NCBI GenBank assembly: GCA_964188305.1
Contig: OZ076890.1
Source of the DNA: Podarcis bocagei
Lineage: Eukaryota
Reading direction: 5' to 3' (one strand)
Length of the DNA stretch: 64,000 bases
Program-made: the position numbers and the translations under genes
Part shown: positions 1-64,000 of the stretch, piece by piece
How positions within the stretch are numbered: the stretch's first letter is position 1
Layout of the letters: each line of letters begins with the position of its first letter
Notes under the pieces: model-generated
Told to the model about the DNA's origin: nothing
Databases searched by the model: none
Seen by the model: the letters and a program-made list of their open reading frames with translations, nothing else

Positions 1-729
1 ATAAACACTATTATTGTAAAACTGTGGCCTAAGAAGTTAGAGAGAGATTATAAGCACTGATCTCTTAACTACGGTAAATCTCTGGCATAACAGCACAAGG
101 CATTGTCTAAAAGTAGGCATCAGTCAGGTAAGAAACTATGGCATGAACTGGGGGAGGGGGAATGCAGTTAAATTGTTAATTTACCTAGAATTTAGATTCC
201 AGAAACGCTCATATACCCCTTTAACTTTATTGTTCTCTCAGATCCATGGATTAAATTTCAGCTAGGCATTAGATCTGACAGACTGCATTGTGTTGTTAAA
301 CAGAAGGAAGTCTTTACAAAGTAAGGTTTATGGATCTTTCTAAAGCTGTGCCATGCCATACTCCCCCCCCCAGCAGCAGCCTATTCATTGTATAAATTTA
401 ATAACTGGATAATGCTTTTCTTCAGAGAAACTAATGAGACGTGACAACCCACTAGGCAGTTGGACCCCTAACACTATAGCATTTGTGGCTAGCCATTTAG
501 CAGATGGTGTGACCTCATGCTTCCTGCCCAACTACAAGTCGTTTACCACAAATTCATCACTGCTGTATTAGTATGTTGTATGTACGTCAACTTAGATTTC
601 CTTAGGAAGTGTGAAGTTCTTTAAACTTCTCTTTACAATGATTCTCTCTTAGCAGTAATCTTGCTGACGTTATCCAAAAATCAACAAACTAGTAAGAGTA
701 CAGATTGAGCCCAAAAGGAAGAGAAAATA

Positions 730-1666
730 CAGTGGTGCCTCGCAAGACGAAATTAATTCGTTCTGCAAGTCTCTTCGCCTTGCGAGTTTTTCGTCTTGCG
801 ATGCACGGTTTCCCATAGGAATGCATTGAAAATCAATTAATGCGTTCCTAGGGAAACCGCCTTCAGACCAGGTCCGGGGACAGTCTGTCCCCGGACCTCT
901 TCTGAAGGCTGGGGGGGGGACAAGGGCTTTTCTTCCCACCCCCAGCATTTTAAAAAACCCCGGGACAGCGGAGGACTTCTCCCCTGTCCGGGCAATCTTA
1001 AAATGCTGGCGGGCGGCATTTTAAAATCGCCCCGGGACAGCGGAGGACTTCTCCGCTGTCCGGGGCGATTTAAAAGCCCCTGAGAAGGCAGGCAGGGGGG
1101 AAAAGATTTTTGCCCCCCGCCAGCCTTCAGAAGAGGTCCTGGACCTCTTCTGAAGGCGGGCGGGGGGCGAAAGTCTTTGCTCCCCCCGCCTGCCTTCAAA
1201 AGCCGTCCGGGACAGGCAGGCAGGGGGGAGCAAAGACTTTCGCCCCCCGCCCGCCTTCAGAAGGTGTTCCCTCCCCTCCGCCCGGCTTCGGAGCACCGTT
1301 CCGAAGCCCGGCGGCAGGGGCGGGTGTTCCCTCCCCGCCGCCCGGCTTCGGAGCACCGTTCTGAAGCCCGGCGGCAGCAGGAGGAGGCGTTCCCGCCCCA
1401 CCGCCCGGCTTCGGAGCATCGTTCCGAAGCCCGGTGGCGGCGGGAGGAGGCATTCCCGCCCCACCGCCCGGCTTCGGAGGAGGTCCGAGGACAGTGGGGA
1501 AGACGCGCTGCGCTTCCCCGCTGTCCCGGATATTTCCCTATGGGCTGTCGTCTTGCGAAGCAAGCCCATAGGGAAATTCGTCTTGCGAAGCGCCTCCAAA
1601 ACGGAAAACCCTTTCGTCTAGCGGGTTTTCCGTCTTGCGAGGCGTTCGTCTTGCGAGGTACCACTG
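730..1666. mobile_element. pogo/Tigger-like (Tc1/mariner superfamily) non-autonomous element with GC-rich internal tandem repeats
   Basis: TA|CAGTGGTGCCTCGCAAGACGA at 730 and TCGTCTTGCGAGGTACCACTG|TA at 1666: TIRs plus TA TSD. Interior made of ~55-65-bp GC-rich repeat units. Confidence 0.85.
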
Positions 1667-3464
1667 TACCACATAATTTGGGGCTAGCAGGCCATAACTT
1701 TATTGGTACTATTTCTTAAGCCATTTAAAAGAGGGGTCACCAACCCACCATCTGAGGGTGCCAGGGTGCCTACGAAGGTCTTCACTGGTGCCCTCAGGAA
1801 AGCGCTGCAGACTAAGACTCTAGTCCTCCTAGAAAAAATGTTATGAAGCAAAAAGTTCAGAAGTCTTTTGTGTTTGACGGGACTTGATCCCAGATAAATA
1901 GCTACAATATGACAGTCTAACTGGAGCCCTCAGCACACTTTCAAAATTTGAAATGTACCCCCTGGTCCAAAAAGGTTGTTGACTCCTCTCTGAAGGGATT
2001 TGCAGCTAAACGGTACATGACTACCTCCATCTATCCCAGTGCAGGTATTCCTCTTGTTGAGATAGCAGAGACCATCTCCCTTCACCTCAGTCTTCTCACA
2101 GGCCAGCTCCTCTGACTTGGAGCTAAAGTCTACTATCAACAACTTCACCAATTGGAATGAAAAGAAACCAAACAACGGCAACCGGAAACTTCCAAAAGTC
2201 ACCAACATGCTCTTGACACAACAGCCACAATCGCACAACACTCCAAACCCTAATTTGGAAGATCATGAATGAGTTAATGTTCGAATTCATACATTTCCTC
2301 CCCCCCCCCATTTGTTTCCAATTGGTGTCCAAACTGGTTTTCTTAAACCAGTGTCTGCTTGTAAACGAGGATCAAAAGATGGTTTGGGGTCTTGGTTGTG
2401 AGTAACTATGATAGGCAAACTCCCACACTAAGATCCACAAGTACATTGCCCCTGAAGTGGCAAACAAAAAGTGCAAGTTGTCTACATTTCAGCACAATGC
2501 ATTTCTTTGTAAAGTGTAAATAGATTCTGATACTACTCATCCTTTGTTTCCTATAAGCTACTGCCAAGGTTTGTTTCTTTAATGCCAACATTACAGAAGA
2601 AAGACAAACAGTTGGTAGGCTTGGACTTGTGTGGTTGGAGAAGAAAGTTTGACGTAGAAAAGGCTATAGCACTGAAATTCTTCTTAAAATTATTAGCGAG
2701 GATGGCAGCTTTCATGCTTGAAAAAAATAAAACGATCCATTCTCCTACACAGATATAATTTTCATTAAATGTTGTCTTAAAAGATTGTGAAAATGAATTT
2801 TTCAGTAAGACAACTTTGTCAGGATCTGGTTCTTAAAAGCAGGTGCTGGCATTGTGTGAGAAGCAACATAAAGCTAGATATAAGTAGACACAGCCACATG
2901 CCTGCATCCCAGAGCAGAGAGAGAGAGCCTCTTAAATGGGTCAATGAACGATAATAACCCTGCTCCCACCAGGCTTCATGCAAGTGATTCAAGGATGTAT
3001 TCCACATGGCAAGCTTCAGGTTTACAGGTTTGAGGAATTATGAGTCAGAATGTGTCTTGCTCTGTGCGTTTGCTTGCCTCCAAATAAGGGGGAAAGTGAT
3101 GAGGTGAAGTTACATGATTTATTGTTTTAATCTTTTCTGTGAATTTACAGAATAGCTTCTTTTCAAGCAACTCAAGCCTTATGTAAACATTTGGCAGGTT
3201 ATTATTGTTAGAAAAAAAGATCTTGCATTTGCTTTTGAATGGAAGTCTTTCCTGGAAGGATCTATCTCTCTTAACACAAAGAGACAAGGCAGGCACCTGT
3301 GGTCATAAGGATGACTCACAAATACAACAGTAGAACACACACTGGGGCTGGAGAAAGATATGCCTATGCCAATCAAGCAGCCACCGATTAAATTTTGTGA
3401 TTCTATTATGAGCTAAAGCCCAAATATTCAAGGGTTCATAATAAGGCCACACACCAATCAAAAC

Positions 3465-3514
<50 letters not shown>

Positions 3515-3553
3515 ATCTATACACACAGAGAGAGAGAGAGAGACAGAGAGAGA
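3465..3553. repeat. (TCTA)n followed by (AG)n microsatellites
   Basis: Direct reading. Confidence 0.95.
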
Positions 3554-3744
3554 GGGGGGGGGGGCTGACATCCAATGGTGCTAACCTGCCAACAGGATAG
3601 ATTTCCATGAATGAAATGGGGTTTCCCATTCCACTCTCATTCTCTGCAGCTCCCTGTGTGTCCACAAATCAGTTCTGGAGGGTTTGGGGAACCTGCTGGA
3701 GAACATCTGGGAGGATGGGGCTACAGGGAGGAGCAATGGAAAAC

Positions 3745-3797
3745 CCATCCATCCATCCATCCATCCATCCATCCATCCATCCATCCATCCATCCATC
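3745..3797. repeat. (CCAT)n microsatellite
   Basis: Direct reading; explains the HPSI/MDGW pseudo-ORFs. Confidence 0.95.
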
Positions 3798-4787
3798 ATC
3801 TTAACACTCTTTCCTTTACAACTAGTAACAATACCACTAAAACATTTCTAATGGCCTCGAGTAGGGAAGTGGAATAACTTCGATTCAGTTTGCAGTTGCT
3901 GAAACAATGCACAAAGCAAAGCACAAAATCCACACTTCTCCAAATTTTGCAGCACAACTCCACAGCCAAGTAATTATATATCATAAAAAATCATGGATCA
4001 GGGAAAATAGCATCCAAAAATGCATTGCTTTGCAAAATTATGTATACTAGGCTAAACTGCATACAAAAATGTGTATATCTGGACTAAAATGCTGAGTAGT
4101 TTTCATGAGGATTTTAAAAAAAAACTGCAAACTCATATCGAAATATGATTGGGAAAACTGGGAAAACTGAGAGGAACCAACACTGATATTTTCACTCATC
4201 CCTAGCCTAGAGACATAAAAAAAATCCAGAGGCCTGGTGAAACTGGCAAATTTGCACAATTTCTCTAAAATTTAGTGTAACAGTAGCATCTGTGTTCCTG
4301 AATGCTATTTTTTTTTTTAAAAAAAAAATCCTCCCATGAATGTGAAAATAAGCTATGGATCTCTTCCAGATTTTTGGTTTACGCCTAGAGCATTGACAAC
4401 AGCATTTTTAGCTCTCCTCTGGATTATTTGCATTAATGAAGTCTCAGAAATGAAAATATTTTCATTGCCAACACACTAAACACAGAATCTGCTAAAACAT
4501 CCCTGAACTATTCTAATTAGCCATCATAATTTCTTCTGAAATGTGTAGAAGCATTAAACAGAAACCCACTACACAGTGAACACATCAGTGCTAGCAGAAA
4601 GAAAATGCATTGCATTAAGTGGATTTTAGAAGGGTGGTTTTTACTACTCCTGCAGTTCGGAAACTGAAAAACTGAGCAACCATGATAATACTGAACTTTC
4701 ATCTGTTTTCAAATCCTAGACAACCTACATTCAGTATGTTGGATTAATATCAGCTGATAAAGTAGATAAAGTAATATGAAGTAAATC

Positions 4788-4972
4788 TGGAAGTGAGTGT
4801 TCCGGTTTGCAAACGCTCTTTGGAGCCCGAACGTCCGACACGGCTTCCACAACTTCCGGTTGGTTGCAGGAGCTTCCTGCAGCCAATCGGAAGCTGCGCC
4901 TTGGTTTCTGAACATTTTGGAAGTCGAATGGACTTTCAGAACAGATTCCGTTCAATTTCCGAGGGACTACTG
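4788..4972. mobile_element. partial pogo/Tigger-like MITE
   Basis: Ends in GAGGGACTACTG|TA, a degenerate copy of the GAGGTACCACTG TIR; CpG-rich interior. Confidence 0.5.
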
Positions 4973-6879
4973 TACTTTTTTGAGAATATAGTACCTGTCT
5001 AAAGTGGAATGCACTCTACAGGAAGGCTCATCTGGCGCCTTTGTTACATATCTTTAGGCACCAGACAAAAATATTCCTCTTCTCCCAGGCCTTTGGCTAA
5101 TTAAACAATCTATGGCATTTTAAACTGTGTGTGTGTGTGTGCATGTGTTGGTTTTGTTTGTTATTATGGTATGTATTTTTTTTTGGGGGGGGGTTATATT
5201 GTAAATTGCCCTGTGATCTTTGGATGAAGTGCAATATAGAAATTTAGTAAATAATAATAGCAGCATTACAGCTTTAACCCATGGTAACTAATACAGTACA
5301 TGACTAAGTTTATCTCAAAGGGGAAGTTTTCACATCCCGTTTCAGACATGTGATCAGGTTCCAGGAAGACAAAGCTATCGCTGCTGCCCATCACACATTG
5401 CTGCTGAGCTACCTTCCTGCTGGGTATCAGGAAAAAAATTCTCTTGCTAATAGTAGGAATAGCTGAAGAATAAAACAGACCAGGAGGACAACAAAACTAT
5501 TTAGATGTCATTTTTAAAAGGCTGGGTGGCTATTTTACCACCATAAGTGACCTAGACCTCCATCATATTGTCATTCTTTCCACATAATCAGTTTTATTCC
5601 CCAGCATATTACACAATAGTTTATAATGTCACAAAAATCTTTGCCTTTTAACTTTTGAGTTCACTTAAAATTCTCCCTGTTAGAACTGCAAATATGCTAT
5701 TTTATCTGAACAAACATAAGCAAAATGTTCTCCCAAAGCATGCACTTTACTTCTTTAAGCTGGTCTTCACTATTTTGTGAATGGTTGACATCTTCATAAC
5801 TTGATCTGATGAATTTTTACCCATACCTGTTGCCAATTAACTTCTGAAGGGTCTGTCAAGTTAAGATGAGTATCTTGTCCATGACAAACTGTATCCAAGA
5901 AATTAATTTTGTCCAAACACATCAAACTGTGGTTGAGGGCCATTATTAAAATTATTATTCCAAATTCCCACCCTTTTCAGAGAGGACTTTCAGCTTCCCC
6001 TTTACACTCTCCACGCTCCTTTCTTTTCAAGTTATTACAAGGGCTAACTGAATGGCAACAAAGAACTGAATAATTTCCAGAAACAGATGTTCTTTCATAC
6101 TTCCAGTACAAAACAACAACAAAAATTCCACACATAGGCAAGGTATTGAATTACACAATAAAAATCTCTACAACTAAAAGTATATAATCACAATAGTCAT
6201 ACATTTTCTACCCAGAACACATTGGCTACTGAAATTCTGCCTCATGGGGTATGTCTAAATCCAGGTCAGGTTAGCTTAGGTTAAAACTGAGAGAAGATTC
6301 ATTTCTGGCTCACCTCCAAATCAGCCTGTCCTGTCCTGGTAGATTATGTTACTTGACTCTCATTTGTAAAGCAGCTTCCTAGTTTGCATGATAGACCCTG
6401 CAATTAATTGCACCAAATGATCTCCATGTGGTGTATTTGTACATGTTCGCAAAGATAGAAAGCACTAATGAATTTCTTTGGATAAGCAAGGCAGACTTGG
6501 GGATTTTTTAATGCAACTCTGTAGATACTTTTTGGAGCTCTGTCAAGAAGTAGTTCCTTCTGAGTGTTCCCATAAATACACTGTTTCAGTCCATTTCACT
6601 CAAGCCCAGTGGTTTGATAACAGGAAAACCTCTACTTTTCTTCCCCAGGCAGCAAACAGAACTCTAGTCTCCTAGCTGTAAGAAACATCATCCATCTGGT
6701 TGATGCAACATGGGAGGCAGCTGGCTAAACCTTCCGTGTTCTAGACCCCTCTGAACTCATATATGGTTTTGCCCTGTAAATGAACTTATCCCAAGACAAT
6801 CATGCCCAAATAATCAAAGGCAAAGTCCCAGCCTGTCTTGGATTACAATCCAGGCACCTTGCAGTGTACTCCATAGGCT

Positions 6880-7739
6880 TGTGATGAGGTTCAGGCTATG
6901 TCCTCAGGAGAAGAACCATGATTACCTTATTCAGAGTTCCCCCAGCCAGAGGGCATGGCTCTGCCACTAACTCAAGGATAAGTCCCTCTATCTCCCCAGC
7001 CGTGCAGAAATCAAAGGCTACAAAACAAAGTGAGGGCCCTTTAACCAGCCAGTCAGCTCCTCCAGAGAGACAGAGCCTACTTGCTACAGGACTGGTCAGC
7101 CTACATAAGACTTCAGTTGGCTCCAGCTCCCTGGGGGGACAATTATCTCTCATAACTGTTTTAGCAGGGGCCCTTGGAATTGGCCAAGGTCCTGTTGCTT
7201 GACTGGAAACTGCTGGCCTCCCCTGTGAGCCTGAAGATCTCAAAGAACTAGATGCAACCTTTTATGACTCTGACTCTTGGACCTTGAACTGTACAGTAGA
7301 TGCCTCTGATGAGACGAAAACACAGTTTCTGGTGGTGAGAAACTTTGTTAGCTTATTCAGGGCACTTCTGGTTGGAGAACTGAGTCCAGCCATTATTCTT
7401 GGACCCAGAGGGTGTCTCCTTTCAGAACCTCTTCTTCCTCAACCTAGCAGAAGTCAAAGACTGTAAAATAAGGTGAGGACCCTTAACAGCTCCTCCAGTA
7501 AGCCAAAGCCAGTGACACTGCCAGGGGTGTCAACCTATAAAAGCCTTCAGCTGACTATCTTGCTGCTAGAACAACATCTATATTCCACTTCCTTGTGCTT
7601 CACTCAGCATGGCTCATTTGGAGCTATCCAAGGTCCTGTTTTTATGTTTTCTATAGAAGAGAGCTTCTGTCTAGATTTTAGCAGCTTGATCTGGCCTCGT
7701 CTACGGTGAATTGACTTTGTGTACCCTGACTGGTACACA
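6880..7739 (+). mobile_element. possible solo LTR
   Basis: TGTGA...TACACA termini, internal TATAAAAG near 7537, imperfect 4-bp flanks (GGCT/AGCT), composition distinct from flanks. Confidence 0.35.
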
Positions 7740-9205
7740 AGCTGTGACTTCCCTAGGCACTATTCATTTCTCCTACAAACATCAAGCACCCACACAAGTG
7801 GATTCAGATCATTCCTAGTGATCCGACACTGAAGATATGAAAGTTAAAGGGGGTCATAGCTGTTGCCCTCATCAGGCAAACTCTGTGTTTTATATTTTAC
7901 CACAAATAGAAATATATCTGTTCCTTTCATGTCATGGACTTAAAAATCACCAAACTTGCTGTGGATGCTTTTCAATAGGACCTGTGTACAGGGATAAACA
8001 TTCAGTTATGTAATGACACACCACAATAGATGCTGTTTGTTCTGATTTTGTAATAGTTTCAATCTTGAACTTTTCTCAATTGCTTCCTCTGGTATCTAGC
8101 TGAAAGACTAATGCTCCAAAAGGTGTTAAATTGCCACTTTCTTCCTCCAATTGCTGTTTTCAAATACAACAACCTGAGTACAAAGTAATTGCTGTCCTTG
8201 CCACTAGAACCTCTTTTATTATAACAAAAATGGCAACAATTTTATTGCCATGATTTTAGGAATTGAGGACTTTTGAAAAAAAATATGCTATGAAATACTA
8301 GAAACAAATGTTTCTGATTTAAAAGAATGGTTCCTTGGATTCTGGAGTGGGGCAATCCTGAATGTTCCTAAGTTATACTCGCATAACTGAGTAAAAGGAA
8401 AGGAAAGAATTAGCTGGAGGTGAAAATGATGCATAATTTTCTGAAGTACACAAAATAATTGTTTCTTCCTCTGCATTTATGAAATAAATGAGCTTAAATC
8501 CCCAGTTGAATGTATTGTGAATGAACAACAGTGGTTGTGAGCTATAGTATAAAAACTTACGTATTTCACCTCACACCCGAGGGGCATTGTTGTCCTTAAT
8601 TTACTTATTTATTTTGTTTGCACTCTGTTTATACTCTGCAGCTAATTCGTACAACACAAGCATCCAGGGTTGGATTCAGGTGCCAGCATTTCAGCAAGAC
8701 ATGATGTCTCTACAGGTGTGTGTTTCTTTATAGAAGGAATTTGCAGTCCTCCTCTTACAAACAATGACATGTGCTTATTGAGAGAGTTGTTTTGTGTAAA
8801 TGTGGTCAAGTAGACTATAATTATTTATTGTACTGCCAAAAATATACTTCACTGCAATGAAGATTTTTGCCTGAAAATCTTAATGGGATTAAAATGTGTA
8901 ATTTCTTTCAGATTCTGACAAATATGTGACAGGTAAAGTAACTATTCTTACATTTGCTGCATAAAATAAATCAGAAGCACATTTCCCATACAAACCACAA
9001 TTGACTAATGAGGGACCATTCAGTCTGACATTGTTTGAGGGAAGCGTTATTTGATGATGATTTTGTTAGTTGACAGGCTGAAGTCCTGTCCTCTCCCCCA
9101 CTTTGTTGGCTGTATATAGTATGATTTGTATTTCCTTTTATTTTGCAACAAACCAATGGTTATAAGAAAATACAACTAAAGTCGTACCTTTTGTAGGGTT
9201 TAGAG

Positions 9206-9341
9206 CAGGCATAGGCAAACTTGGCCCTCCAGATGTTTTGGGACTACAACTCCCATCATCCCTAGCCAACAGGACTAGTGGTCAGGGATGATGGGAGTTG
9301 TAGTACCAAAACATCTGGAGGGCCAAGTTTGCCTATGCCTG
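9206..9341. mobile_element. palindromic hAT MITE
   Basis: CAGGCATAGGCAAACTTGGCCCTCCAGATGTTTTGG...CCAAAACATCTGGAGGGCCAAGTTTGCCTATGCCTG forms a near-perfect hairpin. Related copies at ~20775-20890, ~33010-33133, 33562-33696 and ~48166-48306. Confidence 0.85.
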
Positions 9342-9658
9342 GTGTTCAGAGACTGTGCACACAGTCAGATATGCATGTAGATCCCATTGTAGGTGGGACT
9401 TAAAAAAACAGGGAGGCTGGGAGTGGGGGGGGGGCAGATGCGATTCCCTCCATGTTTACATTTCTACACTTTTACTAGCTTTGCAAGGCACACACATCCA
9501 TTCAATACTTGTCAGTTTGCAAGACCAGTGGGGAACAGTAAATCCTGCTGTGTACCTAAGAAACAGGCCTCTTTTTTCACTTTCTTCTGCATCACAGAGT
9601 AGCTTTCATTCACTCCAGGGCAATGCAAAGTATGTCCTTAAGAAACCTACCGTGGTGG

Positions 9659-10222
9659 TACCTTCCCCAAGAAACCAGAGGCCTTTCTCTTGGGCATTGT
9701 CGGCCAATTGGTGCCAAAGAAAGACAGAACTTTTTTTATGTATGCTACGACAGCAGCAAGAATACTCATCGCAAAGTATTGGAAGACACAAGATCTACCC
9801 ACTCTGGAAGAATGGCAGATGAAAGTGATGGACTACATGACATTGGCTGAGATGACTGGCAGAATCCGTGATCAGGGAAAAGAGACGGCGGAAGAAGAAT
9901 GGAAGAAATTTAAAATTTATCTTAAGGACTATTATAAACTTGATGAATGTTAGAATGTCGAGGTTTTGAGAAAGAAAGGGTTACAGCGATAAAAGATTAG
10001 GCTGAAGGAAAGATTAAGAGGACAGAGGCTTGACAGAAACACCTAGAAGTTGCTAAAAAACTTTGGACATTGGGATGCAGAAAGGGGAGGTATGGGGGAG
10101 TCTGAGAAACAAGGTTTATGAAAAAAAGGTTATGAAACTATACGTGTTTGTATGTCTTTTTATATGTTTGTATTGTTTTAAAAATTTTGTAAAACCAATA
10201 AAAAATTTTATATATATAAAAA
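9659..10222 (+). mobile_element. 5'-truncated L1 LINE (ORF2 C-terminus plus 3' UTR)
   Basis: 19-bp TSD AAGAAACCTACCGTGGTGG (9640-9658 / 10223-10241). ORF ...AARILIAKYWK...LEEW...W is typical of non-mammalian L1 ORF2 ends. AATAAA plus A-rich tail. Confidence 0.9.
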
Positions 10223-10837
10223 AAGAAACCTACCGTGGTGGAGGCGAAGTCCTTCCCCACCATCCCATTCCCATCAACTCCAGCCCCATCAGTCCCACTT
10301 GGAAGGGAGAAGCAGGATGCAGTTCATTCAGGAGGGCTAGAGCCAGAGTCTAGGCCACAATTAGTAAAATAGCAGAAGAGCTGCCCATAGGGGAGCTAAG
10401 GCAAGGAACAAGAGACTGGGCAGGATAGAGAAGTTGAGGGTTGTTGTGGGAGACTCTGCAGTCCTACCCCTTCTTAAATATTAGTAGAGACTCAAGATCA
10501 TGGGTAGGCAAACTAAGGCCTGGAGGCCAGATCCAGCCCAATCGCCTTCTAAATCCGGCCCGCAGACGGTCTGGGAATCAGCATGTTTGTACATGAATAA
10601 AATGTGTCCTTTTATTTAAAATGCATCTCTGGGTTTATTTGTGGGGCATAGGAATTCGTTACCCCCCCCCCCAAAAAAAAAAAATAGTTTGGCCGCCCCA
10701 CAAGGTCTGAGGGACAGTGAACCAGCCTCCTGCTGAAAAAGTTTGCTCAAGATCATGGCAGGGACTATGTAAAGTCTTATCTTCAGGAGTAGGGCTAGGT
10801 GAAGGAGGTCCTCATACTTTGAGACAACTATAGAATA

Positions 10838-10905
10838 ATAGAATAGAATAGAATAGAATAGAATAGAATAGAATAGAATAGAATAGAATAGAATAGAATA
10901 GAATA
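10838..10905. repeat. (AATAG)n microsatellite
   Basis: Direct reading; abuts a MITE. Confidence 0.95.
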
Positions 10906-11134
10906 CAGTGGTACCTCGGGTTAAGTACTGAATTCGTTCCGGAGGTCCGTACTTAACCTGAAACTGTTCTTAACCTGAAGCACCACTTTAGCTAATGGGG
11001 CCTCCTGCTGCTGCTGCTGCGCCGCCGGAGCACGATTTATGTTCTCATCCTGAAGCAAAGTTCTTAACCTGAAGCACTATTTCTGGGTTAGCGGAGTCTG
11101 TAACCTGAAGCGTATATAACCCGAGATACCATTG
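10906..11134. mobile_element. pogo/Tigger-like MITE (~230 bp)
   Basis: CAGTGGTACCTCGGG...CCGAGATACCATTG TIRs; closely similar to 48626-48867 and to the inverse of 35303-35519. Confidence 0.85.
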
Positions 11135-11816
11135 TTACAGTATTGTGAAGTTGAAAGGGACCCGTAGGATCATCTAGTCCAACCCCCTGCAATTCAGGAA
11201 TATTTTGTCCAGTATAGGGTTCAAACCCACAAACCCATGTAGTACAATGTGTCTATTTGCACATGCCTGAAATGCACCTGAGCAGGCACCTGTGAAATAT
11301 ATAGCCTTCGTTCCATCTCTCCCTGATAGAGCATGATGTCCAATTAAGTCACTGACTCACAGTTTTTACAGGTCAGATGCTAAAAATACCATGTGCCCCT
11401 TTTACCAAAGAAAAATAATTTTCTTAGACAAGGTGCATCTATGTGGTTTTTGCTGGAACAATAAGAAGAAAAAACAATTAAACTAATCAAGTGCCATTCA
11501 GAAAGGGTGGCTTTAAAATTGTGTCTCTGTACTGGGTTTCTACTTCCTGCAGTTAGTTCAGACTAGCTGCTTATTTCCCTTTTTAAAATGGGGGTATACG
11601 GCACGAATACTTCTGCTGTGTTTGAAAACGCAGGCTCCAAGGTGACTTGTGGATTACGTAATTCACATGCTTTTTACAGAATAGAACTATGCATCTTTCC
11701 TCCAGCAATGATTTCGGTCCTTAATATTCCCCATTCTTTTTCTTTCTCATCTTAGCAACAGCCACAGTGCAGCCAATCCAACATCTGCTTCCTCGCTGCT
11801 CAAGCATCACAATCCG

Positions 11817-11849
11817 AGGTTACTATCGTGCATTGACCGACAGTAACCG
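11817..11849. promoter_or_regulatory. paired DR4 LXR/RXR response elements in ABCG1 intron 2
   Basis: AGGTTA-ctat-CGTGCA (+, 11817-11832) immediately followed by TGACCG-acag-TAACCG (= CGGTTA-ctgt-CGGTCA on -, 11834-11849). Matches the GGTTA-ctnn-MGGTCA LXRE consensus; ABCG1 is a canonical LXR target. Confidence 0.75.
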
Positions 11850-12787
11850 AGCATGAGTGAGAGAGAGCTGGCTCATGCGGCGCCTCTGCTGCAATGCACC
11901 TGCTATGATAAGGACAGGCTTTTCTCGACTCCTCTAACCAGGATCAGCAAATAATTTAGGGCAAATCCTATTTTTGATCGTTTGCATCTTTAAAAGGCTC
12001 AGGGTATAGATTCTTGCAGAACAAAATATGCACTTGTTTCAATGAATGTGTCAGAATGAATTTGTAACAGTACCTCTAAACCAAACAAAACACCACACAG
12101 AAAAACCTGGTGAGTTTAAACTGGATTTTGTCAACAACTCTATTGTAAAGTCTGCTTTACCCAACTGTTTTTAAACACTGTTTTCAGTTTTAAGATATTT
12201 TAGCTAAGACGCAAGATGTAAATTACCTGATGGCATTAATTTCAAACATTGATTTTGGGAAGGTTTTAACAGTTTGGTGGCCAGCCAAAATTTGTGCTCC
12301 TTCATATCCGATAGGGAGCAAGTTTTGATTAAATGTGATGGAATTTATATTTTTATCTATATGTCGTCTTCTTTTGCAATCACTCATAGCTGAGTAAGAT
12401 TGTCTTCTATGAATATGATCTTAACAGTGTGTCCATAGGTGACTGTGGAGGCCAATTCTGGATCTCTATGTACTTCCTACTAATATAAACAAAAACAAGA
12501 GAAGAATGTTTCAGAATCTTCTTCTCAGAGGTTGCTGTATTGAAGGAGGGAAAAGTTAAGTATTGTCAGTTCAGTGGGGCTTGCATGCGAAACATTCCAG
12601 TGGATTGTACTAGAAGCATTCTATCAACCACCAAATAAGACTGGTTCACACATTCTGTTGTGAGGTGAATATCTGAGATTTTACAGGCATAACCCAGGCC
12701 TAAAAATGTAATGTGTGAACATGTTTGGAAATGTGTACAAAAATGGTACTCTCCTCAGAAATCCATGATTAATTTGTGGTCAAGTCA

Positions 12788-12801
12788 TGAACCAATGACC
12801 T
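12788..12801 (-). promoter_or_regulatory. DR2 nuclear-receptor element (RAR/RXR-type)
   Basis: TGAACC-AA-TGACCT = AGGTCA-tt-GGTTCA on the minus strand. Confidence 0.35.
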
Positions 12802-15800
12802 GCATAGTTAGCATCCTTGTATAAAATGCCCTAAAACTCGTTGCCTCATTACAACCATCACCACTACAGTGTTCTCAGGGAACATCACTATCTGCCTCCC
12901 AGTTGTAGGGTAACCAACACAGGTAATAGGGATTTAAATCTTTTTCTTCCACATATAAACTCAATTCTCATTCCTCTGCCTCCATTGAAATATCAAACAA
13001 ATTATGGTGGTTTTATCATGGTTTTATTACTTTTCTGTATTAACACTATCACACAATCCAAAAGGCATATTGTTAAATATGCAAGAAAGATAATGAGGGG
13101 TGTTAAATAAAACCAAATCAAAAGAAACATACTGTATAAGAATATGTATCTCAGCAACAGAGAATTTTTCTTTTGTGAAAGCACCACTATACGCTATCCT
13201 AATAAATATTAAACTGATTATTGCATCAGTATAAGCAATACAAGACAGTGAATTTGTCTGCGGCTTCAACGTTTTGGAAAATGGACCCCTAGGGCCGCTA
13301 GACAGAATGGTGGTGCGTGGAACAAGATAAACCCGAGCACATCCTGTGCCAGTTCTGCCTATTTATCTCAGTCTTCAGCTGCTCCCTGTGATAGTTACAC
13401 TACTATTGAAAAGCAGAATTTATATCCTCTGGGAATGATGTAGTTGTGAGACTGAACTTTTGCGAGGAAATAATTTAAAATATGCTTAAAATATATGATT
13501 ATTTTGCAATATGATGAAAGTTAAATTCAATATTCCTTCTCAGCGAGACACAAACCAATGATCAGGAAGGGATTCCTACATCTTGAACGACTCACAATTC
13601 ACCCCATCTCCAATTGCCACTTTAAATCTTGAGGACTCAGGAAGGAACAGAGGAAGCTGCTTTATGCAGAGTCAGGTCACTGGTCCATCTTGCTCAGTAT
13701 TGTTTACACCAACCAAAAGCTGCTCTCCAGAGTTTTGGACATTGAACATTCCCCAGCCCTCCCTGAAGATGGCAGGAATTGAACATGGGGGTCTTCTGCA
13801 CGCGAAGCAGACGGTCTATCCCTGAAGTCATCTTGAAGTGGAACTTCCTTTAGAAAACTAAACCTCTGGTGGAAATGGCCTGTCAAATGGATGGATCTAC
13901 AGTACCAGCCATTTCATTAATAATGAAAGCAATAGATTCCTTTTCAGGCTTTCCTTTTCAAATCAAGGTACATTAGGGGGAAGTTGGCCCCTTTCCACAA
14001 TGAGCATGCTTATGCTGGATTCTTTAATGGTGTATTCCACCTACTTGACTGAGCCTCTTTTGCAACTAATGCACCTCCATGTCCTCACCCCACTTTAAGG
14101 TTACACACATTCACCCCAAACACATCAATAAAGCTGAAATTAGGTACCACAGGATGAATAAGACTTCTGTATTCACTTATACAAAAGCAAAGCACTTCTT
14201 GAACTGAATGGGAATAAGGGATTCATGATCTCCTTTGAATTATTATTACTGGAGGGACTTTTTCAGCAATGCCATCATATGTGTCTTATGTCACCCTGGT
14301 TTTGCATCCTATATGAAGATAGATACAGGGATGTGGTTTGCTTTTGTTAAGATGTCTCAAATCATCAAGCCAGAAAGACATGGATGTCACTCCCTGCCCC
14401 CACAAGACTGCATGTGGGAACACATATTTCTTATAGATGACTGGGCGGCAGAGGATAGAGTCAGAACCAATGATACAAAGACATATTCATCACAGTATCA
14501 ACTGTTAAGCCTATAGTAGGCTTCCTTGTTGAACTTCTGGATGAGCATATTATGTACATGCTGGTAGCAAGGCGGCAACAGGTATTTTCTTGCCAAAGGC
14601 TGGTGTTATTCTAGTCCTCTGCTTATGGGAAAGCAAGTTAATGGAACAAGATAAGAAAAGTATTTATGACCCCAGCTGAAGTTACCAGAGACATACTATT
14701 CCTCTGAGAGAAGAGAGCAGAATTGCCATGTTTGGTCTAGGAAATGTAAAAATCATTCAAGAAGTTATTTGGCGCAAGCCCTATTAAAATGTTGGGTTAT
14801 CCTGCTCTCATTCCCTTTAAGGGAGCTTACACATGAGAACTTCCTGGTAGAACAGACCTTATGGTTTTGAGTAGGAACGATTTACCAAATGTAGTTTTCC
14901 ATTAAGTCTGGAATATCCTGCCAAGTAGTACAGAGAATTTCACTACATGTCCACACATGATCATAAATATGTGGTCAGAGTAAAGTGGTCAAGGTTTCCT
15001 CATCACACAGCAGGACCCTGCAAACTACCTTACTGAATGGTCGTAGACACCATTATAAGTTATATTTTGATGATAAAAGTTGCCTGTGTTCATCCTTTTC
15101 ACTGCATGAGTTGTCAGGCATTACATTATGTTTCAATGTTTGCTCCATTACATGTAACTAAGGAACAACTAAAGTGCCATTAGAAATCTTGCAGACACAG
15201 ACACAAACTAGAGTTAGTTCTTAAATTAAAAAAAACCCCATCTTAATCTCAATATGGTAATTCTGGTGCACATGCAGTGATGTCAATATACGCACAGAGC
15301 TATGTAAGAACAAATACAGCTCATCTCTTTAGCACTCTTCACATCTGTTCACAGAATATGCTAAAAATGAACCTGATGGGGGCAGGTCCTCCTTCTTTGA
15401 GTTCCATCAGTCTCTCATGGAACCTGAATCATGGCCAGCACTTTAACTTGAGGCAGAAATTAATATGTTCAGGGCTTCCAGCATCACACTTCATTATGTA
15501 ATTTATATACCACCCTTCATCCAGCTTGTGACTTAATAAATGTAAGTTATCATCTTCACAAAGAACTTAATTTGAAACACACTGCACAATGCCCCCTCTA
15601 ACTGTATCTACAGCTTTTCGCCTTCTGTCCATACCCCTTCTGTGCAAAGGGACAGACACTTGTCTTTTGTTTTTTAACAGCAAGAGAAGCTGGCTATTGA
15701 TTCATTTTATGTGTTATTTCTATGTGACCTGGCTATATAGCCTCAACAAATCCAGTTTCTATTTTTTTTATGTGCCAATAAAAGCTTTATGTGGAAAACT

Positions 15801-18800
15801 CCTAAATTAAATTTCCTGTCTAGATTCGGGCAGTTAAAAATGTACTGCAGTTGACAGGAAGACAATGCATTCTGAAATTCAAGAACTAGTTTGTATCAAT
15901 GCACTTCTTTCCGAGAAATCTGTAATAAATAAAGAAATCCGTCCCATCCTCTGGCAAAAAATTGAGCAGGGTAGGTGCAAATATATAGTATATGGTCATA
16001 TATTTTCTCTCTCAATGCAAATCAGATTTTAAGAAAACAGCTATTTTTCAAAACGTGAAGCTTGGACATTAAATATTCATTTGGGTATCTAGCTTCATAT
16101 TTGAAGTAGTTTAGAGCAGCGTTTTCCAACCGGGGGCCCCCAAGATATTCTAAGGGGGTGACAGGTGAAAATTGCATTAATGGGAGGGCAACAGCTTGAG
16201 GCTAGGGGGCCACAGAGGGAAGTAAGAAGTGAAGGGGGGGAATCAATTTTGTTTTTTTAAAAACCCCTGATCAGCTGGCTATCCACTTGGCCAATCACAA
16301 GTGGGTAAGGGAGTGGCTCGCCAGGGCCAAGTGCTCCTTTTTGCCACGTGTGTATTCTTGGAGCAGTCCTGGTTTGTTTCTGGTGTGAGAGGGCGATCAC
16401 TGATGTTCCTGTTTTGACTAGTAGAGCCCACAATCCAGAACCCCCAGGTCAGGTAAGTGCGGTGATGGGGTGGCAATGAGTAGGGCTCCAACATTTCTCC
16501 AATGAAAACAGGGACATCCTAAGTAAAAGAGGGAGAATCCACGATCAAATGAAAAACCAGGACGGCCTCACTAAATCAGGGACATCCCTGGAAAATAGGG
16601 ACACTTGGAGGGTCTGGACTCACTAAACAATTCATCCAGCATGCTGAGTTTCTCTTAACTAGCTGTGTGTGGAAAAGGGGGCGGGGAACAGCACTTAAAA
16701 CAAACTAGAAGAATCTCTACTTTTATTTTCCCACAAACTAGCAGTTGATGAATCAAGGGCAGAATTTTCTGTGCACATTCAAACAAACATTGGTAATTAC
16801 ACATCTAAAATAGATCAAGTCAAAGGTAACACAATTGGCAACCTGCAGTCATGCCAGTTTAGACAATAGAAGACAATCCCACGTGGAACTGTAATTACTT
16901 CATTAAAACATGTGACACCAGCCTCAAGAGCTGCATTTCTCTCTTGGGTAATTTTCTCTTCGGAAGTATTTGCTGCTGGGAATCCCACATACGTCCTCTA
17001 GTCCTTTCATGGAGGACACACATCACTTGAAGAAAACAAGACTTCAAACTAAGTGTATATTTGACTTATTCTGCTGTTGGTGCTTGCAGAAAACCATAAT
17101 GGTATCTGCCAAATGTTATCATTCTGACTGACAGCATTTTTCATTCTGTGTTGACAAAATACTAGCGCACAAGTCAATGTTGTTAGAAGCCATGTAACTT
17201 ACTACAGATCTTGAATTACAGAACAGATGGGACAGTGCTCCTCCATCTTTGTTGTATGCAGAGGGAGCACCCTGGATCTGGGCCCAAACTACTATATCCA
17301 TTGTTACGGGTTCTAGGTTATGTATCAAGCAGAAAATGCTCCTCCGTCCATGCTCTAATTAAGGGAGTGTTTTGAGTCAGTATTACCCCAAGCCAGAACT
17401 GATCTTCTGATGGGATTTTAGTTTTGCATAGACTGAAGAAAGGAAAAGTCACAGTCAGCACAAAAAGACTTTTTAACAATCTACACTGGTTTTTTCCAAT
17501 AGTCTGAAAAAGTTTTCTTCATAAACCTGGTCATAGTAAGAAAGAAAAAAAGTGTTCTGGGCAACTTTGATAAGAACTCCCTGTCCCTGAGTGCCTTCCG
17601 GGTGTTAAAGCCCGATTAGAAGTCCTGTTGATCTTTCGCTAGAAGCTTTGCCAGACACCTCCATAGAACTGCGAAGTCCCCAAATTAAGAAGACATTACT
17701 AGTTTATTGGGGGGGTTGGGCTGTTTTATAGACTGCAACCACCTTCTTCTTAAAACAAATCTTCACAAATGTGACATTATTAGATGATATTTAAACAATA
17801 CTTAAAGTGCAGCAGTTATAGACAAATGTAACATTTCTATAGGTTATCAGGCCCTAATGCAGATCACAGCTGATTCCATTCAAAGAAACATGGCAAGTAA
17901 TGAGCAAAATATTTATATTTTATTTCTGAAATAGCACAGCTAAGCCTTATGACTTACAACTTTACATTTCTGGGGTCTGTTTGTTTGTCACAGCAATAAA
18001 CACATTCGGTTAGGTTATATAACTAGTAGTAGCACTCAGTCATTCACAGTTGGGCCCCGATACTATTTCTTTTTTTCCTCCTTGGTTCACGAGACCCATT
18101 TCTGGTTGGGAGACAGCTGTTTTATTTATCATACTCATCTGTGAGCCTTTGTTTCCCCTCACATTTAAGTACAAGTTGCCCCCAATTTTATCATTTCAGC
18201 AGATATGAACACTAGCCATTTTATATATAAAAAGATACAATAAAATGAAATCTTCCTCCAAAATTATGAATCAGATTCATTCGAGTTTTTCTGATGACAG
18301 TGTTTAAAATTTAATAAAGAATGGTCCTCCACCAGTAAAAGCACATGAAATGAACTTAGGAACATAGAAAGTTGCCTTATACAGAGTCAGACCACTGTGG
18401 TTCATTTTGCACTGCATCCTGCCACACTGCTATAGAGCAATAAATCCATCCACACAGCTAGGAACTATGTAAACCCTGTGATGTTTAGTTTTTCTTGATT
18501 CCTTTATTGAGAAAGGAACTTGAAACAAACACAGGAGTCTCATTTGATCCAAGAAAAGTCTCATGTTTGACATGTTTGGCTTGAATTTGGAGACATGAGC
18601 ACCTATTGCATGTGCTGAACATAAAGGCTTTGCAGTGAATCAGCACACTGAAGACAACCAAGAGAACCAATATATGTTTGCCCTTGACTTCATTAGATTT
18701 ATTCAGGAGTAAGCAGTTTGGGCATAGAAACACACACTACAGTCTCTCTGAAGGCCAAGGAGTGTTATGCTATCTAAGATGCATATTTATTCCTTTAAAA

Positions 18801-19074
18801 CAACATCACACATTTCACATTGTTGGAACTACAGATCAGTAAGGCATTTTGCTGTTCAAAGCAAGCAAGATGGCATCCCCCTTCCCCTGCCAACTGGACT
18901 GACAGATGAATCACTCACGAAGAGATAGCACCCTCCAACACACATGAAGGCAAACAGTTGGCTTGGCCAGCTTCAATACCTCCAACATCTCACCATTACT
19001 TGCTGCCCTGAGCTTCTGGTGCCTAAGACAGCTGTCTCTGCCTAATGTGTACTAATGTGCCATGCTCTGTCAGC

Positions 19075-19630
19075 TTCCAGTTTAGATCACTGCAATGTGC
19101 TCAACACATGGAGTTGCCCTTGTTGACTCAGAAACTTCAACTGGTCAAAAATGCAGTGGCCAGATTATTAGCTGGGGTTGCCTTTAGCACTCATATAACC
19201 CCGCATATAGCACTCATATAAAACAGCTATAGTGGCTGCCAGTTTGTTTCTGGGCCCAATTAAAAGATGCTCACACTAGTGTTTAAAGCCCTAAAGTGAC
19301 TTGGGCCCCAAATTTCTGAGAGGCTGCCTCCTTTCCTACAGAACCTATTGGGTGTTAAGAGCAGCAGAGCAGGGAATCTCTGAGTAGTTCTGCTGTCCTC
19401 AGAAGTTCATGGAAGTGGCTTGGGAGGGAGCATTCTCCAAGGCAGCCCCTAAATTGCCCACCTGGCTCTGACCACCTACTCAATAGTGACTGCTGATGAC
19501 GCACCTTTTTACCCTGACCTTTGCCACTTGAGACGTTTCTGTTCAGTAGCCACCCTGTTCCTAAAATTGTAATTTAGTTTTAACTGTTTTTAATACTGAA
19601 TTGTAAATTGTTGTAACCCACCATGGAACT
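19075..19630 (+). mobile_element. decayed L2 LINE 3' end
   Basis: Degenerate SRLDYCN.../KLQLVQNAAARL-like coding remnant (TCCAGTTTAGATCACTGCAAT...AAACTTCAACTGGTCAAAAATGCAG) followed by an L2-type 3' tail. Confidence 0.65.
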
Positions 19631-20388
19631 TCCTAGTGAAGTATAAATAAATGTGATGGTGGTGGTGGTGGTGGTGGTGGTGATAGGGCAGGCTCTGCTA
19701 AGACACCTCCTTCCTTGGAGGTTTTTAACCAAAGGTTAGATGGCCATCTGTCATGGATGCTTTAGCTGAAATTCCTGCATTGCAAGGGGTTGGACTAGAT
19801 GACCCTTGGATCCCTTCCAACTCTACAATTCTATGAACAAGGACTTATTTGGAAGTGGTGAGCATCTAAATTCAATCCATCCTTTATCAAAGGAGCCATC
19901 TGATTGAGCAATTTCCTTTGCCTTCTTGTTTCTCCTCCTTCAAGCACACTTTCACAACTAACCAAAGGAATCCAATGCATAATGACTTCTCTCTTGGCAA
20001 GATTCACCACCAAAAGTGGACAATGAGCTTAGCTCCTCTAGAAACTGAACCCAAGACACTGGGGGCAGCAAGACACTGGGGGCAGTGGTTGTCAGACTGA
20101 CAACCAAGAAGAGGGGCACAACTTGCCCATTAGTCCTTTTTAAAAAAACATTTATATTTAGTATACATTAAGTCCATGTAGACAAACAAGAAAGCAAGCA
20201 TGACTACAGCAGAAGATTATCGCAATGCCTCAGCAAGACAAAAATAGAAATCTTTAACTTCAGGACATATCACTGACTGCCTTTGCTATCATCTAATTTC
20301 CATTGTTCCCCTTCAGGGCCATGTCAAGATGAGAACACTTGCTTCCCTTCCAACAAGAACAGAACAGGAAATTTTCTCACAGACTTAC

Positions 20389-20632
20389 CCTTCTTCCTCC
20401 ACCATGGTCCTTCTTGGATCGAGTAAGAGAGTTCTTTAAACTCAATGTTCACAGCCGGTCTCCGCGGAAGGTAGGAGAAGCGATGGGCTTCTGTCAATGC
20501 ATTGTCCACCTTTTTTAAATGGCCATTGAGTAGGTGGACTTCTTGGGTGTCGGTTCCATTGGAGACCACTTCATCTACTGAAACGCATACAGACTTTGGT
20601 TCAGGCATAGCAGATGCAGAATTGCTGGCATT
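20389..20632 (-). CDS. ABCG1: ABCG1 coding exon 2
   Basis: 244-nt exon bounded by ttccag| and |gtaagt. Encodes [26 protein letters not shown]...[49 protein letters not shown], closely matching the human ABCG1 N-terminus as recalled. Confidence 0.97.
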
Positions 20633-22569
20633 CTGGAATACAAGAAGGGAGAAAATAGTTTCCACGCAGGAAAATGCATCTGCTAGTCATTTGTTCCAAC
20701 TGTAATGTCAAAGAAGAAGAAGAAGAAACAAGCCTAGGTTCAGCTCTGTTCATGTTACATCTTCACCAGCCTTCACAACCTTCTGCCCTCCAGATGTTTT
20801 GAACTACAACTCCCATCAGCACATGCTAGCTGGGGCTGATGGGAGTTGTAGTCCAAAACATCTAGAAGGCACCAGGCTAGAAGAGGCTGATCTACACAAT
20901 TGCATGATAAAACAGCATATAGGGAGAAATGTTCACACTCCAATATTTGACTAGGACAACCCAACAATGACTACATTAACCACTCCCCCCGCCCCCAAGA
21001 AGCTATGCTATAAGAAGTGGCTCACACAACATGTTCTTCCTCTTCCCAAGCAGCCCAGGGGATTCCTGTGCTACATTTGTGTGGACAAACATCAACAAGT
21101 AAAGCACACAGTGCCAGCTGGTGGGGCAAAGGTAGTAGATCTGGTAAGGAAATCCACCTAGTGCTACTCCTGCAATTGGCTTTAAAAGGCATGGACTTTG
21201 CAGAATGATGCAAAAAAATGGGTGCCATAGTGTTTGAATACTCTGCATGGTGTAGCTGCAAGAGATGGTGAGTGATGAGTGATGACCACTGGAACTGGTA
21301 GTGCAGAAGACAAGGAGCCAGAGAGGATGACACAGAGACAGCTGATTATCGCTCTCTCCCATCCTCCTCTCTACTATGTTCTACAATGGCAACACTGAGA
21401 CTAAGGAGGAAGAAGCAAACAGCTTGTACTATCCCCTGGACTGATGTATGTAAGAAAGCAGGCAGATGGTGGCTGGCTGAGGTTAGCTGGATAGGGCTCC
21501 ATTTACCCTCAAGGTCCAAGCACTGATTTCAAGAGACTTGCTTTAAAAGTATTGAGAATTCACACACTCAAGACACTTTTGATATTTTCTCTTGTTTCCT
21601 TGTCCATCAGGCATTGTGGTACAAAAAGAGATGCATGGGGCCCAAGACAGAGGCGGATTTAGGGGAGCGCAAGCAGTTCAGTCACACAGGGTGTTGAGCT
21701 TTGGGGGGTAATGATGTAGAATGGAAGGCACAGGGCACCACCAAAATTTGAGACCCCGAGGTCTCCCAGTAGGCAAGATAAACACCAGACCTGAGATTTT
21801 AAAATGTCAGATGATGACGTTGACTCAGGGATTCTTCCTGTGAGGATTATTTCCTGCGATCAAACATCTTCCCACCACTGCCAACTTTTTTGGAATTTGG
21901 TAAGATGAGAAATGGCATCACATGATTTGAAATAATAGTTGATCTTATCCCGGTAAGATTCAAGACTGTCCTAGTTTATAATTTGGTGGAGAGCAGAAAT
22001 GCATAGAGGAAAACAAATACCTCAATCTCAGATATGCTTCTCTTTCTGAATGAGCCAAGTCACTTAATATTTTATAACAATTAATATTTACAACAAATTA
22101 CAAATAATGTACGTCTAGTACAGATGCCTTGCAGCAGACTTAGGTTCTGAAATCCAGTTTATGTAACCTATTTCCTCTGCTGTAAAGCTGCATCATTTTC
22201 CTGTGGGGTTCTACATTCCCATTTCACTTTTGAAGATTTTTAATTACATCATGTTACACAACCAGAAGCTGAGAAATAAATTTGTTGCGTTCCCTTGCAA
22301 AAAGAGAAGGACACTGACGGCGGCCGGGGGGGGGGGGGAGAGAGAACTTGCATCCTTCACCCATGAAACTTACTTTTGAGAAAACCCACTATTTGGCTCC
22401 AAGTTTAAATCCATTATATAATGAGCTGGAAAGGTTATCTGTGCCTCAGTAAATCTGTTTCCAAATCATAGGATGCAGTCGCGAAAAGTCTGAGCATGCT
22501 CAGAAAACCCATCTCATTTCCCCCCTCCCCTCCTCCAGCTCCATCTTTTATTATAAGCTCGAGGCAGAG

Positions 22570-22585
22570 AGGTAACTTTCGGTCA
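22570..22585 (+). promoter_or_regulatory. DR4 LXR response element in ABCG1 intron 1
   Basis: AGGTAA-cttt-CGGTCA, ~1.05 kb inside intron 1. Confidence 0.7.
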
Positions 22586-23444
22586 AACCCAGATGACTTC
22601 AAATCCAGAATGATGTACATGACAAAAACAAAATAAACCCCGCAGTTCTAACCAGCCTGTACCTGCAAGATGACAACATTGAAGCCACAGCAACTAACAG
22701 CCCCCAAAGGGAAGAGAAATTGTCACTGAAGCTTGCGGGGAAAGATGCATACAAGTAAGTTGCCACGCTATACAAAAAAACAACCTCCGCAGGTCAACTG
22801 TCTATAAATATAGAAATAAACCCCACCAGAGGCATCCATTCGAAACGGAAAGAAATAAAACAACAGAGAGATTTCTTACCAAAGCAAAGGAAATGCTGAA
22901 GCTGCCAATCAAGATTGGTTAATTCCTGAGAAACCAAACTCCAGGTCCCCTTTTCCTTCCCATTCGGTGGATCAACACGCAACTAATTAAAGCGAGGGTT
23001 GATCCACCCCAGCAAAGCTCCGATTAAAAGAGGCAACCACTGACCCAGCTTTAGCGCCGGCTCTGGGTCACTTTTGCAGAAGTGTCCCTCCTCCTCCTCG
23101 TCGTCGTCCCCCCGCCCCCTCCGCTCTAGCTGTAATGAATTAACTCGTCGCTTTTGACCCGCTGGGTATTATCTCCTTCGCTCTTTGAGCGTTTCTAGCC
23201 GGCCAACAGCTGGGCTACGTTTGATCTAGATAATGGGTTGCTCTTGGCCCCCGTTTCGTTTGTTTTCAACACAACACACAACAACACATAGAGCAAGCCA
23301 CCAGCCCCCAAGGCGAGAGCGACGTCAAAGACAGACATACTGTAACAGTTCAAGTATGGGGGATTTGGGTGCGGGGGGTGCTGTCCCTTCAAAGTCGCAT
23401 ACTAAGCTCAGGTTCTCCGATTCCACCTCCTTGCCTACACACAC

Positions 23445-23446
<2 letters not shown>

Positions 23447-23478
<32 letters not shown>
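23447..23478. repeat. (CA)n microsatellite
   Basis: Direct reading. Confidence 0.9.
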
Positions 23479-23480
<2 letters not shown>

Positions 23481-23635
23481 CTCTCCCCGTCTTGTCCATG
23501 GGTCATTCAGAGCAGATGGTATATGCAAGCAAGTCAAGGGTCCTGTCATGGCCAGGGATGGGGCGCAGGGTCAAGATCGCTCTGCGCAGCTGTGCTTGTC
23601 CCAATCCTACGGAAGCAAAGGGGCGCCCAACTTAC

Positions 23636-23677
23636 CAAAGCGGTGCCCACTGAGAAAGCGGCCATCAGGCATGCCAT
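23636..23677 (-). CDS. ABCG1: ABCG1 coding exon 1
   Basis: ATG at 23677; encodes MACLMAAFSVGTAL (human MACLMAAFSVGTAM); GTAAG donor at 23635-23631; phase 0 joins exon 2. Confidence 0.97.
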
Positions 23678-24100
23678 GTGCCCCCGGAGGCTGCAACCAG
23701 CGCAGGAGAAAAGATCAGCAGCAGGAGGAGAAGCACACACAAAACAAACCGCAAAAAAGAAGAAGAGAGGAGGAGATCCAGAGCAACTGCAGCAGCCTGA
23801 GAGCGAGGCGTCGCGGCTGGGGCAAAATCGACTGGAAGCAGCACCTAAAAGAAAAGGGGGGAGCACGAGAGAGAGAGAGAGAGAGGAGGCGGGGCCTCTC
23901 TGGGTACCGGCTGCTTGTTTACTTAGCCTGCCCTCTCTCGGCGTCCCACTGGCTCTCCCACTGGCTCTCCCTCGTTCCCGATTGGCTGAGGGGCCGCCGG
24001 GGGCGTGACTTGCCTCTTGCCCGTAAACGTGCTCTTGTTTTCCTCCTGCCCTGAGCGGCGTTGCGTGGCGTTGGCGGGGTCCTGACGCGCCCCCCTACTT
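23678..24100 (-). promoter_or_regulatory. ABCG1: ABCG1 5' UTR and CpG-island promoter
   Basis: CpG-rich; CCAAT box (ATTGG 23981-23985), GC boxes (~23888, ~24000), forkhead motif TGTTTAC (23916-23922), (GA)n tract; no TATA seen. Confidence 0.75.
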
Positions 24101-24154
24101 CCTTGACTGCCATTTCCAGACCAGAGATACACGGGCACTTGGGGTGAACAGAAG

Positions 24155-24350
24155 GATAATAGAATTAGAGAGTGGCAAGGGCCATCTAGTCCAACCCCTT
24201 GCAATGCATGAATCTCAGCGAAAGTATCCAAGACAGATGGCCATCCAACCTCTGCTTAGAAACCTCCAAGGAAGGAGAGTCCAGAACCTCCCAAGGGAGT
24301 CCACTGCACTGTTGGAACAGCTCCTACTGTCAGAAAGTTATTCCTGATGT
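24155..24350 (-). mobile_element. CR1 LINE 3' fragment
   Basis: ATAATAGAATT...CATCTAGTCCAACCCC...GATGGCCATCCAACCTCTGCTT...ACCTCC is the reverse complement of a reptile CR1 tail; a similar piece lies at ~19700-19835. Confidence 0.65.
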
Positions 24351-27300
24351 CAAGTCTAATGGAGCAAGGAAGCTCTCTCTGCTGCTGGGGCTTAGATTCC
24401 AGAAGAAAGGGTGCTGGGGCTCAAAGAGATTTCTGCTCTCTATCCCCTCAGCGTTACCGTCTCCAGCTGCGGTTACCCAGTACTAAAGGGCACTTTGCAG
24501 ATGCTCAGAAGCACACTTTCCTATCATGCCAAGCTTCGTTAAATATAAAGAAGCAGCCCTACATCTTCTGAATGCATTCACAGGAAGAAGCTTGTCCCTA
24601 CTCCCCATTTCACACCTTGTGACTGGGATGGACTGGTGCTTGGTGTGATTGTTCTGTAGTTCAAGCTTCTGGAAAATATATTGATACTGTTGGATGCCAC
24701 CCTAATCTCTGAGCAGTGCAAGATTCCAGGGGTTCTAGGCACTTAAACCCAGGGTTTGTGCTTCCAATGGAATGAGGCCAGTGGAGATTGTGGTGTGTTT
24801 GTGAGATATGGTTTATTTACAACCTAAGCCTATGCTGGAGGGGTTCACAGCAGCAAGAGGGTCTTGCTTCTCTCATAGCCACATCCTTTGATTCCAGCAG
24901 AAATCATGCATGGCTCTGTCTCTCAGCTGCCCAGCTTGCTGCTTTGCTTCCAGCTTCTGGCTCTCTCACACAGACTCTCAACTCTGGCCTTTGTCTTTCT
25001 GACTACCAATGAGTTGAGGGAGGGGGGGCCACCAGTTGACCTCTGGAGCCAATCCACTTCCTTTGTTACCTTAATGGCCCATGGGCCATTACCAAGAAGC
25101 TAACCTGGTTATTCCCTGGATTGAATCTGTGCTGGATCAAGGAATTAGAAGGGAGTTCAGTCATACAGCCTGCCCACCACTACACACACAAACTCATAGC
25201 ACTACTATCCAAATGTGACAAAGCTTTCCATTGCGCTGTAGAAAAATATCCTGAATCAATTCTCTTACACATTTTGGATAGCAATTGCTCAGCCCACTAA
25301 AGTATGAAAATTATTATTTTTTTATTTATTTTGCTTCTGCTTTTAGCAGTTAAAAATAACACAGGCTTTCAAATCAAAACATCATGCCTTGTACAGTGTG
25401 TGTGGACAAACAAAGTTTGAGAGATAAGGCACAAACTCACCTGTCAGACAGTTGAAACGAAGAATGAAGAAAGTTCAGACACATTTATTAATACCTGATT
25501 TGCCTTTCTCCCATTTCTTGAATCTACTGAATAAAGAATTATGGTACCATCACTATATATTGATTGAAGGAAATTACTGTTAAACTTAACTTCCTTTATC
25601 TGGGGTTGGTGGTGGTGGTTGGTTACTTTAACTCAGTTTGCTTTTTTAAAAAAACAAACCATTAAAACCATGTTTAGAAGCAATGCAAGCCTCAGCAAGA
25701 AAGGAAGTTCCCCCCTCTCTTTTATCTGCCTGAATAATCTAAATTTCCCTATTGCATTCCAAAGGAAGACTGGTGTTTAAAAGACAATAGGAGTGCAACT
25801 GCCCTTCACAACCCATCTCCTGCAGAATCGCAGGAAGTTCTCACTTCCCTATTTTCCCAGCACCCCTTCCAAACATGTGATCTCGAAAGTCCCTTTAAGT
25901 TTCAAAAGGATTTCCTTGACAACAGAATTTGGGGTTCCTATTAGATGATTCACTTTTCCACAGAACCTCTGACAGATCGATAAGTGATTCATCTCTGTGT
26001 AAACCCCTGTGAAGTGTCAAGGATGCTAACTGCTACCAAATTGCACTTAGGGATATTGCATAGCAATAAAATTACGTAATCCACAGCCTAAAAATAGCAA
26101 AGACTCTCCTGCGTTCCAACTCTTGCATTAACTTTGCAAATGGGATATGGGACAATTAGTAGACATTACCATAATGAAAAATTAAAGCTGGCATGCTGCC
26201 CTTAAAATATTGGTCTGGCAGTGAATAGGTGCAAAAGTTGGATACAGCCCTGGTGTATGCTCTCCCTGTGATGCTAGCAAGTGACATGTTCTCATTGCTA
26301 CAGTATTACAATTACCATTTAGTCTTTTACCATTGCATGTTCCTGTGTGCTTGCATATATTCATTTGCTACCTGTTTGTTCTGCCCCATCACCACTGCAA
26401 TAAGGGCCTCAGAATGGTGTACAATGCATAATATGCAGCCTCCTGGCTTGAGCTAGAGAGGGAACTACAAGAAGCAACTTCAAATCATTTTCTGCCACAG
26501 GGGTGGGGACCAAATGAAGCCTTCCATGCTTCTCACACCTTTGGATCTCTCTGCAGCACCCACCCTCTAACTGGCGCTGCTTTGCACTCTGAATGCTTTT
26601 GCCTAGCAGAAATGAATGTGTCCTTCAACTCTCAGAATGCCTCCTGCTTGTCTGGACAGAAGCTGTGAGAGAGTGTCTGTAGGAAGTAGCCTACAAAGGT
26701 AATGTTTGCATTCATTGTTCCACCCAGTTTTAGCTCTGACCCATACCCATGTGACACGTGGGAGATTGTCCACATAGGAATTCAGCTTGTGGGCTAAAAA
26801 TGGTTCTTCACCCTTGTTGTGCCATATCCACCTGAAATGTAAACATATGGAACATTATCTAGCCCAGTATGTCTGTTCCGGCTGTCAGATGTTCTCCAAA
26901 AGGATTTCCCCGCTCTGTCTGTATATTGGCAAATATAACATGCAGAAACATCCATGCAAACGTGTGTTTATTAGGAGTAACTGGCCACAGCAATTTCAAG
27001 AGGATCTGTAAAAAGAAATTTGCAAATTGCTGAATAAATTTGGAGAGCTTAATTTCAGTTTTGGAAAATGAGAAACAGAGAGGACAAAAATTGATAGGTT
27101 CTCCCATTTCCTACACAGCACACACAGCAACTAATTAGAGGCTAGTTCAGGAATGCCCTCGACATGCAAATGAATAGGAAATAACTAATTACAAAGGAAG
27201 CAGGGATGGAGCTGATGGGCAAGCCCAGTGGGACTGTATGCAGGTGGGTGGGGCAAGAGGCAAAAAGTGGATGAAGCGATGGATATGACAGTTACCTTTG

Positions 27301-29609
27301 TGAAAGGACATCTCTTGCAGTAAGTTCTGTTTGTTGGGGCTATGGATTTCAGGTAAGCGATTAGGAGGATTATCTACCCATCTTACCATTTTGTTCCTTG
27401 TTCTTCAGAGGCATTTATTTGCACATTTAAAACATTATACATCTGGATCCTGACACAAGCAATTTTTCTGAGGGGACATCTGAGATTGTTCTCAGTTTTT
27501 TTTAAAAAAAAACCCCACACACATTTTAATGTTTGTTGTTTATGTTTTCACTGAATTTCATTTTTTTTAAAAAAAATCACAAACTTCTTGAGTACCCCTT
27601 CCAAATAGCAGCATTAGAAAAAGATAGAAAGCTAAAAACTCGTCTCTGTACTTCGGATAATTGCATGGCAGTTTAGGCTTCTAAAGTGAATCTGCACCCA
27701 TTTCTCCTCCAAGGTCTAAATGCTTTTTACAATTTGTGTTCCAAGTGAGTATTGTAAATAATGCTTTGATATTTTAACAATGAAAACACAGGGAAAGTAA
27801 TTACTTAAGCCATTATGAAAGAAGTGCAGAGTGCATAATATATTGCCAAAAGTGAAAGGGGGGGAAAGCTTGGGGAAAATACAAATAAATTAACTACCAT
27901 GGCAACACATTTCTGGGGGGAAACACATTTTTTTAATTTCCAACTCTTAGATTATTTTTTCTACTCCCAAGTTCTTGTTCAAAATAACGAATCTGTTTCA
28001 CACTTGAAAATTTGTTTAACTTATCCATTGAAATTAATAGACATAACAGGGCCGGGTTTGATTTGGTCTCATGCAGGGAAATCCTATGCATATTTACTCA
28101 GATGTAAATTCCACTGTGTCCAATGGCTCTCAGTCCTTAGTCTGTGTGTTTAAGACTGCTGTCATAATCAGTGCTATTTTTCAAGAAAAAGAGGTGCTGA
28201 AACTCACAATGAACGCCTCCCTTGTTCCAGCATTGAAGTAAGATTTATCCACCACCAGCCTCCTTAGTTTCTGTGCATCAAATGGGCAGGGGAAGAATCC
28301 TGTTCACCTCAGAAAGTGAAATATCTTAGGTCAACCATGAACTCTGTCCATTATTTTTCTACTATATTTTCACTTCTGCTATATCTGTCTAGGCAGTGTT
28401 TTCCATAGAAGCACTAAGGTATGGATGTAACAATGCCTTATCACACTAGAAATGTCAAATCGACTTCCGGGTTAGCGCCTCCGGCAATGGCGGATTTCCT
28501 CTGATTGGGAGGAATCCGCTCCGTGGAATTTAGGGTCTGAACCGCCACGGTGAGGCGGAGACCCATTAAAAACCACAGGCGGGAGAAGCCTGTGGATGTG
28601 GGATTCAGCTGGCACCTTTTGCGCCTCCCCTACTCGCGGGGAAACCCGGTTTTGGGGATCCGGAGCGATGTGGGGTGAGCGGCACGGTGCTTCGAATCGA
28701 CTGCTTCTTTCACGGAGTGAAGCCACATTGCTGTTGCCGGAGAGCGCTGACTTTTTCCTGTGGACAATTGGACTCTAAACAACTACCCGTGAGTAGAACG
28801 GAAAATTGGATCTCTAAACCAGTGTTTCCCAACCGGTGTTCCGCGCCACACTAGTGTGCCGCGAGACGTTGCCTGGTGTGCCGTGGGAGGGAGGCGGGCG
28901 AGTCGGGCGGCGAGAGGCGGGGCGGCGGCGGCGAGGAGAGGCCGCCCAGCGCGGGGCTCTCGCCATCTGCCTGCCTGGCTGCCTGCCTGACGCGCAAACC
29001 CCCGGCGCAGGCGCCCCGCTTGTTGACACGGGAGGGGAGGGGGGAGAGGAAACGCTGCTGGTGCCGCTGCTCCTCAGCGGCGGCTCCTCCTCTCAGCCCG
29101 CCCTGCCTATATTTGCGCCAATCCCCGCCCACTAAAGCATTCGCGCCTCCCTATGGGAAGCCTTGCTGGGCGGCGGGCGCTGCTGCCTGAGAGTTCTGAA
29201 GCCACGCCCACTTTCCCAGAGACTGGCGGTTCTGAGGGATCCAGGGCAGGGCTGCCCGGGCGCTTGCTCTAATCCCGCCTTCCCTGGGAGGGAGGGACGG
29301 CGGTGGCCGCGAGCGTCCGGGGTGGGGCGCGCGCTGGCTCTCCCTGGCGGCCCCCCGTGCCTGGCGTTCTATCAGTGCGCCTCCTCTCTCTTGCCCCACC
29401 CATCCTCCACGTGCTGCGCTCTAACCCGGAGTTAGAAGCGAATTAGAACACGCCCCCCCGTGTGTGGTGTGGTTTTTTTGCTGCTCCTCTTTTTTTAAGG
29501 GCTTTTTGGCGGCTTTTGGGATGGCGTCGAGGGGTGGCGCCCACGCTCCTTGCGCGCCCGCCCCGGAGGCTCGCCCGCGCGGTAGTGCTAGAGGAGGAGA
29601 GAGGTGGGC

Positions 29610-29705
29610 ATGGCGGCTGTTTTGGAGCTGTTGCTGCAGGACGAAGTGGCAGCCAGCGCTGTCGTGCGGTGGCTGAAGGCGAGCCAGAGCCCCTGCGCCG
29701 TGGAG
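29610..29705 (+). pseudogene. CDAN1: transposon-captured copy of CDAN1 (codanin-1) exon 1
   Basis: GGCATGG Kozak; encodes MAAVLELLLQDEVAASAVVRWLKASQSPCAVE then GTAAAA donor. Compare the human codanin-1 N-terminus [30 protein letters not shown] (recalled). Too short to appear in the ORF track. Confidence 0.85.
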
Positions 29706-30339
29706 GTAAAACGCGCAGCGCCGCCCTTGCTTCACCCAGCCCTCGGTTCGAGTGGGAAGTTTCCGGGAAAACGGAGTTGATGCCGGCCTTCAAAACTCTG
29801 CACTCCAAAAGGGAGGCGGGAGGGGGAAAAAACAGGTCGACCACTTGAGGTTTCCTCCTCTGGCGGGATGCTAAGTGGGAAGCTGCAGCCTTCAGGCCTG
29901 CGCTATGTGAACTCCTGAAGGGCTCTTGCGGTAGCTTTTCGGGAGCCCAGGTGTATATATGTGCCCCCCTGAGGGAGCCCTTCACTGAACCTGAGAACCC
30001 TGCTGTGGAGTTGGTGGGACTGAGTTGCTGTGTGCCCTTACGAATCCTTCCCAAATGCAGCTTTAATGATTCAGAAACAAGACCTACAGAATTCGTTGGA
30101 AGTTGCAAATAACCGTGCACAGGATTTCAGTCGTAGTCGAAATCACATTGACGCCTCTCTTCTGCACATGTGTGAACGACTATAATTTTCAAAGCGGTCT
30201 AGATGCACTAAATATCGTGGAGGGGGGACTGGTACACAGGAGATCAGGCATCGAAAAGTTTTAGTCTTTGGTCTACCTGAAGCACGGTGTTGGGTAACGT
30301 GCCCCACATAGGCACACGCGGGGCGGCGAGCGAGCTCCC

Positions 30340-30512
30340 TCCCACATCCCATCGCCGCTCGCTTCGGCCGGCCTACTGGGCTGTCGCAGGCGGAAGGCCT
30401 GCGCATGCGCAAGGTTTTCGCGCCTTCGGGATTCCCTTCACGCCTTCCTCCTCCCGGGTCCTTGAGAGCGCGGGAAGCGGCAGCGCGAGACCGGCGTTGA
30501 GCCTGGTAGGTA
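30340..30512 (+). promoter_or_regulatory. captured housekeeping-type promoter and non-coding first exon
   Basis: ETS-like GCGGAAG, perfect NRF1 palindrome TGCGCATGCGCA (30400-30411), CpG-rich leader ending at CTG|GTAGGT (30506). Confidence 0.55.
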
Positions 30513-31494
30513 TTGCGCTTGCCAAGGCAGTCATTTGGGAAATGAAAACTTGCAAAGCAAGCAACCAGTTCAATCTGAAGTACGTGTATGCTTAATATCC
30601 TGTATCTGAAACCTGTTCTGCCCCCTCCCCCACACTTGGTGCCATTTTCATCTACACATGCAGCAGAGTAAGTTGACCCAGAATAGTACCAATTCAGATG
30701 GCAGATGGGAGAATGACAGTGCTGAATGCTTTCCCATGTAGAACAGTCCCTGCAAATAAAAACCTAGCATATTTGGAAGAGGGATGCTAGCCTAACCATT
30801 ACCTTCTATGCTGTTACTATTTTTTTATTTTTTTTTACATAAGCAAAAAGTGACCTTTCCCCATCTGGCATGGTGGTGTGCCTCGAGATTTTTTTCATGA
30901 AACAAGTGTGCCTTTGCCCAAAAAAGGTTGGGAAACACTGCTCTAAACATCTTAATTTGGCATCGAAACGGGAAGGTTTCAAACAGGAAGTCCGCCTTCC
31001 TCTTTTGTAAATAGATTGAAGCAAAGACATTGCAAGCTAAAGCCTGGAAAGTCTTTTGTAAAGGACTAAATCTTCATCGGTTAAAATTACTAAACCCCCC
31101 TTGGAAGCAGGAGAAGAGGGGGGAAATTTTAGATAGTTTAAGCCTGCAGGAGAGAGAGTGAAGAAACATAAATTACCACCGTTTCGAACCTGGGAACGGG
31201 CTGCCAGTAAGATTGACGTTTTGGGAAAGTTCATTGACTGTGAATAAAATGTATGTTGACAGATAGTTAAATAAGAGAAATATATTGTTTCCATTGTTTC
31301 CTTTTGCACTTAAAAAGGAGCAAAAAGTAACTGAAAATAACTTTGTTGCTGGATCTGCGCTTAAACGGATGAATACAAATAGAAATTGTTTCCCCTAGAG
31401 GGAGCCTTTGAAACTGTTGCAGGAGTGGAGCTGGGGAATTTTCCAGCTGCAGAGATTAAAGACCGTGAGAATCAGAAATTGACCTTGGACAAGA

Positions 31495-32157
31495 ATGTTG
31501 ACAGAAGAAGCCTTAGTGATTGCATTTTGTAAGACAAGTGCTTTACTGGAACAGCTTCATGAGAAGACGGATGTGATGATTATTAAAATTGACAATTTGG
31601 GACAAAAAATGACTGATTTGGGACAAAAAGTGAATACCTATACAGAAACTACTCAGGAATTGATTCAGGAATCTGTTTTGATTGTGGAGAAGACGAAGGA
31701 GAAAGTTGTTGTTGAACCTCAAGTAATTCAAGTGAAGAGAGCCCCGGCCTCACAGAGGCAATTTGATGAACATAAGCTGTTGCCTTTTACGATCAAATCT
31801 AGAGAAAGTCAGATTTGGTGGGATGGAGCCCCGCTTGGATTGGAGAAGGAAAGTTGGATAGATCCCTTTATGCAGGGATGTTTTGGCCTTTGGGATCTGG
31901 ATTTGGGTCAGGGGGAGATTGGCGCTCTGAAATACCTTTTGGACTTTAGTTCTGACTATGGAGAATGGGCTGACCTGTCGAGAAGGAATAAAGACATTGT
32001 TAGGTTGGAGCTTCCCCGAGATCTACTCCTCAGTGCCAAAGGAAGGAAATTAAGATCAGCAGAAGATAAAGTAAAGTGCATGTATAAATATGAAGAAGAT
32101 CTGCAGAAGGGACATGGAAAAGAGTTAAGAGCCTCGGACAGAAGGGCACCAGGTTGA
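31495..32157 (+). CDS. 220-aa ORF1-like protein of the L1-derived element
   Basis: Open 220 codons; N-terminal heptad/coiled-coil pattern (LEQLHEKTDVMIIKIDNLGQKMTDLGQKVNTYTETTQELIQE); lies in the ORF1 position after the 5' UTR. Confidence 0.55.
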   Translation: MLTEEALVIAFCKTSALLEQLHEKTDVMIIKIDNLGQKMTDLGQKVNTYTETTQELIQESVLIVEKTKEKVVVEPQVIQVKRAPASQRQFDEHKLLPFTIKSRESQIWWDGAPLGLEKESWIDPFMQGCFGLWDLDLGQGEIGALKYLLDFSSDYGEWADLSRRNKDIVRLELPRDLLLSAKGRKLRSAEDKVKCMYKYEEDLQKGHGKELRASDRRAPG

Positions 32158-32762
32158 TGGACCATATAGAATTGATAGAAAGGACTGACAGAATCCGAGA
32201 CCAGGGAGAAGAGACGGTGGAAGAAGATTGGAAAAAAAGTTTTTTAAAAAAATTATTTAGAGAAATGTTGCAAAATTAATGAGTGTTAGAAAAATGTTGG
32301 AATGAAATTATATGGCTTTAGTAGAAATGTTATAAGGAGTTAAGTATAAATAAGTTTTAGGGTTTTAATGGTAAGATAAGGTTAAAATAAATTAAGATAA
32401 TTAAATGACAGAAAACATTGAAAGATGGAAAGGATTTGCTGAAATAATTAATAACTAGAACACAAAAAGGGAGGTGTGAGGAGGTCGATGAAACAAGTTA
32501 ATGAAAGATAAAGATATGGAAATATTGGATGTGTTTTTAACTGTTTTTGATTTTGTTTTTGTTTTGATGTATTGTGTCTTTTGCTTTTTTATATGTACTG
32601 TAATGTATTGATTTGTATTGTTTATTTTTTCTCTTTTTCTTATTTCTTTCTTTAATTCTTAAACTTTTAATAAATATTATTTTTTAAAAAATAGAAATGT
32701 CAAATCAGTGTACAAAAAAGGGCTATGAAATTAATGAAATTCAGGTTTGTGCATTTATAAGG

Positions 32763-32808
<46 letters not shown>
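32763..32808. repeat. (AAT)n microsatellite at the tail of a SINE/LINE remnant
   Basis: Direct reading. Confidence 0.9.
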
Positions 32809-32809
<1 letters not shown>

Positions 32810-33561
32810 TAATTTATATTCCTCCCTCCCCAGCCAAAGCCGGGCTCAGAGCGGCTAACAGCAGTAAAATAATACAGCATTCTAAAATCAATTCATTATA
32901 AATGAATAGGATGTAATCCTATTTACAGTTTTCACATTGCTGTGCTATTTTCCAAATAAGAAAATTATTTCTTTACAATTCTATTTATATTTAAGTATTT
33001 CTAGTTATAAGGAAGGGGTGGGAAACTGACTCTTCAGAAGTTTGACTGTAACTCCCATCATCCCTATGTTGGCTGGGACAGATGGGACTTTGAGTCCGGC
33101 AGATCTGGAAGGTCGTAGGTGCCTGATTCCTGTGATAAATTAGGCTAGATTCTCACACTGAAATGAGGTGTCATCACAGCATGAAAACAGCGGAATCATC
33201 TGGGATCTAATAACAAGAAGGCAGTGTTAAATAAAAGTTAGATTTATTTAGCATCACCACACGAAGTCTGTGGTATCAAAAAGAATAATAAAATAGCATT
33301 CTAATTAAGACATTGATTTAGCTTAGCTATCAAGTATAGAGAGAACCTTTCAAGTAGAGAGAGAAGTCTCATAAGGAGCAAAGACTTTTTTCTTTTCCTT
33401 AGCTGGCAAGATGCAAAATGTATTGTTTTATGTATATATGCCTCATCTTTGCCAGCAGAGGAAAAGAAAATAGCTTTTGCTCATTAAAATGATCAGCTGA
33501 TCAGTCAAGCAGACAAACAAGCCCATTAGAGAAAACGATAGACAAGTTCAATGGTGTAGAC

Positions 33562-33696
33562 CAGAGTTTCCCAAACTTGGGTCTCCAGCTGTTTTGGACT
33601 ACAATTCCCATCTTCCCTGACCATTAGTTCTGCTAGCTAGCGATGATGGGAGTTGTAGTCGAACAGCAGTTGGAGACTGAAGTTTGGGGAACCCTG
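33562..33696. mobile_element. palindromic hAT MITE
   Basis: Exact 8-bp TSD GTGTAGAC (33554-33561 / 33697-33704); hairpin body. Confidence 0.9.
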
Positions 33697-35302
33697 GTGT
33701 AGACGAAGAACGTGACACCACTTTTGTGAAGAAGAAAGCTTTAGAAGTGGTCATAAACTACTTATAGTTTAATTTCCATTCTACAAGTCGGTCAGCTGAT
33801 GGGTATGAGCTTAATGGGAGTCCAACATTCCCCATGTTCAATTCAGCATGGCATAGGACCACAGCAGTCAGTCAAGAGAACGTGGACTGGTACTTCAAGG
33901 ATATTAAATGGGATTGGCTCAGATGTGGTGAATCTTTGGGCCAGCCCATTAGAAGCTTCCTTACAGAGTATCAGATCTTTGGCCCATCTAGTCCAGTACA
34001 GTGTACAATGAGAGGCAGCAGCTCTTAAAAGTCTAAGGCCAAGGACTCTAGACCTGCTGCCTGAAAATGTTTAACTGGATATGCCAGAGAGATAACCTCA
34101 GACCTTATACATAGAAAGGATGAGCTCCATTGCCGAACAATGTTTTGTTGTTCAGAATTATCCACTCACAGTCTAGTTAAAGTCCTCCTAGATCTAGAAG
34201 CCTCAAAGCTCTGCTCAGGGGAGATTCTCAGTGTGTATGGTCAGCTCTATCATTAGGCAGTGAGGCAGCTGCCTCAGGCAGAAATTACTTGGAGTTGTGA
34301 AGCAATGAGAAAGTGCTGAAGGACAGAGCTCTGAGGACCATGCAATCTGCTCTGTATCCGCTAAGTCAGCCTGCTGGCTTTTGCGAAAGATACTGTCCCA
34401 TTGCCGGTGTTGTCTTTTGCCTCAGGCAACTAAATAATTGGGCCAGCCCTGCAAATATAGGTCCAGAAAATAGGGAGAATTCTGCCCTCCACCGAGACAA
34501 GCCAATGAGGACTCTAACTGCATACATAGTCTACTGTTTTGCTGTCCAAGTAAGATAAAAGGCATGGGAACCTTCCAAGGATTTTTCCTGCCCACGCCAA
34601 GTGACTTCTAATTTAAAAACTGAAAGGTTGGGTTAAGAGGTGTGTGATTGATTTTGTTTTCATAAAGGAAGCTTTGGACTTCAGATATTTTGGAAGCCCT
34701 TTCTGAGTATTATTGACTTTTCTGAAGTTACTGATATTGTTAGAGCCAAATGCAGTGTATTTCAGACTTCACCATTCTCCTCTTAAGAAGTAATCAGAAT
34801 GCAAAGCTTAATGCACAATAACTAGGCTGCACTATTGAGCAGTGTGGCTCAACTCTAATTTTTCCTTCATACGTCATAAAGGCACAGAAGATGGATGACT
34901 CTGACTAAAACCCACAGGATTCTCCCAGAGATCAGTAGAGCTAATAATGAGTAGAGATGCACAACAGGGAAATAATTCAGCATAAGATTTCTTGAATGAT
35001 AAAAGGGAATGACAAAAATCAAGCAGTCTAATTAACATAGAGAATGCATTTAAAATACCTTTTTAAATTATTGAGTATTTTCAATAAATCAGGCTAATTT
35101 TTTTAAAAAAGGCTCTGCAACATCTATCATCATCACTAGTTGCTGATTCAATATCTCCAAGTAAGAAATGACCACAAGCTACTGTAATAATGATCAGCAA
35201 TCCAAATATTTGTATAATGCCTATAAGAACATAAAGAGAAATTAACATTTTAAGCACATCAAGAATTTTAATGATGTACCACTAATACTGTTTTGTATAA
35301 TA

Positions 35303-35519
35303 CAGTGGTACCTCAGGTTACAGACGCTTCAGGTTACATACGCTTCAGGTTACAGACCCCGCTAACCCAGAAATAGTACCTCGGGTTAAGAACTTTGCTT
35401 CAGGATGAGAACAGAAATCGTGCGGTGGCAGCAGCGGGAGGCCCCATTAGCTAAAGTAGTGTTTCGGGTTAAGAACGGACCTCCGGAATGAATTAAGTAT
35501 GTAACCAGAGGTACCACTG
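35303..35519. mobile_element. pogo/Tigger-like MITE
   Basis: TA|CAGTGGTACCTC...GAGGTACCACTG|TA. Confidence 0.9.
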
Positions 35520-36499
35520 TATTGACCTGCCAACCTCAAGTGTGCAGTGCTGATTGTTGAAATGAGCTGAATAAAAGTTTGTGAGAACAATGCAAACCAG
35601 ATGGCCTGGCTTTGGATTTGAGATATGGGAAGGCGAGTGGGCTGATGATTCAGGAGGCAGCATGCTTTCTTCTGAGTCAGGGTAAGAGCAAGACTCCAGG
35701 CCAACATGGAGGGGATTATGCTTTTGAAAGTGCCACTTCTTTCCTTATTTGACAAGTGAAAAGCAGGTCCTTGGAGAAAAACAATATGCTAAAGTGTTCA
35801 GATTCTATTTTCCGACTGGTCCAGCCCCTCCCCCCCTAACACTACCATTTATCCAAGTAAAGCTTATTTACAATGGAAACCAGACAGAAGCATATCGGTT
35901 CAAATATACCTCATACAAGAGTACTTGAATGAATATTATTTATATTCCACCGTTCCTCCAAAGGCACCCAAGGCAACCAGCATGTCAATACTAAAACAAT
36001 ACAATGGAGACTTCTCAAAGAGTTTGGAAAAGAAATATAGCTCAGTCTTCAAGAGGCACGCTATTAGGATATAGCAGCAGCAGCAGCATGTTATTTATGG
36101 AGCTTTTGTAACACAGCAGTGGAAATACTGTGAGTTCCCAAATGAATCTACCTATATAGGTTCACATTGTCATCCAATTCACTATACTCCATATAAACTA
36201 AGGATGGGTTCAGCCAATTGTAAATAGTTCTGTGAGAATGCTGCACCCACCCACACCCAGGGCTGTTCTGCATGGACCACCACCACTTAAAATGACAACA
36301 CACATTTTATAACAGACTCATGGCCCTCTTTGCTTGATCTTCTTGTGAATTTCCTTACATCCATTGATTGCCTCCTCTTTCCCTGTGCTCCTGACGCTCT
36401 TTAACAGTTCAGCACTTTAAACAGACAGATGAGACCTGCATCAGAATGTTGTAGCATAGAGGACTTCCTTTTCTGTGTGCCAGGCAGACAGACAACCAT

Positions 36500-36667
36500 G
36501 CCCAGTGGCAGAGCCTCTGTTTTGCGTGTAGAAGGTACAAGGTTCAATCCCTGGAATCTCCAGATCAGGCTGGGAATGTCTCCTGCCTGAATCCCTGGAG
36601 GGCCCCTGCAGGTCAGTGTAGATGGACCATTGGTCTGACATGATCTGAGGCACCTTCCTATGTCCTG
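36500..36667 (+). mobile_element. tRNA-derived SINE (Squam2-like)
   Basis: A/B-box-like GTGGCAGAGC...GGTTCAATCCC and tail CTTCCTATGT. Related copies at ~51695-51878 (+) and ~13655-13820 (-). Confidence 0.65.
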
Positions 36668-37010
36668 GCATTCCATTGCCTCACCCCAACCCCTTTTTCA
36701 TTCTACGCCTGTCAACGGACATTTAGCATTCTGTGACCACTGATCATGCTCAGTCCTCTTGAGATGTTTTGGGACACATCCCCTTAGTCCCCTCCCAATT
36801 TTTTCCCCCTTTTATACTTCTGCTGATTTGTCCTACTTTAGTTACAGTCTTGGCAGCGCTCACCACCTGAGTTCACTATTAGAAGGAATGCTTGTAGTAC
36901 AAAACATCTGAAGGCCAAAGATTGGAGAAACCATAAAATCATCATCATCAATTTCTGGTATCCTGCTCATCTGATCACGTTGCCCCAACCACTCTGGGTG
37001 GCTTCCAACA

Positions 37011-37288
37011 AAGAAGAAGAAGAGGAGGAGGAGGAGGAGGAGGAGGAGGAGGAGGAGTTTGGATTTGATATCCCGCTTTATCACTACCCAAAGGAGTCTC
37101 GAAGCGGCTAACATTCTCCTTTCCCTTCCTCCCCCACAACAAACACTGTGAGGTGAGTGGGGCTGAGAGACTTCAGAGAAGTGTGACTAGCCCAAGGTCA
37201 CCCAGCAGCTGCATGTGGAGGAGCGGAGACGCGAACCCGGTTCACCAGATTACGAGTCTACCGCTCTTAACCACTACACCACACTGGC
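37011..37288 (-). mobile_element. young tRNA-derived SINE (Squam3-like) with (CTC)n(CTT)n tail
   Basis: Minus strand GCCAGTGTGGTGTAGTGGTTAAGAGC (A box)...GGGTTCGCGTCTC (B box)...GATATCAAATCCAAAC(TCC)n; CpGs intact. Confidence 0.85.
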
Positions 37289-37844
37289 TTTCGAATCAAG
37301 ACACGGCAAGGCGAGTGGGCTGATGATTCAGGAGTATAAACATCCCACATCCAACAAAGTATTAACATCAAAACATCAAACATTGAAAGCTTCCTGAAAC
37401 AGCCTTCAGGTATCTGCAAAATGTCATAGATGTTTAAAATTCTTGGAAAACAGCAGTGAAGATCTGGCACAGCCATCCATCGGAAATTGTGTGACTCCAG
37501 TAGTTAACACAGCTGCCTGCAACTTAGAAGGAAGAAATACCAGTAATTAATACATTTACCAGAGTCACCAAGTTATCAGTTTTGGAATCCTGCTAGAGTT
37601 TTGCTCAGAACTCTCATAAACAGGGTGTGCAGGGAACTCCAGACTTGGCCTCCTGCTTCACCACCACCCTTTTCCTCAGTCGTCTCAGAAGCCTTGGTGG
37701 TCAGGATGGGGAATAAATTCAATTCAGCATGCATTTAGCAGTGAACATACCTAATTTTCCCTTTCCAAAACAAGACACAGATGGAAACACAGCCATCCTT
37801 TGAAATTCACCGAATTTCACAATGCGATTCTGCAGTCTAGATTA

Positions 37845-38225
37845 TAAGAACATAAGAAGAGTCTGCTGGGCCTAAGTAGACCAATGTCCTGTTCTCACAA
37901 GGCCAGCCAGATGCCTTTGGGAAGCCTGCAAGCTGGACATGAGCACAAGATCACTCTGTCCTCCTGTGGCTTCCAGCAACTGGCATCCAGAAGCTACGGG
38001 TAGCCTGATGGTCCATGAATTTACCAAACCCTCTTTTAGAGCCGTCTGAGTTGGTGGCCATTGCTGCCTCTTGTGAGGTACTTTCTTTTATCTGTCCCAA
38101 ATCTTCCAGCATTCAGCTTCATTGATTGTCCCTGAGTTCTAGTGTTATTTTTTTTTGGGGGGGGGCTCTTTTCTGTCCACTTTCTGCATGCCATGCAAGT
38201 AACGTGCATAAAAATGCATGAACTG
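37845..38225 (-). mobile_element. decayed CR1 LINE 3' end
   Basis: ATAAGAACATAAGAA tail; reverse-frame remnant TRTQGQSMKLNAGRFGTDKRKY resembles the CR1 ORF2 C-terminus (TRGH..KL...RF..D.RK). Confidence 0.7.
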
Positions 38226-39295
38226 GGGTAATGTGAACCTCTGGCCTCCCCCGCTTCCCCACCCAACCTGTCCACTTGCCTGTGTGCTATTATGTTCACA
38301 GTCTTCCTGGCTCCCGACTATATTAACACCTGATCCTGTCCAGACCTCCCTCTCTCTGGCTCTCATCATTTACATTCTGTTCCTGTCCTGGCTTGCTGTG
38401 CCAGAAAAGTACATTGATTTGCCAGCTACCCTTTGTTTTAAAGAAACGTACATGTGTTACGATACATTCCCTGCTCTTACTTTTCATTTCCGCCTCTCCT
38501 TATTCTGAAATTTCATAGCTCCACAGGCTATCTTTTATTTCAGAACACACCAAAGGAGATATACTTGTATACTGCAAGCACTTCAAGAGAGAGGCCTGGA
38601 GTTTCCCTTACTTTAATTTTGATCTTCCAAGCTGTTGCCTGCTTAGCTTTACAATGCAGGTAGCCAAAACAGGTGCCTGCAGCTCCCTTCACCCTTTTCC
38701 AGTCACTGTGATGGCTAAATCTGCTGGGAGTTATAGTGCACCAGCACCTGGAGAGAACCATGTTGGACAACTCTGCTTTTTTACATTGGTTGTAAATGGG
38801 AATAGGGTTTTTCAAAAACGGGGGGGGGGCGGTATTTTAAAAATGGATCTAAATGCACACCTTTTGTACATAGCAATTAATCCCTGCTAATCCTCTTTAG
38901 CTTTACATGTAAGATAAGCTTTGTATTGGCACAAGGAATTAATTTTAGGTGAGCAAAGAAGGTTCTGCCTTTCCCTGCCAGTTTCTTCACGTGTTGCGAC
39001 AAACAAAGCCTGCCTGCCATGCTAAGTCTCTAATGACTCAACCGCTTACATTGAGTTCTTGTCTATAAAAGGAGTGCAAACAGAGACACCTAGCGGCGAA
39101 TACTTCACATTATTGCCGCCGAACCTATGACATCGGAATGCTACTATCTCTGCTTAAAAATATGACAACGAAATGTAATGAGCTATGATAAAAAAAAGCT
39201 TTAAAAATGAGCACTAAACAGAGAGTGTGGGATAAGGGATACAAGCGTATGTGCTGAGTGAAGATCTCATATTTTAACCAACTGTTATAAATTGA

Positions 39296-39385
39296 CATAG
39301 CTGTCAACTTTTCCCTTTTCTTGCGAGGAATCCTATTCGGAATAAGGGAATTTCCCTTAAAAAAGGGGAAACGTTGACAGCTATG
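39296..39385. mobile_element. 90-bp hAT MITE
   Basis: TIR CATAGCTGTCAAC; exact 8-bp TSD TAAATTGA; second, inverted copy at 51252-51341. Confidence 0.9.
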
Positions 39386-42300
39386 TAAATTGATATGTTT
39401 TAAATTGAGTTTATTTTATAATGCATTTAAAATGTTATAATGCCCATATTAGCAAAATGAAATATGTATTTCAGCTGTTATGTTTTGAAATGAATTAGTA
39501 TTTAGACTGTTACTGTAATGGTGCATCAATTTGAATTTATTGCTGTCGTGTTCTGAGCCACTAGGGCACATTTATGCGGAAATGCAGTATACAAATTGAA
39601 ATAATGAAAATAAATTAAAAGATATGATGATCTTAGTTCATTACATCATATCTTGCAAGCGCAGAATATTATCCATATAGGATGATGGTCACCATTGGCC
39701 AAATAGCTGTATGCCTGAATATCTCTGGTTTCCAATCCTATTATTGTTATCAAAGTCGCTTAAATAACACAGATGGAATCCAGAGAAAAAAGTCCTGATA
39801 ACACTTTACTAAGCAAACTGAATAAAAACAATGTATAGTTTGGCTTCCTGTGTCATGTGAACCAAGCCATAGGTAGATAACTTTATGACCACTGCCCCAA
39901 AGCAATTGTTGTTATACAATTTCATTCACCATTTAGATGGGTTTATGAAACATTTCTGTATCCTTCTGCTGTGCTGAAGAAGAATTCCACGAAACAGTGG
40001 GTATATCCGGAATCACTGTTCACTATGTCTGTTTGCGGACCACTTCGGCAGCGTTGGACGTCATAAAACAAAGCTTTACGGCTTGTTTTCACCTAATAAG
40101 AATCTGACCCATTGCTTCTTTCAGAGACTTGCATAAAAGAGATTGCATAGTCTACAAAGACTTTCAGAGACTTATAAGACTTATTTGGTTCTATTTTTTC
40201 AAGAGAATCCATCAAGAGTGCATATTTTGCGACTTAAAGAAATTTATAATATTTTTGTTCATTTGGTTTTGCAGAGAGTGCATATTTCATATATTTCATA
40301 CTGTTCAAGGTTCTGTATAGATTATATAAAGAGTTTATAGTGACGTTGCATTGTTGTACTTGGTCATTGTATTGCCTTGGATGTTTCTGATAATTGTTTG
40401 CAACACAGGGGTTTAATTGTTTGGTTACTATAGGTAGATAAAAAGCAGTGTGTTTTTTTGGGGGGGAGGTGGGGGAATTCGCTACAAAGTTTTTTGTTTG
40501 TTTGTTTGTTGAGAGCCCAGTTGCAGTGCCAAACACACACACACACACCCCACATGGGCAGTGGCTAAATGTAAGAAGTGATTAATAAACTCAAGCAGAC
40601 AATGATCTGGATTAGAAATGGCCACAGCTTTGTTCATTACCAGACAAATAAACAACCCAATTATTTAATTTAAAAGAGGCAAGGGAATTCAGTTTCCCCG
40701 AGTTCCTACTAAAAGAGCTGATAAAAAGTAATGAGGCTGCCATATATTTCAGGCATAGAGGTAGGATAGTAAAACCATGGGTCTTTGTATGTACATTTAC
40801 ACAGTGAAAAATTGAGTCCCGACTAAACACTATAGTAAAAATAATATATTTATTTGCCACAGTTTCATGAAAAGAAATATGTCTCTAGCAGCCTTAAAAT
40901 AAATATTATTATACAAATTCAAGTTTGGTATATTATAAAATAGGGTATTTTGCTGAATTTAACCTCAGTCTGGTTTCAAAGAATACTTAACAAGCAACAT
41001 TACTATTAACATTACATTTTAATCTCCATGTGCAATACGCAGGTTTCAAGCAAGTCTATATTTACTAAACTTTTTAATTTTTTTGGAGAAACATGTAAAA
41101 GAAATGCGTCTCAGGTAGGCTCAAAATAAATATTATTGTACAAATTCAAGTCTGATGCAGCATATATAGCAGCACATTGCTTATTTTACTTCAATCTGTT
41201 TTCAAATCCCATTAAAAAGCAGCCTCCATATATATTACTATTAATCTTCATATGCAGTGCGCAATAATTAAGTCTGTGTTCGCTGAGCTAATTTAACTAT
41301 GTTCAAAAGTTCAAATGATTAAAAATGTACCTTTCACAGCTTGCGCACTGCCTAAAAATAATGCAAGCATATTAATATTGCCCATTTGCCTCTGCTAATT
41401 CCATTTATCGTGGAATAATTAAGTTTATTTGAATATCGGAACTATTGCTTACCTATTTTCAAGTTCTATTAGCTGCACAGGCTTCCATGGAGATGTTGGC
41501 AATTTATTCCTGATTGGGGTTCATGCATGACAAATGATGCCGTATGAGATGGGAATGCCCACATCCATCACTCACCAAGCTGATAGCTGGAGCTGTCCAC
41601 TCTGACTGCCTTGTTTTGCAGGTAGGGGAACTAACTTGGCACATTCTCTCACACACAGTGGGTGAGCCCAGCCATACCCTTCCATCTGATCAATCCTGCC
41701 CAAGCTGACAGTATTCACCAACCGTCCTAGAAGGGAATCGGGTGGCACTTCCAGGGAATGTGTTTATTGAGCATTCATCCTGATTATTTTCAGGGGAGGC
41801 TAGGTTATATCAGCTATTTAACGAGCATTCATTCTGATTTGTTTGAGCTAGCTATCTTCAACCTTTCACTTTTAACCCCAACATGCATCTACAGACCTAT
41901 TTCTTAATCTTTTGCCATATACTTGCATGGTGGTAGTGCTCTTCTTGCAAACCCACCTTCGATCAGGCCATGGCTCATGAGTGGGTCCTGACCAGTGGGC
42001 TACATGACACTGCATCAAAGCAAGTGTTCCCAGTGCATTTTCCTGTCACTTTCCAGTCTTTGGGGAAACCAGGTTTGTTGGGCAAGGCATCCCAATCAAT
42101 TATAATGTGCAATCCGAATTTGCCAGTGTGTGACTGAATGCCACCTGAAAATAGTGACAGTCTGGAAAAACCTTCACATGCAAGGTATGCATGCAGCCCA
42201 CTGCTGAGCATAAGGATGACATGATTTCCCAGCAAATATGGGGTGTGGGTCCATAGATTTTTCACAGAAGCAATCACAGCATAGCCCTATAGAATATGAA

Positions 42301-42856
42301 TCGAAAGCTCTTCTCATCGTTCTAGTACTTTCCCTTATGCTTAAAGCTTGGTTTACAATGGCAAGGTTTTGCACCAACATGTCGCAATAGAATTGCTCCT
42401 GCTTTGCAGAACTAGAAAGAAGAAATGAAAGTACATGGCAAGTTATTCAATGCAAACACTGTGTGGGGGACCTCTGAAAGGCATTCTGGGCTGTCTCAAG
42501 TCCAAAACCATTTCCCGAAGATTCCGTTGCATGCAAAAGTAAGCCGAGTCTGAAAATGTGAAATAATTGAAAATATCCATTATCTTTTATCTTGAAGTCC
42601 CTTGTGAGATTTCTAGTCCTGATGAAGTGTCCCTTTGATGCAACGCTGAGTTCTGTTTCTTCAGGTCTTGCCCTATTCCCTCGAACAAACACGGGGAATT
42701 CCACTGAGTCACAGCAGTTCTAAGTTCTAGTCAGACTTATGTAAATAACGTACAGATTCTACTGGCATTCGTCTTCTGTTCTGGTTAGTCTGTTTTCTAA
42801 TAACTATGCAAACTTCAGAGTTAAAATATGCCACAGTTGGGAGGCAACTGAGACAT

Positions 42857-43071
42857 TCACAAGTTCTGAAAGGCAAACTTTCCCATGGGTCCTTGAGGTT
42901 CGATAATATATTTGCCCATTTTTTTCTTCATATAAAGCCATACTGTGACCATTAGCACAATAGATATCAGCGCAATGCTAAAGAGCACTGCAAGGACAAT
43001 GACTCCTGTTTTCCAGGCTGAATTGTCTTCCGTTGGCTTCAGATCTTCCACTTGCTGGGATGTGGCAATTG
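42857..43071 (-). CDS. membrane mucin, last coding exon (TM plus cytoplasmic tail)
   Basis: tttcag| acceptor, phase 1; AIATSQQVEDLKPTEDNSAWKTGVIVLAVLFSIALISIVLMVTVWLYMKKKMGKYIIEPQGPMGKFAFQNL*; hydrophobic helix followed by KKK stop-transfer. Confidence 0.9.
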
Positions 43072-43437
43072 CTGAAAGTATATTGTGGAAACAAAAAATT
43101 AGCTTAGTGCTGAAACGAGCAGAGCTGGTCCAAGACATTTTGCTGCCTGAGGCCAAACAGCAAACGGTGCCCCAATGCCAAAAAGTCAAGGTGTATGGAA
43201 TCTAAGGCAGTCAAGTCCTTTTGGTACTTGAGGCATTCAATCCTACATGTGCCTCTCCCTTGAAGCAATAATAAATAAATAACAGTTGGCTGCTCTTTCA
43301 TGAAAGTCAGCTGTCATAGGTGGCCGCCACACATTACTTCATGGTAGGGCTGGCCCAAATTAGCACAAGTCACTGGATACTATTTTTTCCACAGCATCAT
43401 AGGAAATTTTCTCAGGGAGCACTAGACATTGTTAATA

Positions 43438-43666
43438 CAGTCATACCTCGGGTTACAGACACTTCAGGTTGTGCATTTTGCGGGTTGTGCACTGTGCTGA
43501 ACCCGGAAGTACCAGAACGGGTTACTTCCAGGTTTCGGCGCTCGTGCATGTGCAAAAGCACCAAATCATGACCTGCGCGTGCGCAGATGGCGCTGCGGGT
43601 TGCGGGCGCTGTGGGTTGTGAACGTGCCTCCCGTACGGATCACATTTGCAACCCGAGCATTCACTG
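43438..43666. mobile_element. pogo/Tigger-like MITE
   Basis: TA|CAGTCATACCTCGGGTT...AACCCGAGCATTCACTG|TA. Confidence 0.75.
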
Positions 43667-45645
43667 TACTAACGTTTTACTTGTGACACCTCAAGTGTTA
43701 CTTTATTTTATGAGGCTTGCAGGCAGATATTTTAAACTACTTATAGACAAGAGTAATCAGCTTTCAATCAAACTGAATGTGCCACAATGTATATGGAAAA
43801 GATAGCACAACATTTAGGCCCTATGCTTGGGGAAGGTTTTTCTAAGTTGGTGGATTATTGAAAAGCTACAGAGCCGGCAAAGTCTCTGGAAATTAATTTG
43901 CCATGAAACAGCCAAACTAAGCTACATGTGACCAGGAGTGGGTGGTAAGGAGATGTTCCACTGCAGACCTGCCCCCGGCCCCAGCAAATAGCACTGCTGC
44001 CATGACCTGGGATGGTGAGGAGGGAGGTTTGGGTCGTTTTGCCAGCCCGTCCTTCATTTTACAGTGAGCATGCAATTATCCATTGTTGCCAGTATTTTCT
44101 TTGCTAAACAGTAGGTGACTGCTCTTGCTACAGTCCTGATCTAGATTTCTGCCCCATTCCTGCACCTACTGTTTGTCCAGGTAGGATGGCCTGATCTGGA
44201 TCAGGATTGCAGTAGGGACAAAAGGTTAAAACCCCCCACTTGGGATTTTCTTCCCTCCCATTCACCTCCTATTTAGCACAGAAAAAGAAGGACCACATTT
44301 GTTAATTACATGCACAGCATAATGTGGCAAATGGCCAAAGCTGGTTTTGCATGTGGAATTCTAATGTCATCAGTCTGTTATCTAGGTAAACACCTGTGCA
44401 AGTCTGAATCTGTCTTATGTACTGAGGATTCAAAAGGTCTGAACATTTACTTTGGCTTCCACTGGACATCCTACCCAAAGGGGGAGGGAAACCCACTTCC
44501 TGCATACCTTGTGATTTTGAATATGCAAGCAAGACAATGCCCAGACATTTGAAGCAGTACACAAAAATGGGATATTATTTCTTGCCTAATCTCCCTGAAC
44601 AAAGGATGGATCCTTCACATGACTGGACTCACTTCTAATAGAGAAAGAATGCAAGTACACATGAGAATGATGGACTAAAATCCAAGTAGCCATGGAAAGC
44701 TACAGTCCCTGGATTTCCCATTGCTTCTTAGAATCAGCAGTTTGTGTAGTATCAAACAATGCAAAGACCACTCCTTCTGTTGGTAAAGTGGGAGTGATGT
44801 ATGAAGGCAACCTGAGAGTGAAGAAACATTACACTTTTCCTCAAATACTCCCCAAACAAGCTGAGGATGACAGCTGTGCTTCCTGTATGCCCTCTCAGGT
44901 TGCCAGCAAATATTTGCACGTATAACCTGTTGGCCAACTGGAGCTGGGCAGTTTTAGAATCTTCCCTTTAGTTAGGGCTTAAGAGGCATTTATTTATACC
45001 CTGTTTGGAGCCTGCAAGGAAGAGGGACCTATGCCCTGTGGGTGCATCCTCAAAGTTTGGTTTCTTAACACAGCCACAGCACAAACAATCCATTTGGAAA
45101 CAAAGGGTGGATTCCTCTTTGTACTAAAAGGATGGAGAGGAACTAGGTTCAGAGGACACAATGGAGTGTGTCCTCCAGTTCTGGTTATAGCCCCACTGAA
45201 GATTCACTCCATGGCAAGGAGGACTCCCCCTCTGCTGTGGAAAGCTTGGGTGGAACTGACCTTGGAGGACACCCATGAAAGGGTACAAAGGTTCCTTTCT
45301 GTGGTGAGATGGGCTCCCTCTTCACCACTTAAAGGATCCTTGGGTGAGCGGGGGATTGCCCCTTCACCACTGAAAGTATAGGGCAAACTAGCCCCCGATA
45401 AGATATGTTTTGTAGTACGTGTCCTCCAAGCCTCAGTCACACTTCCCAAATAATATTTTAAACAGGAAAAGCTTTCTCTCCTTGCTGCTGAACTGATCTG
45501 AAGGAGGCCTCAAAGGGAATACATCCTCTGATCTGGGAATTCAACTTCCAGTCCTTTGGGAGGGAGGTCGTGATGGAACTTGTCATGGTGGGCACTTTTT
45601 GACTAGATCAAGAGCTATTTGTAGTGCCCTGAACAACAAGATTAC

Positions 45646-45844
45646 CTGTTACTGTTACAGCAGTCTTGTTATCAAGCATTTTTGTTACTACTTCTGTTAA
45701 ATAGTCCGTGAAATTTTTTGTTCCAATCCACTGTTGTCCTTGCAGGAGAAATGCGAAATATGCATCCACACTTCCAGCTTGGTATCCCACCATTTCAATA
45801 TTAAAGCTGCCATCTCCAAGCTTCATTATCATTCCTTTAGAAAC
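45646..45844 (-). CDS. membrane mucin, SEA-2 C-terminal half
   Basis: 199 nt, phase 0 to 1; VSKGMIMKLGDGSFNIEMVGYQAGSVDAYFAFLLQG...TAVTVT; GSV motif. Confidence 0.85.
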
Positions 45845-46924
45845 CTGAAAACATTTATATTTATTCCAAACTGTCAATACGTAAGAAACGGGCAAGACAC
45901 CATCACCATTCCCCCAAACGTTAACTCTTTTCACTTTTACCGGACTTCTTTTAAAAGAACAAATAAAAGAGACCATGAGATTGGTCTAAACAAAACATAT
46001 TTAACATTTCCAAAATGTTGTGCAATAAATAGCCTAAAGTTTCATATGTAAGAGCTCATATGTGACAGCAGTTCTTTGCCATACTGTACCAAGGTCTGCT
46101 ACCCAAAGTCAGATGAGAAATGGTGGCTCAGGGACTGTAGTCAATTTCCTACTGCACTCCTGCATATACGTATATATGCAGGTATATATTATCTACATAT
46201 GCAAGAACAAATCTATATTGAGTTACTACTGAACAGAGTTTCTAATAGCCTAATTGTTTGTAGAGTGGCAGGGCCTTTTTGTTATTACTATGATTAAACA
46301 AGTGGGAGTCAGGAACCCCTGTCTGACTGCAAATCATCTAGCAATCTAAAAGCTGACCTTGTTCTAGGCTTCTTCCCATAGAGATCCAAGAATTCCACTC
46401 CCGCTGTTGGTTCCAGGTCTCCTGCTGGACTCCTGTCACACTCTGCTCATGCCCCCCCCATCCCACCCCAGTTCACAGAACTCAGTGAGCCCCAGTTACC
46501 ACTGTCCTGTGGGATAGGTCAACACTGATGAAAGACATACAACATGTGTAGAAGTATAAGGATTTGCTATCTGGACTGGAAATATTAGGGTATGTTGCTG
46601 GTTTTGGGTTGGGTACCCTTGGGCAAGAAGCATAAAGACATAGACACTCATTATTATTTTTTAATTACTATGGCTTTTCTAGTTTGAGACTTTTATTCCA
46701 TGGTGCTTTTTACTGATCCCCAAAGGTTCTAAATATTGCAGCATTTTGTTTGTTATGCTTTTAGGGTATGATTTTAAATATTCCCAATCTCGTAATCTCA
46801 GATAGGGGGGCACATTCTATTGCTGCTGTTGTGTATACTGGTTTGAAATAGATTTGCACATTGTGTTGAGAATGCTTCTTCAAAAGATAATGACTGCAAC
46901 AAGGGATAATGTTAAAGAACTCAC

Positions 46925-47037
46925 AGTTGTTCTGATTTTGTTAGACATATTCTTATAGATCTCACTTTCTGGATTATAAAGGTCAGGTGTAAAACTCTGG
47001 TTTTTGAATAAAATTCTGCAAGCAAATGCTTGTTTGC
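46925..47037 (-). CDS. membrane mucin, SEA-2 N-terminal half
   Basis: 113 nt, ttttccag| ... |gtgagt, phase 1 to 0; SKQAFACRILFKNQSFTPDLYNPESEIYKNMSNKIRTT (F.PDL.NP.S..Y SEA signature). Confidence 0.88.
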
Positions 47038-47262
47038 CTGGAAAAGAAATGCAACACAATTAACACCTCAATCAGTTCCATCTCAGAACTAGTTTTCCAT
47101 ATTTCATTGGCTACAGCTCATGCCTGTCTGGAACAAGACAAACCACAACCCCAGGTTTGGATGTAACTCTGTGCCAAACTGTGTTGAGGCAGAATCAGCA
47201 GGTTCAGGGGAGTGCAGCAGCTATAATCATCTCTATGAGAACCCCTCAATACTGACACTAAG

Positions 47263-47263
47263 A

Positions 47264-47317
<54 letters not shown>

Positions 47318-47839
47318 CTGCCAAAAAAGCTGAAAAACATCTTCATATATGTGACAATGACCACAAGAGTTTTAATAGCACAAGGATGGAAGACTGAAGA
47401 AACCCCAACTAAAGAATCATGGCAAGAAAAATTGATGGACTATGCAGAACTGGCAAAACTGACACATAAGCTACGGGACAAGGATAACTGTGACTTTAAA
47501 GATGAATGGGAACCCTTTACAAAGTATTTGAAGACGCAACAAAGCGAACTGGACTCCTTGGCTGGCTTTGAATAAACATTCACAAACTTTTTATTGATAA
47601 TAATCAGCTAAATTGTTTGAGGATCTATACAACTGTGTAACAATGCAGAAAACAGCATTCTTACAGAAGTCAAAGACTGGAACTGAGGGAAGTCGGGGTG
47701 GGGGGTTGTGTAGGAGGGTGGGGGGAGGGAGGAAAAATGGGGGGGAATAAGGATGATATGTTTCTGGATAATATGTTTTGTTTTAATTTTGAATAAAAAA
47801 AGTTTTTTAAAAAAGGAAATTGGGAAAGAAAAAGAAAAA
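47263..47839 (+). mobile_element. 5'-truncated L1 with (ATT)n at its 5' junction
   Basis: 15-bp TSD AATACTGACACTAAG (47248-47262 / 47840-47854); ORF2 end ...RVLIAQGWKTEETPTKESWQEKLMDYAELAKLT...EWEPF; AATAAA and A tail. Confidence 0.9.
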
Positions 47840-48396
47840 AATACTGACACTAAGCCATGGCTTGACTTAGTGTTACTTGCTTATTAGGTCAGCGTGAACA
47901 GCCTTCCAGTCTAGATATATTACGACTGGATATGCAACTCCAGAATACATTCTTATGTTTTTATTAGATTATTTTTAATGGTGGTTGTGAACCAGCTAAA
48001 AGGACTGAAAAGTGAGCTGTTTGTTTATCTGCTTAACAATTATAAATAAACATTTTATTTTTGCTCATGTGCTAAAAAATGTTGATGTGCTCAAAGAAAT
48101 ATGGTCTTAACACTTGCTAAGAAAAAAATTCATTGTAAAACTGTCAGAAGAGCACCCAACTTATTCAGGAGGGATGGTGAACCCATGGCCCCCCAAAGGA
48201 TGTGGGTCTATAGCTGCCAGGCTCCCTGGCCATTGGCCATGCTGGCTGGGGCTGATGGGAGTTGGTGACAAATGGCACCTAGAAGTTCACAGGTTTCCCA
48301 GTCCTGCTCTACAAAACATCATTTGTAGTCATGTATTTAAGCAATCTAATCTTACAGTGGCTAAAAAAAAAATCATAATACATATTTACAACATAC

Positions 48397-48477
48397 TTGA
48401 ACAGATGTCACGTTGTAAGGAAAGACACACAGTGGATTGCAAGCAAATATTAGGCATGTTCAGACACAAGATGGGGT
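48397..48477 (-). CDS. membrane mucin, small Cys-rich linker exon
   Basis: 81 nt, cttttatag| ... |gtatgt, phase 1-1; DPILCLNMPNICLQSTVCLSLQRDICS (4 Cys). Confidence 0.75.
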
Positions 48478-48625
48478 CTATAAAAGAAGCACAAAACCAA
48501 ATTAATCATGTAAAAGATAAGATTCCTCCTCTTGCTGAACTGCCATTTACGTAACTGAAATATAAACTTCAAAATATGAAATGCAGCTTATGAAAGTTGT
48601 ACTCCCTGCCTGATTTCAAAGAACA

Positions 48626-48867
48626 CAGTGGTACCTCAGGTTAAGTACTTAATTCGTTCCGGAGGTCCGTACTTAACCTGAAACTGTTCTTAACCTGAAG
48701 CACCGCTTTAGCTAATGGGGCCTCCTGCTGCCGCCGCGCCGCTGAAGCACGATTTCTGTTCTCATCCTGAAGCAAAGTTCTTAACCTGAAGCACTTTTTC
48801 TGGGTTAGCGGAGTCTGTAACCTGAAGCGTATGTAACCTGAAGCGCCTGTAACCTGAGGTACCACTG
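48626..48867. mobile_element. pogo/Tigger-like MITE
   Basis: CAGTGGTACCTCAGG...CCTGAGGTACCACTG|TA. Confidence 0.9.
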
Positions 48868-49862
48868 TAATACCAAAAGGTTTGTTGCATATCCTAATTC
48901 CAGACCCAAATACACCCATTTTTGGAAATAGCAATTTAGAGATGATGCGTATGTACATTTGACACATGGCAGTCACTGGAAATCCATGTGCAATTGTCCT
49001 AAGCATCACTACTCACAGGAATATGCTTTTAGCATACTAGCCCAAACCCACATTGACAGTAGTTTGTACTGGCGTAACAAATTCTATATAGCCACCCTCA
49101 CATAGTACTCATGCAAAATCGTCTCTACTAATTGAAGAGACACCAAGGATTGCCCTCCCTCTGGCATTGTATAGCTTCCCTACGCCAATGTCCACACATT
49201 AAGAGAGGACATCTGCAGAAGAAAAGCCTAAACTTGTCAACCTTTACATGCATAGGTTTCCCTTTTGAGACATCCAGATTCAGAGGACATATGGGGTAGG
49301 GGCAGCAGCATGGTCCCCCAGCCACTTCAACGCAGGAAACCCCTTTCAGCTAAGCAACATGTCAAGTGGGGGCTATAGCCTCTTGGCGCCAACTCAGGAA
49401 AATGCAAGTAGTGCTAGTGATTCAGAAGAAGTGCTAGAATCCGGATCAAATTCACAAGGGAGTACAGTATGCTTTTGGAAGTACCTCCTATCATTTATCT
49501 GGCATTATGAAGGTCAACACCAGGGGTGATTTTTCTATCAAACAGACCTTCCTTGAACTAGCTTTAATTAGTCATGGCTCGACCTACTGAAACTGTTGCA
49601 CAACAAACTCATCGTGCACTCCATTACACTTCATGTTACTCTAACGCGCCTTGAATGAACCACTGCAGCTGGAGAAATTTAGCCTGCATTGTGCTAAAAA
49701 CAGGAATAAAAGGGCTTTTGAAAAAAGGGACTCCTGACAGCAGTGAGATGTGCACATGTGCATCCCATGATGAAGCAGTGAAGCTTAAACCTTAATCATT
49801 TAATTAGCCATACAGCTTTATAATTTTAATCATCATATCATGGGAAGGTCATATTCACTAAC

Positions 49863-49997
49863 CTTGACACTCTGTTCCAGGATTACTTGTATTCAGATCT
49901 GTTATGCCTGGATAACATTGACATTTATAGCTGCCAATAGTGTTCTCACACGCAGCCAACTTGGAACAGGCGTTATTTTCCTTGCATTCATTTATAT
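49863..49997 (-). CDS. membrane mucin, calcium-binding EGF exon
   Basis: 135 nt, phase 1-1; DINECKENNACSKLAACENTIGSYKCQCYPGITDLNTSNPGTECQ (DINEC...C.NT.GSY.C.C). Confidence 0.93.
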
Positions 49998-50959
49998 CTG
50001 GAAGAGGGATGGGGTAAGAAACAACTGCAATATTCTGCTATAGTAATAAATTCTAGCATTGAAGCAAATAAGGAATTTCATGTTCTATACATGTGGAAGA
50101 GTAGTCGTAATCCTCCAGGGGAAACTTTCAAAACTCTTGCAACCCTCCCCTATCTTTAGATGGGCCTGACTGTGAAAGACACTTTCCCTCTGCAGTTGGG
50201 ACACAGTGAGACTTCGGTTTTCTCTTCACTGGAGACCCTCAAAGCACTTGTTTTTGGGAAAGCTCTCTTGAAGTAAGAAGCATGTCTGCAGAACAAGTGG
50301 GTTGGGAATCAGTGCTTTTACAGATTAAAACACAGGATGGTGTATTGCTATTTAGAGGCAATTCTCACTGAAATCGATAGTTTGCACACATGCAGACTAT
50401 CCGCAAATACAGTTTTACAGCCCAGTGAGCCTACCAGCCCACAATAAAACTGGAAGCTAGACAACCTTTAGTCCCATCTTCATCCCAACAACACTAAAAT
50501 TGCACTTTTCTCATCTCTACTATTGAATCAAGGCAGATCAGCATCACTTTCTTCCCTCTTTGTCATTTATTTTTTTTAAAAAACCTCCAGTCAGTATTTT
50601 GTAGGAGGGATTCAAGCACATACTGAAACTTCAGATTTATGTATTTAAAATGAATTAAAGCACCCTGTACCCCTAGGGCAACAAATCCACTTTTTTAAAA
50701 ATCTGGACTTTTTCCAGTTTGGAAAGTGACAGGGAGATACATTGAAAAGTATGGGGTGAATGAAGGTTGAATGAGGGACACATAAACACCCTGCAAACAG
50801 GATGAATGTTCATTAGCATAGAGCTGTGCCATAAGCAAATCAGAATGAATACTCATACAGTATAGACCGGATATAGCCTAGCCATTGTGTAATCTTTGGG
50901 CAAGCAAATCAGGATGAATGTTGAATAAGCAGACCCTCTGAAGAAATCCCCGTTCTTAC

Positions 50960-51097
50960 CTTCGCATTGTCTTCCTGGCACCTGGGGACTCAGATCCAAA
51001 AATCCCGGCTTACATTCACATGAATAATTTGTGCTTTGGGGGATGCAGTAGGCAAATTCAGAACAGCCATTGTTGTCTGGCTGACAGGCAGGGATTA
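50960..51097 (-). CDS. membrane mucin, EGF exon
   Basis: 138 nt, phase 1-1; VIPACQPDNNGCSEFAYCIPQSTNYSCECKPGFLDLSPQVPGRQCE (6 Cys). Confidence 0.93.
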
Positions 51098-51251
51098 CTA
51101 TGACAAATTTCAGTAAAAGAGCAACAAAATTAATGCACGAAGGTCAACATAAAAGGCACCACAATCGCTTATATGCATGCTGTCATTTTTAAAGAGAAAG
51201 CACTTTCATTGGCATACAATATAATCCGTAATTTATTTACACACAGAGAAC

Positions 51252-51341
51252 CATAGTTGTCAACGTTTTCCTTTTTTTAAGAGAAATTCCCTTATTCCGA
51301 ATAGGATTCCTTGCAAGAAAAGGGAAAAGTTGACAGCTATG
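51252..51341. mobile_element. 90-bp hAT MITE (inverse of 39296-39385)
   Basis: CATAGTTGTCAAC...GTTGACAGCTATG; TSD CAGAGAAC/CACAGAAC with one mismatch. Confidence 0.85.
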
Positions 51342-51902
51342 CACAGAACTATGCCACCAAATGGATCTCTTAATGCCTGTCACTTGCTAGGGCTGATGGG
51401 AGCTAGTGTCTAGGAGGATCTGCAGGACCACAGGTCCCCCAGCCCCATTTAACAGTTGCTTCTGGGAAACACTCTGGGGTAGCATCATGATTTTATCACT
51501 ATTTTTGCTACTATTTTTCCACTGTTGTTAACCGCATAGGATGTTTTATTTGCTTAAAAAGGCAGGATATAAATGTTCAAATAAGCACGTCTTGTCCACT
51601 GTATGAGCACAGACTAACTGTGAAGCAGGCCAGGAAAGGCAATGCAGACTTGGCACATCTGCACTGGCTGAATCACACATAAACCGACTGAAGAGCCATG
51701 GCTAAGTGGGGATAGGCAGCACACGTTTTGCGTTTAGACAGTCCTAGGTTTAGTCTCTGGCATCTCCCTGGAATAGGCTCCCGTCTGAACCCTAGAGAGC
51801 CCCTGTCGGTCAGTATGGGTACTACAGAGTAAGATGAACCAATATTCTGACTTGATATGAGGAAGCTTCCTATGTTCCTACCATATAATAGAAAGACCAT
51901 AC

Positions 51903-52122
51903 CTTCTATGGAAGTCCGAGTGAGGTCTACATCCAGATGCCTGCTTTTGTTTAAGGCTTCGATTACAGCCCTTTCCACCTCATTGTGTGCTATATTTCTA
52001 TCTGGAACCATCTCGATGATGAAGGTCACAATCACACTGCCATTTCTAATCTCAGTTATTGTTATACGCATTTTCCCAGAATCTATTAATGCTCTCAATG
52101 AAGGTGGCAAGTTGTTTATTAT
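51903..52122 (-). CDS. membrane mucin, SEA-1 C-terminal half
   Basis: 220 nt, phase 0 to 1; IINNLPPSLRALIDSGKMRITITEIRNGSVIVTF...LDVDLTRTSIE; GSVIV motif at 52027-52041. Confidence 0.92.
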
Positions 52123-53846
52123 CTGTAAAAGTGGCAGGTTTGAGATTATTTTCTATGCTTTGCATAATATTCAGAATAATTTGTTTATCATTTCTTCCAA
52201 TAAATGTTGGATCTCAGACTGTCAACAGCCAAAAGTCTGGCCTTAGGCAGGTTTGTACCCGAGAATAGAAAATAAAGGCATTCTTTCTGGCCTCACAACG
52301 GAGAATGGATTGCATAGGTGGGCATCTGGAGTTTGTTGGACTTCAATTTCCATCATCCCCAGACGGCATGGCCATGATAAGGGGTGATAGGGGCTGAATG
52401 TGAACACTGTCTGAAGGGCCAAGATTCAACACAGACCTAAAATTTGCAAGTTCCTTACCACTCTGTCTTGTTTTTCGACTTTTTGAAAAATTATCCAGAT
52501 TCTGCTGGATGCTCCAGCTTGGTGCAACATCCTTGAATCTAAGGAGTTGCTGACTTTTGTTCTCCTGAGCCCCACACCACATCTCTCACAGCCCACTAGA
52601 TTCCTCCCAAGCGTCTTTTTCTTTCCTGTTGTCTGAGGCTTCCTTATCTCAGGCAGCAAACATAAAATCAAGCTTCCTGGCCCTTACTTCTGATTAGACA
52701 TTATGTTGTTGCTGTTATTACTACTACTACTACTACTACTAATAATAATAAATAAATATTTGCTTTGTAGCCATCTAATACCAAATGGCATCTAGGTAAC
52801 TTACTACACATCCAGAAATTGAAAACAATAACCATAAATAGCAAAGATCATAACATTACAAAACCAAGCCAACCTCCAAAAGCCACAAACTATAATTGAC
52901 AGCTGTGACAGACAGCTGAGCTAGACCGGAGTCTGGTGATGCAGTACCTCAGAACTCCACCAGAGTGCTGCAGCCTCTCTCTGATTGGCTACCAAGACAG
53001 CGAGCCAGAAGTGGGTGGAGACAGTACTTTGGGAGGAAAAATAAAAAGAGCCTTTCTAAGAGAGTGTGGCGATAGAGAGAAGACGAGGGGGAGAGTTGAG
53101 AGTTGTTTCTGTGTGTATAACATCCACTCTGAGAAAATTATCTACAGCAAGAGAAGGGAGTCTCAGAGCTTAAGATAGAAAGACAGTGCTTAGTGTCTTG
53201 TGAGAATATTCAGACAGGAGTTAACTAGAGGGCTGAGTTTGAGCAAGGAGAGGGAGAAGCTGTGAGGGTACAGTCTGTTTGGATCTCATTTCAGTCAGGA
53301 GGGGAGAGATCTTCTGGAAAGAGAAGACTGCCAAACCAGTTAAGAGGGGTGTGGCGATTCCCTGGGTCTACCTCAGGATTGTGATTGACAGAAGGTTGGG
53401 AAGCTGACAGAAAGTACCACCTTGTTTCAAGCATTCTCTTCCATGAAATGGTAATCATGTGGAGGGGGGAGCCATGTCTGTCAATGTTGTCCCTGCCAGC
53501 CCTGCTGGAGATAACTTATGTAAAGGAGTGCCGGCTGAATATGTGCAAGCTCACCCCAACTCTGCATGTGGGTGGAAGAGGCGAGGCTAGCAGGGCCCAG
53601 TTTGCCTTCCATGCAATTGCAAGGGTGTGGTAGGAAATGGCTGAAAGGGATCAAGTCTGCCCAATCTGTCGTCAGTCTCAGGGAAGCACATAGTCATAGC
53701 TGTGCCATGGAAAGGGGGATTTAACGTTACTCTGCTGAGGATCAGTAAGAGAGCACTGAAAATATGGGCATACTCCAGCCCAGGCCAGAACAGAGGGCCT
53801 GCGATTTTGAGGGGGCCTGCCCATTGGTAAGAATTATTGAAATGGG

Positions 53847-53887
53847 TTCCACTGTTTAAAACCTTTAATAAATATCTTTTAAAAAAA
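53847..53887 (+). mobile_element. 41-bp extremely 5'-truncated retrotransposon insertion
   Basis: 18-bp TSD AAGAATTATTGAAATGGG (53829-53846 / 53888-53905); contains only AATAAA and an A tail, resembling the L1-derived 3' end at 32660-32691. Confidence 0.8.
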
Positions 53888-54108
53888 AAGAATTATTGAA
53901 ATGGGGCCTAAATTCACCATCTGGCCTGCACAAACTCTGGTCGAGGCAAATGTGAACATTTTAAGTCCCACTAGATTCTAAAGAACCATTAAGTTCATTT
54001 TTAAGTCAGTTTCATTGAAATCAATGGGGCTTAAAAATGCTTGTCTTGGGTTATGCTCAGTGCTTTTAACAAATTACTTTTCATTTTTTTAAATGCTGCG
54101 GATGATAC

Positions 54109-54221
54109 CTCTTCGGTGACATTTTTTTGAAGCTCCTGAAACTCTGTACTTGATTTGTTGCTGAACTGAGGTATGTACTTCTTATTTGTAATCCTGGCTG
54201 TTCCACGATAGGCTGTGCCTT
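54109..54221 (-). CDS. membrane mucin, SEA-1 N-terminal half
   Basis: 113 nt, phase 1 to 0; EGTAYRGTARITNKKYIPQFSNKSSTEFQELQKNVTEE. Confidence 0.9.
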
Positions 54222-55938
54222 CTATAAGGAATAAGAGAACCATTTAGTTAATAGTATAGGTAACATTTTTAGTACAGAATACTTATGCTGTTGTTGTTGC
54301 TGCTGCTGCTGTTCCAGATAGATAAACTAATATTCATTAGTTGTGAGGTCCTTAAGGACAATGTGAAACAAATGAAACAATCTTTTCTCATTTAGACTGA
54401 AATTCCACATTTACTTGAGAGCAAATTCCATTGAACATAGTGGGACTTATGTCCAAATAAACATGCATAGGATGTATTATTTGTCTGTTTACTTACTTAT
54501 TTAAAATATTTATATTCTACCTTCCCAACAAAATGTTCAAGGCTGCTTACAACAGGTATTAAAATACGAAAATACAAATAAATTAAAAGCACCAAAAAGG
54601 ACAGAAATGGCATATAAAATAGCTTTTTAAAAGATTCCATATGCCAGGAAAGCCAAATGCCTGCCCAGAAGGTATTGGGACATTAGTTTCTTAAGGCTGC
54701 AGACCTATTCCACTTACCTAGGAGTAAGCCTTATCCATAAAACTCCATTGGATTTTTTAAACTGATTTTTATAACACATTTAATTAAGAAAGAACATTAA
54801 AATACAATAACCATTAATGCAGTCATCTTAATTTAAACATAGAAATCAATGTGTGCCCTCCAAATGTCCAGATATTCACATGGAGTTGATAAGAAGCATA
54901 TTCAAATATAGCGGGGGGGGGGCGGGGGCGGGTAAACTCTGCAGGGCATTTCATAATAGGCGGTGGGTGTTTATCCTTCCAGGCTCAAAGTATGAGTCTC
55001 TTGGTGACTGTGAAGGCTTGCAAAATCCTCTTTTGTTTTCCTGCCGTTAATCCCCATACTACAGAGATATAATTATGGAAGGGGGCTATTGTTTTTGTTT
55101 TGTTATGTATTTTATGTTTTTGTTTTGTATTTTTATGTTGTGAACTGTCCTGTGATCTTTGAATGAAGGGTGACATACAAATTTTAATAATAATAATAGT
55201 AATAATAATAATATACCTCTACTAATCATCATCATCATCATATTAAAGTACATGGACATCCACATATATCAAGGATTTTGCAAATAGAAAACTTATATGG
55301 AAAACTTCAGACCATCCTCCCCAGCCCCCTGTTGGCCATACATTCAGAAGCCATAGGAAGTGGTCCAATGTGAGAGCCAGGGTGGTGTAGTACTTAGAGT
55401 GTTGAACTAGGACCTGGGAGACCAGCGTTCAAACCCCTACCCTTTATGTCTCTCTAAGCTTCTTGGAAGAAAAATGTAAATAAAAAAAATAAAAATTCTG
55501 ATGCACATGCTCAAGATTCCTTCTCACAGGGGAAAATCTAGGGCTAGTTAAGAGTCCACCTCATGATGCATCTTTATGTGCATAGGACTGCTTCACACAG
55601 CAGCCAAAAAAGCCATCAACTTGCTCACTAGGCTCAGTCTTCTTGCAAAAGCTGTGTGCAACATTTGGATGTCAGGGATTCCCATGAAGAAAGCGGTGAG
55701 CAATGAGAGATATCCTGGGTTGTCCCATTACATGAGCTAACCCACCTAATGCACCAAAGAGACAGAAAAGGGAAATTCACAAATGGCTGGAGATTAATTC
55801 CCTATTCATATTTTGGGTTTTCCTTTGGGGACACTGTTTGAATGAAAGCTAGTGCTGAGCAAAATGTATCAGAATACTGTCTGGTACTGTATGCATTACT
55901 ACAATAAAGCAAGTGTAGATGGATGATTGAGATAATAC

Positions 55939-56193
55939 CTGTCCGAACCATCACGGAGGAACTGAACTTGTTACTGCAACTCCACACGTCCACAGTTACT
56001 GTATACAAACCACCTGGAGAAAGGTTTCCAAATACCATCCTGGTGTCATTTGTGACAGTGTTATTTATAACTGTGTTATCTGCCATGAGAGACACGGTAT
56101 AAGGGCTGTCCCTTCCCACACTCTGAAGAAACCAACGGAATTGTATCACTTGGCTGGTTACTTTTTCAAGTTGAATGTAGAAAGCATCTACAG
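55939..56193 (-). CDS. membrane mucin, fibronectin type III exon
   Basis: 255 nt, phase 1-1; ...VTSQVIQFRW...YTV...FGNLSPGGLYTVTV...VRT (FN3 W, Y and L.P...Y.V.V signatures). Confidence 0.92.
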
Positions 56194-57434
56194 CTAAACA
56201 AAACAAAAACAAAAATACACATCTGATGTCAAAGGTGCATTTCAACAACTCTGGAAATATTCGCAAAATGTTAAATATGATGGGGGGGAGAATATGTTAT
56301 TTTGCTGAGTTTCTGCTATGGTTGAATTCTTACTCCCACTTCAAAAAAGTAAATCCAGTGAATAAATGGTAAATTCTAGCTTTAATAAGCCTTCCAAAAA
56401 CAACATAAACCAGAAGGGGAAAAAATAAGGAATATAAAGAGATTCTGGGGCGCCATATCACAGTATGTATATGAGAGGGTGGGAAATTTGCAGCAACGGT
56501 ATAATCAAGCCCTCAAACAACTTTTTCTAACCCTCCCACCCCCCAAACCCCTGGTTTTGTTGCTGTAAACATCAAAGTGACATACTGCTCAGGTGAATGT
56601 AGAGATTTAACCCACTCTGCCAATGCCATGATGGATTTGCAAAGATGTCCCTGAAACTTCACACATCACATCAATCATCTGAGGAGCAGGAAGGGATTGA
56701 TAAACCCACTCCTCAGCAGATTTTCATGGATTGGAGAAAAGAGAAGCCATTTGTATGTGTGCACACCTGAGTGAGTCTGTGTGTGCATGTATGTATGTGT
56801 GTGTGTGCTTCTGGCTTTTCTTATAAGGGCATGCAAAATGTGTGTGTGTGTGTGTGTTTAGGATTGCCAGGCGGCCGAACCCACTGTTGACCACATGTAC
56901 TGCTCCTCTTGGATAGAAGTTATTCAATATGTCACACTGCACTCACAATGTAAAATAACAAAATAGCATAGCATACCCATGTGGGACTTACTACAAAATA
57001 TTATGGTAAGGAATAGAGCCATGTAGACTATTCCATTCCATTCCATTGCATTCCCTCCTTCACTATTTTTCTACCATCCACCTATGAAAGTAAGTAAGCA
57101 TTCCATGACCAGGAAGCATTCTTCACCCAATTTAATATTGTGCTCCAGGGATCTTCTATTCCACAGCATATGCAAAGTGAGACAAGAAATAGAGCCTCCC
57201 TGAGGATGGTGCAGTCTGACCCATATAAGGGCTGGGGGCAGAAAACAAGAGTGATCTTTCTATATATGAAGGGGGGGGAAGAATTTTAAATATATATTCT
57301 AATTGGGCAAAGACAAGAAATTAAGGGGTACTGTAAATTAAAATATAATTTGTAAAGACAAAAAATGGTAGTGCAAATTTGATACACAGTTAAAAAGAAC
57401 ATCAAATATTATAAAAAAAATCTAATACACTCAC

Positions 57435-60400
57435 AGCATTCTTCAGGCATTTTGGTAGAGGGTACTGGGTGGGGTGTTTTCACAGAAGAGAATACCTCTG
57501 GCTTATGGGATGTCATTGAAAAGTCACTTAGAGAAGTTCTGGCCAAGGTTCTGGAAACTGCTGTACTTTCTGTGAGAGAATCATTCCTAATAGTGTGCGG
57601 AGAGGATACAGAGGAGGTCTGTGCACTTCCCAAAGATGTGCTGGATGAAGCCATAACAGAGGAAATGGATGCTGGGCCTCTGGGCCGAGTGGCAGCCGAG
57701 CTCCCTATTGCCACTGGTGCTGCAGAGCTGTTGTCAGCAGTGTGGGTGGTGCTCCTCAACGATGTAGCAGGCATCCCCGTTGGTGATAGTGGAGAGGTGA
57801 CATGAGCTGCGGCGGCTGAGCTGGATTCCACGGAGGTGTCCCGCACTCCGCTAGGAGAGGTCTGCCCGCTTTCCGAAGACGCGCTGGATGAAGCCATGCT
57901 GGAGGCACTGGATGCTGGGCCTGCCGTCCAAGTGGTAGCCGGGCTCTCTGTTGCCACTGGTGCTGCGGAGCTGTTGTCAGCAGTGTGGGTTGTGGCCGAG
58001 AACACACTTGTCCCTGAGATAACGGGAGATGTTTCTAAAGAAACGTGCTCCGTGGTGGTCCGCTGAGGTAGCGCTTCAGAGCTGGAGGATGCCATGCTCC
58101 CGGAGGGTCCAGATGATATGTCAGACTCTGTCGTGGAAAAAGAGGAGACTTCCAGCTTGCCTGTTCCCGTACTTGATAAGCCGGCCGAGGTGCTGGGACC
58201 AGCTGCGCTTTCTGTCCCGGAAGAACTAGCCGTCATGTGGGAAGAGGTTGCGGAGCCCTCCACCTGTGGAGAACTTGGGCTTCTGGAGAAGGACGCAGCA
58301 GGGGAACCGGTGGTCCCACCCACGCTTGTGGCTGGCGCTGCAGAGCTCTGGCCGCTCAGGGTGATTGCAGCTTCCGAGGAGGCTGTCTCTTTAGTCGGGG
58401 TGGCTGCATTCGTACTGGTTCTCCTCAACGATGCAGAAGGCGTCCCCGTTGGTGCTAGTGGAGAGGTGACGTGAGCTGTGGCGGCTGAGCTGGATTCCAC
58501 GGAGGTGTCCCGCACTCCGCTAGGAGAGGTCTGCCCGCTTTCCGAAGACGCGCTGGATGAAGCCATGCTGGAGGCACTGGATGCTGGGCCTGCCGTCCAA
58601 GTGGTAGCCGGGCTCTCTGTTGCCACTGGTGCTGCGGAGCTGTTGTCAGCAGTGTGGGTTGTGGCCGAGAACACACTTGTCCCTGAGATCCCGGGAGATG
58701 TTTCTGAAGAAACTTGCTCCGTGGTGGTCCGCTGAGGTAGCGCTTCAGAGCTTGAGGATGCCGTGCTCCCGGAGGGTCCAGATGATATGACAGACTCTGT
58801 CGTGGAAAAAGAGGAGACTTCCAGCTTGCCTGTTCCCGTACTTGATAAGCCGGCCGAGGTGCTGGGACCCACTGCGCTTTCTGTCCCGGAAAAACTAGCA
58901 GTCATGTGGGAAGAGGTTGCGGAGCCCTCCACCTGTGGAGAACTTGGGCTTCTGGAGAAGGACGCAGCAGGGGAACCGGTGGTCCCAGCCACGCTTGTGC
59001 CTGGCGCTGCAGAGCTCTGGCCGCCCAGAGTGCTTGCAGCTTCCGAGGAGGCTGTCTCTTCAGTCGGGGTGGCTGCATTCGGAGTGGTGCTCCTCAACAA
59101 TGCAGAAGGTGTCCCCGTTGGTGCTAGTGGAGAGGTGACGTGAGCTGTGGCGGCTGAGCTGGATTCCACGGAGGTGTCCCGTACTCCGCTAGGAGAGGTC
59201 TGCCCGCTTTCCGAAGACGCGCTGGATGAAGCCATGCTGGAGGCACTGGATGCTGGGCCTGCCGTCCAAGTGGTAGCCGGGCTCTCTGTTGCCACTGGTG
59301 CTGCGGAGCTGTTGTCAGCAGTGTGGGTTGTGGCCGAGAACACACTTGTCCCTGAGATCCCGGGAGATGTTTCTGAAGAAACGTGCTCCGTGGTGGTCCG
59401 CTGAGGTAGCGCTTCAGAGCTGGAGGATGCCGTGCTCCCGGAGGGTCCAGATGATATGACAGACTCTGTCGTGGAAAAAGAGGATACCTCCAGCTTGCCT
59501 GTTCCCGTACTTGATAAGCCGGCCGAGGTGCTGGGACCCACTGCGCTTTCTGTCCCGGAAGAACTAGCCGTCATGTGGGAAGAGGTTGCGGAGCCCTCCA
59601 CCTGTGGAGAACTTGGGCTTCTGGAGAAGGACGCAGCAGGGGAACCGGTGGTCCCACCCACGCTTCTGCCTGGCGCTGCAGAGCTCTGGCCGCCCAGAGT
59701 GCTTGCAGCTTCCGAGGAGGCTGTCTCTTCAGTCTGGGTGGCTGCATTTGGAGTGGTGCTCCTCAACGATGCAGAAGGCGTCCCCGTTGGTGCTAGTGGA
59801 GAGGTGACGTGAGCTGTGGCGGCTGAGCTGGATTCCATGGAGGTGTCCCGTACTCCGCTAGGAGAGGTCTGCCCGCTTTCCGAAGACGCGCTGGATGAAG
59901 CCATGCTGGAGGCACTGGATGCTGGGCCTGCCGTCCAAGTGGTAGCCGGGCTCTCTGTTGCCACTGGTGCTGCGGAGATGTTGTCAGCAGTGTGGGTTGT
60001 GGCCGAGAACACACTTGCCCCTGAGATCCCAGGAGATGTTTCTGAAGAAACGTGCTCCGTGGTGGTCTGCTGAGGTAGCGCTTCAGAGCTGGAGGATGCC
60101 GTGCTCCCGGAGGGTCCAGATGATATGACAGACTCTGTCGTGGAAAAAGAGGAGACTTCCAGCTTGCCTGTTCCCGTACTTGATAAGCCGGCCGAGGTGC
60201 TGGGACCCGCTGCGCTTTCTGTCCCGGAAGAACTAGCCGTCATGTGGGAAGAGGTTGCGGAGCCCTCCACCTGTGGAGAACTTGGGCTTCTGGAGAAGGA
60301 CGCAGCAGGGGAACCGGTGGTCCCACCCACGCTTGTGGCTGGCGCTGCAGAGCTCTGGCCGCTCAGGGTGATTGCAGCTTCCGAGGAGGCTGTCTCTTTA

Positions 60401-63400
60401 GTCGGGGTGGCTGCATTCGTACTGGTTCTCCTCAACGATGCAGAAGGCGTCCCCGTTGGTGCTAGTGGAGAGGTGACGTGAGCTGTGGCGGCTGAGCTGG
60501 ATTCCACGGAGGTGTCCCGCACTCCGCTAGGAGAGGTCTGCCCGCTTTCCGAAGACGCGCTGGATGAAGCCATGCTGGAGGCACTGGATGCTGGGCCTGC
60601 CGTCCAAGTGGTAGCCGGGCTCTCTGTTGCCACTGGTGCTGCGGAGCTGTTGTCAGCAGTGTGGGTTGTGGCCGAGAACACACTTGTCCCTGAGATCCCG
60701 GGAGATGTTTCTGAAGAAACTTGCTCCGTGGTGGTCCGCTGAGGTAGCGCTTCAGAGCTTGAGGATGCCGTGCTCCCGGAGGGTCCAGATGATATGACAG
60801 ACTCTGTCGTGGAAAAAGAGGAGACTTCCAGCTTGCCTGTTCCCGTACTTGATAAGCCGGCCGAGGTGCTGGGACCCACTGCGCTTTCTGTCCAGGAAAA
60901 ACTAGCAGTCATGTGGGAAGAGGTTGCGGAGCCCTCCACCTGTGGAGAACTTGGGCTTCTGGAGAAGGACGCAGCAGGGGAACCGGTGGTCCCAGCCACG
61001 CTTGTGCCTGGCGCTGCAGAGCTCTGGCCGCCCAGAGTGCTTGCAGCTTCCGAGGAGGCTGTCTCTTCAGTCGGGGTGGCTGCATTCGGAGTGGTGCTCC
61101 TCAACAATGCAGAAGGTGTCCCCGTTGGTGCTAGTGGAGAGGTGACGTGAGCTGTGGCGGCTGAGCTGGATTCCACGGAGGTGTCCCATACTCCGCTAGG
61201 AGAGGTCTGCCCGCTTTCCGAAGACGCGCTGGATGAAGCCATGCTGGAGGCACTGGATGCTGGGCCTGCCGTCCAAGTGGTAGCCGGGCTCTCTGTTGCC
61301 ACTGGTGCTGCGGAGCTGTTGTCAGCAGTGTGGGTTGTGGTCGAGAACACACTTGTCCCTGAGATCCCGGGAGATGTTTCTGAAGAAACTTGCTCCGTGG
61401 TGGTCCGCTGAGGTAGCGCTTCAGAGCTGGAGGATGCCGTGCTCCCGGAGGGTCCAGATGATATGACAGACTCTGTTGTGGAAAAAGAGGAGACTTCCAG
61501 CTTGCCTGTTCCCGTACTTGATAAGCCGGCCGAGGTGCTGGGACCCGCTGCGCTTTCTGTCCCGGAAGAACTAGCCGTCATGTGGGAAGAGGTTGCGGAG
61601 CCCTCCACCTGTGGAGAACTTGGGCTTCTGGAGAAGGACGCAGCAGGGGAACCGGTGGTCCCAGCCACGCTTGTGCCTGGCGCTGCAGAGCTCTGGCCGC
61701 CCAGAGTGCTTGCAGCTTGCGAGGAGGCTGTCTCTTCAGTCGGGGTGGCTGCATTCGTACTGGTTCTCCTCAACGATGCAGAAGGCGTCCCCGTTGGTGC
61801 TAGTGGAGAGGTGACGTGAGCTGTGGCGGCTGAGCTGGATTCCACGGAGGTGTCCCGCACTCCGCTAGGAGAGGTCTGCCCACTTTCCGAAGACGCGCTG
61901 GATGAAGCCATGCTGGAGGCACTGGATGCTGGGCCTGCCGTCCAAGTGGTAGCCGGGCTCTCTGTTGCCACTGGTGCTGCGGAGCTGTTGTCAGCAGTGT
62001 GGGTTGTGGCCGAGAACACACTTGTCCCTGAGATCCCGGGAGATGTTTCTGAAGAAACTTGCTCCGTGGTCGTGCCCTGAGGTAGCGCTTCAGAGCTGGA
62101 GGATGCCGTGCTCCCGGAGGGTCCAGATGATATGACAGACTCTGTCGTGGAAAAAGAGGAGACTTCCAGCTTGCCTGTTCCCGTACTTGATAAGCCGGCC
62201 GAGGTGCTGGGACCCGCTGCGCTTTCTGTCCCGGAAGAACTAGCCGTCATGTGGGAAGAGGTTGTGGAGCCCTCCACCTGTGGAGAACTTGGGCTTCTGG
62301 AGAAGGACGCAGCAGGGGAACCGGTGGTCCCAGCCACGCTTGTGCCTGGCGCTGCAGAGCTCTGGCCGCCCAGAGTGCTTGCAGCTTCCGAGGAGGCTGT
62401 CTCTTCAGTCGGGGTGGCTGCATTCGGAGTAGTGCTCCTCAACGATGCAGAAGGCGTCCCCGTTGGTGCTAGTGGAGAGGTGACGTGAGCTGTGGCGGCT
62501 GAGCTGGATTCCACGGAGGTGTCCCGCACTCCGCTAGGAGAGGTCTGCCCGCTTTCCGAAGACGCGCTGGATGAAGCCATGCTGGAGGCACTGGATGCTG
62601 GGCCTGCCGTCCACGTGGTAGCCGGGCTCTCTGTTGCCACTGGTGCTGCGGAGCTGTTGTCAGCAGTGTGGGTTGTGGCCGAGAACACACTTGTCCCTGA
62701 GATCCCGGGAGATGTTTGTGAAGAAACTTGCTCCGTGGTGGTCCGCTGAGGTAGCGCTTCAGAGCTGGAGGATGCCGTGCTCCCGGAGGGTCCAGATGAT
62801 ATGACAGACTCTGTCGTGGAAAAAGAGGAGACTTCCAGCTTGCCTGTTCCCGTACTTGATAAGCCGGCCGAGGTGCTGGGACCCGCTGCGCTTTCTGTCC
62901 CGGAAGAACTAGCCGTCATGTGGGAAGAGGTTGCGGAGCCTTCCACCTGTGGAGAACTTGGGCTTCTGGAGAAGGACGCAGCAGGGTAACCGGTGGTCCC
63001 AGCCACGCTTGTGGCTGGCGCTGCAGAGCTAGGGCTGCCCAGGGTGATTGCAGCTTCCGAGGAGGCTGTCTCTTTAGTCGGGGTGGCTGCATTCGTACTG
63101 GTTCTCCTCAACGATGCAGAAGGCGTCCCCGTTGCTGCTAGTGGAGAGGTGACGTGAGCTGTGGCGGCTGAGCTGGATTCCACGGAGGTGTCCCGCACTC
63201 CGCTAGGAGAGGTCTGCCCGCTTTCCGAAGACGCGCTGGATGAAGCCATGCTGGAGGCACTGGATGCTGGACCTGCCGTCCAAGTGGTAGCCGGGCTCTC
63301 TGTTGCCACTGGTGCTGTGGAGCTGTTGTCAGCAGTGTGGGTTGTGGCCGAGAACACACTTGTCCCTGAGATAACGGGAGATGTTTGTGAAGAAACTTGC

Positions 63401-64000
63401 TCCGTGGTGGTCCGCTGAGGTAGCACTTCAGAGCTGGAGGATGCCGTGCTCCCGGAGGGTCCAGATGATATGACAGACTCTGTCGTGGAAAAAGAGGAGA
63501 CTTCCAGCTTGCCTGTTCCCGTACTTGATAAGCCGGCCGAGGTGCTGGGACCCGCTGCGCTTTCTGTCCCGGAAGAACTAGCCGTCATGTGGGAAGAGGT
63601 TGCGGAGCCCTCCACCTGTGGAGAACTTGGGCTTCTGGAGAAGGACGCAGCAGGGGAACCGGTGGTCCCAGCCACGCTTGTGCCTGGCGCTGCAGAGCTC
63701 TGGCCGCCCATGGTGCTTGCAGCTTCCGAGGAGGCTGTCTCTTCAGTCGGGGTGGCTGCATTCGTACTGGTTCTCCTCAACGATGCAGAAGGCGTCCCCG
63801 TTGCTGCTAGTGGAGAGGTGACGTGAGCTGTGGCGGCTGAGCTGGATTCCACGGAGGTGTCCCGCACTCCGCTAGGAGAGGTCTGCCCGCTTTCCAAAGA
63901 CGCGCTGGATGAAGCCATGCTGGAGGCACTGGATGCTGGGCCTGCCGTCCAAGTGGTAGCCGGGCTCTCTGTTGCCACTGGTGCTGCGGAGCTGTTGTCA
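57435..64000 (-). CDS. giant mucin (PTS) exon, 5' end outside the window
   Basis: Single uninterrupted frame of >2180 codons, Ser/Thr/Ala/Pro-rich; ends ...KMPEEC+T|GTGAGT (phase 1, compatible with the FN3 exon). Confidence 0.95.
57750..64000. repeat. coding tandem array, 669-bp (223-aa) unit, >9 copies in window
   Basis: Equivalent ORF starts recur at 58094, 58763, 59432, 60101, 60770, 61439, 62108, 62777 and 63446; units differ only by point substitutions. Confidence 0.97.

Follow-up and report, generated by a model that had tools for sequence, protein, structure and literature searches.

Jiang et al. are said to have found a bias of plant Pack-MULEs toward the GC-rich 5' ends of genes, and Thomas et al. 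in 2014 reportedly described Helibat Helitrons of vespertilionid bats that capture promoters together with first exons. Pack-type capture by cut-and-paste transposons is well documented in plants, and is reported as rare in animals in the survey by Tan et al. (2021, Nat Commun 12:4280, PMC8277862). This survey lists 370 cases of animal Pack-TIRs, i.e. elements with terminal inverted repeats (TIRs), in 100 genomes; most are single-copy and four are multicopy. hAT elements are the commonest carriers (208 of the 370), and in the frog element hAT-N8_XT a captured 5'-UTR was amplified to three loci. The mechanism proposed there is gap filling or replication-fork switching, and the words "Lizard", "Anolis" and "reptile" are absent from its main text. 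Our literature search on hAT elements, capture and transduplication in lizards, squamates and Anolis found no report of a lizard Pack-hAT.

Here, we describe a 2121-bp element in a 64-kb stretch of DNA from the lizard Podarcis bocagei (contig OZ076890.1; 64,000 nucleotides, referred to as the window). The element is a genuine Pack-type DNA transposon from a vertebrate; elements of this kind are already known from animals. Like the animal Pack-hATs of the survey, it is a TIR element without a transposase, and its interior contains duplicated host DNA. Unlike the animal Pack-TIRs described there, its cargo is larger (1.3 kb), comprises a whole bidirectional promoter of the CpG-island type together with a coding first exon and its donor, is nested in a second promoter-like segment, and belongs to a group of at least three structural variants. 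With the Pack-MULEs and Pack-TYPE elements of plants (PMC8903248), it shares the TIR-bounded, GC-rich 5' gene fragment with its intron kept, and what appear to be successive acquisitions inside one element. It differs from Pack-MULEs in having hAT-type ends, an 8-bp target site duplication (TSD) and 15-bp TIRs, and in residing in a vertebrate, while Mutator elements have TSDs of 9-11 bp and long TIRs. Helibat is likewise a vertebrate DNA transposon that spreads host promoters and 5' exons; however, Helitrons have neither TIRs nor a TSD and capture by read-through, whereas the element described here has both. Finally, the heterogeneous, non-autonomous Ds-type deletion and filler derivatives of the maize hAT element Ac (PMC3260210) resemble the present case in that only the termini and subterminal repeats are shared and the interiors are remodelled by abortive gap repair; Ds interiors mostly derive from the autonomous element, whereas here no transposase-derived sequence remains.

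Ends and superfamily assignment

The sequence-only reading of this DNA had proposed perfect 15-bp TIRs and an exact 8-bp TSD around 2121 bp without a transposase. Both repeats were re-found at the exact positions (Table 1), and none of the 15 stop-to-stop frames of the interior gave a Pfam match reaching the family cut-off. The two TIRs are the only zero-mismatch matches to CAGTGTTTCCCAACC in the window. With uniform base composition, a perfect 15-bp inverted pair within 3 kb is expected ~0.18 times per 64 kb, and this expectation falls to ~3e-6 per 64 kb if an abutting 8-bp direct repeat is added.

Elements of the hAT superfamily have short TIRs (about 10-25 bp, starting with CAG or TAG), 8-bp TSDs and short subterminal repeats at both ends, and nTnnnnAn is their target-site pattern. 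The 15-bp perfect TIR, the TSD CTCTAAAC on both sides and the motif GTGTGCC agree with this; four of the nine occurrences of GTGTGCC in the window lie within 65 bp of the element ends, two per end. We take CAGTGTTTCCCAACC to resemble Charlie-type termini, and the string itself was not found in the literature search. Judged by ends, TSD and motifs, the element is classified as a non-autonomous member with hAT-type ends. No autonomous hAT partner was found within the window. There, a TIR search with up to three mismatches gave only unrelated MITE-like sites, and self-BLAST of the element and its flanks gave nothing. No known RNA family was found in 27500-33500. A MITE was ruled out by the length of 2121 bp and the heterogeneous interior, MITEs being short (<~800 bp), high-copy and homogeneous. 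Helitron-type capture was ruled out by the presence of TIRs and a TSD, since Helitrons have neither and instead end in 5'-TC...CTRR-3' with a 3' hairpin.

Table 1. Features of the element, its cargo and its surroundings (positions in the window).
Feature	Positions	Strand	Basis
Older retroposed unit, host of the hAT insertion	28462-32691	+	15-bp direct repeat, AATAAA, A run
Left TSD copy, 8 bp, CTCTAAAC	28812-28819		Window sequence; matches hAT pattern nTnnnnAn
Left TIR, CAGTGTTTCCCAACC	28820-28834	+	Zero mismatches; same terminus in L012 beside a different flank
Left subterminal region, GTGTGCC twice (28854, 28876)	28835-28882	+	7-mer count
Outer CpG-rich segment, left part, 81% GC	28883-28988		Final ~40 bp also present in L012, just upstream of block C
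Bidirectional promoter, Myb/SANT-like gene (minus side) and CDAN1 (plus side)	28989-29609		Colinear with Varanus L013 and with L011
CDAN1 (codanin-1) exon 1, coding part, 32 codons	29610-29705	+	25/29 identity to Varanus codanin-1 N-terminus
CDAN1 splice donor and first 588 bp of intron 1	29706-30293	+	Donor conserved in Varanus and L011
Block C, CpG-island promoter-like, NRF1 palindrome and ETS core, GT donor-like end	30294-30505	+	Motifs, CpG o/e
AT-richer interior continuing block C	30506-30875		In L012 up to its end at 30822; L002-type copies rejoin at 30815
Right subterminal region, GTGTGCC twice (30876, 30906)	30876-30925	+	7-mer count
Right TIR, exact reverse complement of left TIR	30926-30940	-	Zero mismatches
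Right TSD copy, CTCTAAAC	30941-30948		Identical to left copy

The CDAN1-derived part of the interior

The largest part of the interior corresponds to the 5' region of CDAN1. An exon 1 of this gene with its donor and the start of the intron had been proposed before, and the comparison with other squamates bears this out. Of the exon-1 peptide, 25 of 29 residues are identical to the N-terminus of Varanus komodoensis codanin-1 (BLASTP E 8e-15), which is the sole long match in a library of 1.84 billion proteins. This Varanus protein is named Codanin-1 by NCBI and matches Codanin-1 in PDB 9imz (E 1.6e-82); no gene record was found for it. The exon-1 peptide also gave a weak repeat match on a contig of a JGI metagenome, which was taken as a chance match. 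The GT at 29706 is the orthologous donor, and GAG|GTAAA and the bases that follow are kept in Varanus and in L011, the second squamate locus used for comparison. Upstream of the exon, the promoter part matches Varanus L013 at 5408-5578 and 5811-6114 in colinear order, and also L011, and the neighbour gene of CDAN1 carries a Myb_DNA-bind_5 domain in both. Exact-protein look-ups aimed at a same-species locus or an empty site gave no record for the open reading frames 29610-29777, 30809-31030, 28475-28726 and 30376-30573, nor for the L012 version of the last.

In the annotated Varanus komodoensis CDAN1 locus, the Myb_DNA-bind_5 gene lies upstream and a STARD9-like gene downstream, and the ~20 exons encoding codanin-1 (1311 aa) all lie no more than 34 kb from exon 1. 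The protein matches the window at residues 1-41 only, which rules out a genuine CDAN1 locus; no other CDAN1 exon, no Myb-like gene and no STARD9 was found in the 64-kb window. The CDAN1 copy is regarded as displaced because the window holds no other CDAN1 exon. On sequence grounds, 28989-30293 is one contiguous, displaced copy of the host CDAN1 5' region. The stretches 28989-29176 and 29407-29719 are colinear in the real CDAN1 locus, and the minus-facing promoter (from 28989 on) and exon 1, two of the blocks proposed earlier, therefore count as one capture. In this part, the element shows both Pack-type traits, i.e. TIRs and a TSD without a transposase, and a host-derived interior with a parental locus elsewhere, two other squamates serving as the reference.

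The limits of this copy were drawn from the two other squamates and from L001, which may be a chimeric short-read contig. On the left, a 27-bp stretch that directly adjoins the left side of GACGCGCAAACC is conserved between Varanus and L011; the window does not have this stretch and instead carries sequence shared with L012. On the right, L001 is colinear with the window to 30293 and then diverges, and L012 matches from 30294 on, i.e. the two comparisons place the boundary 30293|30294 at the same base. The intron part differs by ~7% from L001, the best candidate for the parental sequence, and the CDAN1 capture may therefore be much older than the insertion of the element at 28820. The TIRs and the TSD are perfect, but the intact CpGs from which youth had also been deduced are not kept throughout, 7 CpGs having been lost relative to a sibling copy.

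The outer segment and sibling copies

The CDAN1 piece is flanked by 28883-28988 on the left and by block C and its continuation on the right. As had been noted from the sequence, the interior is rich in CpG (o/e 0.79-1.06 in 28880-29705 and 30294-30505 vs 0.37 in the whole window), and a motif scan recovered the promoter motifs, i.e. an NRF1 palindrome at 30401, an ETS core at 30391, CCAAT at 29118 and GC boxes. Block C has a CpG o/e of 1.06 and is without a coding frame. No homology to the Varanus or L011 CDAN1 loci was found for 28883-28988, no Pfam match for 30506-30875, and homologues of the block C open reading frame were found in L012 only. A host origin of the outer segment (28883-28988 and 30294 to about 30875) is plausible; it may also be the family's own interior. 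Of the proposed mosaic of several genes, the CDAN1/Myb-SANT-like locus was demonstrated and is the one host locus established in this way; the remainder amounts to one further CpG-rich block, of which 28883-28988 and block C are promoter-like only and recur in L012.

L012, a Logan contig, has an identical 35-bp left terminus with the same start base beside a different flank, and thus represents a different insertion site. It carries the outer segment including block C at 99.8% identity and is without the CDAN1 part. The expectation that elements with the same termini and different cargo exist was borne out by this copy, and the same cargo at different flanks is seen for block C in the window and L012. 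Because L012 has a deletion of its own (28855-28947, with the 9-bp duplicated filler CACGGGGCT), it is not a pristine progenitor. In the L002-type variant, present in nine independent short-read assemblies, 30105-30814 is missing at a GTT microhomology. There are at least three structural variants. The L002-L010 contigs end short of either flank and the insertion site of the CDAN1-bearing siblings is not visible in them. A search with the 104-aa open reading frame of L002 returned L002 only, and one with the 44 residues encoded by the right terminus returned no candidate family member, a blank that means little because such short frames are rarely called.

Origin of the composite interior

Based on these data, we suggest that the locus is probably a 2121-bp non-autonomous hAT-type element with a two-layer interior, the CDAN1 piece of which was copied from host DNA. 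In this model, the outer layer (28883-28988 and 30294 to about 30875) would be a CpG-island promoter-like segment with a donor-like site, and the inner layer (28989-30293) a DNA-level copy of 1.3 kb of the host CDAN1 locus. Within an L012-like element, a break would have been repaired by synthesis with a template switch to the CDAN1 locus, the left junction forming via the 4-bp microhomology GACG with a loss of 10 bp of the recipient; the junctions suggest such copying by repair synthesis. Later abortive gap repair would have generated the deletion variants (L002-type and L012), and a transposase supplied in trans would have placed the element in the CpG-rich 5' part of a retroposed unit that is older than the insertion. 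What we observe directly are the ends, the TSD, the identity and displacement of the CDAN1 piece, the sibling copies and the junction sequences; we infer the order of events, the repair mechanism and the ability of the form with CDAN1 to move. The distance to L012 is 0.2% in block C, whereas the CDAN1 block is 1.2% away from L002-type copies. Had L012-type elements existed before the capture, one would most simply expect the opposite; the difference is only marginally significant, and different source populations or homogenisation through repair could account for it.

A broader reading, to which we give somewhat less than an even chance, is that a prolific hAT lineage in the lizard repeatedly loads CpG-island promoters and first exons into one fixed internal slot for cargo and then moves them by transposition; the outer block would have been captured first, and CDAN1 later and inside it. 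An alternative to the model above, clearly less probable than it, is that CDAN1 was copied by break repair into an L012-like element already at this site, which is the route without transposition in Tan et al., and that the cargo never transposed; the L002-type contigs would then be the orthologous locus, or an allele of it, from which sequence was deleted later. Most animal Pack-TIRs in that survey are indeed single-copy and arise by gap filling (PMC8277862), a recipient form exists in L012, and a second insertion site for the CDAN1-bearing form was not found because the L002-L010 contigs stop before the flanks. However, the structural differences and the 1.2% divergence of L002-type copies also fit a separate transposed copy, and the element, with its TIRs, TSD and subterminal motifs intact, could still be mobilised. 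The window form could instead be ancestral, with ~28883 to 30293 or further stemming from a single host region and L012 having arisen from that form by two deletions with filler. The L012 deletion of 28855-28947 with its filler is typical of aberrant gap repair, and block C is nearly identical in L012 and the window; yet both breakpoints of the second L012 deletion would have to fit, within 0-4 bp, two independently defined boundaries, i.e. the loss of Varanus/L011 homology at 28989 and the divergence of L001 at 30293, and we regard this single large capture as improbable.

Two further possibilities carry very little weight. That the whole interior is the consensus of an ordinary non-autonomous hAT repeat without a host parent would agree with the recurrence of block C and 28948-28988 in a copy with the same terminus and with the lack of a parent found for either, but it is refuted for 28989-30293, a part that L012 lacks and that follows the order of a conserved single-gene locus in two other squamates, down to an annotated coding exon and its donor; we consider it highly improbable overall. 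Even harder to credit is a genuine CDAN1 promoter between two independent MITE insertions, or an assembly chimera. The CpG island does run on outside the element at the left (28501-28819), but this part is that of a retroposed unit, which has a 15-bp TSD of its own; moreover, further CDAN1 exons, a Myb-like gene and STARD9 are all missing from the window, both outer sides carry an identical 8-bp TSD, and the same internal junctions are present in independent short-read assemblies.

If the cargo-slot reading is true, the lineage would be a vertebrate counterpart of plant Pack-MULEs, and dozens of housekeeping promoters with splice donors would be scattered through the genome. With such a genome-wide pattern, the lizard would be the first vertebrate with family-scale Pack-type capture, and the case would matter more. 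The case is fully dissectable, with exact junctions, microhomology, and siblings that resemble the recipient form and later deletion products, and it therefore offers material for testing capture by repair synthesis with template switching. It could likewise serve to test whether elements of this sort give rise to new promoters and to chimeric transcripts.

Insertion site

The retroposed unit that received the element is bounded by the 15-bp direct repeat TAGAAATGTCAAATC at 28447-61 and 32692-706, and AATAAA and a short A run precede the 3' repeat. The element sits in the CpG-rich 5' region of this unit, with the CpG island continuing to its left. Within the unit, 31495-32157 contains a 220-aa open reading frame. 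Its identification as L1 ORF1 was rejected, there being neither Pfam nor PDB support; its only relatives are Podarcis hypothetical proteins with 45-49% identity.

Ends and class of the element

The perfect 15-bp TIRs and exact 8-bp TSD claimed by the sequence-only reading, around 2121 bp (TIR to TIR) without a transposase, were all found as described. By our own arithmetic, with all four bases taken as equally frequent, chance would yield about 0.18 perfect 15-bp inverted pairs spaced by up to 3 kb per window, and about 3e-6 such pairs with an abutting 8-bp direct repeat. The TSD has T at position 2 and A at position 7, and the TIR is short and starts with CAG; together with the 8-bp TSD length, these features are hallmarks of hAT elements. 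Four of the nine GTGTGCC 7-mers in the window lie within 65 bp of the element ends, two at each end, in the pattern expected of putative subterminal transposase-binding repeats. None of 15 stop-to-stop frames across the interior matched a Pfam family at its cut-off and, thus, no transposase remnant was recognized; Rfam had no match at the element. A search allowing up to three mismatches returned no second perfect copy of the terminus elsewhere in the 64-kb window. A hAT-like terminus with two mismatches (CAGCGTTTTCCAACC) is present at 16117-16131 with no obvious partner close by, and a palindromic MITE-like element of ~135 bp at 33562-33696 has ends (CCAGAGTTTCCCAAAC ... GTTTGGGGAACCCTGG) that are similar to the hAT terminus without matching it; this MITE-like element is of a different family.

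Locations of the element ends, the retroposed host unit and the Myb-like gene
Feature	Location	Sequence or remark
Left TIR	28820-28834	CAGTGTTTCCCAACC
Right TIR	30926-30940	exact reverse complement of CAGTGTTTCCCAACC
TSD copies	28812-28819 and 30941-30948	CTCTAAAC, abutting each TIR on the outer side
Retroposed unit	28462-32691 (overall 28447-32706)	flanked by 15-bp direct repeat TAGAAATGTCAAATC
Myb_DNA-bind_5 (Myb/SANT-like) gene side	L013 (Varanus komodoensis SJPD01000003.1) 1-5262; L011 553-1218	

A captured bidirectional promoter with CDAN1 exon 1

Compared with 1.84 billion representative proteins, the frame from 29610 retrieved a single long protein, P0003, besides two short ORFs of short-read assemblies. 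NCBI names P0003 Codanin-1 of Varanus komodoensis, and it matches human Codanin-1 chains of solved structure, beginning at residue 1 (E 1.6e-82). The N-terminus of P0003 and the peptide encoded by the 32 codons at 29610-29705 are identical at 25 of 29 residues. In Varanus, CDAN1 exon 1 ends in GAG, the intron starts with GTAAA and the annotated protein resumes in exon 2, 2.7 kb downstream. The same arrangement, GAG followed by GTAAAACGCGCAGC, is found in the window and in L011, a contig from a third squamate. Varanus codanin-1 has 1311 aa, and its ~20 exons lie no further than 34 kb from exon 1; its match to the window is confined to residues 1-41, and a genuine CDAN1 gene in the window was rejected for this reason. 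The rest of the window has no further resemblance to the 55-kb Varanus CDAN1 locus. Exon 1 is stranded, away from the rest of its gene.

In Varanus, a gene encoding a Myb_DNA-bind_5 domain is arranged head-to-head with CDAN1 at a distance of ~740 bp, and a STARD9-like gene lies downstream; in L011, a Myb-like gene is likewise upstream of CDAN1 exon 1. Window segments 28989-29176 and 29407-29719 correspond to Varanus 5408-5578 and 5811-6114, with order, orientation and spacing preserved, and are also colinear with L011. Because of this colinearity, the block with the CDAN1 exon and, from 28989 on, the minus-facing promoter represent a single contiguous piece of bidirectional promoter. Thus, the sequence-only reading was correct in identifying exon 1, its donor and the start of the intron, given the shared donor, and both of its blocks exist, but not as separate captures; in its CCAAT/TATA-like promoter, conservation extends to the CCAAT box but not to the TATA-like string. 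This intergenic promoter contains blocks with ~75% conservation among the three lizards in the comparison.

Sibling copies and a model for the capture

Exact look-up with the protein P0001 returned ten short-read contigs from runs ERR139.../ERR140.... Nine of these (L002-L010; L002-type) match window 28957-30104 and continue directly at 30815, lacking 30105-30814 and with GTT at both breakpoints, while L001 matches the window to 30293 and then enters unrelated, repeat-like sequence. A homologue search with the frame of block C, the CpG-island segment at 30294-30505, returned one contig, L012. In L012, a different flank is followed by the hAT terminus, which begins at the same base as in the window (33/35 bases identical), by ~40 bp matching window 28948-28988, by a 10-bp filler duplicating 9 bp from just upstream, and by window 30294-30822 at 99.8% identity. 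These structures and flanks show that the hAT family occupies two or more insertion sites and takes at least three interior forms.

At the left boundary of the CDAN1 piece, 27 bp directly left of GACGCGCAAACC are conserved in Varanus and L011 and absent from the window, which instead carries the sequence preceding the filler in L012. The L002-type contigs have the same left junction and, therefore, go back to the same CDAN1 capture. At the right boundary, L001 departs from the window after 30293 and L012 joins at 30294, so that two independent sequences mark the same base. As the simplest explanation, we suggest that the recipient was an L012-like element (termini, 28883-28992 and block C) into which the 1.3-kb CDAN1 piece would have been copied, with GACG microhomology at the left and replacement of 10 bp of the recipient. 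L012 could alternatively be a double-deletion product; however, this origin needs two breakpoint coincidences within 0-4 bp. The microhomology, the filler and the small loss fit copying by repair synthesis with template switching, as in the model of gap filling or fork switching that has been put forward for Pack-TIRs of animals (PMC8277862).

Age and host site

The CpGs, TIRs and TSD had been read as intact. This holds for the exact TIRs and TSD and for the CpG o/e of the CpG-rich blocks (0.79-1.06), but not fully for the CpGs: between the window copy and the L002-type copies, which are 98.8% identical, there are 14 differences in 1128 aligned sites and four indel events, one of 23 bp. Among the 14, a CpG has been lost from the window copy in seven cases and from the L002-type copies in one. 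Thus, this copy is decaying despite its CpG content. Divergence is 0.2% between block C and L012, and 1.2% between the CDAN1 block and the L002-type copies. At 30088-30293, the window and L001 are 93.2% identical (14 differences in 205 sites), tentatively suggesting that the capture took place long before the last transpositions if this part of L001 is parental intron. Left of 30088, L001 is identical to the L002-type copies, and its left end is element-specific; for this reason, L001 may be a chimera from short-read assembly, which makes this age estimate tentative.

The hAT element arrived after a retroposed unit, into the unit's 5' region. The unit ends in AATAAA and a short A run, its 5' end is CpG-rich, and the CpG island running on left of the hAT element is part of it. 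Its 220-aa ORF (31495-32157) has Podarcis hypothetical proteins as sole relatives (45-49% identical); L1 ORF1 was rejected as its identity, as neither a signature nor a Pfam or PDB match was found. Other CpG islands lie at 900-1500 and 23000-24100; the latter contains a (CA)n run as well as long GC-rich frames that are spurious and have no Pfam match.

Relation to known Pack-type elements

Tan et al. 2021 (PMC8277862) reported 370 Pack-TIRs across 100 animal genomes, 208 of them on hAT and only four multicopy; the frog hAT-N8_XT, a 5'-UTR capture, is one of them. The window element belongs to this kind. What sets it apart is that it contains a bidirectional CpG promoter in full plus a coding first exon, that its structure is nested and that a series of variants can be seen. 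Literature searches on lizard Pack-type hAT elements found no report, and exact-protein look-ups for same-species parental loci, family copies, an autonomous partner, an empty site and the origin of block C gave no match.

Elsewhere in the window, a 2189-codon open frame (57409-63978, minus strand, ~60% GC) runs off the window end. It had no Pfam family, and TRF did not detect its repeat, probably since the period exceeds 500 bp. The frame is made up of Ser/Thr/Ala-rich repeats of ~220 residues each and resembles the giant central exon of a mucin-like gene.

Follow-up and report, generated by a model that had tools for sequence, protein, structure and literature searches.

A gene for a transmembrane mucin was identified on the minus strand of a 64-kb window of Podarcis bocagei DNA, the window being the whole stretch analysed. 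The gene was found to consist of a PTS (Pro/Thr/Ser-rich, mucin) exon and nine phase-compatible exons with GT/AG borders, which encode, in this order, PTS, FN3, SEA1 (two exons), EGF, cbEGF, a 4-Cys linker, SEA2 (two exons) and a transmembrane (TM) segment with a short tail. The 5' end of the gene and its presumed signal peptide lie beyond the window edge. With a probability of roughly 0.8, the gene stands alone, is expressed and codes for a type I transmembrane mucin that belongs to an unnamed, sauropsid-wide family. An earlier note on this DNA had proposed a membrane mucin that lacks ZP and carries FN3 and two SEAs, upstream of ABCG1, and this was confirmed by Pfam for the domains and by the N-terminal coding exon of ABCG1 (20324..20665, minus strand), an open reading frame in which 20327-20665 matches human ABCG1 residues 7-97 (E 2.6e-35). 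The nine exons after the PTS exon, for which about 489 aa had been estimated, total exactly 489 aa and equal residues 155-643 of the Podarcis muralis RefSeq protein P0080 (LOC144327516), which is collinear with all nine exons at 95-100% identity. Comparison with P. muralis revealed purifying selection on the mucin exons (pN/pS 0.29, pS 0.043). Pfam and sequence searches were performed exon by exon, and whole-protein work was carried out on database proteins.

The giant PTS exon (57435..64000, minus strand) was recognized by its open frame, repeat register, GC content and donor, and is cut by the window end. Its open frame spans 57412-63999 and continues past the window end, giving a length of more than 6.5 kb; the corresponding open frame in P. 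muralis exceeds 10.5 kb. At least nine copies of a 669 bp (223 aa) repeat were found, 94.7% identical to each other, the period being measured by self-comparison. Tandem Repeats Finder reported no repeat in the exon because the 669-bp period exceeds its 500-bp limit. The composition is dominated by S (28%), T (16%), A (14.5%) and P (7%), with S+T+P at 51%, and the GC content is 0.60 compared to about 0.40 in the surroundings. The repeats are followed by a unique tail of about 150 aa and, after 57435, by a GTGAGT donor in phase 1. The unique tail is 89-90% identical to the N-terminal part of the Podarcis proteins P0002 and P0080; a word search with it gave no match within a length window that excludes the annotated Podarcis proteins (411-643 aa). 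A large PTS tandem-repeat domain in one big exon, a feature of SEA-type transmembrane mucins, is thus present.

All exons downstream of the PTS exon are on the minus strand. The FN3 exon (55939..56193, 255 nt, phase 1-1) gave a weak Pfam fn3 match (E 0.005), and is 96% identical to P0080 residues 156-239 and 60-64% identical to Anolis, Phrynosoma and Hemicordylus; in orthologues fn3 is clear, with Pfam E values down to 1e-16. SEA1 is split into a first half (54109..54221, 113 nt, phase 1-0; Pfam SEA E 1.2e-7, profile positions 3-40) and a second half (51903..52122, 220 nt, phase 0-1) placed by its splice sites, both 97% identical to P0080. The second half carries NGSVIV, a candidate G-S self-cleavage site, and the motif is retained in all members. 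The EGF-like exon (50960..51097, 138 nt, phase 1-1; Pfam EGF and EGF_3) and the cbEGF exon (49863..49997, 135 nt, phase 1-1; Pfam EGF_CA E 2.5e-9) are both 98% identical to P0080. Between the cbEGF and Cys exons of Podarcis, no second, decayed FN3 exon of the kind present in Hemicordylus and birds was found. The 4-Cys linker (48397..48477, 81 nt, phase 1-1; 96% to P0080) was located by enumeration of phases and splice sites and by an RNA joint. It is a small disulfide-rich module ahead of SEA2, and its four Cys are retained from lizards to birds in the alignment. The first half of SEA2 (46925..47037, 113 nt, phase 1-0; Pfam SEA E 1.3e-4) is 100% identical to P0080 and has RNA joints on both sides, as has the second half (45646..45844, 199 nt, phase 0-1), which is further supported by alignment and a predicted SEA fold. 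The first-half exons of SEA1 and SEA2 are equal in size and phases. The last coding exon (42857..43071), defined by its acceptor, its TGA stop and an RNA joint into 43071, encodes the juxtamembrane part, a hydrophobic stretch of 23 residues (the putative TM) and a cytoplasmic tail of 25 residues, as read directly from the exon. The 3' UTR extends below 42857, with RNA contigs covering 42603-43074.

Spliced RNA contigs of run X1 contain the joints 48397>47037, 46925>45844 and 45646>43071, that is Cys to SEA2a to SEA2b to TM, at the predicted sites. The contigs of this run have a depth of about 120-150, with about 122-129 at the three joints, compared to 0-10 in introns, and one raw stranded read agrees and places the RNA on the minus strand. 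In three bulk RNA-seq runs the depth over the mucin gene was about 1 or less. Searches by tblastn with four shark UMODL1 proteins, including their ZP domains, revealed no ZP in the 64-kb window or in loci L001-L005; the window matches were the FN3, SEA1b and EGF exons only. The statement in the earlier note that no ZP exons precede the TM exon was upheld by this blank result across 64 kb and by the RNA that joins SEA2b to TM. No ZP exons were found in the 10-kb flanks of the P. muralis, gull, finch, Pelodiscus and Gopherus loci either, and ZP, WAP and EMI are absent from every family member scanned by Pfam.

It could be argued that the exons simply form the 3' portion of a longer UMODL1 transcript that includes ZP, or that they were joined by an artefact of annotation or assembly, since the 5' end is outside the window and the RefSeq models of Podarcis, Anolis and Pelodiscus lack their 5' part, beginning within the repeat. 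We regard this as highly improbable. An ordinary UMODL1 3' end, raised in the earlier note as the opposing outcome, is contradicted by RNA that joins SEA2b straight to the stop-bearing TM exon and by the lack of ZP in 64 kb, and the conserved exon order and the purifying selection speak against either version. Furthermore, house finch and tortoise have in common a first coding exon of 49 nt (MGT..YLWHFIL..), which has a phase-1 donor and encodes a putative signal peptide. In the tortoise the PTS frame follows this exon at a distance of about 3 kb, and the finch protein has a putative signal peptide and then PTS, with no EMI/WAP. As both species share their own signal-peptide exon just before the PTS exon, the gene is not the 3' end of UMODL1. 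By analogy with finch and tortoise, Podarcis presumably has its own signal-peptide exon as well.

SEA2 and the anchor were further characterized. The AlphaFold model of SEA2 has a SEA fold (pLDDT 80), and its best solved matches were the SEA-containing protease TMPRSS6 (E 4.7e-5), the SEA of MUC16 and the SEA of a mouse transmembrane protease; PDB sequence searches, whether with SEA halves or with entire SEA domains, brought no meaningful match. Orthologues show a second SEA stretch by Pfam. A membrane-adjacent SEA domain, another feature of SEA-type transmembrane mucins, is present according to Pfam, the fold match and the SEA2b-TM RNA joint. In the tree, SEA2 forms its own clade (support 100/100), whereas SEA1, the teleost SEA domains and those of shark UMODL1 cluster together, away from SEA2. 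SEA2 is not UMODL1-like and resembles the membrane-proximal SEA-TM anchor seen in classical membrane mucins; the gene is therefore a mosaic, more than a UMODL1 that lacks ZP. In the alignments, G-S-V is invariant in SEA2 across 17 species, and SEA1 keeps G-S-(V/I/L). The Podarcis SEA2 motif is AGSVDAYF (YQAGSVDAYF) compared to FRPGSVIAYF in most other species, and Podarcis SEA2 is on a long branch (0.47), so that cleavage may be altered. Every sauropsid member, from lizards to birds, matched a TM and tail profile with 55-115 bits, and the conserved tail pattern is G-K/Q/E-Y-x-x-E-P ... F-x-Y/F-x-x-L at the C-terminus.

From these modules, a mode of action can be proposed. The PTS array would be densely O-glycosylated and form an extended glycocalyx rod, on a stalk probably made rigid by FN3, the EGF pair and the Cys linker. 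As judged from sequence and fold, each SEA may fold around its G-S(V/I/L) site and self-cleave there, leaving subunits held together non-covalently; mechanical load could then separate them and release the mucin portion, as in MUC1/3/12/13/16/17. The predicted TM would insert into the membrane, and the conserved cytoplasmic tail may serve sorting or signalling. The protein could thus be described as a UMODL1-type FN3-SEA-EGF stalk welded onto a classical mucin SEA-TM anchor. If true, it would have two SEA break points for force-dependent shedding.

The locus raises the question of the relation to UMODL1 (uromodulin-like 1, olfactorin). The first coding exon of ABCG1 is on the same strand as the mucin gene, 22 kb downstream of the mucin stop. 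In human, UMODL1 lies just upstream of ABCG1 in the same orientation, and the Podarcis mucin, immediately upstream of ABCG1 and in the same orientation, occupies the UMODL1 position. The two genes also share an FN3-SEA-EGF(-cbEGF) module and, with the putative TM of the mucin, a single-pass anchor at the end. All UMODL1 comparisons were made with shark UMODL1, and a word search with it returned shark UMODL1 only. Over its full length of about 105 aa, SEA1 shares 26-40% identity with SEA-A and SEA-B of shark UMODL1 (pairwise E to 1e-17). The tblastn identities were 24-26% for the FN3 exon, 31-32% for SEA1b (with both SEA domains) and 36-49% for the EGF exons. With shark UMODL1 as reference, FN3-SEA-EGF modules homologous to those of UMODL1 are present, and the distal FN3-SEA-EGF module probably shares ancestry with UMODL1. 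The earlier suggestion of a UMODL1-related gene therefore holds for the part covered by the SEA1 identity, the FN3-SEA-EGF order and the name UROL1, given automatically to one bird member, and not for SEA2 with its own clade. The mucin further differs from UMODL1 by the absence of EMI/WAP in the members scanned and of ZP before TM, by the giant PTS exon after the signal peptide and by a second SEA of another type right before TM. Inheritance of the cytoplasmic tail from UMODL1 was considered and rejected: EPQGP..FAFQNL against QPTGP..QAFDNY gave just 8-17 bits, mostly over TM.

The same position and orientation would also be expected of a remodelled sauropsid UMODL1 orthologue, which lost EMI/WAP and EGF-ZP, gained PTS and the SEA-TM anchor, and left no separate ZP-bearing UMODL1. 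Birds have the order FN3-SEA-EGF-FN3-SEA-TM, which parallels the central part of mammalian UMODL1 (domain list in PMC8874799), the UROL1 name points the same way, and no ZP-bearing sauropsid protein surfaced in the searches. However, those searches were blind to such a protein, the FN3 query being too distant and the word searches either overrun by EGF proteins or confined to shark hits. In addition, NCBI gives the mucin gene LOC or mucin-like names in more than 15 annotated sauropsids, while papers on chicken and turtles employ UMODL1 as a gene symbol (PMC13314891, PMC13221643). None of the UMODL1 SEA domains corresponds to SEA2, and the signal-peptide exon is unrelated to the N-termini of shark UMODL1. 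A remodelled orthologue is in our view unlikely, and the indirect evidence favours a paralogue. The gene is most likely a sister of UMODL1, situated between UMODL1 and ABCG1, and not UMODL1 itself. More tentatively, and with somewhat less than even odds, it may be an old vertebrate sister kept in reptiles and birds, with looser relatives in fish, and lost or never present in mammals, having two different self-cleaving SEA modules in series and possibly a signalling tail.

The family was found in squamates, turtles, crocodilians and birds. The order of parts in Podarcis is repeated in Anolis (4229 aa), Pogona and Pelodiscus, and in Phrynosoma with a model lacking the Cys linker; related orders were seen in other turtles, crocodilians and birds. 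A word search with the turtle protein P0003 yielded a few more orthologues and otherwise fibrillin and LTBP EGF proteins. No mammalian member was among the hits named, which are part of all hits. The looser relatives were found in pike-like fish, where the Esox 'serine-rich adhesin for platelets' and a Dallia hypothetical protein have the order [FN3-SEA-EGF]n-TM; their FN3 and SEA domains share 39-41% and 33-39% identity, respectively, with the lizard exons. The Esox protein has a signal peptide as well, and its juxtamembrane stretch, WKVA.IVLGVLLG, is similar to that of the sauropsid mucin (21 bits). In contrast to the lizard mucin, the modules of the teleost proteins are repeated and not single, and the Cys linker, the SEA2-type domain and the conserved tail motif are lacking; they are best regarded as looser relatives.

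The expectation in the earlier note that automatic annotation would carry the gene only under labels such as mucin-like was supported, the automatic names including mucin-12, mucin-2-like, mucin-17-like, mucin-5AC-like, FLO11-like, NSP1-like and uncharacterized LOC. Public annotation scatters the family under a dozen unrelated names, a problem that can be fixed by curation. The known membrane mucins of vertebrates are few and well studied, and nearly all of them have been defined in mammals. A further family is here delimited that is conserved in reptiles and birds, has a defined architecture and can be recognized by its diagnostic Cys-SEA2-TM-tail signature; if it is indeed a sister of UMODL1, a new named family would be added to this small set. 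It provides a concrete gene for comparative work on the glycocalyx and mucosal barrier in birds and reptiles, and indicates that the ZP-type matrix lineage (UMODL1) and mucins share modules.

The names mucin-12 and mucin-17-like might be taken to mean orthology to a named mammalian membrane mucin (MUC12, MUC17, MUC13 or MUC16), and the feature-space neighbours of SEA2-TM were mucin-16-like and mucin-12 clusters (0.86-0.87, to be read as leads only). As in MUC1, MUC3/12/17, MUC13 and MUC16, the PTS repeats are in one large exon, with a putative single TM and a short tail. The SEA of MUC1 is cleaved within FRPGSVVV, between G and S, and the sauropsid SEA2 motif FRPGSVIAYF resembles it, in a membrane-proximal SEA with G-S-V. 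MUC3/12/13/17 also carry EGF modules, and the SEA2 fold matches MUC16 SEA structures. However, MUC3/12/17 have the architecture EGF-SEA-EGF-TM and MUC16 has serial SEA repeats, whereas the sauropsid mucin has FN3 and two different SEAs split by the EGF pair and the 4-Cys linker. Its locus adjoins ABCG1 and not the MUC3/MUC12/MUC17 cluster, and its tail motif is specific to the family from lizards to birds. Neither EGF-SEA-EGF-TM without FN3 nor a place in that cluster was found, and architecture and locus set the gene apart from MUC12. The names differ arbitrarily between species, as expected from low-complexity matches, and the mucin-12 clusters may be the sauropsid family's own members. Such orthology is thus very improbable. 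IMPG1 and IMPG2 have two SEAs, EGF modules and a mucin-like region as well, and IMPG2 has a TM, but the order in IMPG2 is SEA ... SEA-EGF-EGF-TM. Judged by domain layout and locus, the mucin differs from both in the order of its domains, in its FN3 and in its position. An IMPG2 cluster was among the feature-space neighbours (0.81), as a lead only.

The mucin gene lies on the minus strand and enters the window with a Pro/Thr/Ser-rich (PTS) exon. This exon runs from the window end to 57435, with an open frame of 2196 codons to 57412, and closes in phase 1 at the GTGAGT donor that follows 57435. The frame contains at least nine copies of a 223-aa (669-bp) unit, mutually 94.7% identical, followed by about 150 unique residues; its composition is 28% Ser, 16% Thr, 14.5% Ala and 7% Pro, and the GC content is 0.60 across the exon vs about 0.40 in the flanks. 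Open reading frames, together with AG/GT sites and phase, served to locate nine further minus-strand exons. The FN3 exon (56193-55939) gave a weak Pfam fn3 match as a single-exon translation (E 0.005). The distal SEA domain, SEA1, is encoded by a 113-nt phase 1-0 exon (54221-54109, Pfam SEA E 1.2e-7) and a phase 0-1 exon (52122-51903), the latter defined by frame, splice sites and phase. The EGF (51097-50960) and cbEGF (49997-49863) exons matched Pfam EGF/EGF_CA, the cbEGF exon to E 2.5e-9. A four-cysteine exon of 27 residues (48477-48397), again placed by frame, splice sites and phase, precedes the membrane-proximal SEA domain, SEA2, which is divided between two exons at the same point as SEA1: a 113-nt phase 1-0 exon (47037-46925, Pfam SEA E 1.3e-4) and a phase 0-1 exon placed by the same means (45844-45646). 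The last exon, found by frame and acceptor, encodes the transmembrane segment and tail and ends in TGA (43071-42857). Nine phase-compatible exons giving about 489 aa had been proposed, and the sum is indeed 489 residues, equal to residues 155-643 of the P. muralis RefSeq protein LOC144327516 (643 aa). The PTS tail and each of the nine exons align with that protein in unbroken order at 95-100% identity, and DNA of the P. muralis locus (OZ076957.1, 56.67-56.70 Mb) matches the window at 94-97%, which places the window in a close relative. For the nine exons a pN/pS of 0.29 was obtained against P. muralis, at a pS of 0.043.

RNA evidence came mainly from a run stored as contigs. Its contigs span the joints 48397>47037, 46925>45844 and 45646>43071, all GT..AG on the minus strand, with a depth of about 122-129 at the joints vs 0-10 in the introns; across the last exon and the 3' UTR the depth was 115-148. 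Because the contigs are spliced, the run represents RNA, and a difference of 2-3.5% from the window in the exons indicates that it derives from a relative and not from the same animal. A single raw read from stranded RNA-seq crosses the joint from the second SEA2 exon to the transmembrane exon in the orientation expected for minus-strand RNA. These joints show that the four-cysteine exon is genuine and that SEA2 connects directly to the transmembrane exon in the spliced RNA. The gene was barely expressed in three bulk RNA-seq runs. The short intronic segments 43400-43599, 47400-47600 and 48200-48399 drew very deep RNA coverage, with numerous loose ends, in each of the four runs; this is the behavior of interspersed repeats transcribed from other loci, not of exons of the mucin gene. 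A long (AAT)n microsatellite occupies 47256-47324 in the intron before the first SEA2 exon, and reads appear to be cut there.

The FN3 exon, used as sole query against 1.84 billion representative proteins, gave 79 matches. The best single-domain match belongs to a cluster of Podarcis proteins, named 'mucin-12' in P. lilfordi, LOC144327516 in P. muralis and LOC128412367 in P. raffonei. The order PTS-FN3-SEA-EGF-cbEGF-Cys-SEA-TM was also present in Anolis ('mucin-12', 4229 aa), Pogona and Pelodiscus, and in Phrynosoma in a model without the Cys linker. Other turtles carry an additional PTS-FN3-SEA-EGF unit at the front, anseriform and charadriiform birds have FN3-SEA-EGF-FN3-Cys-SEA-TM, and crocodilians, parrots and passerines have shorter forms; [FN3-SEA-EGF]n-TM proteins of pike-like fishes are looser relatives. 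No mammalian member was seen among those of the 79 matches that were named. Automatic annotation only as mucin-like, HEG-like or UMODL1-like had been anticipated as probable, and this was borne out: the source names are arbitrary and include mucin-12, mucin-2-like, mucin-5AC-like, mucin-17-like, a partial UROL1 and uncharacterized LOC entries, besides the unrelated labels FLO11-like flocculation protein, NSP1-like nucleoporin and 'L-lactate dehydrogenase A chain'. The last is a turtle protein (Platysternon megacephalum TFK05623.1) with about 200 non-homologous residues at its end, a misnamed model that has probably also been wrongly extended. The gene is an unnamed, conserved membrane mucin. 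A 2006 inventory of chicken mucins holds an unassigned PTS and SEA protein, which may or may not be the same gene (PMC1552070), and no publication linking UMODL1, mucins and SEA domains was found.

In P. muralis the PTS frame exceeds 10.5 kb, and the RefSeq model there begins at an internal Met. The RefSeq/GenBank models of Podarcis, Anolis and Pelodiscus all begin at an internal Met within the PTS repeat. In P. muralis (positions 1-10486 of the OZ076957.1 locus) and in Pelodiscus more than 10 kb of open frame lies upstream of the model start, so the public proteins, at 411-782 aa, are severely truncated at the 5' end. In Gopherus evgoodei a separate 'gene' of 1271 aa has been annotated (6160-9975 of its locus) just upstream of the 'mucin-17-like' model; it consists of further PTS repeat with the same N-terminal words, so the tortoise mucin has probably been divided into two models. 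The house-finch protein opens with a signal peptide that leads directly into PTS, and its first coding exon is 49 nt with a phase-1 donor (10001-10049 of the finch locus). The tortoise counterpart (1378-1426), about 3 kb upstream of the PTS frame, is 70% identical and equal in length and donor phase; in both species the exon reads MGT..YLWHFIL... Members of the family thus begin with a start exon of their own and do not represent the 3' portion of some other gene. By analogy with finch and tortoise, the lizard gene is predicted to have a signal-peptide exon of its own, with its 5' end beyond the window, and the 49-nt exon offers a convenient query for locating the true 5' end in lizards.

The earlier note had described a ZP-less transmembrane mucin related to UMODL1. 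As an observation this was confirmed as a whole by the exon chain, the RNA joints, the collinearity with LOC144327516 and the absence of ZP in 64 kb. UMODL1 is listed with EMI, WAP, FNIII, cbEGF, SEA, ZP and TM domains (PMC8874799); the comparisons made here rest on UMODL1 proteins of sharks, rays and one chimaera, no tetrapod UMODL1 having appeared among the protein matches listed. Pfam found five fn3, cbEGF and Zona_pellucida domains in two cartilaginous-fish UMODL1 proteins, with WAP and SEA in addition in sawfish. In tblastn searches with four such proteins, matches within the window fell in the FN3, second SEA1 and EGF exons only, and no ZP was detected in the 64 kb or in the orthologue loci of P. 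muralis, gull, finch, Pelodiscus and Gopherus with 10-kb flanks. The claim that no ZP exons precede the transmembrane exon accordingly holds, in agreement with the RNA joint. Pfam ZP, WAP and EMI were absent from the family members scanned. SEA1 of turtle and goose aligned over its full length with both shark UMODL1 SEA domains (26-40% identity, pairwise E to 1e-17). SEA1, the SEA domains of the fishes and both UMODL1 SEA domains fell together in a SEA-domain tree, separated by a very long branch from SEA2 of all sauropsids, which formed the opposite group with 100/100 support. The distal module is therefore UMODL1-like, and the membrane-proximal SEA2 is something else. Relatedness to UMODL1 stands for the distal FN3-SEA1-EGF part; the protein as a whole is composite, its SEA2 being of the mucin type. 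The earlier interpretation was largely right, if incomplete, with SEA2 as the point of correction.

A minus-strand ORF at 20327-20665 is the N-terminal coding exon of ABCG1 (E 2.6e-35 against residues 7-97 of the human protein); it is on the same strand as the mucin gene, 22 kb downstream of the mucin stop. In human, UMODL1 is located immediately upstream of ABCG1. That the mucin gene is itself a remodelled UMODL1 orthologue is considered unlikely. SEA2 and the signal exon have no counterpart in UMODL1, and LOC or mucin-like names are used in more than 15 annotated sauropsids while the symbol UMODL1 is applied to chicken and turtles (PMC13314891, PMC13221643); both points indirectly favor a separate UMODL1, and a probability of about 65% is given to the mucin gene being a paralogue beside it. 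From lizards to birds, the transmembrane segment and tail have changed strikingly little (55-115 bits), whereas shark UMODL1 scored only 8-17 bits against them, mostly over the membrane segment, and was not counted as evidence.

The mucin would be a type I membrane protein, with an O-glycosylated PTS rod projecting from the cell on a stalk of FN3, the EGF pair and the disulfide-rich linker. Each SEA domain would cleave itself at G|S during folding, the halves then being held non-covalently until a mechanical pull frees the mucin part, as known for SEA mucins. The short tail ends in a conserved Tyr/Phe-x-x-Leu and could serve sorting or signalling. An alignment of the Cys linker and SEA2 from 17 species kept the four linker cysteines and a fifth in 'FAC', and G-S-V was invariant inside FRPGSVIAYF. 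Podarcis alone departs from this near-invariant motif, with YQAGSVDAYF (second SEA2 exon, 45646-45844), and the branch leading to it in the SEA tree is long (0.47); self-cleavage of SEA2 may be altered in Podarcis. An AlphaFold model from the alignment (pLDDT 80) showed the beta-alpha-beta-beta-alpha-beta SEA topology, and its best solved matches were the SEA-containing protease TMPRSS6 and the SEA domains of MUC16 and a mouse transmembrane protease. Language-model neighbors of the SEA2-TM part, taken as leads only, were clusters auto-named mucin-16-like and mucin-12 (scores 0.86-0.87), possibly the family's own clusters. The Pogona vitticeps protein (LOC110074045) carries an extra Cys-SEA2 unit at residues 151-281, far upstream of the normal chain, which could be a tandem duplication, a merged second gene copy or a misassembly.
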